Source: Pocillopora damicornis
Taxonomy: Eukaryota
Length of the DNA: 64,000 nt
Assembly (NCBI RefSeq): GCF_003704095.1
Contig: NW_020844379.1
Span: forward strand, 1 to 64,000
Direction of reading: 5' to 3'
The notes beneath the pieces are model-generated. The model made no database searches. It saw nothing but the letters and a program-made list of their open reading frames with translations, and was not told where the DNA came from. Positions 1 to 64,000 of the stretch are shown here, piece by piece (within the stretch, counting starts at the first letter, position 1; every line of letters begins with the position of its first letter). The position numbers were made by a program, and so were the translations under genes.

Positions 1-928
1 AGGTTTTGAGAATACATCGATCATAAATCTAACTTAATCTCCGCCCATTTACCTGTAAATCTTGGTGTAAATAGAAACTTTGACAAAGTTTCCGATGTGT
101 TAAAACTCCGTTACAGAAAGGAAAGAGAATTACTTGAAAATTATGGAGAAGCTTCTCTTAACCAAAAGGAACGTTTAAGGTTTCCTTTCAGTAACGAGTG
201 TCTATTGAGGTTCTGAATTCCGATTTTTTTCTTAGATTGTCACCCCATAAAAAGGCTAAATTAACTTAATTTGATTATCTGTGAATTAGTCATGACGCGA
301 ATGACATGTGAATCACGTGTCAGTAAAAATTGAAAGGGAAATGACAAGCTGGATAAAGTCAAAGAACTGCATCTGATGATTTCCATTTTTATTGTAAGAT
401 TGTGAGCTTGAAAGTTCAATCATTCTCTTGTTAAAGTGGATTCATTTGCTGTAATTAACAAAAATCTCTCAGAAATCCAATCCACGACGACATTTTCGTA
501 ACATTTTACACTATTAGTAGCCGACTTTATACAAAAACAATTAGTAATTGATTTGCAATAAAGCTTAAAGTTCATTCTGCATAAATCTTATTGAGTCCTA
601 AGGTAATTAGTTTGGCATCGAAACAGTTTCTTGCACCAAACTTAGGCTGAGCAGGTAATTTAGTTAAATGTCACATTTAAACGAGAAGTATAGCAGGTGC
701 TCTCCGCCTCAACCATTATGGACGGGCCTTCAATTGTAATAAAACAGCAGTTAACCTGTGCTGGTCAGGGTCTCTTAGTTTCGCAGTCTATCCTTTAATA
801 ATAAATAAGTTGCAATTTTTTAAGAAGAAAAAGCAGGCTGTAAATGATATTTGATTTCTCGTGCCGTGAACCCAAGCTTTAAAAATGTGAGTTAAATTTC
901 TAAAACGAAAACGTCAGCTTTTCACAGA

Positions 929-3428
929 ATGAAGTCAGCCGTATTTGGTTGGATCATGCTCTGTTGTGTATTTCCCCAAGGTTCAGGTAAGCAGTACAAG
1001 CCTGTCCAAATGAAGAATATTCGTCGTGGCATCAGAACGAAACACTTCATTGCTTAAATCTTTTTAACTTACTTTTGTCTAAAACAGTCATGACAGTACC
1101 TAAGGGTTGTCATTGCCAGCTTAATGTTTGACTCAGCTCGTTGTTTCACTTGTTTTGCTTTTCTCACCTCAATATGGTTTAATACTAAACATTGGCTGAC
1201 CAGTTCTTTGCAATATCATTGACAACAGACTGTGTCTTAATGATCGACGTTCGTACTGATGTGTGTGCGTACTTTAGACTTGAGAGGTACGTTACTCTTC
1301 GTAATTTGGGATTTCGACTGACTTAACAAAATAAATCCTAAAAAAAAAGGACTACCTTAATGGAGGCGTAAAAGCCTATTGGCTACATAGCGCTCCGAGT
1401 CGAATGCACTGATGTTGACAAAATACTTTGTGTTAGAGCCAATAGCAGTTTGGAGCCAAGCTTATGTAGACGGAGGGCTGTAAAATGTTTTGAAGTTAAA
1501 CCACAAATGTTTTAAAGAAGCCAAAGGTATACTGAAACCCAGTATTCTTTTCATTCACGCTCGCTGCAGATATTTCTTTACCCTTTGATTTGAAAAGTCA
1601 AAACAGGTGCTTTGCTGGGTTAAGTCACTGTGTAATCATCTCTTGTGTATGCATGTAGAACCTTAGGTTGTATCCGGCTCGTAATCTTCTTTAGGACGTG
1701 AACCGCGGAGATTAGCCCCATGTAATTGAGGTATACTGCAAGTCGACTAACACATATCATAAACACCTTTGCAGAATGCATGAACATCCATGGAGGGCGA
1801 CATATAAAAATGAAAAAAGAGTGGAAAAATAAGAAAATGATTTTCAAAACGGAATTCCAAGCGAAAGGAAGTGTTACAGCCAGACCAGAAATCGAAAGCA
1901 AAAACATGGAAAAAATGTTGGCCGGGTAAGCATCCGTTATCTGTCTCAAGTTTATCTACTGCTTTTTTCAATTTTTTCATTTCTTTTTTTTTTTGTATTT
2001 TTGCCCAAGGGGAGGGGCACTAGTTAAGCTTGAGGGTTTTTATTTCAGCGTTAGAGCTCTCTGCTAAGGGCAATTATGATGATTACCAAAAGTCTCTGTT
2101 ATCATTTTGTTTTCAGGAGAATAGCACCCAGTAAACCTTTGACACAGAAAAGATCAACAAGTTCTTCACAAGACTTAGACGGGGCAGCAAAGATCATTTC
2201 TCTTCCAGCAACTAGAAAAGATGTTTTAGTGAGAAATCCCCAAAATGTCCACTTCGCTAAGAAAGTCGTAGTTGGTAGTCAGTTCCGAAAACTTTTAAAA
2301 AAACTGTACCAAAATCATTCGAAAGATGTTCAGGCTATCAAAAGAAAACTAACTAGTGAACAACTCCAGTTGTTAGAATCAAAAGAGGAAGGCGAGGACG
2401 ATAAAGCCGACATATACAGCATCGAAGGTAAATCAGAAGCTTCCAAAAATAAAACAGTCGTCGAACTCCGAGCTGCAATACTGAGGTTATTGAACGAAGT
2501 TGCAAAAAAGGCTAAATCAGCCCACAACGCTGAACAAAGATATAAACAAGACGAATCATCGAGACACCCTTTTAGAAGAAAAAAATTCGGCCAGACTTTA
2601 AAGACAGAGATAGAAGAAAGTTATGATCATAGCAGAAGCCCATCTTCCATAGCTAAAGGAGAGGATCTCTCTGCAAAGCGCGCAAACTATTTGGATCTTC
2701 TTAACTTCATCACACGAATGAAAAGCACGGACATTGGAAAAGATGTTGATTTGTACAACACTGATAGTATGCAGAGTTCGAGTATGATGGTAAACAGTGG
2801 CATGAATAAAATGCTGAACTCAAGAGATCTAATGACACAAATTCCTAACACAGGAAATAGGCAACAAGTAAAGGAAGAAAAGGGAGTCTTGCCAGGAGAG
2901 GGAATGCAAATGCAGGAATTAAATCTTGCGAAACAAAGGTGGCTTCTTGAAGACCAGTTGGAAAATCGCATCGCTCAACTTCAGTCGAAAGCGCGATTAC
3001 CTGTGCCCCAACAAGAATTTCCACAAATACAAAATTCTCAAAACAATGACATGACAGACTTTATGCAACGTCTTCAGAATGTGATCACAACTCCTTCACT
3101 TGGGCCTATACCCCTTTCATATCGAGGACCAGCCATGTTTCAAAAGCCGTCATTTCTTCCTCGTGTTAATCAATATCTACCTTTTGCACGACCATTCCCC
3201 GCCACCGAAACGCGGTTACCTTTCTATCGACCAATGAATCCAAGACCTCCATATCCAATGGATGATGAGGGAGAAGATGATAATGAAGATGACGATGATA
3301 ATTCCGACTATGACAATGATGAACGAGATGAGCCTCCACCACATCATTCGGACCGTGAGCACGAAGATAGTTACAATGCTGACGAAGATGAAGGGGAGCA
3401 AAGATACCCTGACATAGACGAAAGATAA
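929..3428 (+). CDS. Gene A: secreted orphan protein (~506 aa) with basic/helical N-half, Pro/Arg/Phe/Tyr segment and Asp/Glu-rich C-terminus
   Basis: Exons 929-986, 1775-1925 and 2117-3428 are joined by GT-AG introns of phase 1 and 2; 1521 nt in frame. N-terminus MKSAVFGWIMLCCVFPQGSEC is signal-peptide-like. Tail DDEGEDDNEDDDDNSDYDNDERDE. Confidence 0.8.
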
Positions 3429-3847
3429 CACTTTCGTTTTTGTCAGCTTCTATTGACGTTCTGTATATAGATAATGTCACAACTCTGTTATTTCATTTTA
3501 ATGTTATTTCGTTTTAAGCTAGTCCGGTTACAACAAATTTTGTAAAACCCCAGTATGTGTGGAAGTCTTGAGATCTGCTCTGCTCTAGGAATGATAAATC
3601 TTAATGTTTCAATTAGTTCGAAGGGTTCCACCTAAAGCGTTTAGATCTCGGTTTATGTTTTTGTCAAAGATGATCAAGATGGCCAAAACAATAATAGCCT
3701 ACACTATTGTGTGTCTCACGTCGTAGTCACTTCTGCTGTAGATCGCTAATGCAGACCCCTAGGACTACTCCAAAAGTTGAGAAGTCGACTAGTTACGTGT
3801 CACCTAAACATAAGATTGTACTCCACTGTGATTGGTTGGTTTCCACA

Positions 3848-4008
3848 CTTAACCACCAGAGTGACTAATTTCTAATATCAGCCCTGAATAAACAATTATG
3901 TTCATGAAAACAAAGAAAGAGATCGCCAATTAGAGAAGCTCTTGATTGTTAAACAAATTCTCCTTGTCGGTATCGTACGACAAATATAACGAGCAGCAGA
4001 GGGTTTAA
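3848..4008. repeat. Degenerate short interspersed (MITE-like) repeat
   Basis: Contains gaagctcttgattgttaaacaaattctccttgtc between ttaacc and ggtttaa ends. Resembles an abundant coral repeat recalled from memory; no second copy in the window. Confidence 0.4.
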
Positions 4009-4412
4009 CGATTGTAATTGACGCATTTTGATAATTGATGTCCTGATGAAGTGTTTGCACAGCGATCCACTAACGTAAGGCTCTGCTGTTGATATCTTTT
4101 TCTATCCTGGATGCCTCTCTAGTTACCACGGCGGAAATACTTATATATTTTTTTACCACTCTTCTTTACCATGATGAGTAATTACACCATGCTTTCACCA
4201 GTTATGTCAACATGACCCTAGATGGATAGAAGTTGAAATAAAACCGTGAAAACCACCGGTAAGAGTGTTACTTAGCAACACCACGCAATCGCAGGATCAA
4301 TCTTACAAAACTTTTAAGAATTAGTTGAACTCCATTTACGAAGTGAATCTATATTCACTCTGCAGAGCTGAGTTCGGTAATTTTATCGGAAGTCTACTTA
4401 GCTTTGAAGGAA

Positions 4413-5255
4413 ATGAGATGGCAAATATTTCGCAATGTAATTCTTATTTCAATAATTCTTATGTCTAAAGTTGCAAATGGAAGACCTTCGACAAAAAGGA
4501 TACGATCCGGTAAGTTTACTTAAGATCAACTATTCGTTTCTAAATTTGACCTTCATCAAGTTGTGTTTCGGTTTACCGAATTCATTTGCGCTTAAACACG
4601 GATAAATAACCGTTACAGCCGATTTTCTATGAAGATAAGTTTTACAGAACTGTAAGGCTGTAAGACTATAAGACTGTGAACTGTCTTTTATCAAATATAT
4701 ATGTAGTGAGATAATGCACGCAGTTAGATATCAATACCAAAATGAAGCAGCAGTAATGGGAAGTTTTGGCAAAGAGAATCCTATGAAACATCGTTAAGTG
4801 TTATGTCAAGTAGCGTAACCTGCCACTGTTATGGTTTAAGAACACAGCTGATTGGGACAGTAACACCTAACAAACTTCATTAGCGACTAAACTAAACAAG
4901 TGATTAAAGAACTTAGATTGTAAGACGATCATGGATGAGTTGGCTTTAATCTTAAAAGTTCAGTTTTCATCGCAACCATTAAGAGCATTATCTTTATCTT
5001 CCATGTGATGAACGATAGGGTTAGTTTGACATCGTTTGTCCCTCCTATTCAACAGAGAAAGTCAAGCCCGGCCTAATCACTGTTCCAATCATGAAGGATG
5101 CTCGCGGAGTGCCACACGAAACCACTGCGCAGGAAAATGCGAAGTCTTATTTGACCGGCCCTGCTTACAGGATCCTGAACAAGGACAATACTTTTGACTC
5201 TAAGGATCCTTTCATTTTCTTTCCACTGATTGCCGTTGAACACCCAAGAGGATAA
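4413..5255 (+). CDS. Gene B: small secreted peptide precursor (98 aa), ends ...VEHPRG-stop
   Basis: Exon 4413-4509 encodes MRWQIFRNVILISIILMSKVANGRPSTKRIRS (donor G|gtaag). Exon 5056-5255 follows acceptor ttcaacag. Phase 1, 297 nt with no internal stop. Absent from the ORF track. Confidence 0.75.
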
Positions 5256-6286
5256 GTTGCAAAAATTAAAACCGTCAGAACATCTGCTAGTAATTGTGTG
5301 ATACTAAAATCGTAAAACATATCTCCACAGAATCGGTGAGATGAATCTTTAAACGAAGAGTTGCGATTAACTTCTACCTAAATTTCGCCTTCCACAGCAG
5401 AATTTTAGCTATTTACACCTGTTCACTTGTAGCCTCAGTATCAGTGCAATAAAGACAAATCTAATAAGTTGTTCCTAAGTAACCAAACATCCTCGTAATA
5501 ACAATCTTAACAAAGAAAGGGTGATAAAAAGATTAAACAAGTAAAGCGAGAAGTGAGAAGAAAGTACGTTTCCAAACCTTGCAAAAAGACACTGTGTAGT
5601 CTGAAAAGGAGAGGCATTTCAGTTCAGGAACGAAAATAAAAAAAGGCAAAACCGTTGCTGTCTTTTCTGAGAAATCTATCTACATGAAAGAAAATAAATA
5701 CGTCATTATAAATATTTCTGAAACTGATCACCAATTCTTTAGAAAACTGGGAAGATTGTAGTCACAACTGACACAGAGGGGCAAACGTACTGCGTTTGAT
5801 TTAGAGTTGTGAACTTATCTGAACGAGTCGGGGCGATGAAAATTGGCTTAGGTATTTCAAAGGTCATTTCAGAAGGCGAAGCATAGTTTTGTAGATAGAA
5901 TAGTTTTATGAATAGAATAGTTTTACGGATAGAAAAAAAATATAGCCGTTGTTGCTGCAAAAAATATTTGTCGAAGATTTTTTAAAGATTCACCGTATCT
6001 GAGAAGTATTAAGAAAAGAGAGTTCAAACAGGCTTTCAAATATCTAACGATGTGGCTGAGTTATCTGTTGTATTTGAAAAGAAAGGGTCCTATTCGTACA
6101 AACCTGACATGTTTTACGTTTGTTTTGACAAACTTTACTGGTGGCGGGTACAAACTAAATATTTTTTTCAGTTTGAAAAACTCCATGTGGTTTTACGTTT
6201 GTCTTTAATTTACATTCCGTTGTCGAAATATTTTTACGAGGAAAGAAAAGTAAAAAAAAATCAAAACCTTTGACTTGGGTTTTGCT

Positions 6287-8694
6287 ATGTACTTACCTTT
6301 TGCACGTGGACTTCTTATTCTAGTTATCGTTCTTGGCCAAGAGGTGTTTGCTCGACCAGCAACAGGTAAGTTCAGATTCATTTCTAAATAACAGGCAGAA
6401 ATTTGAAAAGTTGTCACAGTGTATTGTGATTTTTCACTGGTCCGAAGAAATGGCCGATTATAAGTCTTTGTATTTTGCGGAGTAAGTTTAGATTCAGTTT
6501 CAATAATGACGATAACAATAAAAGCTTGTTTCTATGCCACGTTCCGAAAAACAGGTATGGTGGAGATAATAGGGCTTAAACTGGGTCCCTTTTAGAAGCT
6601 TGCTCATCATTCTTTCGATTAAGCAAACAATTTGACGTAAGCATCGGGAAAATGATCAAGAAACGTGGTCTGATTAGGAAGAAATCTTGCTTTGCTGAAA
6701 GCTAAGAATTTCTCTGAACCACGTGAGTTTCGGGGTTTTAACTCATAACTCATAACTCTTCAAATTTTGAGCCAGCGTTTCCAACTGTGATTATCACCTA
6801 AATTCAAGGAGAACTAAAAAGACCCAAGCAACTTCTAAAGTCTCATCCAAGTTTATACCGACGACAAGAAGTCGTCGCTGTTCCGCCCGTGGCGACATCA
6901 ATACTTGAAGGACCTTACCTTCCTCCTGCAAATGCAGAAAATGAGTTGCTTGTTGGACCTACCGGTGTACCAAATCCTCTGCATCGCGGCTATCCGTCGT
7001 TTCCAGGACCTCACATCTCACATTTGTTTCCCTACGGCTCCTACGCTAGATTTCGTGGATTTTACCCTCATCAGAGCTACTATCCCATGATACCCTGGGG
7101 ACTTCATCATGGTTATACTCACTGGCCTCATATGCAGGCTTCAGGACCAGTTTTCCTAGCAGATCCAAATGACGGGATGTATCAGGAGCCTGTCACTGGG
7201 ACTATGATTCCCCGACCGATAATACCTCCTCAGTATCCAGGATTCTATATGAATCACGCTGTTGAAATGTACAGACATAATCATCTTGGACCAATGTTTC
7301 TTGGAGGGCATGGGGCAAGAATGTATCGTAAGAATGCTATAAGAAACTAACTAAGTTATTTATTGCAATGGCTATCATCTTTATCTGTTCGAAATTTTGA
7401 GTCATTAACGCGGAAAGTTTTTTTTTTCCACCGATCATGTGTTGGGTATCTAAGTAATAGACCGCACACTGTATCGGTTTACCGCCATAATAATCCACGC
7501 GGGATATTGGGAGAGCACGAGAAATAGAGAATAATACATGGGCGCGCGTGGATATAGAATTTCTCTTCGAGTGTTCAACCCGATAGCTCACGAGTGAGCG
7601 CAGCGAACGAGCGAGATGTCGAGTTGAACACTCGAAGAGAAATTCCACATCTACAAGCAACCATGTATTATTTTGTTTATCATATAAACACAAAAGCCCT
7701 TTACTGAGAAGAAAAGCCGACTTCATTAATGAATGAAAATAAACGAATTGATTATTCCCGAATAACTATCGTAGAGTGGGTTAGCGCTAACTCTTAAGGT
7801 GGAAAATGCCTTGAATCATGATTACGAAAACAACAATGGTCGGAATTTTCAATTTAAAAAAATCCCATTTATTGACTTTGTCCTTACCGACAGAAGAAGT
7901 CTTTCAAGTAAACGGTCAAAATCGGCTGGTGACAAATCTTCCAGTTGTCGATTTCCATTCTCAGCCGAGAGAAATGCTAACACCAAAGTCACTGAATAAG
8001 TAACTTTTGGTTTTTCTTTTGGTCTATTGTTCTTATTCCCCTTCTAGGAAAGTTTGAACCTCGCTGTCTGTCAGCAATACGTATTTTTTAGTGTTTTACC
8101 CGCCGGAAATCCCTGTATAACACCACAGTTTATGTGATAAGAGTTTTTAAATCACGAGCAAGAGGGAAGTGATTTACAAACTTTTTGAGTGTTCACCCAA
8201 CATCCCAAGTGAGTTATTACGCTATTAAACCTGTAGAGAATTGAGTCTACAGCGTTTGTAAAACAACTAGGGGTTTACTAGTGCAGTAAATGATAGGCTT
8301 TTGACCAATCAGGGCGTTCGTAGTCTCTCAGATATTTTACATCAAGCTTTAATCAGTTTCGTGCACCATTATTCATTAAATTGTATGTCGCGCTATTTTC
8401 ACCCGGTTGGTTCTAATATACAAGGCGATAAAGCAAACGCTCGAACAAAACTCAATGATTTGCACATTTTAAGCGACAGAGTCTTGACAGATTTTCTCTT
8501 TATCTCCTGCAGCCGTTGATGTTACCAACGTGGAAGATCAAATTTTAGACAATTCAGCGAATTTACACAGCTCCCCAATTGAGGATGTCGCTCATAAAAT
8601 GGAAGAGATTAGAGAGGAAACTGAACTTGAACGACAGAAACTAATGGAAGCAATGAAACTAAAATCTGCGAAGAAGAAAGTACAAAAGCAGTAG
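6287..8694 (+). CDS. Gene C: secreted Pro/His/Tyr/Gly-rich protein (~259 aa) with charged helical C-terminus
   Basis: Exons 6287-6365 (MYLPFARGLLILVIVLGQEVFARPAT), 6809-7327 and 8513-8694 (VDVTNVEDQ...KKKVQKQ*). All introns are phase 1 GT-AG; 780 nt in frame. Confidence 0.8.
7530..8140. mobile_element. Non-autonomous interspersed element with long internal palindrome, in intron 2 of gene C
   Basis: Perfect 23-bp inverted repeat at 7557-7579 / 7623-7645, inside an imperfect ~140-bp palindrome at 7530-7672. The rest resembles a common coral repeat; right boundary approximate. Confidence 0.55.
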
Positions 8695-9509
8695 CTCGTG
8701 GACATTAATAAGCGCCTTCAGATAAAATATTATGTTCATGAAAACTATATGTCAGTGAGTCCTCAACCAAATATTCTGGTTCACAATGATGGGAGAAACT
8801 AGCTTTAGAACTACTCTCGTTATGGATAGGCTTCGAGATTCTTCTTGTTTTTTTCTTTATTCTTACTTTCTGCGGCCAGCGGCTACTCCTTCTCCTTCTA
8901 CTTCTCACTGACCTCTAATTACTTTTTACTGCCTTCTACTGCTGTTAAGTAAAACTCTAAAGAAAGTGCGTCCCTAGAAGAACACTTCCCTACACAGAAA
9001 ATCGACGAGAGGAATCACAAGAGAAATCTCAAGATGTTCTCCCGCTATGTTGTAATAAAATGCAGAAACAAGTATTCACGACTGCTTTCAAAAGAGAAAT
9101 GTAAACAAGTTTACGATATAATGTTTTGGTATCGTACCGAAAAATTGTGTTTAGATAGAAACTGCATACACATACAACATGAACTAAAGGCAACATTTAA
9201 ATACACGGTGGCGATACATACATACAAGCAAAGCATATTTCTAGGCAATTTAGAAATTCTATTTCAAGCAAGGCTCTCGCTCTTTGTGTAAAAACTAAAG
9301 CCCTATATCAGTCCTTTCAGCTCTAAGTAAAATTTTAAGAAATATGCATTCTTAATCAGTCATTATTTCATTTCACGACTGGAAATATTCCAGTACCGAA
9401 CCAGATTGGCCTTAGAGCTGGAAAAACTACAACCGACCACTTGGTTGAATTAGCAGATGATACGACTGAAGCTACATTGACGAAGGTGGTTATGATGCGT
9501 CTATATTGA

Positions 9510-9940
9510 TTAAATTGGTAATTAAACCTAGCCAGAAAAAGTGTAAACAAAATTAAAAAACTGAAACGAAATGTAAAAAGCCAGTCTCTTGTAAGTGTTT
9601 ATAATGCACTTGTATATCCTCATCCAACACATGGCTGCATGTTATGAGGAAATAATTATGAAGCTCCATTGTCTCAGTTCAGTGGTAAAGCTACAAGACC
9701 AATTGTAAGAATCATAAACAATGCACTATTTCGTGACCATATTACTCCCCATTATGTAAACCTTGGGCTAATTAACCTTCCTGCCATAATTAAGCTACGT
9801 ACGTGTCGACTATTTTATGAACATTTCGCAAATAAAAAATCAATCTAATTTCGCATTGTCTTTTGTATCTGGGAACCATGATTATGCCACTGGAAGCACA
9901 CATTTGCAGCAGCTGAACCCTAGCCCCATTCAGAATAAAA
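9510..9940 (+). mobile_element. Decayed 3' fragment of a non-LTR retrotransposon (LINE, post-RT region)
   Basis: Translates with a stop and a frameshift to SLVSVYNALVYPHPTHGCML*GNNY...KLQ...IVRIINNALFRDHITPHYVNLGLINLPAIIKLRTCRLFY. This matches the YxaLvxPhLxYgxxvWG...LQ...RII...H pattern of CR1/L2-type ORF2 ends. Confidence 0.7.
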
Positions 9941-11236
9941 AGTTATTGGATACTTCTATATGACCATTCTTTGTGATCCAACTTAATCGAGCACTTCGAC
10001 TTTGTAATCTTGACAATCTTGTAAAAATCTCACAGGTTTCGAATAGATGCAGCGACGTTAGCCGCTGCTGGGTTTTTATGTATTTCGATACGCAATTGGC
10101 CAATTAGGAGGATAGAAATCTGATGCTTTCCGATAGATATTCTGACCATGTCTTTCAATAATTGTCGGAAATTCTTTATGTCGGACCACACGCATGTGCT
10201 ATGGTAGCCCTATTTTTCATGCCCTCAACTTTCCAAGAGTTTAACAAATTAAAACTCATTACTAATTTATTAGCAAAGCTTGACCGTTGACCCAGAAATC
10301 GACCAAAATTTCCATGTAGCTATAATTTCATAATTTTAAGCATTTGCAGCAAGGACATAATAAAATATAAGCCGGTCAAAGTAATAAACTTATTTCTCAG
10401 TAAAGTATTCCTGTATCTTACTCATTTGTGAACAGAAAAAGGGATGTCTGGTTGCCAAGCGACCACGTGAAATTTTTAAATCATAGATATAGATGGTGTT
10501 TTTCTGGAGCTTACTGATGACCAGTTTGTAACTGATCACATAGGTGGTTAGGAGCTAGTTTGTTAGGGCATTTATGGACCATTACAGCATCGTTGACCTC
10601 TGATTTGTCGTTGATATTGAGCCATCCAAGTGATTCGAAACTATTACTAATTAATGTGGTCACATATCTTAAGTCCTAAGATGATTCTTATAGCAAAGTT
10701 TTGCAAAAATCGACACTTACGTATATTAGTGCTAGGGTGCTTGCTCATACTGAAGCATGATAAGCGTTAAAAGAGAGGTAACCCGTGAAATAATTACGAA
10801 ACCTTAAATATTTCGTTGCATGAAAGCAATCCTTAAGCACTTTTAATTTGATTTGCATCAAGAAGACTTTTTCTCAAAACAAAAAAAATGTTCATCCTTA
10901 CACGAATTGAATAAGGTCACGACTAATAATGATAGTTACAAATTATGGCGAGCTGGTCTATGTTAGAGATAAACTGTCCAGCCATAATGACGATTAACAT
11001 CAAAATGATATTAAACAAAAGTCCTCATGTTTGACTTACGGAATCTTTAAGTTTACCTGTCACCCGTAATAGTTATTGTTAATTTGGGGTTTAACCATGA
11101 CTATTTTGGACCTCAAAGGAAAACAATAGCATGGTATTGTCATCCCATTAAAGAGTCCTTTTTATGACATTTTGCGTGGCAGATATAAAGACAAACTCCG
11201 AATAAATTTGATCAGAAAACAAGTTTATCAGGAAAA

Positions 11237-13055
11237 ATGAAGAATAATAGTCCACTCTACCTCGCTTTGATTATTCTGATTTCAACGACTATTGAGCCAA
11301 AGCATATAGCAAGTAAGTATTCTTCGACAATTTCAGTCCGTTAATTGTCTGTGTCAGTGTTCATACACATTTTCCATGGCTTAAGGTTTTGAAATGTTCA
11401 ATATTCCTTCAATTTCTAAGTCAGCTCTCATGCTCGCATGGAAAATTGGATTATGCGGGGAACAAAAACTTTTTTGTTCTATCACATATGGATTTTCGAT
11501 TACATACTACACTCACAGAATTCGTAAAACACTAAGAACAGAAAGAAAAAGGCAAGATGAAGCCAAAATCGATTACGATTATTGTTTTTGTCAATAACTT
11601 GGTTCCACAAATTACTTGCAATTTAAGTATGCTATGGTAAAAAAGAATTCGTGACCTCAAAACCTTCGTACAAAACGTATTTTTTTATGCTTCATTGTTT
11701 CTTTCGTATGCAGGAAAGCATGGTTATCAATCCAAGAGACTTCATATCCCTCATAAAACTGTTAAGCCTAATCTAGCCTCTAGAAACAAGAAACATGAAA
11801 TTATAACTCTAGCACCACCGAGTGTTGGTGCCTTACTCCCCTCAGCACACCATATGACCTTGATGCCTAACGGAGTACCGACAGCATTTGGAGGATACAT
11901 CCACCACTTAATGCATCGCCATCCTCTGAACATTCCTGTTTACCGTGGATATCATGGTATTTACCCTGTTCATCTACCGCAACATTACGGACCAATTGGT
12001 CCCATTGGGCACCGTCTCTTCTACAGACACGGTCCTCCTTTCCCACATCGGTTTGTGCACAGTCCTTGGCCCCAACCACTGAGGCATACCTTGCGGTATG
12101 GGTATGATTCCCGTTTTGGTCGTGGTCTCTGGTATGGTTCACCTCTTGGACATATTCCAGCTGGTTATGGATACGGATATAACGGCTTTGGTGAGTGGGT
12201 CACTGATGCATTTGTTGAGTATAGAGATCAGTGTTATTGTTAATGAAATTCACATTACATGAAATGAGTAAAGATGGGTGACTTACAGCTGTGCTACCCT
12301 TTTAAGTAATGAAACTCCTTCTAACGTTCAATTTAATTATCATAAAAATTTAAAATTAATCGTGGTCTGCAGTCTGCCATTTGTACGAATTCAACATTGA
12401 AAAATCTATAATCTATTATTTTCTTTTGAGGACACCGGGGCTTTCAACCACTAAGGGGCTGGTATCCTTACTCATTTGACCACAGCGTTGATTTGCGTGG
12501 TGACAGTGGCCCATCCACCATGTTTGTCGAAAGAAGTTCAATACGTGAGTATAAGAATAAACATTGAGCTTTTTAATCTTTAAGAAACAAAACGAAAAAA
12601 TTATAGGGGTTAAAAAATGCTAAAAACCGACGCCATTCTAATGTGTTTGTAATTATGTCGAGGTGGCCCTTGAGAGAGGTAGTTGATCATCATGCCAGCC
12701 TAGCATTCACGAAGGTTTTATTTTTCTTTCAACTACAGCTGCATCGAAGAGACCTGGACAGGGCAGAAAGGTTGATGTTCGTCGGCTGCTTAAAACTTGG
12801 CGTAAATTAATACTAACAAAGCGAATACCAATAGTATTTCCTCTCAGTCGGTCAATTTTTCGCTCTCCGTTAAAACGCAAAGTTATTCCATTGGGCCTTC
12901 GTATTCAACGTTTCAAGATAAGCCTGGCTCCGCTGAAAAGAATGCTGAAGCAATCCAAGGCGTATAGAAAACTATTAAGTTATAAGAACAAAAAAGGAAA
13001 ATCCACCCGTGGGAAAACTGGGACAGCTACTAACAGCAATAACAATGTTACATAA
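11237..13055 (+). CDS. Gene D: secreted His/Pro/Gly/Tyr-rich protein (~327 aa) with strongly cationic C-terminal exon
   Basis: Exons 11237-11312 (MKNNSPLYLALIILISTTIEPKHIA), 11714-12190, 12431-12544 and 12739-13055. All introns are phase 1 GT-AG; 984 nt in frame. Confidence 0.8.
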
Positions 13056-26125: not shown

Positions 26126-28167
26126 TGAGTTCAGTTTAACGAGCTTTTTTATCGCAAATTTGTCACTTTTTTCGGAAAGCGAGAACTTCCGAAGTCTTTA
26201 CTTAAAGTTAAATGTTGTAGCTAATTTGATAAGTTAATTACAATGTTATTAACTGAGTTCTAGCATCCCATTCGAAAAAGGATATTTTACATTTAACTTA
26301 GCGAATAATCAAACTAAACCACAACTTGGTATGAAACGAAATTTTTCCGAAAAGCTTACACCGCTATGACAATTTCGCGGTACCCCCCTATTCAGCTAAC
26401 TCTTACGTGCTGCCCCTTAACCTGTTCTCCTCGCTCTCATCGGTCAAGTTCTGTCTTTTTGTTGCACCCTTAGACTCATAACCTCACCATCCTGCCCGGG
26501 TTAATACGCCGAGAAACCAGATGCAAGAAAAGATATCTGGGAAAAACTTGTTTCATATTTGAAATGGATGTCAGTATCCACTCGTTTACTTGAGTGTATT
26601 CTTAATGTAACACTGAAATTGTATTGAGATTTATTTTAGGTACTAAATAAGTTGCTCCGAAAGTATCTAAGAGTTAGCTCCTCGTTCAAATGCATGAAAG
26701 CGGACTCTTTTCTTTATTATTATTCGACCTTTCCCAGGCTCTCACGGTCAAGTGCCTTAAATCATTATTTGACATCTTCATCAAAGCGAGAAGTTCCAAA
26801 AGTGATCGATCATGACAATAAACCATTTACTTTGAGTGCTGAAGGAGTGCTTTACTCTGAGAAATCAAATGATAAAAAAGTATTCTACTGGGTACTTAGG
26901 CAAAGTAGTCAGCTCTCTAATTTCAAGTTACGCAGTTTAAAGTGATAAATTTCACAATAACAGGTGCTGGTATTCTGTTCGGATTGAGTGCTTTCATTGC
27001 TAATTATGGCTGAATTGTGAAAACAAAAAAAAGCTGTAACTTGAGTTAACTTGAGTTAAAATTCAAAGAAGTTGATAAGCCAATGCAATACGTTTCATCA
27101 AAACGTATTGCAAGCATTAAAAATTCGCTGGTTTTAAGATCGTGACGAAAAGGAAAAGAGACCGCGACCACCTGTTGAAAACTCAGGTGGTCTTGGCCTT
27201 GTCGTAGATGCAATTAATAGCCGAGAGAAATCGAGAAACTAAAAGTTTGTGTTGAGGCGCAGAACTCATAAAGGAGCTAGAAATGCAAAAACCGCGTAAA
27301 AAAGAACACTTAAAAAGCGAGCCATGGTATCCAAAATCGGATCGAACCAACCTATTATATAAAGGACGCCAGGATCATAACAGTCAATTTACCACTGCAG
27401 CCAGTTTTATAAAGCTGACAGTTGGGTTGTAAACACTCAAATCTCCTATTTCTTACACCACAATCTAGTACAGTTTGTTAAAATTTTCCTCGTCGGGCAC
27501 CACTTAAAGGTCTTTGACCTAAAGGTAAACACGATAGTCCGAGAAAATTCGCTTTCCAAGTTTAACTGTGGTTATTGTCGGAAATGACTTATCACGAAAA
27601 AAAATCTACGCAAGTCAATAATAATTCACCCCTGCACTCTTTAAAGGAAAAATGAACCCCTTGGTGGCAATAAAAATTATTTAGTGCTCGCGTCGGGTAA
27701 TTTTAGATCTACTATGACCAAGAAAGATTAATAAAATCAAAGCAACCACTTCGAGTGACCATCCGTTATAAAAGGAAACACTGACATTTCCAAGTTCAGC
27801 GTTGATCTCTCACTATCGGTGTTCTCCTCACACATTCTTAAACATCATTATGGAATATATTGAATAACGTAAGGGAGTTTATCTTCAGGGTGCACAGGCT
27901 AATACGGTTTGAGCAACGATTGGTGTTGCTCAACAACACGGCACCTGCACTGCCTTGAACATCAAAAATTCAGATGTTGTCACTGGACGGCTATTAACTG
28001 ACGAATTGACTCAACGAACACATGTTTGACAATGTTACGTGCGTAGACAGGAATTTAATTTTAGTCCTTCTGTGCGTGAAACCTTGATCCACATTTACGG
28101 ATTCAAACACAGTATTTTTTATCATATGATTTAGGGAATAATACACTGATGCTAAGTACTTGGAGAA

Positions 28168-29757
28168 ATGTCCAGTGAAGACAAGAAAGCGATTGCCACC
28201 AATGAACGCAACGAAGAAGACAAGCAATGTTGCCCGAATGTGAATCGGAAACTCTTAATTCCGAAAGCGTTTTACTTCTTTTTCTTTTCTGCCTGGGGAT
28301 CACTTCTGCCGTACTTAGCTTTGTATTTTAAACAGCTGATGCTTTCACCGAGCGAAGTAGGAATCCTTATGGGCCTGAAGCCGTTTGTGAACTTTCTTGT
28401 TATTCCAATATGGGGCGCCATAGTGGACAAATGTCAAAAGAGTAAAGTGGTTATGGTTATTTCTATCATCGCCTTAATTACATCCACTTTCACTCTAAGT
28501 TTGGTTCCTGGACCAAAAAAGAACAAAGTAGTGGTTAAACGATTTTGTAACATGACTGCTCCAAGATATTCTAGCCTGATTGACATACACAGACCCGTTA
28601 TTGATAGCCCAAACTTGGAGTTTCCCGAACCAGGAATTGACAAGATGGTGGATATAGGGAAAGGTCAAGAACACTATATGCCTTTCTTTTACAAAGGCCC
28701 CAAGCCTTGGTCTCTTGAACTTTTCATCAACTTAGACGAAAAGACCACTGTTAGGGTAGAATTGGATACAACACAGTGTTTTATGACATTATTTTTGATA
28801 ACCTTTTTCGGTACTTTGATTTCTGCACCGACGTTGGCTTTGGTCGACACAGCCACACTACAACTTCTAGGCTCGGAAACCTACAAGTACGGCATGCAGA
28901 GACTCACGGGATCGATTGGTTGGGGTGTCGGTGCTTTCGTCGTCGGCGCCTCCCTTAAAACGACCCACCAATGTGGTAAAGATAAAGACTACGAGATCGT
29001 AGATTACGTTCCCTGTTTTTATACTTTCGCTGGTTTAATGTTTCTGGGCTTGATAACGGCCACGCAGTTTAAATTTGAGGAGAAATCGAAGAAGTCAAAG
29101 GGAGCAAGTCTTAGTGTTGGGCTGCAAGCTTTGAAAAGTCCAACATATCTCATGTTTCTCTTCACAGCGTTATATTTAGGCTTTTTGATGGCATTTATAA
29201 AAACATTCCTTTTCTGGCATCTCAAGGATCTGGGTGGAAGTCAGCTACTTTTTAGCATCATTTCCGCAGTTAACTGTTTCGCGGAAGTCAGTATGTATTT
29301 TCTTTCCGCCAAACTAATCAAACGAATTGGTCACGCGAAGGTTTTATACCTAGGACTAATCTGTTACTCAATTAGATTGTTCTATTATTCAGCCATTCCA
29401 ATCCCGTGGATGGTCCTGGCTGTTGAGTTACTTCCTGGTATAACAACAGCAGCAGTCTGGGCTGCTTGCCTCTCCTACGTCAGCATCAACTCGGGACCTG
29501 GCGCTGCCACAACAATGCAGTGTATTTTGCATGGAGTGCACTGGGGCCTCGGTTACGGTGCGGGAGAGGTGATTGGAGGCATAATGGTGCATCATTACGG
29601 TGCGCCGACGACATTTATCATTTTCGGTGTTTTATGTCTAGTTATCTTAGGCGCATATATTTTAATTAACTACTTCTGCGGGTCCAGAGATGGAAAACAA
29701 GGCTGCAGTGCAGACTCTGAATACTCAGAAATAAGTGACGATGACAGTAAAAGATAG
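28168..29757 (+). CDS. MFSD6: MFSD6-like MFS transporter, paralogue 3 (529 aa)
   Basis: Complete ATG-to-stop intronless ORF. Motifs KAFYFFFFSAWGSLLPYL, FLFWHLKDLGG, LHGVHWGLGYG. Confidence 0.92.
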   Translation: MSSEDKKAIATNERNEEDKQCCPNVNRKLLIPKAFYFFFFSAWGSLLPYLALYFKQLMLSPSEVGILMGLKPFVNFLVIPIWGAIVDKCQKSKVVMVISIIALITSTFTLSLVPGPKKNKVVVKRFCNMTAPRYSSLIDIHRPVIDSPNLEFPEPGIDKMVDIGKGQEHYMPFFYKGPKPWSLELFINLDEKTTVRVELDTTQCFMTLFLITFFGTLISAPTLALVDTATLQLLGSETYKYGMQRLTGSIGWGVGAFVVGASLKTTHQCGKDKDYEIVDYVPCFYTFAGLMFLGLITATQFKFEEKSKKSKGASLSVGLQALKSPTYLMFLFTALYLGFLMAFIKTFLFWHLKDLGGSQLLFSIISAVNCFAEVSMYFLSAKLIKRIGHAKVLYLGLICYSIRLFYYSAIPIPWMVLAVELLPGITTAAVWAACLSYVSINSGPGAATTMQCILHGVHWGLGYGAGEVIGGIMVHHYGAPTTFIIFGVLCLVILGAYILINYFCGSRDGKQGCSADSEYSEISDDDSKR

Positions 29758-31104
29758 CTGTAGTGGAATAAAATGAACTCCAAAGAGAGCTTTTTGTGAA
29801 CGTTTATAACTTTCCTGATAATCTGCATTTTTGGAATATTTCAGCAGCATGGCTTCTAGCCACATTGAAGAAGCTTGCGTAATTTACTGAGGGAAATGTC
29901 TGATTTGTACAACCAACGTCAGATTCCCTATCAATAAAACTGAACTCAAGAAGAGTTCTTGGCGCTAAGTTGGTATTGTAAATCATTGCACTCTGAAAAC
30001 ATCGAAAACTATGTGGTATTTAACTCCCTCCAAATCCATTTACATCCTTTTTATTGTTACTAAACATGTATCTTAGAAATGGGGAAAAAATTGTTTAAAT
30101 ATACGGGTAGGGAAAATTGATGTTTCAATAGGAAAAAGACATTTTATCAGACTAAATAACGCCAAACTTGAGTTTACAAGCAGCCTTAATAGTTTTTCTT
30201 CAAAGCTTGCAACGTCAATTCTACCCCAAAATAACACCGTGAAGCATTGAGCATTGAACTTGTTTTAACAGATATTTTTTACAGACAAATTTTCATATTT
30301 GGAAATATATCGCAAAATGTATTAGAGATGTAGGAAGTTATGAAGACAAACAATTACAACTCTGATTACTCAAAAGACAACCAATCAAATAAACGTTTTT
30401 ATGATACAGCTCGACAAAAGAAGAAGTTGTGACCCCTCGGTCCCAGCTGAACTTGCACCCAAAGAGTCCAGTTCCCAAGATTCGTCGCATAATTTATTCC
30501 CGAACACCGTTTCGTCGCATGTTAGAGGAGACTTACAAGAGTTGCCCAAAAGAGAAACAAACCAGCTCAAAAATTTCAAAGATTTTATGCAGCATTTATT
30601 TCAAATTTCTTTCTAGTTCTGCTTAGATTAGCTGAGTAACTACTAAGATTACTACCAGCAAACATTTTTCATTCAGGCGTGACGGGTATGTAAGTAATTA
30701 CAACAGCTTTTGTTATGTAACTAAAGCTTCGCTCAAATGCTTTTTCCGGATGACAAAAGGCCATGCTTGCTTCAAAAACCTGAAAAGTGATTTGACTGAG
30801 AAGAGATACCTCATCTGACCCTTTAACCTATGCATTGAATACACTAATTATTGAACGAAGATTTGTGTGTTTACTCAAAAACACAGGCCTCTCGAAAAGA
30901 GGTATTTGTTTCCCTCAAACCCGCAGTAACCAGTGATCCACCTGCAAACAATCATCATTCATCTAATGCACACTTGAACTTGCACGTGCATTCGATAATT
31001 TATTCATCACGTTTGGCGACAAAAAGTTCAAAATCCTTGTTCAAAGCTTCTCTACATTACCGAATAGACTATATTAGAGTACAGTACACGGTATAAAGAC
31101 AGTT

Positions 31105-33042
31105 ATGACAGAAAATGCTCCGGATGAAACTCAAAAAGGTCATCATGACATTGAAGAAAGCGAGAAAAAGAAGGAAGGCTGTTGCGCTGTCAATAAGGTT
31201 TACTTGGTTTCCAAAGGATTCTATTTCTTCTTCTTCTCTGCCCAGGGATCATTGTTACCCTATTTGGCCTTATTCTTTAAACAACTCGAGCTGCCTGCAC
31301 GTCAAATCGGAGCAATTACAGGGATTAAACCTTACATCGCTTTCTTCTTCATTCCGTTTTGGGGATGCGTCGCTGATAGATTCAAGATAGGAAAGATAAT
31401 GTTTGTTATCTCTATGATCGCTCTCATAGCAGGCATGGTCGCTTATGCTCTTGTTCCCATCAATATCTGTGAATCAGAGCCAACAGAAGCTCACAGTAAG
31501 CGAGCCCTCTCACAGGAGTCCAACAGAGCGACCTACTCATATAAACTTCACAGACGTTCCACCTGGTATGCATCATCACAATCCCCAGTTACCAAATCAA
31601 CAACCAACATAGATACACAGTCAAGAGTCGTTGATATAGTGGAACCAAAAAAATCAAGATCAAAACGAGCGGCTCTTTTCCTACGGAGGCACTCCCACAT
31701 ACCTAATCTGATACAAAAAGTATCCCCGATAGGGTTAAACGAACAAATGGTAAAATTTAATCAGCTAACTGGCAGAGCAGCGCGACGAAAACGGAACAAT
31801 TTTACGACCTCCTTAGACAGCGTTTCAGAAATGGCTGACGAGTCCCTCGAGGAAACGCCTTGGTCTCAGTCAGATATGATAGCCTTGCAAGACCAGAAAT
31901 CCAAGAAAACTCTATCCAGAAAAAATAAATTTATTTTCCTCTATCTGTTATTAGCAACAATTTTCACCACCCTATTGTCGTGTCCTAGTCTAACACTCGC
32001 GGACACAGCAACTGTGAACCTATTGAAACAGAATGGCGACACGCACAAGTATGGTAAGCAGCGAATGTGGGGTTCCGTTGGTTATGGATCCATGGCATTT
32101 CTAATTGGTGCTGCGGTCAGCAAAACCCACCTGTGTCCTCCTGGCAGCGCAAGAAGAAAGGATGTCAACTACTATCCATGTTTTGCCATGTATGTGGTGT
32201 TTAACATCATTGCTCTAGTGGTAGGATCGAGATTCGAATTTGGTAAGAATGGTAAACCAAATAACAAAGAAACTGTTGGGGATCCGAAAACAACAGAAGA
32301 TAATGCACGTCAAAGCAAAGAGACGACTGGAAGCGGTAACCGAGGCATAATAGCGGGACTCATGCTATTGACACGACCAAGACATGCAATGTTTTTAGTT
32401 ACCGCGTTCTATGTCGGCATTACCATGGGTTTCATCCGGGTATTTCTATTTTGGCACCTGAAAGACCTGGGTGGCACTCAGATTCTCTTCAGTATCATGA
32501 CGGCAATCAACTGCGTTGCTGAAGTGACACTTTATTTTCTTTCTACGAAGTTAATTTCCTTTCTTGGCACTCTAAGGGTGCTCTACCTGGGGTTGACATG
32601 CTATGCCATACGTTTGTTCTACTACGCATTTGTTACCAATCCTTGGACTGTCCTCCCAGTTGAACTGCTGTCTGGCATTACCACCGCGGCTGTTTGGGCT
32701 GCCATGATGTCTTACGTGGGCACTCACTCTGTAGAAGGTGCCTCTGTGACTTTACAAGGTAAGTATCGTTAAGTTATAGAAGAGCTGCTCCATTTATCAA
32801 ATTATTATTTTTAAATTTTCCTGTCACGGTGCAATTCAGTTCATTCGTTTCCTTGTGTATCCTTGCTAGGTATTTTGCATGGTGTCCATTGGGGTCTCGG
32901 TCATGGATCAGGAGAACTCATCGGCGGACTGCTCATAAGCAGCTTTGGTGCTCCCACTGCATTTTCCATATTTGGATCGCTGTGCCTAATTTTAATGGGC
33001 GTTTATATTTTAGTTAACCGTCTGACAAATAACTTAGAATGA
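31105..33042 (+). CDS. MFSD6: MFSD6-like MFS transporter, paralogue 4 (~608 aa, two exons)
   Basis: Exons 31105-32758 and 32870-33042 with a phase-1 intron at TLQ-G|ILHGVHWGLGHG, which restores the last two TMs. Confidence 0.9.
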
Positions 33043-33203
33043 ATTGTACTTCACTGAAACAGCATCCTCAAATGAACCGGACATATTCGAAAACTATTAA
33101 CAAATTCTCACCAAATGAGATTACCATGATGTAAGCCACTTTAAACATTGCACAACATTTTCAGGCTTGATAGACAACAAATTGGCATCAAATTTGATAA
33201 ATT

Positions 33204-33344
33204 CCAGTTGTATAAAGGGCGTATAACGCTATGTAACGGATAAATCGCTATCCAGCGGATAAGTGATAGCTAAACGTATAGCGTTATCCACCTGGTAGAG
33301 TTTTATCCAGTAGATAGTGTTATCCAATCTTAGAACAACCGGGG
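33204..33344. mobile_element. MITE-like element, copy 1
   Basis: ~140 bp with ccagttgt...acaaccgg ends and internal tatcca/ggata repeats. Near-identical reverse-complement copy at 49752-49894. Confidence 0.75.
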
Positions 33345-36300
33345 TCTGGTTGTTAATTCGTTTCTTTAAAAGGGGCTTGTTGCAGTTAATCAAGGCTTTG
33401 GTTTATTTGATACTGAGAGGCATCATCGAATATTCTTAGAGCGAAAATGTACTTCCGTATATTCTTATTTCCAAAAAAAACTCACTGAGGAAAGTTAGTC
33501 CTTTTACGACCTTGAACGAACTTTGTCTGCGGCATTTTGTTTAGGATTCATCTCTGCTATTCTCTGCCTGTCCTGAAGCCAGTTCATATCACTTGCTTTG
33601 TGGTCTTTTTCAACCACCTAACCAGTCTCTATGGCTGGTCTGACAAAAATAAAGCGTGGGAAGGCAAACACGCAGAATTATGAAACGGAAACACTTATCT
33701 CTCCCGATTGCAAAACAAAACGGTGTCGTAGAAGTGTTGTAAAACCCTAGGGATAGGCACATTCTGAGTAAATAGCACGTTAAGTCGAAAAACTTTCTAA
33801 TTAAGTCATAGATGATTATGAAGTTAGTTTCCTTGCCTTACAAAGCCATACAGGGGTAGTCATAAACGTATTCTGGCTGCACAGGATGTAAAGTTATGTC
33901 ACAACATTTCATTGGGCCAAAAATGATCACGGCATTGTAGTTTCGTCTTTACAAAAGTTTTCTTAATTTGAAATTATTTAAAGATTAGAAATAGTAGCTA
34001 TTAAATTGAATTCGATTTCGAGATTTTTTTCTTTCCTTTCTTATCAAAATTTTCCTGCCAATTCGTGAAAATAAAGTCTCGATAACTATGCTTATAAGCC
34101 GCTCGGAAAGTTAAGTTACAATGGATTGTAGTCACGATAAGGTATCGAGAAATTTAAAAACTTTTGTGAGTTTAATTCGTTAAGTTAAGTCGCTATTAAG
34201 AAATGGACTACTTGTCTCTCCGGAAAGCATCAGTCCTAAACCTACGGGTTCAATTCAAATTCCGAGAACTATTCACAAGTTTTCCGCTCTGAAATAGACA
34301 TTGGTAGTTTCTCCGGAGGGCTGAAATCCTGAACTTACAGGTTCAAGTTTTTAAAAACTGAAGCTCTAAATACGTGTGAGCGCACTTTGATAAACTAAGG
34401 CTACCTTAATGTACCGGTCCATAAGATTCTGCGACCATACCTGATTGCGGAGACAAAACAGTTCCTAAAGCTGTGATTAAAGGACTTTACATCCTGTGAA
34501 AATCGCTCTGATATTGAAGTCAAGGATCATATGCTCGATTTCAACACAGTTGTTGGTTTTGTCACAAAAAACGAATCAGAAAGTTAAAAGCGATTTGTTA
34601 CACTGACTGGACTCCAGAAAGTAGGTTATGGAAAGTTTTTCAAATTGGCGTCGATATAATTAATTACTAGTTAAAACGATTTCAGCTAAATGATGGCCAA
34701 GCATGATTAGATTTTTGTAATGATGTAAAATAGAAATGCTTAAATCGTAATTTGTACTAAATCTTGACTTATAAAACAACAAAGTTGACACATAATTTCA
34801 GGAAGCTCTTTTAGACACCTTAAATGTTGTTTCTTTCGGAAATGTTGCTGTTTGTTTGTTTTTCTGTTTTTGGTTGATGGCCTTAATAATTTTGAAAATG
34901 ACCGTTCCATTCCACGCCTCCCCTCCCCTGGTTCATTCCTAGTTCTACCTCAAAATCTTTCTACATTTTCAGTATAGCTGAAACGTATTTATAAAGCAAG
35001 AATTTGGTGGAAATCTTAAGTCAAATCCTAACTCAAATCAAATCGTTATCCTCTTGACCTGCCAGTTCCGTTTACTCACGGTATTGACTTGTTCCTCACC
35101 TATTTGAACAGTCATCACTATGTTGAAGAGTACGGCTGATCTCGTTTCATGGCAGGAAATAACGCATGCTTTACATGTGCACACGCAGTAAAGGGTTGTT
35201 AGGATTACTCTTAAAGGAATTACTGATAAGGTGCATTTCAATCCAGTGTCGAAAAACCAAACCCAAAGAAATCGTACAAGCAACCAGTGAGAAGAACCGA
35301 AAATCAGGAGCTGGTGAGCACTCGAGGTAAAAATAAGCAAAGTGTCTTAAACGCAAGAAATCGTGTGTAAGCCAGGAACTAAAGATTTTAGTTTTGTATC
35401 TGATTGGTTGAGAAGATGACGTAACTTATCTAGACCAAATTTACAATTTTTAGTAAAGATAGAACCATGGAATTGCCGGTCATTTTTAAACATCCTATCC
35501 AAATTTTCTATAAAACCTTTCCATTATTTGTCTACCTCCTCATACTTACATGTTCTTACATGTAATGAAAGAAAAGGTTCTATGCCTCTAATTGCATATT
35601 GATTAACGGCTGTTTTCAGCGTAGACTACGTCCCAGTTTAAATTCTTACGCGAAAAGCCACGTATTTCTAAAAGAAATGTTGGGAAATATGGTGGATGGA
35701 GACTACGTAGCAATGAAAATGAAACCGCATCGAGAGGAATGCCTAAAGTAAATACATTTTTACTTAAGATGTTTCTTCTTTAGTTCTCCGATTGGCTTAC
35801 CCGATCAGCGTGAAAGCCCTGCTCAATTACGCAATTACAAGTTTCCAAAAACTTCTCTCAATTTGCCTAGCTTTCCACTCTGTTTAGGAAATTTGTAGAA
35901 CTGTTACGCCAAGCTACATGGTTACAATAAATGTGGGGAATCAGATTCTTTCGGGCCACTTTCGCTATTAAAGAAGTATCAGGTTGTAGGGTAACGTTCC
36001 AATAGGTTCCGTTGTATCTGCTATTTTGCAACGTTTTGGTGATGGTCTTCAGAAATAATTTTCTCCTTAAATTTGGTTTCCAACTTTTAATACTTTTGAA
36101 AGTGCCCTTAATTATGTATGGTGTTTCTATGGATACACAAGCAAATATGTAACACGCGTTGTGATTTTCAGCTCATTCTCCGCTGACAATTTATCCCAAG
36201 ATCGCTTTACAACCTGTAATATTCAAGAGAATGCAAGGTAAGTATTTTTGGCTTTCTCACTCCTAACTAAACTTATGGGTAAGCGGGGTTTTACTACATA

Positions 36301-37870
36301 CACATGACATACAACTCGGCAAAATTCCTTAGTGTCCACATGATGTTCAGCTTTACACTCGACAACGATAATACGAGAACATCGTCAAGTTACTGAAGAT
36401 AGTGGATTGTGAGAAAACATCATGTCTCTTGTGTGTTTTAGTTCTGACGAGGCAAAGAGATAAACTTTGGCGGGAAGCACTTCCAATTGACAGAGTATTT
36501 CTCGTTTTTGCTGCTACCTGCACTTTTAGTGACGCAGTGGTGAATAGTCTTACTCAATATCAATCTTGACAGGAGAAACACAGGTGCAACCCCGCGGAAG
36601 CTGTCAACTGCCACCTGCAGTCCTAACGCTTGTTCGAAGTGAGACCAGCAATTACCGAGACAATCCAACTCAAACGCTATTCTGCTCGTCTAAATACCAG
36701 AAAACTTAGGAATCAGCCCAGGAATTAATTGGCTTAGTAAGTATATTTCTGTTTTTTTCACCCAGTTTACCGGTTGGATTCTCAACGGCTCTCGAGCTCT
36801 TGTTAAATGAAATTCAGATAAAAAAGCAATGAGTTTACGTAAGAAAGTTTGGACTGGAGAGATACCTTCCGTTTGGTTAAGATAAGACTCTTAACATTTA
36901 GTAAAGTAAATAACCAAAATATCAATTATATAATTTCGTATACTGTTTTGGGAATGAAGGTTTGATTAGCTGGGGGTCAAGGGTTTCCGTTATGTGAAGC
37001 TGGTGTCAGGACAGGTTACTGGAAGGTACCGTTTCAGTCTCAGTAATTAGTAACTGACTAAGTATGTGAATGATATAAAGTTATTAAGATCTTGAGTTAT
37101 ATGTCATATATTTCACTCTTTACTGGCAAGGTTTGAGGCCTTCTTTTTACAGACAACCAAAATATGTTAAATGAATGTGATGATATTTCCTGTAACTCAG
37201 AAATCAAAGTAATATGTTCGATTATGATTTTTCTTGACCGTAGCACACACACAAAATTGAGGCTCCATAATTGGTATTCTGGCCATTTCTTTAGCTGATC
37301 GTGAGCTAAACTGTGATATGCTAGCCAATATGAAGGCTTATTTGACTCGCTGCTGGAATACCCTTCGAACTTTTATGAGGATGCTCCACCCATCCATATA
37401 AATCCTTGCCGCTTTTTGTACTACTTTTGGCTATCATTTGAGTTTGTTACAGCAGATTCAACAGTTTTGATTTCCGTCACATTTTGTGTTTGTTAAATCA
37501 TTACCATTTCCACATACAGTAAGAGGGTACCCTTAAGGATAACGACTAACAATGTAATGATCAGTCCGGTTCGTTGCGATTAATCAGCGAGCTGATGCAA
37601 TGTTGAGATACTGACCTCGCGCCCTGCCCGAAAAAAACCTTCCAGAGAGTTATTTCATGTCTTTCTTTGCAGAACTCACCCTCGAGGGTTTAACATTCCT
37701 TCTCGGCTACTTAGCCACACAATTGAATTCCACAACTGCCTACAAATTGAGAAGTACCCGATGGAACGAGAATCCAATAAATGTACGGCTAGACAGTGGT
37801 GGCGTTTGGACCAGATGCTGCGATAATTCCTTCCTCGTACTAAAGAGGAGGGACGGCGGGAGAGGCGGAG

Positions 37871-37908
37871 AGTAAGTTGCACAAGTAAGTTGCACAAGTA
37901 AGTTGCAC
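37871..37908. repeat. 13-bp tandem repeat (agtaagttgcaca) x3
   Basis: Directly visible. Confidence 0.8.
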
Positions 37909-38357
37909 TTCTTCTGGTGGAACGCCCCAGGGAAGGGAAGGAACAGATTCACTAAGCACGAACGAGGAGAAGCCTGAAATAAGGACCAGGTTTGGAACAG
38001 AGTAATGGTGGATATCTCTAATCTAGGACAAAGTACTTTTAATTATCTCTGATGTGGTTAGGTTTGCAAACGTGTATGAAGTAAGTCGCTGCAAACTAGT
38101 AGAAACTTAAATTTTCCGATATAAATCCATATGAGACTAGCAAACCCTATAGAGTTTAATATGCATCCCACATGCGCACTCGGCCAGATTCAGATCGTTA
38201 TTAACGGTAAAATCAAGTACGATTCTGTGTTAAAAAATTCTTAAGTAACGTAGGTTTTTATTTCCCATAAGCCATAACCACACTCTTCTCTATTGCTGGT
38301 TGTTTTCCTCGCAGAGCTCGGCTGCAAGCTGCCAGTCAAAGCCACCCAGTTTATTTC

Positions 38358-40302
38358 ATGAAAATGCCAAATAAAGAGAGTATCAGCTCTTGTCACCCAG
38401 ATGAAGAATCTAAACAACACAGCGACAAATTCCTTCGCTACAATTGCTTGAACCAGAAATATATTGTTCCAAAGATGTTTTATTTCTTTTACTTTGCTGG
38501 ACTTGGCGCCATAGTGCCATTTTTGCCCTTGTTCTATAAACAATTAGGTCTCCCGGCCAAACAGGCCGGAATCATCTCCGGTATTCAACCATTCATATCG
38601 TTCGTATTTACTCCAATGTGGGGAGCGTTATCGGACAAGACCAAGAGGGGAAAACTGGTATTCGTGATTTCGTTCATTGCTTTAGTAGCTGTTGGAATAG
38701 CTTTTCTGCTAACTCCAATGCCAACATGCAAACACAAAATGAGAGGAGACATTCATCGGGAATCAACATCTGCGAGAAATCAGTCTTTTATTAAAAACAT
38801 GTATCAGTTGATATCAGAATCGCAGAATCTTTATCGATGGTCAATGGGAAGGGAAGAACAGAATGATTTTCTTGTACTCAGTCACGAGCAAGCTGGTCGC
38901 CAGAACAAATTCGATGTATTTTTATACCTGCTATTAGTCAGTTTATTTGGTACACTATTCTCGTGCCCAGGCCTTGCTCTTGGTGATGCTGCTGCTGTAT
39001 GCCTCTTGCGGAATAACAACGATATACATCAGTATGGAAAACAGAAAAGATGGGCCTCAATAGGGTGGGGTTTGGCTGCGTTTAGTTTCGGTGCAATGGT
39101 GAGTGACAAATATTTGTGTCCGTTGGTACCTGGACAAAAAAGAACTATTGACTACAGTTTATGTTTTTATGGCTCCATTTCATTGAAGCTTTTAGCTCTT
39201 TTTTCAGGGCTTCGGCTTGATTTCGGTTTAAACGGTACAGACAGTAGTGATGACACGGTAAGGGAAAAGCACATTGGTGTTATGGCAGCGTTAGAAGCAG
39301 TGAGTCGTCCTCGTTACTTGGCATTCTTTGTAATTGTTCTTTACAGTGGAATGACTTTTGGCATGATCATGGGATTCCTTTTTTGGCACTTGGAAGACTG
39401 TTCTTCCCCACAGATAATGTTTAGCATAATACCTGTTGTGAGATGTATTGCAGACGTCATGGTGTACTCAGTGTCCCCTCACGTTATAACTAAAATAGGT
39501 GTGCATAATTTGCTATACCTTGTGTTGGCGTCTTATGTGGTGCGATTGACAAGTTATGTACTCATTACCAATCCGTGGTGTTACCTTGCCCTTGAAGTTT
39601 TGTCAGGATTAACTTCTGCAGGAGGCTGGGCAGGATTTGTGACGTATATTGCATATAACTCCGTGGAAGGAGCCCCTGCCACTTTACAAGGTGAAAACTT
39701 GCATTTCTGACCCCTGAGTTATGTGTTTTAAGAAGTACGTACACTTTTAGAGCTAAAATATATACCAGTGACCTGTCTTGATAAAAATATATACCAGTAG
39801 CCTGCCTTGATAAAGAGCGATTCTGGCAGTACCAGTAAATAGGGGCATAAACAAAATAGTTGTCCGTTTATAAAACCTGCGAGGAAATGCAAAATGAAGC
39901 AAAGTATGGTTTAACTTGGTTTTGACGTGAAGCGACGTTCTCTTCTTTACAAGTCTGTTGTTCCATTTTAAACCAGTCATAAACTACATCTCTTGATGGA
40001 AATTTCTAATTCTTCAGTAAATTTGAATTGTTGTTTAAAAAACAAGGACTTTAGACAAACGACCTATGGAAGCTTTCTATCCTCAATTCACGGAGGCCAT
40101 GTTGCTTTTCTCAACAGCTATGCTCCACGGTGTGTATCATGGAGTAGGTCATGGACTAGGGCGAGTAATAGGAGGTTTTCTCTTCAGTAGCTATGGAGCT
40201 CAAGTAACATTCTCTATATTTGGTGGCCTCGGGTTAATTATGCTATTGATGTTTGGGTCAGTTAACAAAATATTCGAAGATAAACCAAATGATCAAAGTT
40301 AA
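38358..40302 (+). CDS. MFSD6: MFSD6-like MFS transporter, paralogue 5 (~505 aa, two exons, divergent)
   Basis: Exons 38358-39690 and 40118-40302. The phase-1 intron is at the same position as in paralogue 4 (TLQ-A|MLHGVYHG). Confidence 0.88.
39755..39812. repeat. 29-bp imperfect tandem duplication in intron
   Basis: aaaatatataccagtgacctgtcttgata followed by aaaatatataccagtagcctgccttgata. Confidence 0.7.
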
Positions 40303-40692
40303 TTAAAACATCATGTGGATGCTGTGCGTTCACTATGTATATTTTGGTCGCTTTCGTTTTTTTAATGTTTTTACGCAACTTACATACACAAGTTTGCAGA
40401 AAGCTCAAATATGTTGTCTTACAAAGACAATTTAGGCAGAAATACTCGCATTGGAAGTTTTAGTTTTACTCAGCTGATTATCTAACGAGGAAAAATTTTG
40501 CTTACGCCAAAGTCAGCAACCGGATGACCAGTTAAATATTTTGTTTTTGTTGCTGTTACTATTGGAAAATATTTGATCAACCAATTTTACTCTGAAAAGT
40601 ACAACAGTAAACCGACTTTAAAATTATAACACATAATTGTATACCGGGAAGAATCCCAGAAATAAAAATGGAGCGAGATAAACGAATATATC

Positions 40693-42372
40693 TTATGTTT
40701 TTGATTTGATCTTGTTTAAAAAAACAAATATTATAAGGATACAAAAGCTTATAAGAGCGTACAAAAGAAACAAAGTCTTCATTTCGGCGAATTGTACAAG
40801 AAATCCTCCTATAAACCCACCAGATGCGAAACCAAGTCCCATGTAAACTCCATTTAGAATTCCTTGAACTGTGTTTGGTACTCCGGGATGCAACCCAACG
40901 TAAGAAACACACGATGACCAGAATGCTGCGGTGGTAATTCCTTGGAGTAATTCCGCAGGTAAAACTGCCCAGGGACTTTTCACGAAGTAGAAGTAAATAA
41001 AGCGAATAGAGTAGCAAAATAACGCGACATAGATAACATTGATGTGTCCAAGAAAACCGAGCAGCTTGTCCGTCACAAAAAACACACACACTTCTGCCGC
41101 ACAGTTTAGCCCGTTCATCACGCTGAATAATAACTGTCCTCCCCCTAATTCGTGAAGATACCAAAATAGAAACGTTTCTATAAATCCCGTAGCTGAACCG
41201 CAAAAAAACGCGATGAACATGACAAAACAGAATTGAGGATTACGAAAAACCTTGAGCCCTTGGAGAATTTTTGGAGTTTTTGAGCCACCTGTGACATTTA
41301 CTTCTTGCTCATCTTTGATAAAAGGCTGATCAAACTGAAATTGAGTTGCGCATACAAACGCCACACTCATTGCCACCGCAAAAACGTAAAAACAAGGCAT
41401 GTAGTTGATGACAGTCTCACCACAACGATTCGTGCGATAATTCGCGCTGACAGCAGCTCCGACAGAAAATCCCCCAATGCCCCAACCCAGAGATCCCCAG
41501 AGTCTTACTCGACCATACTTATGAGATTCACCGTTAAGATTTTGAAGCGTTACAGTATCTGCAAATGCTTGGGCTGGAGCTGCAATCGCCGTACCAATTA
41601 CAGTTACAAGTAACAAGAATAGAAATTCCTTGGAGTCACATTCAACGTACTCATTCTCTGTTGCTATTGCGTTTGAAAAATCTTGAGGAGGCTTTGTAGC
41701 TGAAGGCTCTAATGATGCCACTTCCAGCTGATCTTTCCAGCCGTCATTGATCCTCAGGGCTTCCGCTTCTTTGCCGTGGTTGTGTAAAGTAACGTTATAA
41801 ACAGTCTTCAGATCTTTAAATGTTATAGGTAAGAACGGTACAGTTGTGTCAAGATACGGCGACACTCTGGAAAAAAAATCGTGTTTTCTTGTTTGCTGAC
41901 GAGTAACAGTGTTTGAATCGGAAAAGTTCTCAGTAAATTTAAGTGAGAATGTGCGACTGTTCGGCAATGAAATTTCTCTGTCATCACCATCGTTATAATC
42001 ATTGTACTTGCTGTTGTTATTGTTGTAAAGTTTACACCACTGAGGTTCATCAGTAGTTGGAACTAATGACAATAAAAAATTTGACACTAACCAACCTAAT
42101 ACCGACATCAGAAATATAACCTTGCTTTTGCAAAACCTATCTGCGCATGCGCCCCACAGAGGAGTTACGCAAAACTGAATCAGTGGACGGATACCAATAA
42201 GGATTCCGTTTTGATGGGAAGATAATCTCAGCTGTTTGAAATAAACTGGTAGGTACGGAAACAGTGCCCCAATAGCCACGTAAAATGACGTGTAAAATGC
42301 TTTTGAGAGCCAAAGTCCTTTATCCATGCCAGGAAGAAAACTTTTCTTGCTACTTACTCTTGCCGCACTCAT
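40693..42372 (-). CDS. MFSD6: MFSD6-like MFS transporter, paralogue 6 (559 aa)
   Basis: Complete intronless ORF. Motifs KAFYTSFY, WGACADRF, YGRVRLWGSLGWG, FLFWYLHELGG. Confidence 0.92.
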   Translation of the reverse strand: MSAARVSSKKSFLPGMDKGLWLSKAFYTSFYVAIGALFPYLPVYFKQLRLSSHQNGILIGIRPLIQFCVTPLWGACADRFCKSKVIFLMSVLGWLVSNFLLSLVPTTDEPQWCKLYNNNNSKYNDYNDGDDREISLPNSRTFSLKFTENFSDSNTVTRQQTRKHDFFSRVSPYLDTTVPFLPITFKDLKTVYNVTLHNHGKEAEALRINDGWKDQLEVASLEPSATKPPQDFSNAIATENEYVECDSKEFLFLLLVTVIGTAIAAPAQAFADTVTLQNLNGESHKYGRVRLWGSLGWGIGGFSVGAAVSANYRTNRCGETVINYMPCFYVFAVAMSVAFVCATQFQFDQPFIKDEQEVNVTGGSKTPKILQGLKVFRNPQFCFVMFIAFFCGSATGFIETFLFWYLHELGGGQLLFSVMNGLNCAAEVCVFFVTDKLLGFLGHINVIYVALFCYSIRFIYFYFVKSPWAVLPAELLQGITTAAFWSSCVSYVGLHPGVPNTVQGILNGVYMGLGFASGGFIGGFLVQFAEMKTLFLLYALISFCILIIFVFLNKIKSKT

Positions 42373-43554
42373 CCGCCATGAATTTCAAAGGTTTCCTATA
42401 TTGTATTATTTACCTCGAGAGCTCAGTCTAACAAATTAGAACTGAATGAATCCATGGACGTCGTAAATGGTTTCCTTGCCTTGAATCTCAAGAGCGCTCT
42501 TCGATGCTGGTTCAGATGATGAAGAGACCCTACTGTGTCTTATTTTAACATATAACTTCGATTATAGCTTTCCTTCATTTCTGATTACGGATGAGAATCC
42601 ATCCAAAATCACAGCTTACTGACGAGAACAGTTCATTCCTTTGCGGAGACATCCAACAATTGCGTGTAATACTGTTTTAAATTGTGGACTGGTACTTGGT
42701 AACGCATGACAGAGTTTGATTACAAGAGAGAACCTGACATAGATTGTTCAAAGTACCTGACAAATCGTGTTTAAGGATTATGGCTGCTAAAATCCTGGTG
42801 ATGTTAAAAACGGTAAAGAAATCTTCATCGACACATGATTTCGCTTCATATCTTCGCACTGTACGTTAATTTATGACCATTCTGGAGGGTTACTTCACGA
42901 ATCCCTGAACGGAATCGCCACATCATGGCCATATCGATTCGTTTTTATCAGTAAACTGAGTTTTTAAGAAAGTGGAGGAAATCTTACGCAAATTTATATG
43001 CCTCTAGAATGGATAGGTGATATTTGATGTTATTTCACTACAGAATCATAACGTGGGAAAAAAACATCCTAAAAAATGAACTTTGTTCGCAAAAAATAAA
43101 TCTACTTAGGTTTCATTGATTTGTCGTTCGAGGACAAATAAGATTACACTTTGATAATGTACGGACAATGACAGATGGCACACTTTTTAGTAGGAAAAAA
43201 GGTTTAATTGTATTAAATGTCCGTATGAAGTGTTTACACATCTGATTCTTAACGTCGTAAAGTTACTCACCGTTGAAGTACTTAATATGGCCATAAAAGG
43301 AATGGTACGAGTAATTTATCGATAATTGAGAGCTATCAAGCTAACACTGAATATATCAATAAAATAATTTTAAAAAATAAAATGGAAATTATTGTTTTAT
43401 GTACTTTGAGGTTAAAAAATGTAAAAATACAAAACACTGGAAATACTACCAAGGGCAAAATGTTTCCTCGCCCTATGTTTATGTTATTAACAAACACCAC
43501 GAGTTGCCTAAATTGCCTTAGAAAAACATTTCTCATCCTCTTGTCAGATATATA

Positions 43555-46500
43555 TCAACGTAGGTACGGTTTTAAGCACTGGTATACTATCTCAGCCATC
43601 TTGTCATAGCCATAAGCGGTAGGATGAAGATGATCATTCCACAAAAGAGCTTGGGTTTGAGGCGCAAGCGAATGTCTCGGAAACTTAGCAGCCAAATCAC
43701 ACAGCACTACATTTCCTTGTGATCTAAGTGCATACTTTCGCAAGTCTTCGTTTAGTCTATTACGCATAACCCACAAGGTCTTAAAACTAGGCCAAGCTTC
43801 GTAAGCCGTTTCCGGAATGGTTAAAAGGAGGGTTCGCGCACCGTACCGGTGTGCAGTTTCATGGAGCATTTCAATATCACTTGTAATTCGTGGCTGCCAC
43901 ACGTTAATTAGCTGAGTCATAAATGAATCATCGTCTCCAAAATTCTTAACATGTGCTACGTCATTAGTTCCACCCAGAATGATTACCCAATCAAATCGTG
44001 AGCTGTTTCCCAATACTTGTGGTAAGCGCTTGGTCATGCTGCCATGTGCCATTTCACGCACTTTTCCACTCGTTTTGACGTAATACTTCAGTCTACCATC
44101 AGAATTCAGTAGTTGACTGAGTCGTTGACTGTAGGGGTGGAAATTTCGCCCATGGTTGAAAAAGCCACTAGTCAAACTATCTCCAAAACATAAAATGTTT
44201 CGCGAGTAAGGATCTGACCTTCGAGGAGAAAAAGATATCGGAGAGGATGCTGGTAAAGACCCTGGTGACTGAACAGATGAAGGTTCTGACTGAGAGACAG
44301 ATGGAGGTCCTACTGGGGAAATCTGTGAATTTTCATGTGGGGGAAAGAACTGCTCCATCGTTGGACGAAATGATGATCGGCCAATGTCCGGTTCTCCAAG
44401 GGTTGGAGGTAGTTGGGTTGTAAGAGTAGGCGTTAGTGGTGTATATGGTGACTGGGGTGGAATCGTCGTTATCACAGTAGTCTTCAACGGAACAGCAGTT
44501 GATTTCGGCTTGGACTTCAATGGAGGTTTCGGAATAAAACTTGTTGTTTTTGCAAGAATTGTGCTGCTCAGGCTATTTGAATCTAAGTTGCCTATGCCTA
44601 ACTTTGATAAAATATTCGTCAAACTTGTCCTGACCATTATTTTCTTGGGTTTAGGAGATGTTCGTTTTGGTGGAAATGATGGCTCTTTTGTCTTATGCTT
44701 CGATTTGATTCCTTGTGCCTGCTTTGTTCTTTTTTTGCCAGCCCTCTGAAGCAGGAGTGGCAAAATGCGTTTCACGATGTCTTGCATGCTTTTTTCCCCT
44801 AATGAATTCTTTGCTGGGGTGGTAATCTTATTCGTTGGTATAGGCTTTTTTGTCGTCGTCTTTTCTGTAGTTGTGCTCTGTGTTGGTTTAGTCTTTACCT
44901 CAGTGGCCTCTGATTCCCCGACGTCATGATCAGCGTTGAGGATTTTAGCTACTACTGCAGGAAGTACTTTGGCCAACAGCCTTTGAATGTTGACCTTACT
45001 ATCCTTTTGGCGATTTTTTGGTTGTCCTGCTGGGTCTCCATTCCTCTCATTGTGTTTGGTTACATTATTTTCTTTTGCATGATTTATCTTTGATGTCGAG
45101 TTATCACTTCTGATGGAGTTGTTGTCTACATTTCTATTTTGCGTAAGAACAGCTTCAAGAGAATCAAAAACATCATCGCTATTTGTTTTGTTTTTCCTCT
45201 CATACGTCCTGGCAAGTTTAAGAACTCGTAAAAGCTTTCCATAGAATAGTTTATCGGGATTTTGAACGTGTTTTTCGCCTCTCTTGGATGAAAGCTTGTT
45301 CTTTTTCATTTCCAAACCACCCTTCACTTTCTTGTTATGTTTCTTCTTCTTTCCACCGTGTCTTTTCTCTGATTTACGTTTCAGGTGGTGACTTTTTTTG
45401 TGCACTCTATGATGATGTATTTTCCGCTTTGTCTCTACTTTGTGGTACTCTCTTGGCTTTTTGATGGAGTTGCGAGTCTTATTTGATCTGAAGCTTTTCT
45501 TTTTGCTGTGTTGCCACGACTTTACTCTCTTTTTCTTTTTTTTGTGACCACGCTTCGAAGATGAAGAGTTTAATTTGAATTTTCTCTCATCCTCTTTCTC
45601 CACTTTACGAAGAAATTCTTGGGATAAACCCCAAACCTTGGTTTCTTTCTCTTTGGTAGGCAGAAGGTTCATGGCATGCGCATAAGAAGGGTCACAAATA
45701 CGCACGTTATATCGTGGAATTTCTATTTCATTGGAAACTGTTTTCTGAATGTGGATAACACCTTTAGTCACGTACCACCTTTTACTGCACAGCTGAGCAT
45801 ATTTGACGGGAAACGTCCGTTGATGGTTTCTATGCCTTACTCTCAACCTTACAGGTCGACATGCGAGTAATGTGTGCAAATACTGCTTTTTGTGACCCAC
45901 AGCCCTTGTAATTTTCACGGTTCCGCGAGTTGCAAAAGTATCAATAACATTACACGTTTTAACGCGATGCCTACTAATATGCCATTTACCTCGAATTTCG
46001 TCACTAAGAGAATGATGCTTTCTGTACCGATGGTATTGCTTGAAATCCAAAATTTTCCCATGCCGCTCATGTGTGACGTGGTGTCCGCCTAACCCTTTTG
46101 AATGACGATGAATTGCATGATCCTTCTTTCTGAAATGATAATGCGAATGCCTTGAGTGACCGGTCTGCACAGTTATCTGTGGATGTGGAATATTTGTCCT
46201 TCTATACTTGTTTGATGTGTCTTGACGTCTCTTATGTTGTGCTTTCTTTTCCAATCCATGATAAGTGTGATAAACCTCAATTTCCGATGAAGTGTGCACT
46301 CGTCTTGATGCAAGGATATGTGATCTATGACGCACTCCTCTAATTGTCGAACCATTATGACGACCCTTACCCAATTTTCGTGTGCCATAACGCTCCTTGG
46401 TTTGCTTTCCCGCTTTCCTCCCAACTTCAATTTTATGATGTCTTGGTGAGGAAGCTTTACTCGAGGCTCTGTTGCTTTCCTCTTCAATATCCTGAATTTC

Positions 46501-47664
46501 TTCGAATTCCGAGTGTTTTCTGAAAGGGCGACTCTGTTTCCTTTTCTTATGTCTTCTGTTTTTTCTTCGAGGCTTCTTCCTCCCTTCCCCGGTATGACTT
46601 GATTGTCGTGGTGATAAACTGACTTTGCTAGAACTTCCTTTAAGGAAGGAAATGAGAGGGGATGGAGTAGTTTCTGCTCCAACGAAATTACTCATGAAGG
46701 GGCTCTCTCCATAATAACCGTTGCTGAAGGAACTTCTGGTCATAGAATTCTTGTTTGAAGGAAAGTAATAGGGGGTTATGTAGGAGACATTAGGTTCCAC
46801 AGGATATGACGACACGGCTGGCTTATCATTTGAAATTCCGACGGAATTGCTGCTATATGGAAGTGGGCGGGAAACCTTGGTTTCAATTGGATAATTTTGA
46901 TTTTCCATCACACCCGCCGGTATTGGAGGCCGAGAATAAAGATAATAAGCTTTCGGATAACGAACTGTAGGTAGAATTGGATTAAAAACAGCGGGGTATT
47001 GTTCTGATGGGTAATTTAACGCTGGCTGAATACTATTGAATGCTCCTTGGTAATAGTTATTGAAGCGTTTTGTCGCCCTCGCTGGAGAAGGCAAAGTTGG
47101 TAAAAGGTTCCTGAGCGCAACATTCCCTCCAATTAAAGGATCGTCATTGTTGGTAACAGATGTAATTTTTTCATGCTCGTTATTTGGTGAAGGAAAATAA
47201 ATTGGAGACGAAGGCCTCTGTTGCGGAGCCTCGTTTTGCGAGGGGTGAAGTTTCTTTACATTTTGATGAAAATGTTCCGTTATGCTTTCTGTTGTCATCC
47301 AAGGATGAGCTGCGGGATAGCCCGTGAGGGCATGCGGCGTGGGACCTAACTTAGTTGTTGATGTAGAGTTACTCGAACCAGGCCTCCGTGTGGAGCGAGA
47401 GTGAGCGCTAACGATTTTCCAAATCGCGTACAAGAATGTCAAAATAAACAAAGAAAAAACGGCATAAAATGCCACAGATCCATATCCTCGGTGACAAGAC
47501 ACCAACGAGCTAAATTTCTCTGCACAGTTAAGGCCATCACTGACTTCTTGCACTCCTGACCGCGCATTCAAATTGTGAATTCGTTTCCACCAGTAACTGT
47601 TTGGTACTGAACGGGACGCAGTGTTTCTAGGCCCGGATGTCCGATTTCCCTGCTCTCCAACCAT
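43555..47664 (-). CDS. Type II membrane protein (1369 aa) with long low-complexity stem and C-terminal SGNH/GDSL hydrolase domain
   Basis: Single 4.1-kb ORF with one TM near aa 62-84. The C-terminal ~210 aa has block I FGDSLTSG, block II Gly (SG), block III LGGTND and block V NDHLHP, so the catalytic Ser-Asp-His is intact. Confidence 0.9.
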   Translation of the reverse strand: MVGEQGNRTSGPRNTASRSVPNSYWWKRIHNLNARSGVQEVSDGLNCAEKFSSLVSCHRGYGSVAFYAVFSLFILTFLYAIWKIVSAHSRSTRRPGSSNSTSTTKLGPTPHALTGYPAAHPWMTTESITEHFHQNVKKLHPSQNEAPQQRPSSPIYFPSPNNEHEKITSVTNNDDPLIGGNVALRNLLPTLPSPARATKRFNNYYQGAFNSIQPALNYPSEQYPAVFNPILPTVRYPKAYYLYSRPPIPAGVMENQNYPIETKVSRPLPYSSNSVGISNDKPAVSSYPVEPNVSYITPYYFPSNKNSMTRSSFSNGYYGESPFMSNFVGAETTPSPLISFLKGSSSKVSLSPRQSSHTGEGRKKPRRKNRRHKKRKQSRPFRKHSEFEEIQDIEEESNRASSKASSPRHHKIEVGRKAGKQTKERYGTRKLGKGRHNGSTIRGVRHRSHILASRRVHTSSEIEVYHTYHGLEKKAQHKRRQDTSNKYRRTNIPHPQITVQTGHSRHSHYHFRKKDHAIHRHSKGLGGHHVTHERHGKILDFKQYHRYRKHHSLSDEIRGKWHISRHRVKTCNVIDTFATRGTVKITRAVGHKKQYLHTLLACRPVRLRVRHRNHQRTFPVKYAQLCSKRWYVTKGVIHIQKTVSNEIEIPRYNVRICDPSYAHAMNLLPTKEKETKVWGLSQEFLRKVEKEDERKFKLNSSSSKRGHKKKKKRVKSWQHSKKKSFRSNKTRNSIKKPREYHKVETKRKIHHHRVHKKSHHLKRKSEKRHGGKKKKHNKKVKGGLEMKKNKLSSKRGEKHVQNPDKLFYGKLLRVLKLARTYERKNKTNSDDVFDSLEAVLTQNRNVDNNSIRSDNSTSKINHAKENNVTKHNERNGDPAGQPKNRQKDSKVNIQRLLAKVLPAVVAKILNADHDVGESEATEVKTKPTQSTTTEKTTTKKPIPTNKITTPAKNSLGEKSMQDIVKRILPLLLQRAGKKRTKQAQGIKSKHKTKEPSFPPKRTSPKPKKIMVRTSLTNILSKLGIGNLDSNSLSSTILAKTTSFIPKPPLKSKPKSTAVPLKTTVITTIPPQSPYTPLTPTLTTQLPPTLGEPDIGRSSFRPTMEQFFPPHENSQISPVGPPSVSQSEPSSVQSPGSLPASSPISFSPRRSDPYSRNILCFGDSLTSGFFNHGRNFHPYSQRLSQLLNSDGRLKYYVKTSGKVREMAHGSMTKRLPQVLGNSSRFDWVIILGGTNDVAHVKNFGDDDSFMTQLINVWQPRITSDIEMLHETAHRYGARTLLLTIPETAYEAWPSFKTLWVMRNRLNEDLRKYALRSQGNVVLCDLAAKFPRHSLAPQTQALLWNDHLHPTAYGYDKMAEIVYQCLKPYLR

Positions 47665-49652
47665 TGACAGCTACATTGAATTCACTGCGAGGCAGAAAGA
47701 GAAAAGGTTTAAGATAATGAATATTGCCAAACTCAAATAGGCATCTATCTGATGTTAGTTTGAAGGTTTAGTGACAATGCTTGCGTTATAATAAAACGAA
47801 ACCGTCTATAACACTGCGAATTGCACGACTCACTGGAAACCAATGTGGGAGGTGTTTGAGGTACATTAGACAACATATCCAGAATAAACTGTACGATTTC
47901 TGAGTAATGCACTGGTTCGTATTTTGGAAAATAGCTATCAGAAGTGTCTTTAAGCTGAGAGGTTGCAAAGGGCATTGTTGGAATTAAAGGGTGGAAATTC
48001 TTTCAAGCACTACATAGGACAAAAGCAGCCATCCCAGCTATTGACTTCAGATCTACTAGAGCGAAGCAAGAAGTCCATTTGTATGATCTCTTTGCTTTAA
48101 TAGACAAACAAGTTGGTTAAACATTCATTCGACCGCAACAGGTGTGTAAATTGTGAAACTAACACGACTGCTTGTTCAAGCAAGTGGCATGAACCAATAA
48201 CCTGACAAAGACAGAGCACATTTGTGATCAAAGCGACGAAGGAACACAAAACAAGGTAGGAAACTTTGCCGTGGAATTTGAACGATCCTCGGTGAAAAGA
48301 AATTATACTTACTCTAAACCAGCCAACGTACTCAGAGAAGCCTTTTGGGCGTACCCGTTCTGCTAAGATGATAAGTTGTTGACCTTCATAAACCGTCAAA
48401 TTTTACGCTATTCCTTGAATAGGCAAATTAAATTGCCTTTGCTTCTCGCTGACGCCGATTTCTCTGGATCTCAACCAAGAATCTTACTGGTATTTTAAAA
48501 CCAAGACGAAGAACTTGCTGCCACACATGAGGACGAGCTTCGGCAGAGGATTTTCAGAGAAAAACTACTATACTAAAATGGAAATGATGTGCGACAAAAA
48601 TTGTCAAAAATGAGGTCATATCGTCGTTTGGGAGTTTCTGAGATTCGTCTTTTAAGCCCAATGTTTTCCTTCATAAATTTATGGTAAGGATTCTATTACA
48701 CTAATCTCTTTTGATTTCTTTTCTGCTTGTTTGTATTTTTTGAAAATCAAGCTATAACAATCACAGAGACTATTTACGAAATGGCAAAGGAACGTATATC
48801 GATACAATTAAAAAATGGAGCTTCTGAAACATCTCCTGTAAATTCAACTTTCTTATAAAATTCATTTTGCGTAAAATTTATTGTATGCTAGTCCCACTTT
48901 GATATGTAGAAGTACAGTGGCTCTCACGGAACCGCAAACGAGACATACGTGGCTAGGACTAAAGTGCTTTTTCTTTAAATATAATCACTAAATAACGTCA
49001 TGCACTAAGCCAAAGGAAACGCCATATTTCATAAAAAAAAAACTCCACCCATTATAACACACAATTATGTTTGACGGGTTTTGTTGGTACGTTGAGTTAA
49101 TGGAAAGAACGTTTCAAGATGATTGGATGAATAAATTGAATCAAATATCTGTAGTAAAACAACTATAATAAAGACAGTATGGGGACTAAAAACGGTAAGA
49201 ATTCATGATGGGAAAAATGTGATGACGCACTCGGCAAAACTGTGTAAGCTTCGTCCTGAGGAACTTTTTGAAAATAGATCAATCCGCCTGGAAAAGTGAA
49301 ATAACGACCCCCTCGATGGTAACAGATATACAGGTGTAAAAGTACGACTGGGAAAGCGCAGATTAAGAAAGAAACGAGCCAGAGAAGCGTAATTTTACGT
49401 CTGCTCTTTTGACTTTCGCCCTTGTTCGCATTGCGCCGCGCCGCCCGAGAAAGTTTAGATAAGCGTCTCAAACAAACTGTTTAACCAAGCCTTAAAGTAG
49501 TAAATGAGTTCTCAGTAATCGGACCCTTCTTTTGGCGCAAAGATTTATGGGATCGCCGGGGGGTCAAACTCTGCAAGTCGCTAGAACCAAAATAATGGCG
49601 AAAGCTTATTTCGACGTCCAAATCCACGATTTTGGAGAGAGATCAACCAATC

Positions 49653-52600
49653 ATGTCAGAAATGGATTTAGTCGATGTTGATATGATGGAACCGTAAGTT
49701 TTCGTTTAAAATAACTACGAAATATGTTTTAAAATATACCGATAAACTTGTGGCCCGGTTGTTTGAAGATTGGATAACGCTATCCACTGGATAAAACTCT
49801 ACCAGGTGAATAACGCTAAACGTTTAGCTATCACTTATCAGCCGCATAGCGATTTATCCGTTGCATAGCGTTATACGCCCTTTATACAACTGGGTTATGT
49901 CCTTGTGTGAGGTTTATTGCAGAATCATGATCGTGTAATGATCTTTAAATATTACAAAGTTAGCCATTTATCGCTGGGAAATAACTCAATAACCTCTTTT
50001 TTGCCCAAACGCAAGAATCCGTTAACTGGCAACTCGCTTCTTACCTTACATATGCATACCTCAATACCTCTTAGCAGTAATCTGTTTAAGAATAGACTGA
50101 GAAAACTTTATCTGAAGGAAAATTACGGGGGCTGCGTGGTTCAATTTACGCGTCATAATCACATAGCGATCGCTATCATGACGTCATAAAACAATGATGA
50201 CCAACCAATCCAGTAATTGATTTTTCTGATGCATTGGAAATCTGTTTTGATAATTGAACTGCATGCAATTTAACCTTGTTTGGTAAGTAGACCTCTTATT
50301 ATCATTTGAAGTTTGAAGAGAGTTGATCGTTTTTATTCAACAAATAAAGAAGCCGTGACTGTGCTCTGTCCTGTTGCAAAGCACACAGCTAGTGGATAGA
50401 GCTTGAAGAGGGAAACATAGGACGTCGTCGAGTGTTTCTCCCTACTTCTTGAGTGCCAGGTTCCCAGGTTCTTCCTCGTCAAAATTGTTCAACAATGCGA
50501 TTGTTTGAATAGGACCAAAGCTGTCAAAAATGTCAAACCATCAAAGTTCACGATCTGCGATACAGTCAAACCTATATAAAGCGAAAAACGGCAAGGTGAC
50601 CCCTAAATGCAGGTTGACCGCTTAACATAAGTTCCACAGATAAAAGGATGAAAATTCAAGAATAAAAAACGCCATTTTATCATGCTTATGCCATAATTGA
50701 TCTTAACATACAACCATTAGCTGTGACTGATGTGGACTTCCACCCAACGCATCGGGAAGGATATCAGAGCAAGCTGAGCAAGCTTTTAGTTTTCACTCGA
50801 AGGGCGGACGGTGTAATTTCTGAGGCTTGTTTCGCTGCAATGACCGGAGCCGCGATGGATGAAGGCATGATCGCAATCGCTCAGACACCATCATGATTTC
50901 TAAGTTATGCCGGTTTGGTTATATTTTTCATCATGAGTGTTTTGTTCTGTTTTGTTTTTGAACACTAGACTATATATATCATACGAATGTTAGCTGTGAT
51001 TGAGTTTCATTACCGTACGCAAGCTTACAATCAAACTGAGCGTCAAAACCATTAAAACTCGGACTGTCGATTTCGTTTTCTCTTTGGTGATTTTCGTCTC
51101 TGCTCACGTTATAATAACGTCAATTACGGCGCCTAGCATGTTTAAAAACTTTTGTTTGGTTCCTCTGTTCCTACTTGCCAGCTCGCGAAATTTCATTTTC
51201 AATTAACGAAAAAAAGTTAGAGAGAAGTCCGGAAAACGGACGGACAAGGTACAAATTGGCAAATGGTGTGACAGCTTCAGCTCAGCTCCGTTTTTTTGTA
51301 CTGTGATAAAATACGCCCTTTCAACAAATTTCAGCTCGCTTTTTATCGGAACTTTATCATAAATAGATTAATTATTTTTTGCGGCATTTTACCATTCAAA
51401 GAGTTTATACATTGGTGGGGGTATATCAAGATAGTTTGGTTCTATTAACTGAGTTGATAATGTAAATTGGCCACTGAAAAAGCTAACATTTCGAACATTC
51501 GCCCTTTACCATTCGCCCTGGGGAACGGCCAATGCTCGAAACGTCAGCTCTAGAAACTCTTTACGGTGGCCAGTTTACATCGTAAACTCCGTTGAAGAAA
51601 CTCAAAAAAGAAAATTGTTTGTTTTAAAGAAAAGACGGACTTAGAAAAAGCGTCAGTTTTTTAGACTGCTCTGATCAGACCAACATCAGTTACCTTTCTT
51701 ATCATTCCATATCAACTAGAGCAGTACATTTGTCCAGTTATACGACACTCTCGACAAATATCTAATCTATCTGAAAAAGCAAGTTCCCTCTTGTGAGCCA
51801 GTGCCAAAATGTAAACGGTTTAAAGTCAAGTAAAGCTGTCTCCCTAGTAATCAATAACTAAGTTTAGCAGTGGAAGAAATGTGATTTGCGAAAGGACGCC
51901 AATCTTATTGTAAAGCAACAGTCCAGCTCTATCTATCACATGACTCGGAGAGTAGACAGTAACAGCACATTTACTTTTAACATGGTAATGCTTTGTTAAA
52001 GAGCAATTAAACTTTTAACCTGGGGGAAAGTCATCATTTTTTTTCGGTCTTCTACGCTGGAGTGTGAATTACGCATCAGAAATGGGGAAAATATTGTTCG
52101 CTCTCATTCTATCGCGGATAGTTTCACTTTGCTTTCGCTTTAAGGTCGCTTGAACACGCTAAAAACCAAATGACACCTATACTTCAGGTCGATGAAATGT
52201 TCATCGTTGTTTCGCATAATCATTGAGCAACTGAAGCACTGTCTTTTAAATTCACCTGTGCTCTTACAGGGTTAATTTTGGTTTAATTCATGTCATTTCA
52301 GTGGACCCTTAGTAACCGTGAAACAAATGAAAATTTCAAAAATAAGCCAAAGGGAACGATAAAATAAAAACTAAAAAAAAACGGAAATAAAAGGGGAACA
52401 AACTCGGAGCGTTACAGTTGAATTTTTCTTTTGTTTATTTACAAGAAATCAACTGACGCTTAAGTTTCCAAACAATTGCTGAATAAATGTCAATTACGGG
52501 CAGAGCGGAGTGTTTCTTCGTAACAAAGTGAAGTGACGCTTTCAGCTGGTACCTGTGAAGTGAGAAAAATGAACAGGTTGTTTGACTTTGTCTTTGAGCA

Positions 52601-55266
52601 GCTGTAAAATGATGATCGGGAAAGTAAGATTGGAGCAGCAGTTTAAACAAGAGGAGGAGAGGAGTACAGAAGAAACGATTTCAGAAGATCAAAAAATTAA
52701 AAGGGAAAGTACAGCAATTGAAATAGAGAGCGAGGAAGAGTTGTACGGATTGGCTCTCATACTCCGTAACACAGAAGACGCCGCCAAAAAGAGCCGTGAT
52801 TTGACAGGGATACCAGATAAAGAGCGGTCTGATGATCATGAAAGCAGTAGAGGAGAGAAAACAAATGGACCGTCTGAAAACAAAGAGAAAGCCTGTTTAA
52901 GATGTTGTCAAAATATTAACAGAAGCCTCATTATTTACAAAAGTTTTTACTTCTTTTTCTTTTCGGCTGTGGGTTCTTTATTTCCTTATCTCGCAGTGTT
53001 TTATAAACAGCTATGGCTTTCCGCCCATGAAACAGGAATACTGATCGGAATCAGACCATTGATTCAGCTTTTCGGAACGCCTATGTGGGGAGTCATCGCA
53101 GATACATACAAGAAAAGCAAAGTGATCTTTGTGGTGTCACTAGTTGCATGGTTGGTATCGAACTATTCCTTGTCTCTCGTATCTCCTGTTTTTCATTTGG
53201 GCGTTTGCAATGATAACGCTACCTTAACAATCATCCAAGAAATTATGAAAGAAATGAAAAACAGAACGATCTCACAGAAGAATAACACAACTCATCATAA
53301 ACATTCTACGCATAAACCCTCCATACCTCTTTCAGCAAACTCTGGAAATTCTAGTAATCATTGGTTTGAGATAGTCAGGAAAGAGAGGGCAAAACATCCT
53401 TCGAAGCGAAACGCAGGTCAACCATTGAAGTATACACTTCAAAACAAAGTAAACAAAGTGCTTCAGGTAAATTATCATGTAAACATTTTGTACGATTTGA
53501 TGGAAAAAACCGACAGTACTTTGGTTTCTAAAAGAGGAATCAAACAGATACATCGATTTTTAGACAGATCAACACTCCATACAAGTAGCCCCCCGATAGT
53601 GAACAAGTCAATGGTTCGTAAGCGAAGTGTTTATAAAGGAAGATTTCTTCATGCGTCACTCAACGATAATCAAAGAGGGAGCAATAACAAACGTCTAATC
53701 ACAATAGGACAGTGCTTCAAATCGGGCAGTGATGAACAAAGGTTACGCCGAGCCAGCTTGGATAAAAGCGCACTGATGTCCAAACCAGATATCTTAACAC
53801 TTTTCATGAATTCAAGTAGTATCAACGAGGACGGGGTTTTCATTCAATTTTACAGCGGATGGATGGAAAGAGTTTTCGACTCCCTGAACATGGCTGGGGA
53901 GTATCCATGGCCTCTGGACACAGTGGCGGACTATGAGTCAACACAGGAGGCACATGAGTGGCTAAATCCACATGATCATGACTTGTTTACCATCCTGTTT
54001 GTTATCACAGCTACTGGTACACTGATTGCTGCACCAGCTATTACCTTAGCTGACACTGCCACACTGCAGAAGCTTGGTGAGTATATTGAAGTTGTCGATA
54101 TTCAAAAATTTTCTTGATTATTTCTTTTGGGAACATACGTAAACTTTGTTGTGATACCTTGTTTTACTTCTGAGTAGATTTTTTGGGTAAAGCAATGAAA
54201 TACGTTATTGATATCACAACACTACTGATAACATGTATAAGTAATAGTGGTGGTACTAGTGGTAGTAGAAGTAGTCATAGTAGTAGTAGTAGTGATCGTG
54301 ATCGTGATCGTGATCGTGACCGTTATTATGATTGTATGTTTTCCTTCGTAAGGTAACAGGCCAGAGGACTACGGCAAGCAGCGTTTATGGGGAGCGTTTG
54401 GCTGGGGACTAGCAGCCTTTATTGTTGGATCAAGTCTAAGCACAGTTGAGGAACTGAGTAACTGTAACAATCCTTTGAGTGTAGATTACCTGCCATGCTT
54501 TTACGCTTTTGCGTGTCTAATGGGCGTGGCTGTCTTGATTGGTGCTTTGTTTGAGTTTGACGAAAAAGAGTTACACGAAAGTAGCATCTGGCAAGGGCTT
54601 GCATTGTTGTGTGACTGTCAATATATATACTTCATCTTCACAATTCTGTTCTGTGGAAGTGCACTGGGCTTTATAGAAACTTTCTTGTTTTGGCATTTGC
54701 AAGATTTAGGCGGTACACAGTTCTTGTTCAGTACCATCACTGCCATCCACTGTATTTCTGAGGTGGCAGTTTACAGTTTTTCTGGTACGTTCATCAAATG
54801 GCTAGGGCATCACCGGGTTTTGTACGTTGGACTTTCATGCTATATAATCAGATTTTTTGGCTATGCCCTTATAACAAACAGCTGGGTGGTACTACCTTTT
54901 GAGATCCTTCACGGCTTGTCCACAGCAGCCGTATGGTCAGCGGCCGTCGTCTTCGTGGGACTCATTCCCGGGGCGCCTGCAACAATGCAGGGAATTCTTG
55001 GTGGTGTGCACTGGGGTCTGGGTAATGGTGGTGGAGGAGTGCTCGGTGGATTATTAATCACTTACGCTGGTGCTACCACCTCTTTCCTCATATTTGGAGT
55101 AATCAGCATAGTAGACTTGAGTTTATTCATACTTTTGAACAACATGGAATTTTTCAACTGTTTTGAGTGGTCCAAAGGGAGTGGTACACAATCAGAGTAT
55201 AGTCCAGTAGAAGATGAAGCCTATAAAAATGAAAAACTAGAACCAGATTATGACGATCTTTACTGA
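49653..55266 (+). CDS. MFSD6: MFSD6-like MFS transporter, paralogue 7 (~809 aa, very large luminal loop)
   Basis: Exons 52602-54076 and 54353-55266 join in phase 1 (LQKL-G|NRPEDYGKQRLWG). Tentative first exon 49653-49693 (MSEMDLVDVDMMEP, phase 2, cc|gtaag) fits the acceptor at 52602; otherwise the start is ATG 52609. Confidence 0.82.
49752..49894. mobile_element. MITE-like element, copy 2 (inverted relative to 33204-33344)
   Basis: Reverse complement aligns with 33204-33344 along its whole length with few mismatches. Confidence 0.75.
51437..51602. repeat. Imperfect palindromic repeat resembling Penelope/retrozyme-type elements with a decayed hammerhead core
   Basis: Outer arms aactgagttgataatgtaaattggccac / gtggccagtttacatcgtaaactccgtt; inner arms agctaacatttcga / tcgaaacgtcagct. 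Confidence 0.5.
54242..54319. repeat. Compound microsatellite (tag)n + (gtgatc)n in an intron of paralogue 7
   Basis: Directly visible. Confidence 0.8.
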
Positions 55267-58200
55267 ACATTTTATTTTGCAGTTCTCTGAGCTGAGTTTG
55301 TTCAACTGTACCAAGATGAATATCATTTACTACATTATCACAAAGCATCTGATCCAAAATGAAATAAGCTTAGATTGAATTAACACTAGCGTAATAGAAA
55401 GCAGTAAACTGTACTGAAAATTTTCCATGAGCAGGCTTTACTCTTGGTGTAGTCTCGAACAAAACGACCATAATCGTTTTAGAGCTTTCATTTTGATAAA
55501 TTTTGATTAGTTGACATGTTTTGCACTTTGAATACATTGTAATCCTACACGGGAAAACATTGTAATAACGCAAGAATAGCACGAGAACGCAAGTCAGGGT
55601 ACAGCGTGTTAACTATTACTCGCCCCAGAAGTCTTAAAAACCATGTAATCTCCTATCGTTATCTTTTCGATGAAAGAATGGTACCGAAATGTGGTCAAAG
55701 AATCTGAGTTTGCTGGAAGGAACTATGGTAGATTCTGTTACTGTAAATGTTCGAACCGATAAGCTGTTCCTCTTGCTCACACCTAACGCGGATGAATTAA
55801 GAACTGCGAGTCAGATTAGCGGTATGAATAGTTGGACTTGGTTCCTATAGTTACAATAATCTAAAACTTCCTTCACCTCTCCGACTGTTGTAAGCAGCGG
55901 CCTCCTGCTGACAATGACCAAACAGACAATGGACTAAATTAACATCCTTTACATTAAGCTACAATGGTTAGAACAAAAAGCGCTCCCAAAAAGAGTAAAC
56001 TCCTACCTGCGTAAAATTCGAATAGAAACTTAGCTAAGTTAAAAAAATAGCCCAGTGTTACTCAGGAAAACCACAGAGACACACACCCACGCTACGGCTT
56101 TGTGGCCCAATCCACTCCCTTGGAATTAGTTCAGGGGACCTCAGGAGTACACTATCTGATAGCCATGTCCCTGCAGACCACTGTGATAACTCACATTGCA
56201 CAGTCAAACAACTGCCACAAAGTAGTTCATGTACTAGTCATCATAAAAAAGACAGCAGGAGGTGGTCCGAAATATCGACCACGCGACAACGCGAACAATT
56301 ATTTCGAGCATACCAGCATGGAAAAACATGTGGGAATATCATATCCCAATTGTTTTCTTCGTTCACGGATAGGCAAACTATCAATACTAACAAAGAATTT
56401 ATTTTCGAAGACATGTCAAATTGTAATGTTCCCCATGGAGTTAACCCCGAAATTCGCCTTTTCTATTTCCAACAGACAACGACGAGTTGTCTGTTGCAAT
56501 AGTGCAGCCACGAGGAAGAAAATTACGGAACAAAGTTTGGGGTGCCTTCCGGGGGTCCTGAGTTTTACATCAGGGATATTATGAAAAGGATATAAATAGG
56601 TATGCATAACGTACATGAGGATAGTGCTGTAAGAGCGGTAGCATATGTTAGATCACGTTAGTCTTTGACTAAGTGCCATGTTGCATGAATTCAACTGGTT
56701 TTCCTTGCTTGTCCTCTTTCAGGAAGATCACGATGTCTTTTGCGCTATACATAGGTTTCAGTAAAACATGACCACACCTGTTAGGGAACTTGCTGTAGTT
56801 TTACACCGTAGTGGTCATGTACGAATGACAATAACTCTTAGGTGCCGAAAAAAAAATCATAATTTCAAGTGATAAACTGTATAAATATTGGTAGCCCCCG
56901 ATGTAGCTATTTCATGAGCTTTGGTGAATCGGCCGCATGAGTTTCTTCCCCTTCAACTTCTTGTGATACTCTTGGTGTTTCGGTCTTGTCCCCAGCGTAA
57001 AATCTATTTTAATGAAACTCAAGACGTTAGCTTCAGGCAGTGAGATGAAACAAGGAAGGGTAACTTTTCCCATTATCATCAATTTATCTCTTTCCTTTAA
57101 ATTTGCCCCAGAAAACTACATAAAGCGTGAAAATCTATAATCACCGCTGGAAATAAATAGATTCCACACGTAATAATTTTAATTTTCTGTTCCCACTCCC
57201 CATTCTTGCAGAATTTTTCCCACAAAAATCCCCACAAAATAAGCATTGACTTAAAATTGTACCTGTAAAATCTTTCAAATGCGGAACTGTACTTGAGAGG
57301 TCAGTTTGGAAACACGTTTTGCACGAACATCAAGTTCCGCAGGTAAAAGAGGCAAAAACAACATCATTAATGCATCAGCAAAAACTCACTCAGGCAGATC
57401 ACTTTCGCTGTCAAATTTTGCCTTTGGTTTAAGCCTTTCCCAATTGCATGCATTTGATTTTTTTCCCTCGAGAGAGTACTACAACTAAAATTCAAATTTT
57501 AATATTTAATAGTTGACTGCTGACTTTGTTTACAAATACTACGATCCTCTAGAATTTTCAATATTACATAAATTCTAAACACCTAAAGCAATGAGCATTC
57601 TCCATGGGTCATTTAAACAGATTACAAAATGAGATTACTGCGAATTCTCTTAGCAGTGACAACCACTTAAATACAAAAAACGTTTCAGAAGAAACGTTTG
57701 AACCTTTGTTCTTCAAGGCAAAGTTTCAGCTTAACGTCTGTCAATCACTTTAAGAGGAAAATTTTTTACAGGCTTGGCCATATTATGAGTAAGGCCAGCA
57801 CCACACGTTCATGCTAACAGTTCAATAAAGTTTAAACTCAGAGCTGTTTTTCCCCTCTAAACAAAATAAAAGTCGTAAAACCATAGATTTCGACTACTAC
57901 TGTACTACACCCTAAAGAATTCCGCCAGTTTAGTAACGTAAGTTAATCCATCGTGAAACATAGAAGATAACAAAACCATAAAATCAAAATAACCATATAA
58001 CTTGCGTGTAGTAAAAGTCCCAAAATAGGAATTAACATCTACACACACCGAACTGACATATTATGCAAGAGTTAAGGTATAGTTTACGAACCTTGGAGAA
58101 CGGCAATGCACTTTGCTGCGGATCGGCTTAAAATTTACCTACTCCGATAACTAATAATTCCTTTACGTCTTACCAATATATTAAGTTACCTTACCACTTA

Positions 58201-59317
58201 ATCTTGAAAAGATAAAGGTGGCTAATGTAAATGCCTTATTATTTGTTCAATATTGTATACCTATAATATATTCTGTGGCGAAATGAACGTGTCAATCTCC
58301 TATGATTACGAAGGACTTCAGTTCAGTGACAAACAGTTATTTTGGCTACAAGAGGAATTAAATCCAGCACACCACATAATATGCAAATAAACAGTTGACG
58401 GTTAAAAGTGCAAATAATTTAAAACCTTTTTGTCGTAAAAAGTATTTCTATTCCTTAGTTTCAGCCCGGACAACCGTCTTAAAATCAGAAAACATTACGA
58501 CCGCTTTATCTCACATTCGTTGTAATCCTTAAAAAAAAAACAAGGCGGTATATAAAAATTAAAACAAATAACGGCGAGTAAAATAAAGCCCCCAATAACG
58601 TTCAATAAATACCCAAAGGCCATGGACACTTTTAGAGCACATTGTGGCAATTTTTCCAGTACGAAGAACAAACCACACAGTGAGCGGCTTCTTTGAATAA
58701 TACAATACAACACTCTACGCAAAGAAAAGAGATTTTGTGAGTCGTGCGTGCCATGCCTTTTACCTACTTCAGTTTTGTTTGATCGGCATCGACAAAAAAT
58801 ACGCATCTGCAGTACGATTCTCGAGTTTGGCCAAATGGATGACAGTTCAGCCCTCTTAACTATTCCCTGAGGTTAACTCCGGCGAGTGCCAGGTTTTAGC
58901 ATATGCTGTATAGTGCCCCCCCCTGCTGGGACAAACTAAGACAATGCATATGGATCAAGAGCATAGTGCTTTGAAAAACTGAAACTGTTTACCACATCTA
59001 CATTTAGCTAAATTGTCAACACAGGTTAAATCCTGCACCGACTAACTCCCGATTAAAACTGAACTGTCAGAAAATTGACGTAATGAAAGACAAAACTTTT
59101 GGTCCCTCTTAAGCCTGGGAAAAGAGCTTCGATTCTGAAGAGAATTACGTTCACTTCTCTCATTTTGTTTCGGGGTGGGTCTTCTGAGCAAGGATACGAA
59201 AACCTTTATATTCCATCCCCCTGGACTACAAGAGTGGACCCATCCTGTACGATTTCAACATACGTCAATTTTTCACGACTCCTTTCCTCGACTGTCTCCA
59301 AGGTTCGTAACTAGCCC

Positions 59318-62300
59318 CTACTGCGGCTGCGCAGGATTAATGTCATTGAAAATTGAGAGATCAGCAAAATCCTCACCCATCGCGGCTGCCATGGCCGCCA
59401 TATAACTAGAAGGTCCACCAGTCTGAAGGCCGCTCAGGAACACATTGCTCAATGCCAGCTCAGGCGCCAACTGTCCGTAGTCCCCGACAATTTCCTGGTT
59501 ACCTAAACCGAGTTCTGTTCCATCCAGAACGGTAGAGCTGGCGACAGACTGGGGCGAGGGCGGGGAGGCAGGGGAACCTGGGTACAATGACATATCTGGA
59601 AAGCCATGAAATGGATACGAACTTGATGGCGGAGTTTCCTAGGCAACGACCAAAGAAATTACTACGGCAATTAGACTATGAAGGCAGTTATGAAAATTAA
59701 AGTTACTTAGCATTTTCAGTAACATAGACCCTTGTACATACAGCGGAGGCATCCGAAAGCAGTAACAGAAACAAGACGTTTAAACAGCATGCAGTCTTCA
59801 ACAAAGCCAATCGCTATTATATGTATCTTATCACTTAACTCTAGTTTGGTTTAAACTGTAGTTGGACGAGTAAAAGTTTCATCATTTCGCTCTTTAATGA
59901 AGCTACAAAATACAACGTAACCAGCTGAAATACATCAAAAGACGCTTACCATGGAAGAGTCCCTTCCAGCCGGGTACATAGGACTCCTGCCGCCCTGTCT
60001 CCTAAGTGAAGATAAAAAACCCACAGATATTTAAGGCGCTTAGCAGTTTCTAATCTGATCTTTATATCAGCAGTATTTTGAAACTGTCAAGATCGACTCA
60101 AAAGAAGTCATTTAGTTCGTACATAAAAGTCAAAAGAGGGCGTGGATCACATTCAGGTCGGCCCTTAAAAAACACTGATTATTGCATCTTGTATGATCGT
60201 GTGACAACGTTAGTTTTGTCTATAGTTGTTTCTTGGACAACTGGAGGTACTGACGTCATCGTTAAACGAAAATAATAAAAAGATAACTTAAATATAGTGA
60301 CTTGGCGTGGAAGTGTAATTATTTCAACCATTCTATACCACTAGAATACTCACCCTGCCAGCCTGACCGCCAGTACAGTTTGCTGATAATCATTATTATC
60401 AGTATCTTGGTTTTCTAAAAAACAACGCAAAGTAAGAAAGGGGACTCAGTTGAAATTTCTCATGATTTCATCAACTGCTGTTCGATTGCGTTCGTTTATT
60501 GAAAACGAAAGTTATTGTGTTCAGATGGATTTACGGGCACTTGTGGAAGTGAATTCCTTTCATTAAATAGCAATGACTATTTAAATGTTTGGGGTTTCTA
60601 TAGGTGGTACAGAAACTGTAGTCTGTTGCCGGGCTTCACGTTTTGTGTTGTGGAGTGAGAACTGTTCAGATTTGTCGGGGAATATTCAGTCTTTTGGCAA
60701 CGGCACCAACCGAAATAGCAAAGAAACTATCGATACTTGTTAAAATGATATATGAACATCATATGGTTGAACGGCTGAATAAGATAGTTAGTAAAAGAAA
60801 CGTCACTGCAGTTTAAGACACAACTACTCCATAGGTATTTGCATATCATTTCAGGTAGACTATACAGTTGAGTTATAGTCCTGCTTACCGTCATTGGTAT
60901 AATACGGACCAAAAGCGTCATCTTTAGCTATGTTAGGGTAAAGCTGAACAAGTTCTCCCAAGTCTTTTAGTCGGTCAGAGAATTTTCGCATTTGCAAATG
61001 CGCGTTCGTCCATGGAGCCACATCGAAAATTTCACAAGGACCTACACCATACAACAGAGAGGTACACCTATGAGGTTTATTTTACAATTTTTCTCCCGTA
61101 AAGGAATTATTATGGTATCTTCCCTCTCCAAGAAGTACTGAATTTCCACACTTTCCTTAAATTTGCCGCATACCGATAATACGGATGGTATGAACACTCG
61201 AGAAATTATTTCCTAAAAAAGAAATTGATTTTAAATATTAAGACACCTGTAAATCTCTACATGACTTAAACTCGTGTAAGAGATTGTACAGTCTTGACTT
61301 GTGGAATATACCTTATTAGTCAAAAGAAAAACTCCCCAATCCGTCTGTTCTGAGGTATACCGAAATATGTTTTTTTCCACTGAATTACTCCTTATGTACG
61401 ACGCTGAAAGGTTACAGATAAAGTCTCGACCTCCGAAATTAAAAACCTGTCCCTTCCAAAAATCACTTCATAACTGGTGCATTTTTATGTCTCATATAAA
61501 TCACTCGGAGAGTGAGGATAAAAGGAAATTGACCATGTTTAAAAATAAACAGCTCTCCCACACAAGCTTCATGAAATGTCAGAAACCGCAGTTTTCAGCT
61601 ATGTCCTTTAAGTACCCGTTTACTTTGTATATAGTAGCTGGCTTTCTTACCACCGTCAAAGGTATTAACATAGGCGACACTAATTCCACCAATCTCTGTC
61701 TCACTGAACCTCAGCAGGAACGTGCCAGAATTACAGCCTCTTAAAATGTCATGCGCATCATTCTTGCTGATAAAACCAGCCACGCGTCTGTAACAAAAAT
61801 CAGTAAAGTTCATTGCTGTAGTCTTCCTTTGTTTAATTTGTTCACATTTACATTTGAATCCATGCTAACATTTTCCTCAAAAGTCCAACAGAGCAAATGT
61901 TTAGCTAGTTCCATTGGTCCCCTGACCACAATGTTCAACAGGCATCCCACTCAGTGATTCAGCTCTCCCGCACAGTTCTACTATTATAATGTTCAAAGGT
62001 CGTTTTCTTGTACAGATTAGTAATAATAAATAATTCGAGAAAAAGTGGTTTTTCAAAAATCACGGTTGTGTTTGTACTTAAACAGAACTCTTGCGCCTAT
62101 CTTCAAATGCAAACTAGAAAGGGAATGTGACTGACATACCCGTCCCTCCATTCGTCCAGCAGCCGTCTTGACACCACATCTAAGGCTCCGTAAAACCATT
62201 TCCAAAACGAGAATGAGCGGCCGTTCATATGATCCTGATGTACAGGAGGCATTGAGTTAAAAATTAACACAAGAAGACAGAACATCTATTTATTTATCTA

Positions 62301-64000
62301 TTCTTATGGCTAATAAGTTCAACAATTCAAAACAAACATTTTATGATAACATACACTATAGATCTTGCCGAATTTAACTGTAAAATATTGAATATATGTA
62401 CCCTGTTGAAGAGCTGTCTTGTAATCATGGCATTGTCCATACCTCCCTCCATTTTGCCTTTAAATAACAACAGAATTTAAAGGTCGATAATCTTAAAAAC
62501 TGTAAAGGTCAGGTTCACAGCCCGTTTTCTACATGTTAACAAAGGAAATTCTCTGGATGAAAAGAAGTCGGAAACTAAACTTGAAAACATCTAGGAAAAA
62601 GTGTTAACCTGGAAAAATCTTTTTCCCCAAGAAGGTCAAGCTTTCAGGACTAAGTTGGATTTGATTGTTGAGAGCCCATCTTTTGTTCAGAGCTTCTGCA
62701 AAGCGGGGCCATTCAACTTGATCGGGAACATCAAAAAGTTTCCTTTCCTATGAAAAAACAATTATTCGTAGTTCATCCAGTTTTATTATGAACAGGATTT
62801 AAATAACACCTAATAAAATCATTTGCTCATTAGATTCTTCGCCACGAAGTTGTCAGCATTATCAATCACACAGACACTAAATTACGTGGGGGGCCCTAAG
62901 TAACTATGGTTACTAGCGATCTACGGAATGTCCAATGAATATTTCGTACCGGCATTATCCTTTTTTTAATTAGGTTTACCTTTGCGAGTTTCATCTGCCC
63001 ATACCAATCCTACGCAACGGACTAAGACGCGCACTGACCTTTGGTTAGATCTGTGACCACTGCAGAATTTCTCACTTATTCATCTTTTTTTTTTATCCCT
63101 TCTGAACTAAATAGATAACTGACCTTGTCGGCGAATGCGTTGTCCCAGAAAACAGTTGCTTCAGCATCACACTGTTGATTGCCATGAACTGTCACAACCA
63201 CAGGAACCGAAATCACCTTTGGACCACAAAACAATGAAAGCATTAAGTAAGCTGTACTAACCAATGGGGCAAAGTGCTCTGATCACATTTGTAGGACTTC
63301 TCTGTCCAAGTAGATCATGATGAAAAGGCAATGGATGGTATCTAAGCAACCAACTTCAACTGAAATATTCTAAACGCTTTTTAGTGTGTCCGGACAGCAA
63401 TCACAAATCAAAAGGAAGTGAAATGGTTGTGAGGTAGAGAGGCTCGTAAATTACGACAAAGGAACGAGTAGTAGCTAGGGTCGTCTGTAAGGGTGGCCGT
63501 ATCTCTTGATCTGCATTGTTGTCTGGTTTCACTGTGTTTAATGGTGCAGGGAAAAAAGTGCAAACTAGGTCGCTTTCAAACCCCTACCCTCCCTTTCTCA
63601 GCTCCACCTACCGTTATATTGAATATTTCCTTTCCGAGGTTGATCTGCGTGGAGAAGAGTAATGCTGACTTCTCTTCTGTCACTACTTCTTTGTTCTTAC
63701 CGCCCTGTCTTGTGGCTTTGGCCAAGGACTAAAAGACACCATATAAAAACTGTTTGCAGACCGTAAATGAATAAGTAACATAAAAATATAACCAATATCA
63801 TACGTCTGCATAACAACCACTCCAAACATACGAAACAAAGATCTTGGCAAGTTGCGACAATAATTTCCGGCGTATCAAAAAAAAAAAACAACAACCACAG
63901 AGAGGGCTTCTTTTTCTGTGATATTAAGTTTTAAACAATATCTTATTATGTTTAACGATCTCAGCACCTGACAGTTCATTAAGTCGACAAGTTCGGACAG
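59318..64000 (-). CDS. STAT: Signal transducer and activator of transcription (STAT5-like), 3' part; 5' exons lie beyond the window
   Basis: Phase-consistent exons (minus strand): 64000-63968, 63728-63612, 63216-63124, 62747-62609, 62457-62402, 62234-62140, 61787-61651, 61041-60889, 60414-60354, 60001-59950, 59638-59318. Motifs VTEEK, SVPVVVTVHGNQ...WDNAF, FSFWKWF, SH2 GTFLLRFSE, a post-SH2 Tyr and a Ser-Pro-rich tail. Confidence 0.93.

Follow-up and report, generated by a model that had tools for sequence, protein, structure and literature searches.

Do the long outer loops of a group of coral transporters serve as substrates for furin-type proteases and, if they do, what becomes of the transporter and of the piece that is cut out? 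The question is raised by a tandem array of seven MFSD6-type genes in the stony coral Pocillopora damicornis, lying in a window of 64,000 nucleotides (positions 1 to 64,000 of contig NW_020844379.1, assembly GCF_003704095.1). A preliminary description of this DNA proposed that hypervariable luminal loops with furin-type sites are cleaved in the secretory pathway, giving a split transporter and released peptides. On balance, the sequence patterns examined here favour a transporter that a convertase cuts into two chains, probably held together by a disulphide, with a spacer that would be discarded and would not be a source of hormones.

The array and its outer loop

The seven genes are listed below; L3 is the loop between transmembrane (TM) helices 3 and 4, named as in human MFSD6.

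19210..20847, minus strand: MFSD6-like paralogue 1, one exon, 545 aa; L3 20484-20182, 101 aa, no dibasic sites
24174..25709, plus strand: paralogue 2, one exon, 511 aa; L3 24528-24731, 68 aa, no dibasic sites
28168..29757, plus strand: paralogue 3, one exon, 529 aa; L3 28504-28767, 88 aa, a single KR upstream of the Cys, no strict sites (defined below)
31105..33042, plus strand: paralogue 4, exons 31105-32758 and 32870-33042, 608 aa; intron placed by GT/AG and homology
38358..40302, plus strand: paralogue 5, exons 38358-39690 and 40118-40302, 505 aa; L3 38712-38906, 65 aa, without PW or a dibasic site
40693..42372, minus strand: paralogue 6, one exon, 559 aa; L3 42063-41638, 142 aa, without PW or a dibasic [KR]R site
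52609..55266, plus strand: paralogue 7, exons 52609-54076 and 54353-55266, 793 aa

Introns were assigned from splice signals and homology, and the two-exon layout of paralogue 7 recurs in JGI loci L001 and L005; the JGI loci reach too little of a second paralogue to reveal synteny. Six RNA runs contain at least half of the paralogue-7 words (contigs only), which is not counted as proof of expression. Pfam PF12832 (MFS_1_like) is matched above its curated cut-off by all eight MFSD6 open reading frames, at 94-281 bits per frame or exon against 25.2. An AF2 model of paralogue 4 exon 1 (TM1-10), built from a 123-sequence input, has pLDDT 75 and pTM 0.75 and matches NorA, LacY and NupG in Foldseek; a single-sequence AlphaFold model (pLDDT 44) was set aside. 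With TM11-12 placed by alignment, the fold is that of the major facilitator superfamily (MFS), 12 TM helices in two six-helix halves.

The closest named matches are 'MFSD6-like' proteins of Stylophora, Acropora, Nematostella and Hydra. In a midpoint-rooted FastTree phylogeny, all seven paralogues fall inside a cnidarian clade apart from bilaterian MFSD6, as old lineages that also include Nematostella or Hydra proteins. The tree does not recover one-to-one orthology with human MFSD6, and the paralogues are co-orthologues at best. The seven genes are old cnidarian members of the MFSD6 family of transporters; the human member is described as an orphan, with no substrate assigned (PMC12911884).

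The preliminary description placed the variable loop after a fourth hydrophobic segment. In the paralogue-4 model, helices at residues 31-60, 65-93 and 96-115 are followed by disorder to about residue 269, so the loop follows the third TM helix. This matters for topology: assuming the cytosolic N-terminus that all MFS proteins share, a loop after the third helix lies outside or in the lumen, and one after a fourth would be cytosolic. The 'fourth segment' probably arose from Kyte–Doolittle peaks, which by themselves split or missed helices. The luminal assignment holds nonetheless, in agreement with the extracellular TM3-TM4 loop of human MFSD6 (PMC5627054). Model and homology together establish the variable loop as the outward-facing L3, predicted to be disordered and glycosylated.

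The loops measure 101, 68, 88, 157, 65, 142 and 265 aa in paralogues 1-7, close to the 102, 69, 90, 158, 67, 145 and 266 aa first given. The Cys said to open each loop is present in all seven, as a single Cys 6-15 residues in, and the PW motif occurs in five of the seven, in the pentamers first given, LPWAL, LPWPL, KPWSL, TPWSQ and YPWPL. Across the family, PW is found in 144/157 cnidarian loops, 0/32 ecdysozoan and 2/119 fish loops. 'Hypervariable' is apt between paralogues and genera, with 13-30% identity over most of the loop middle, but the variability reflects relaxed constraint: L3 dN/dS is 0.32-0.61, and below 1 in all 15 pairs. The loop has evolved under relaxed and not diversifying selection; positive selection is ruled out at the level of the region.

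Basic sites in paralogues 4 and 7

R-X-[KR]-R is the furin consensus, and a match to it is called a strict site here. The seven window loops contain three strict sites against 0.3 expected from within-loop shuffles, and none of 300 shuffles reaches three, although this test and the p-values given below for single loops postdate the choice of the motif by eye. The excess speaks against the main competing explanation, which is possible but unlikely: that in the coral a long glycosylated loop, rich in Lys and Arg and under weak constraint, has yielded basic sites as by-products and is left uncut or nicked without consequence, with selected furin sites only in bilaterian MFSD6. The low constraint just described fits such an origin, as does the absence of strict sites from five of the seven paralogues, and several basic sites adjoin N-glycan sequons. 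The two loops that carry strict sites give different answers.

31453..31923, plus strand: L3 of paralogue 4, 157 aa, with its Cys at 31468 and PW at 31858; predicted disordered
31492..31503, plus strand: SKR; its Arg invariant in 25/25 orthologues, dibasic in 13/25, R-X-[KR]-R in 0/25
31546-31557 and 31678-31689, plus strand: further dibasic sites, additional to those first listed
31657..31668, plus strand: RSKR, strict furin consensus; strict in 1/25 orthologues, [RK]-X-[KR]-R in 7/25
31783..31794, plus strand: RRKR, strict furin consensus; strict in 1/25 orthologues; an N-glycan sequon (N232) begins two residues downstream
32134..32136, plus strand: Cys344 in the outward TM5-TM6 loop, candidate disulphide partner of the L3 Cys from sequence and co-occurrence

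The SKR, RSKR and RRKR sites of paralogue 4 are present where they had been reported, in a segment that is predicted to be disordered (AF2 pLDDT below 50 across most of residues 140-232), and its loop alone exceeds shuffles in strict sites (p=0.01). Their conservation in orthologues, which was to have supported cleavage, is not borne out: each strict site is strict in one orthologue of 25, and the orthologues together hold 5 strict sites against 3.1 expected (p=0.24), with no bias of KR (36) over RK (41). Anemone orthologues have loops of only 64-67 aa with no strict sites. The paralogue-4 allele comparison comprises seven true alleles, 8 of 15 rows having been left out as belonging to other paralogues. 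In the favoured reading, paralogue 4 gained its strict sites recently, at the level of the genus, and its loop has grown longer in stony corals. This clade speaks for the by-product explanation, and cleavage of paralogue 4 by a convertase is rather doubtful.

53179..53973, plus strand: L3 of paralogue 7, 265 aa, seven N-glycan sequons; Cys at 53206, PW at 53905
53398..53409, plus strand: first SKR; a dibasic within four residues in 20/35 orthologues (background 6.7), strict in none
53524..53535, plus strand: second SKR; nearby dibasic in 14/35
53614..53625, plus strand: VRKR, dibasic without a P4 Arg; nearby dibasic in 22/35, nearby strict in 10/35
53683..53694, plus strand: NKR; nearby dibasic in 14/35, same-column Arg in 2/35
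53740..53751, plus strand: RLRR, the only strict site of this loop; nearby dibasic in 24/35, [RK]-X-[KR]-R in 18/35, strict in 3/35
54463..54465, plus strand: Cys in the outward TM5-TM6 loop, candidate disulphide partner of the L3 Cys

All five basic sites claimed for paralogue 7 are likewise present. The label 'furin-type' suits only part of the collection, however: RSKR, RRKR and RLRR fit the consensus, but VRKR, SKR and NKR are plain dibasic sites. For the paralogue-7 loop alone, the comparison of strict sites with shuffles gives p=0.12. Further evidence against a by-product comes from its coral orthologues, which hold 17 strict sites against 5.4 expected, in 15 of 32 proteins, with KR twice as frequent as RK (91 vs 46). 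A match to [RK]-X-[KR]-R lies somewhere in 33/35 orthologues, and three columns retain a dibasic in 20-24 of the 35 (background 6.7). Conservation is nevertheless partial, with RLRR itself strict in only 3/35, and the residues after the sites (P1') are not furin-like: S, D, A, E or G follows 2/17 (paralogue 7 group), 3/13 and 1/5 coral sites. Within the genus, variation is low (12 of 264 loop positions across 12 alleles), and none of the 12 near-identical alleles has lost any of the five sites. The paralogue-7 clade thus retains several convertase-type sites while their positions drift; whether paralogue 7 itself is cleaved we judge to be an even call.

Furin-type sites across the family

Outside corals the signal is far stronger. 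Strict sites in L3 number 136 against 3.6 in shuffles for fish (108/120 proteins) and 30 against 1.5 for ecdysozoans (23/33), 20- to 38-fold above shuffles, bearing in mind that the fish set, like the coral set, consists of kin species and not of independent draws. Representatives at 50% identity have 50 against 5.8 (36 of 114 parsed, 141 given), and other cnidarians of the paralogue-7 clade 13 against 3.1 (11/25). Cytosolic control regions lack the excess (observed vs shuffled: fish 1 vs 3.9, ecdysozoans 0 vs 1.0, representatives 4 vs 3.1, coral paralogue-7 orthologues 0 vs 2.4, other paralogue-7-clade cnidarians 1 vs 0.2). Counts of plain dibasics are not specific in this way: fish cytosolic regions have 150 KR against 46.6 expected, yet also 136 RK. 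At P1', S, D, A, E or G follows 105/134 fish, 25/30 ecdysozoan and 34/49 representative sites, against a background of 0.27-0.32.

Many loops also have two or more sites at which RxxR or KR precedes S, D, A, E or G. This layout occurs in 75/120 fish proteins (1.3 expected; spacing 16-36 aa), 17/33 ecdysozoan proteins (1.0 expected) and 16/32 coral paralogue-7 orthologues (4.8 expected, maximum 9).

The picture is somewhat complicated by the distribution of the sites. They occur in 3/69 short-loop cnidarian proteins and in 0/8 of the paralogue-6 clade, so cleavage is not required for the fold; strict sites are also absent from some bilaterians, namely beetles and Penaeus X2 isoforms. Among FastTree tips, 7/48 of the cnidarian clade have a site vs 37/60 of bilaterian MFSD6. 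Because the window paralogues belong to the separate cnidarian clade, the coral sites may not be homologous to the bilaterian ones. Conservation of the sites is strong for bilaterian MFSD6 (fish, arthropods, molluscs, human) and partial in corals, which suggests that the family is normally cut at maturation. We infer from these motifs that L3 of the MFSD6 family would be a proprotein-convertase substrate; for bilaterian MFSD6, cleavage is likely.

In human MFSD6, L3 contains R196-E-K-R199, aligned with the vertebrate site. A PDB search found human L3 with profiles A4 and A5, and not with paralogue 3, profile A1 or one gar loop. This loop is the receptor for enterovirus D68 and, like the predicted coral loops, is disordered and glycosylated (PMC13503871); it differs in having one site, and the coral loops share no sequence likeness with it beyond the Cys. 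The human R-X-K-R directly precedes the virus-bound segment, N200-V208. Decoys named Fc-MFSD6(L3) are reportedly effective, which suggests that a free N200 is not needed. Proteomics of secreted human L3-Fc (PMC13503871, supplement 4) includes peptides across K198-R199-N200 and an upstream T156 glycopeptide, so part of that material is uncut. The same supplement holds no peptide beginning NLLETRL, but its enzyme search settings would probably exclude such peptides, and its 70 rows at sites below 200 against 2119 at 200 and above are not a measure of the cut fraction. In the literature searched, cleavage of MFSD6 is not mentioned.

A proposed cut and tethered transporter

In the favoured mechanism, furin or a related convertase, acting in the Golgi or an endosome, would cut on the C-terminal side of the basic sites. 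The Cys at the start of L3, upstream of every site, is probably bonded to the Cys of the TM5-TM6 loop; both outward loops have a Cys in 364/374 proteins, the ten exceptions being mostly divergent. The transporter would stay assembled because TM1-3 pack with TM4-6 and because of this probable bond. A single cut would merely open the loop, and two or more would let a spacer drop out, whose sequence would be immaterial. By analogy with Dispatched, the likely purpose would be maturation, the cut either clearing the outward cavity of a bulky lid or controlling trafficking. Within this coral the process would be uneven: the paralogue-7 clade keeps its sites, those of paralogue 4 are recent, and the other five paralogues have no furin sites.

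The 'split transporter' first proposed is accordingly plausible, with its best support outside corals; five of the seven coral paralogues have no strict site. As for 'released peptides', the necessary two-cut layout is common in fish and arthropods, but the sequence between the cuts is free to vary, which favours a spacer that is discarded over a peptide with biological activity. The stronger form of that idea, that multi-site cleavage of L3 frees peptides for signalling or defence, is improbable. The two-site layout far over chance in fish, ecdysozoans and the paralogue-7 clade would suit it, as would the four pieces of 19-42 aa that paralogue 7 could shed and the invariance of its sites among alleles. 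The pieces between sites are, however, the least conserved parts (13-26% identity to orthologues), of differing length and not repeated; the alignments show no amidation Gly pattern; and the conserved Cys and PW regions would remain on the membrane halves. A peptide-hormone or neuropeptide precursor should carry, between its paired basic sites, a peptide that is conserved or repeated, and none is found. An ESM Atlas search with the paralogue-7 loop gave no usable match or look-alike, which is weak evidence. Also improbable is that L3 is a pathogen-binding surface, as human L3 is for enterovirus D68, with loop diversity and basic sites born of an arms race or decoy shedding. The great differences between paralogue loops would suit it, but dN/dS below 1, the age of the paralogue clades and the low variation of alleles within the genus count against it.

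Several known systems resemble the proposed coral transporter. In ENaC alpha and gamma, two convertase-type cuts free an inhibitory tract from an extracellular loop; ENaC is an ion channel with two TM helices per subunit, and its released tract is conserved and functional. With the MFSD6/MMR2/jef family (PF12832; TC 2.A.1.65) the coral proteins share PF12832 in all seven, the long extracellular TM3-TM4 loop and the Cys at its start, but they differ in their seven tandem copies, cnidarian clade, PW motif and unfixed basic-site positions. Dispatched 1, an RND transporter, likewise has 12 TM helices, and its furin cut in an extracellular loop relieves steric hindrance (PMC8630017; PMC5811216); it belongs to another superfamily, has folded ectodomains and a protein cargo, and its cleavage is proven. 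DIRC2/SLC49A4 and CLN7/MFSD8 are MFS-fold proteins present as processed fragments (PMC5546430); their processing is lysosomal, by proteases such as cathepsin L, and does not fall at conserved furin sites.

A wider proposal is tentative: across animals, MFSD6 would be furin-matured to two disulphide-linked chains, and paired cuts would remove an inhibitory spacer; the seventh coral paralogue would be an independent multi-site version; the human protein would be cut at R199/N200, enterovirus D68 docking on the freed end of the processed receptor; and transport as well as display of the receptor would be regulated by convertase activity. As a virus receptor, this orphan transporter is a new drug target. 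If MFSD6 is made in a pro-form, assays of transport, antibodies and the design of decoys would all need the processed form, and a virus-bound segment starting right after a conserved furin consensus could be tested with one mutant. If there is no cleavage, the array is one of ordinary tandem orphan transporters. The coral array offers a natural experiment: a single fold whose loops span 65 to 265 aa, some carrying cut sites and some lacking them.

The MFSD6-type gene array

Seven MFSD6-type genes, identified from six-frame ORFs and motif scans and numbered by position as paralogues 1–7, span 19210–55266 of the window; all seven match PF12832 far above the cut-off. Paralogues 1, 2, 3 and 6 are single-exon genes. 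Paralogues 4, 5 and 7 each contain one intron, positioned from GT/AG and homology; the two-exon structure of paralogue 7 is also seen in two compared loci (L001 and L005), and its intron harbours short tandem repeats of GTA and GTGATC units (54245–54320). The nearest named protein is a Stylophora pistillata ‘MFSD6-like’ protein (79% to paralogue 7), which points to a stony coral, probably a pocilloporid, as the host. Judged from the tree, the gene copies are old, because the paralogues group with proteins of other cnidarians: paralogue 3 with a Nematostella protein, paralogue 6 with Acropora and Montipora, and paralogue 7 with Nematostella, an octocoral and Hydra. Indirect evidence points to a conserved array, with different paralogues seemingly on one contig in Nematostella, Acropora cervicornis and several ENA assemblies. 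Other reading frames in the window include:

43555–47670, minus strand: single ORF of 1371 aa, inside the MFSD6 array
2055–3428, 6802–7350, 11641–12243 and 15465–16499, plus strand: long low-complexity ORFs, Pro/His/Gly/Tyr-rich and acidic

The first combines an N-terminal hydrophobic segment with a long low-complexity region rich in His, Lys and Arg, and has a GDSL/SGNH lipase domain (PF13472) at its C-terminus; it has no strict furin site (R-X-[KR]-R), and KR occurs 15 times versus 14 for RK. The low-complexity ORFs probably belong, as exons, to one or several secreted proteins; Pfam matched neither of the two that were scanned.

The variable loop and its basic sites

An AlphaFold model of paralogue 4 exon 1 (123 sequences, pLDDT 75) resembles NorA, LacY and NupG. 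It contains helices at residues 31–60, 65–93 and 96–115, followed by disorder to approximately residue 269. Since three helices precede the disordered stretch, the model places the variable loop between TM3 and TM4, facing outside under MFS topology. It is the loop that in human MFSD6 is termed L3 and that, according to PMC5627054, is long and extracellular there. The preliminary description was thus right about a luminal, outward loop, but had placed it after the fourth hydrophobic segment. Its account of the loop contents holds: L3 comprises 101, 68, 88, 157, 65, 142 and 265 aa in paralogues 1–7 (65–265 aa), with a Cys 6–15 residues into the loop in all seven, PW in five, and the basic sites correctly located.

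The C-terminal end of the loop, near PW (53905; the last ~45 residues in paralogue 7), is ~90% identical among orthologues. The PW region is typical of cnidarians (144/157), and in paralogue 4 an acidic helix (model residues 235–246) lies ahead of it (PW at 31858). This region may act as a plug or bind a ligand, and would remain with the TM4–12 half. YxxPhi-like motifs in the C-terminal tails of paralogues 7 (YSPV and YDDL, 55195–55266) and 3 (YSEI, 29720–29757) suggest endosomal or lysosomal sorting; YDDL/YDDF is found again in Stylophora and Porites.

Strict sites in the window loops are RSKR (31657–31668) and RRKR (31783–31794) in paralogue 4 and RLRR in paralogue 7 only. These three compare with 0.3 expected, above all 300 shuffles (per-loop p = 0.01 for paralogue 4 and 0.12 for paralogue 7). 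For paralogue 4, the proposal that its two stressed sites are furin sites was not borne out. Each is strict in 1 of 25 orthologues; the group has 5 strict sites versus 3.1 expected, no bias towards KR (36 versus 41 RK), and two-site layouts in just 5/25 (3.4 expected). Anemone orthologues have loops of 64–67 aa without a strict site. Both sites are present in 7/7 near-identical alleles and therefore look like genus-level gains. The Arg of the first SKR (31492–31503), 11 residues past the loop Cys, is invariant in 25/25 orthologues within a block that is 28% identical; it may mark a processing site, monobasic or dibasic, or make a structural contact. Cleavage of paralogue 4 appears rather doubtful.

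For paralogue 7, the evidence on conservation is mixed. Of 33 orthologues, 32 were parsed and 15 of these have a strict site, with 17 sites versus 5.4 expected, KR 91 versus RK 46, and two-site layouts in 16/32 (4.8 expected); the compared sets are related species, and shuffle p-values overstate independence. In a 35-sequence alignment, 33 loops contain [RK]-X-[KR]-R somewhere; at three of the window's sites, 20, 22 and 24 sequences have a dibasic [KR]R no more than four residues away (background 6.7). Yet RLRR is strict in 3/35, and the residue after the cut (P1') is S/D/A/E/G at just 2/17 sites, which counts against furin. The chances of cleavage are evenly balanced here. Elsewhere, 3/69 short-loop cnidarian proteins and 0/8 of the paralogue-6 clade carry a strict site. 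Nei–Gojobori dN/dS is 0.32–0.61 in the variable loop versus 0.08–0.17 elsewhere (15 pairs, from the window and 5 of 14 loci; dS >1 in distant pairs), and therefore points to relaxed purifying selection on the loop.

Furin-type sites across the MFSD6 family

Strict L3 sites are found in 108/120 fish proteins (the best 120 of 814 matches; 136 sites versus 3.6 expected), 23/33 ecdysozoan proteins (30 versus 1.5) and 36/114 parsed 50%-identity representatives (141 given; 50 versus 5.8). Cytosolic regions of the same proteins have no excess (1 versus 3.9, 0 versus 1.0 and 4 versus 3.1, respectively). S/D/A/E/G at P1' is the preference expected for furin sites, and occupies 105/134 fish, 25/30 ecdysozoan and 34/49 representative sites (background ~0.3). 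Two sites flank a variable spacer in 75/120 fish (1.3 expected; spacing 16–36 aa) and 17/33 ecdysozoans (1.0 expected). Carriers include hagfish, a frog, abalone, a snail, a tubeworm, a nematode, ticks, horseshoe crabs, a priapulid and a nemertean. As exceptions, beetles retain NKR-S alone, and the spacer is missing altogether from annotated Penaeus X2 isoforms. In the tree, 37/60 tips of the main bilaterian clade have a site versus 7/48 in the cnidarian clade into which all seven genes of the window fall; the count leaves aside 15 further tips.

The Penaeus X2 isoforms (proteins P0107–P0109) have a 49-aa loop, and L3 length also varies among annotated bee jef isoforms (P0216/P0607/P0608), hinting that splicing can mimic spacer excision. 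An unnamed MFSD6-like group (P0296, P0301, P0303–P0306, P0309, P0311, P0329) has loops of 350–640 aa and shares a GFF[KR]RS motif close to where the loop begins, which gives another subfamily a dibasic site at a fixed position. In yet another subfamily (P0213, P0268, P0328, P0342, P0344, P0346, P0349, P0351), L3 is Cys-rich and probably a folded domain, mostly without the TM5–TM6 Cys and furin sites.

A profile of four vertebrate loops retrieves human L3 from the PDB (E ~5e-6); in the alignment, R196-E-K-R199 falls on the site conserved in vertebrates. L3 is reported to be unstructured and heavily glycosylated, and virus-bound density to start at N200, directly after R199 (PMC13503871); furin is not mentioned in the accessible text and supplements of that paper. 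Its proteomics table lists two rows of Glu-C peptides across K198-R199-N200 as well as upstream glycopeptides; therefore, part of the secreted L3-Fc is uncut, and the table gives no cut fraction. Decoys of both MFSD6-Fc and Fc-MFSD6(L3) types are reported to work (PMC13211311), which suggests that a free N200 is not required.

The coral observation was real, with its helix count amended. Sequence gives good support for loop cleavage in bilaterian MFSD6, the human protein included, and there it is quite probable; the support is mixed for paralogue 7 and does not extend to the two stressed sites of paralogue 4.

Putative consequences of loop cleavage

No MFSD6–furin link was found in the literature searched: ‘furin’ is absent from the accessible parts of PMC12452593 and PMC12911884, and among bioRxiv titles and abstract openings none dealt with MFSD6 loop cleavage; the 2025 Nature and Cell Host Microbe discovery papers or supplements may already note the site. 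That a bioactive peptide is shed is very unlikely, given that no part is less conserved than the spacers.

The analysis shows the fold, topology, disorder and site statistics. Beyond these, a mechanism can be proposed in which a convertase would cut the loop once the protein reaches the Golgi or endosome. Helix packing would keep the two halves joined, as probably would a predicted disulphide tether between the L3 Cys and the TM5–TM6 loop Cys (both present in 364/374 proteins), and double cuts would drop the spacer. DIRC2 and CLN7 are also processed MFS proteins, but are described as cut by lysosomal proteases (PMC5546430) rather than by the convertase proposed for MFSD6. The working analogy is Dispatched, in which furin cleavage is reported to relieve steric hindrance (PMC8630017). 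In MFSD6, cleavage may clear the outward cavity or control sorting.

Follow-up and report, generated by a model that had tools for sequence, protein, structure and literature searches.

The 1369-residue protein encoded at positions 43555-47664 (minus strand) of the window, by which we mean the whole 64,000-nt stretch of Pocillopora damicornis DNA analysed here, appears to be a type II membrane ecto-enzyme, the product in stony corals of a gene that is ancient among cnidarians. The reading we prefer, to which we give an even chance, is that this enzyme acts on O-acetyl groups of matrix glycans, and we infer both its substrate and the direction of the reaction. A short tail would sit in the cytosol, a signal anchor would span the membrane once, and about 1280 residues would be exposed to the secretory lumen or the cell exterior, a placement that is well supported in the orthologues. 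Judging from the fold and the conserved residues, catalysis would pass through an acyl-serine intermediate by way of S1163, H1347 and D1344, and the groups handled would be small O-acyl ones, probably acetyl, carried by glycans, with the glycocalyx, mucus, mesoglea or secretory-vesicle matrix as candidate sites. Polyanionic matrix would be bound by the polycationic stalk and its basic beta domain, which would also keep the enzyme far from the membrane. The enzyme is conserved across cnidarians and previously undescribed; at present it is one more uncharacterised protein in a very large superfamily of enzymes. Should its targets be O-acetyl groups of glycans in mucus, glycocalyx or capsules, it would bear on matrix tuning in corals and jellyfish and on microbial recognition.

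Gene model and distribution among cnidarians

The open reading frame has exactly the bounds first noted and lies in a stop-to-stop frame that begins at 47670. A chance origin is ruled out by its length, as the longest stop-free frame across 30 shuffles of the window spanned 211 codons, and a tandem-repeat origin of the stalk is ruled out as well, since none of the nine repeat rows of the window falls inside the ORF. The original prediction of a single-exon gene with no introns in 4.1 kb holds for the coding sequence, which is uninterrupted. However, a polypyrimidine tract and CAG splice acceptor can be read upstream (47685..47705, minus strand), with the acceptor-like CAG 20 nt 5' of the ATG and an in-frame TAG in between, and these predicted splicing signals make a 5' non-coding exon likely, to be read against 62 acceptor-like sites of this kind on both strands of the 64 kb.

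Full-length orthologues, 47 in number and 1329-1688 aa long, occur in stony corals, other hexacorals, octocorals and jellyfish, which rules out a species-specific fusion or mis-assembly, and they keep the same order of transmembrane segment, four-cysteine domain, helices and SGNH domain. Among them are sequences from Desmophyllum, Oculina, Dendronephthya, Xenia and Rhopilema, and Nematostella contributes a 229-aa model covering the domain; the assignment of further sequences to an octocoral group or a medusozoan group rests on similarity and on the tree. The 21 sampled SGNH domains form one clade (SH-aLRT 100). In the databases, orthologues are called "transcription factor SPT20 homolog" or "PFC0760c-like", or appear as the 229-aa Nematostella fragment, and these labels are mislabelling; a single orthologue fragment (P0010) bears a precomputed PF04311 label. 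The parts of the literature available on SGNH/GDSL proteins in coral, cnidarians, Nematostella, cnidocytes, jellyfish, horizontal transfer or O-acetylation, and on MFSD6 with coral or acetyl-CoA, contained nothing on this gene.

The sequences do not point to a recent bacterial origin: the best bacterial full-domain matches, among those listed, are 30% identical. In a quick tree the orthologue clade was not nested within bacteria, which stood apart with a support of 85, and a forced clade with bacteria was not rejected by an AU test (p-AU 0.435). The nearest sequences outside the clade belong to an unnamed eukaryotic GDSL-2 group (fungi, Physarum, and short and long animal paralogues; 30-45% identity), which lacks the insert, the Block II valine and the four-cysteine domain described below and carries only automatic functional labels. 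A hydrophobic segment precedes the domain in 47 of 141 other family members, mostly short proteins with a Golgi-type layout.

A variant SGNH domain and its place among acyl enzymes

Residues 1153-1369 (43555..44208, minus strand) form the SGNH/GDSL-2 catalytic domain, as delimited by Pfam, alignment and the structure model. The Pfam family Lipase_GDSL_2 (PF13472) matches residues 1159-1354 with an E value of 1.6e-17 and 65 bits, against a curated cut-off of 32.9. The model has pLDDT values mostly of 93-99, and a structure search placed it among known SGNH folds with a top Z of 22.6 (rmsd of 2.2 A over 181 residues with 4rw0), so that the expected class of SGNH acyl enzyme is supported on all three counts. 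Blocks I, II, III and V follow in standard order. The Block I serine, S1163 (44176-44178), lies in a GDSL motif, the Block III asparagine, N1234 (43963-43965), in a GTND motif, and Block V reads D1344-H-L-H1347 (43624-43635); the serine, asparagine, aspartate and histidine are each invariant in 69/69 orthologues.

The prediction of an intact GDSL/GxND/DxxH domain is thus correct for the triad and the Block III asparagine, but not for the oxyanion glycine of Block II. There the window protein reads G-K-V-R-E, with V1202-R1203 at 44056-44061, and across the 69 orthologues the position is occupied by Gly in 39, Arg in 29 and Gln in one. Since known members carry substitutions at this position, Arg1203 marks a variant SGNH/GDSL-2 member rather than an exclusion from the family, and Arg could lower or abolish activity in the lineages that have it. 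The residue before it is Val or Ile in 64 of the 69 orthologues and in none of the 141 other family members. In addition, the clade has a conserved insert of its own after Block III (residues 1238-1256, 43897-43953; pLDDT 82-83) and invariant polar or charged additions to the active site (H1207, H1345, D1244, D1245 and R1330). The valine, the insert beside the active site and the extra invariant histidines together suggest a dedicated polymer substrate. They would also tilt the enzyme towards acyl transfer over plain hydrolysis, by analogy with OatA; within the preferred reading the two directions stand about level.

The fold itself does not specify glycans, since the solved relatives of the domain are only 12-24% identical to it and have mixed substrates. 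Carbohydrate acetyl esterases are frequent among the top structural neighbours (7tog, 2vpt, 7ddy, 4tx1 and 5b5s), and NCBIfam gave sub-threshold matches only (AxeA1, TesA-like). It is unlikely that the protein is instead an extracellular or luminal lipid hydrolase anchored in mucus or on digestive surfaces, of the lysophospholipase, PAF-acetylhydrolase or wax and short-chain ester type, with helices of the stalk touching the lipid. GDSL-2 neighbours do include TesA, PAF acetylhydrolase, PlaA, lipases and thioesterases, one orthologue is automatically labelled "lysophospholipase L1-like esterase", and the stalk has four conserved amphipathic helices. However, the Block II Val/Ile signature is foreign to the other family members, and the invariant active-site additions, being polar or charged, would better fit a polar polymer.

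For the preferred reading, action on matrix glycans, the best mechanistic parallel found is the Block II valine of OatA (SGNH-AT3). In the available portion of the OatA study, Val460 promotes transferase activity, with V460G retaining 9.9% transfer and reaching 148% hydrolysis, and the Block III Asn is retained as in the coral protein (PMC5697884); V1202 is equivalent to Val460 by motif position, not by residue-level alignment. The OatA SGNH domains superpose on the coral domain with Z 16.5-16.8 at 16% identity, among the last of the 50 structural neighbours listed, and the shared valine is therefore at best convergent. OatA has a multi-pass AT3 domain, whereas the coral protein has a single transmembrane helix and no AT3 Pfam match at E 0.1.

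The analogues named in the original prediction, PatB, AlgX/AlgJ and CASD1, turned out not to be close relatives. PatB (DUF459) and AlgX/AlgJ/PatB1 (DHHW) are also extracytoplasmic SGNH acyl enzymes, but PatB is only 14-16% identical to the coral domain (7tjb, Z 17.0), and the window protein has no PF04311 (DUF459) match. According to the portions of the literature available, the Block III Asn is missing from AlgX-like enzymes and PatB1 shows circular permutation, whereas the coral protein has the Asn, the DHLH motif and standard order; B. cereus PatB1 and the coral protein do share Arg at the Block II glycine position. Plant TBL/XOAT1 and CASD1 (PC-esterase) have a similar layout, that of a eukaryotic protein whose N-terminal anchor is followed by an SGNH domain in the lumen (XOAT1: PMC9487903, as far as that source was available). 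In the available portion of the OatA study (PMC5697884), however, the PC-esterase family is defined by the loss of the Block III Asn, which the coral protein keeps, and the PC-esterase profile gave no Pfam match in the window protein. The soluble, single-domain protein IAH1 has the same fold (3mil, Z 20.0, 18% identity, against the top Z given above) and scored 46 bits, compared with 83 for the top match; by these structural and bit-score comparisons it appears no closer than bacterial GDSL proteins or many other SGNH structures, and the kinship with cytosolic IAH1-like esterases that would have counted against the original prediction was not seen at the level of these scores. Relative to SGNH/GDSL-2 (PF13472) as a whole, the coral protein has the same canonical Blocks I, III and V and the predicted alpha/beta/alpha fold, and differs in its Block II, the insert after Block III, the type II anchor and the stalk, which is some 1070 residues long.

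Architecture and topology of the stalk

The short N-tail, one transmembrane helix, Pro/Tyr/Asn region, two basic tracts and Thr/Pro region that had been proposed were all recovered from composition and hydrophobicity. The N-terminal tail (residues 1-62, 47479..47664; all features here are on the minus strand) is probably cytosolic and has Cys47 and Cys57 near the membrane. A juxtamembrane Cys or Cys-Cys aligns across hexacorals, octocorals and medusozoans, and palmitoylation is possible. The signal anchor (residues 63-85, 47410..47478) was placed by hydrophobicity and its region shares 95-98% identity with Desmophyllum and Oculina; of the 48 full-length sequences, 46 have one hydrophobic cluster, one has two and one is without its N-terminus. 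It is followed by a probably disordered region rich in Pro, Tyr, Asn and Ser (residues 86-345, 46630..47409) and by a first Lys/Arg/His tract (residues 346-560, 45985..46629; K+R 27%, H 13%), whose composition but not sequence is kept among orthologues. A second such tract (residues 661-800, 45265..45684; K+R 37%, H 9%) and a mucin-like linker rich in Thr, Ser and Pro (residues 1031-1152, 44209..44574; S+T 31%, P 20%) lie further on. Thus the stalk has the composition first described, rich in His, Arg and Lys and in Pro and Thr, but it also includes two elements that the description lacked, a four-cysteine beta domain and four conserved helical segments.

The first of these, a six-stranded domain at residues 561-660 (45685..45984), was defined by alignment and AlphaFold (mean pLDDT 76, core strands 82-91). 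W561, C571, C602, C626 and C657 are invariant in 48/48 sequences, and these four Cys are the only ones between the transmembrane helix and the SGNH domain in 47/47 orthologues; the domain is basic and probably disulphide-bonded. It matched no Pfam family up to E 10, had no clear match in the ESM Atlas or among PDB sequences, and found nothing at E <= 0.001 when its model was compared by Foldseek with PDB and viral structures. The best row of a wide VIA-align search reached Z 5.5, with 69 residues aligned at rmsd 3.0, and there were weak rows of AMIN and alpha-crystallin type. Such weak or missing matches do not show that the fold is new. A profile built from hexacorals alone finds 10/10 octocoral-group and 1/8 medusozoan-group sequences, and homology in the remaining seven of the latter would rest on alignment, position and Cys spacing. 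Among the proteins fetched from outside the orthogroup, nothing matched better than E 0.2, and the domain is a candidate new domain family.

The four amphipathic helical segments lie within residues 803-1021 (44602..45258), as seen in the alignment and the structure model: a hairpin at 803-850 (pLDDT 75-83) and helices at about 886-911, 957-976 and 1011-1021 (47-68 for these other helices), with Thr/Lys-rich linkers between them. A motif resembling I-x-x-L-L-A-K-I-L-P occurs in 18 of the 26 orthogroup sequences tested, in 0/5 octocorals and in 0/14 long paralogues. A 576-residue model (pTM 0.47) gave no sign of the helices packing on the catalytic domain.

The claim that stalk and SGNH domain are luminal or extracellular is supported in the orthologues, because of sequon selection, Ser-Gly sites and the four-cysteine set. 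Stalk N-x-S/T sequons are depleted in the octocoral group (24 observed vs 92 expected, z -9.0) and in other hexacorals (13 vs 29), weakly so in stony corals (44 vs 59, z -2.1), and enriched in the medusozoan group (110 vs 86); pooled z-scores overstate significance here, as the orthologues are related, and six offset or substituted control patterns all stayed within |z| 1.9. The window protein gives no signal (8 sequons vs 9.0 expected). In the eight medusozoan-group orthologues there are 66 acid-flanked, glycosaminoglycan-type Ser-Gly sites where 11.5 are expected; the window protein has none. The charge rule lends no support to a type II orientation, with two K/R before the transmembrane helix and four after it. 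That excess, together with the strongly basic stalk, would suit an esterase anchored with its N-terminus out and facing the cytosol, where the basic disordered region might bind nucleic acid or acidic lipid. We consider this extremely improbable in view of the position-specific sequon selection, the Ser-Gly clusters, the even, invariant set of four Cys and the absence of any special closeness to IAH1.

It is also conceivable, if decidedly unlikely, that the protein is first of all a matrix organiser, a polycationic, proteoglycan-like membrane scaffold on which sulfated glycans or other polyanions would be condensed, its SGNH domain binding glycans with little catalysis, at least where Arg occupies Block II. 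Non-catalytic sequence makes up about 85% of the chain, the net charge is +143 in the window protein (+41 to +205 over the 48 sequences), and a conserved acidic R-x-x-R-S, a possible cleavage site, accompanies the Ser-Gly clusters in 7/8 medusozoan orthologues; furin R-x-K/R-R sites are absent from the window protein. Such a role would also accommodate Arg in place of Gly at 1203. Against it stand the invariant catalytic residues and the identity of the domain between stony coral and jellyfish or octocoral, 57-64% vs 4-17% for low-complexity stalk segments. Active transferases show Block II substitutions too, Ser in S. pneumoniae OatA and Arg in B. cereus PatB1, in the accessible part of the source (PMC9487903).

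The MFSD6 neighbourhood

Seven MFSD6-like genes surround the ORF, the adjacent one (559 aa, 40693..42372, minus strand) lying 1.2 kb downstream on the same strand. The gene had been described as embedded among transporters and possibly served by MFS proteins; the first part is confirmed by these genes and their apparently old linkage, but nothing indicates supply of an acyl donor. MBOAT, AT3 and Acatn are acyl-donor families. The neighbours are MFS_1_like (PF12832) by Pfam, not members of any of these, and no MBOAT gene was found among the 11 window ORFs scanned. In literature containing both "MFSD6" and "acetyl-CoA", titles and abstract openings made no link between them.

An O-acetyltransferase fed its acyl donor by a neighbouring MFSD6 protein, in the manner of PatA-PatB or RWA-TBL, is highly unlikely. 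The transferase-like Block II would fit, and so would the linkage: MFSD6 and SGNH orthologues were on an apparently shared contig for 7 of 57 hits, with shared contigs deduced from identical longest-contig sizes (23,191; 228,894; 628,584; 884,105; 942,836; 1,646,939; and 1,158,649 for Nematostella). Octocorals and medusozoans yielded no identified MFSD6 orthologue among the hits. By these data the linkage would be old and conserved across Hexacorallia as far as Nematostella. However, conserved gene order is common in anthozoans, which weakens the linkage as evidence, and direct hand-over would be awkward for a catalytic domain that over 1000 residues separate from the membrane; the neighbours need not be functional partners. 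A fuller version of the preferred reading has the protein as the cnidarians' own glycan O-acetyltransferase, derived from a eukaryotic GDSL-2 esterase with a convergent OatA valine, anchored in polyanionic matrix by a beta domain of a new, disulphide-bonded family and by the polycationic stalk, and perhaps supplied by MFSD6. We regard this whole combination as distinctly improbable; if true, animals would have a way of acetylating extracellular polysaccharides that does not depend on CASD1, and there would be an initial clue to the cargo of MFSD6-type transporters.

The seven neighbours share 30-45% mutual identity over longer alignments. In four of them a single ORF covers the entire Pfam domain, and the missing coding introns of the SGNH gene are therefore nothing special in this cluster.

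Coding sequence, domain layout and distribution

The window contains a stop-free frame of 1369 codons (43555-47664, minus strand), which far exceeds the longest found in 30 shuffles (211 codons). The encoded protein has a net charge of +143 and a single hydrophobic segment at residues 63-85. This segment is followed by a region rich in Pro, Tyr and Asn, two tracts rich in Lys, Arg and His, a Thr/Ser/Pro linker and a Lipase_GDSL_2 domain (Pfam, 1159-1354), much as in the original prediction. The gene had also been called single-exon; the coding sequence is indeed uninterrupted but, because a strong putative splice acceptor lies 20 nt upstream of the ATG, "single coding exon" describes it better. 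An upstream ATG directly followed by a stop codon (47672-47677, minus strand) lies between this acceptor and the main start codon.

Searching longer proteins with the SGNH domain gave 65 matches from 444 candidates, 47 of them full-length orthologues (1329-1688 aa) that include proteins from Desmophyllum, Oculina, Dendronephthya, Xenia and Rhopilema; for Nematostella the orthologue is a gene model that covers just the domain. Identity between the catalytic domain and its Desmophyllum counterpart is 89%, and in an exhaustive search the scores of domain-length matches step down from 237 bits in the orthogroup to 143 in its next relatives. In a quick tree built from 117 domains (21 from the orthogroup, 77 of 137 other matches after thinning and 19 of 80 bacterial loci) the orthogroup was recovered with support of 100, its subgroups holding the corals, anemone, octocorals and jellyfish named above; sequences without names were assigned to taxonomic groups by similarity and by the tree. 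The orthogroup sits among sequences including fungi and Physarum, and the bacteria split off (support 85). Since full-domain bacterial identity reaches 30% among the matches listed and bacteria separate in the tree, these sequences make a recent transfer from bacteria unlikely. Forcing a clade with the bacteria is not rejected by the AU test (p-AU 0.435).

Public annotations of P0072, P0079 and P0005, three of the orthologues, mislead or stop short ("protein PFC0760c-like", "transcription factor SPT20 homolog" and a 229-aa Nematostella model). The wider SGNH group (P0015-P0025, P0103, P0110, P0112-P0114, P0133, P0143, P0160, P0167) has expanded into numerous short proteins made up of an anchor and the domain, among them one named from Oculina, and into several independent forms with a long stalk, up to 1799 aa in length; a hydrophobic segment precedes the SGNH domain in 47 of 141 wider-group proteins. 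Our literature search, which covered titles and the opening lines of abstracts, found nothing on this gene.

The active site and the reaction

In the predicted model of residues 794-1369 the SGNH domain has pLDDT mostly of 93-99, and it matches many known SGNH structures (Z up to 22.6, identity just 12-24%), which include OatA, PatB and IAH1 as well as lipases and esterases that act on acetylated carbohydrates. The Block I motif was present in 210 of the 232 collected proteins, which were then aligned, 69 with the clade insert and 141 without; the insert was the grouping criterion, which makes its own invariance partly circular. The catalytic Ser, Asn, Asp and His are invariant in all 69, in agreement with the predicted intact GDSL/GxND/DxxH site; the Block II Gly is replaced by Arg in 29 of the 69, the window protein included. 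Val or Ile precedes this Gly position in 64 of 69 clade members vs none of the 141 others, and every clade member has H1207 and H1345, which are seldom seen elsewhere.

The OatA study describes Val/Ile at this position in OatA as invariant, absent from esterases and promoting transfer, with V460G giving 9.9% transfer and 148% hydrolysis (PMC5697884), and a review records active transferases with Ser or Arg replacing the Block II Gly (PMC9487903). The likeness to OatA, equated by motif position, would be convergent. The window protein is a GDSL-2 SGNH protein outside the OatA and PC-esterase families and also outside PatB and AlgX/AlgJ. The transferase-like Block II is among the parts most worth pursuing.

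Beyond the architecture, conservation, catalytic residues, additional stalk domain and old gene linkage visible in the sequences and models, we give about an even chance to an ecto-enzyme that edits glycan O-acetyl groups. For such an enzyme we infer an acyl group of acetyl type, a glycan substrate and the direction of the reaction, and the stalk would bind polyanions. An ecto-lipid hydrolase, lipases being among the structural matches, seems unlikely, and a mainly structural scaffold somewhat more doubtful still.

The stalk and its orientation

Among orthologues, conservation is highest in the TM segment, around residues 540-680, along four short helical stretches and in the SGNH domain. The peak around 540-680 contains W561, C571, C602, C626 and C657, none of which varies in any of the 48 sequences. 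In 47 of 47 orthologues the stretch of 1000-1350 residues that separates the TM from the SGNH domain has no cysteines but these four; in one sequence with an extended N-terminus, two more lie ahead of the TM. AlphaFold predicts a six-stranded beta domain (mean pLDDT 76, core strands 82-91), to which sequence and structure searches assigned no family or fold (best Z 5.5), and its strand register suggests two disulphides, C602-C626 and C571-C657. This unrecognised domain likewise ranks among the parts most worth pursuing.

N-x-S/T sequons are depleted in octocoral-group stalks (24 observed vs 92 expected; in single sequences too, e.g. 2 vs 17.7 +/- 3.7) and in other hexacorals (13 vs 29), mildly so in stony corals (44 vs 59), and enriched in medusozoans (110 vs 86), control patterns being close to expectation. 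Selection specific to the sequon register would imply that the stalk is exposed to the ER glycosylation machinery. Medusozoan orthologues also hold 66 acid-flanked Ser-Gly sites vs 11.5 expected, a pattern at which glycosaminoglycans are attached. The predicted luminal or extracellular placement is therefore supported indirectly, by the orthologues; the charge rule (2 K/R before the TM, 4 after) runs contrary to type II, and the window protein itself has no sequon bias (8 vs 9.0) and no acid-flanked Ser-Gly. On balance, type II orientation is likely, and a cytosolic esterase, with which the charge rule would agree better, is very improbable.

In the medusozoan group (P0084-P0090) the acid-flanked Ser-Gly repeats occur in clusters, and 7 of 8 orthologues share a conserved acidic motif, R-x-x-R-S. 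From sequence, these two features suggest a proteoglycan cleaved by a convertase; stony-coral orthologues have neither feature.

MFSD6-like neighbours and other genes

The SGNH gene is embedded among transporters, as predicted: seven MFSD6-like genes, about 30-45% identical and anciently diverged, form a tandem cluster (19210-55266) on either side of it. They lie at 19210-20847 and 40693-42372 on the minus strand, the latter adjacent to the SGNH gene, and at 24174-25709, 28168-29757, 31105-~33030, 38358-~40250 and 52609-55266 on the plus strand; four have uninterrupted coding sequences, and the other three are each split, apparently by a single intron. Across two thirds of its length, the adjacent transporter shares 87% identity with a protein from Stylophora. 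Among its 57 orthologue matches, none was identified as octocoral or medusozoan, and seven have a longest contig of exactly the length listed for an SGNH orthologue, including a 23-kb contig and a Nematostella scaffold, which indicates that the linkage dates to before the coral-anemone split; one contig per sequence cluster was compared, so pairs without a match are uninformative. A transferase fed by MFSD6 would accord with this old linkage and with the Block II residues, but linkage by itself does not demonstrate that the genes act in one pathway, and the transporters are members of PF12832, which is not known to be one of the acyl-donor families of the PatA, OatA or AT-1 systems; we consider this reading improbable.

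Exons of an SH2-domain gene, apparently STAT-like in sequence, occupy 59318-61864 (minus strand; Pfam SH2, E 2e-7). Two long low-complexity ORFs on the plus strand (2076-3428, 450 aa; 15630-16499, 289 aa) gave zero Pfam matches and contain acidic/Asn-rich stretches and short amphipathic helices; they could be large exons from genes for secreted proteins of cnidarians.
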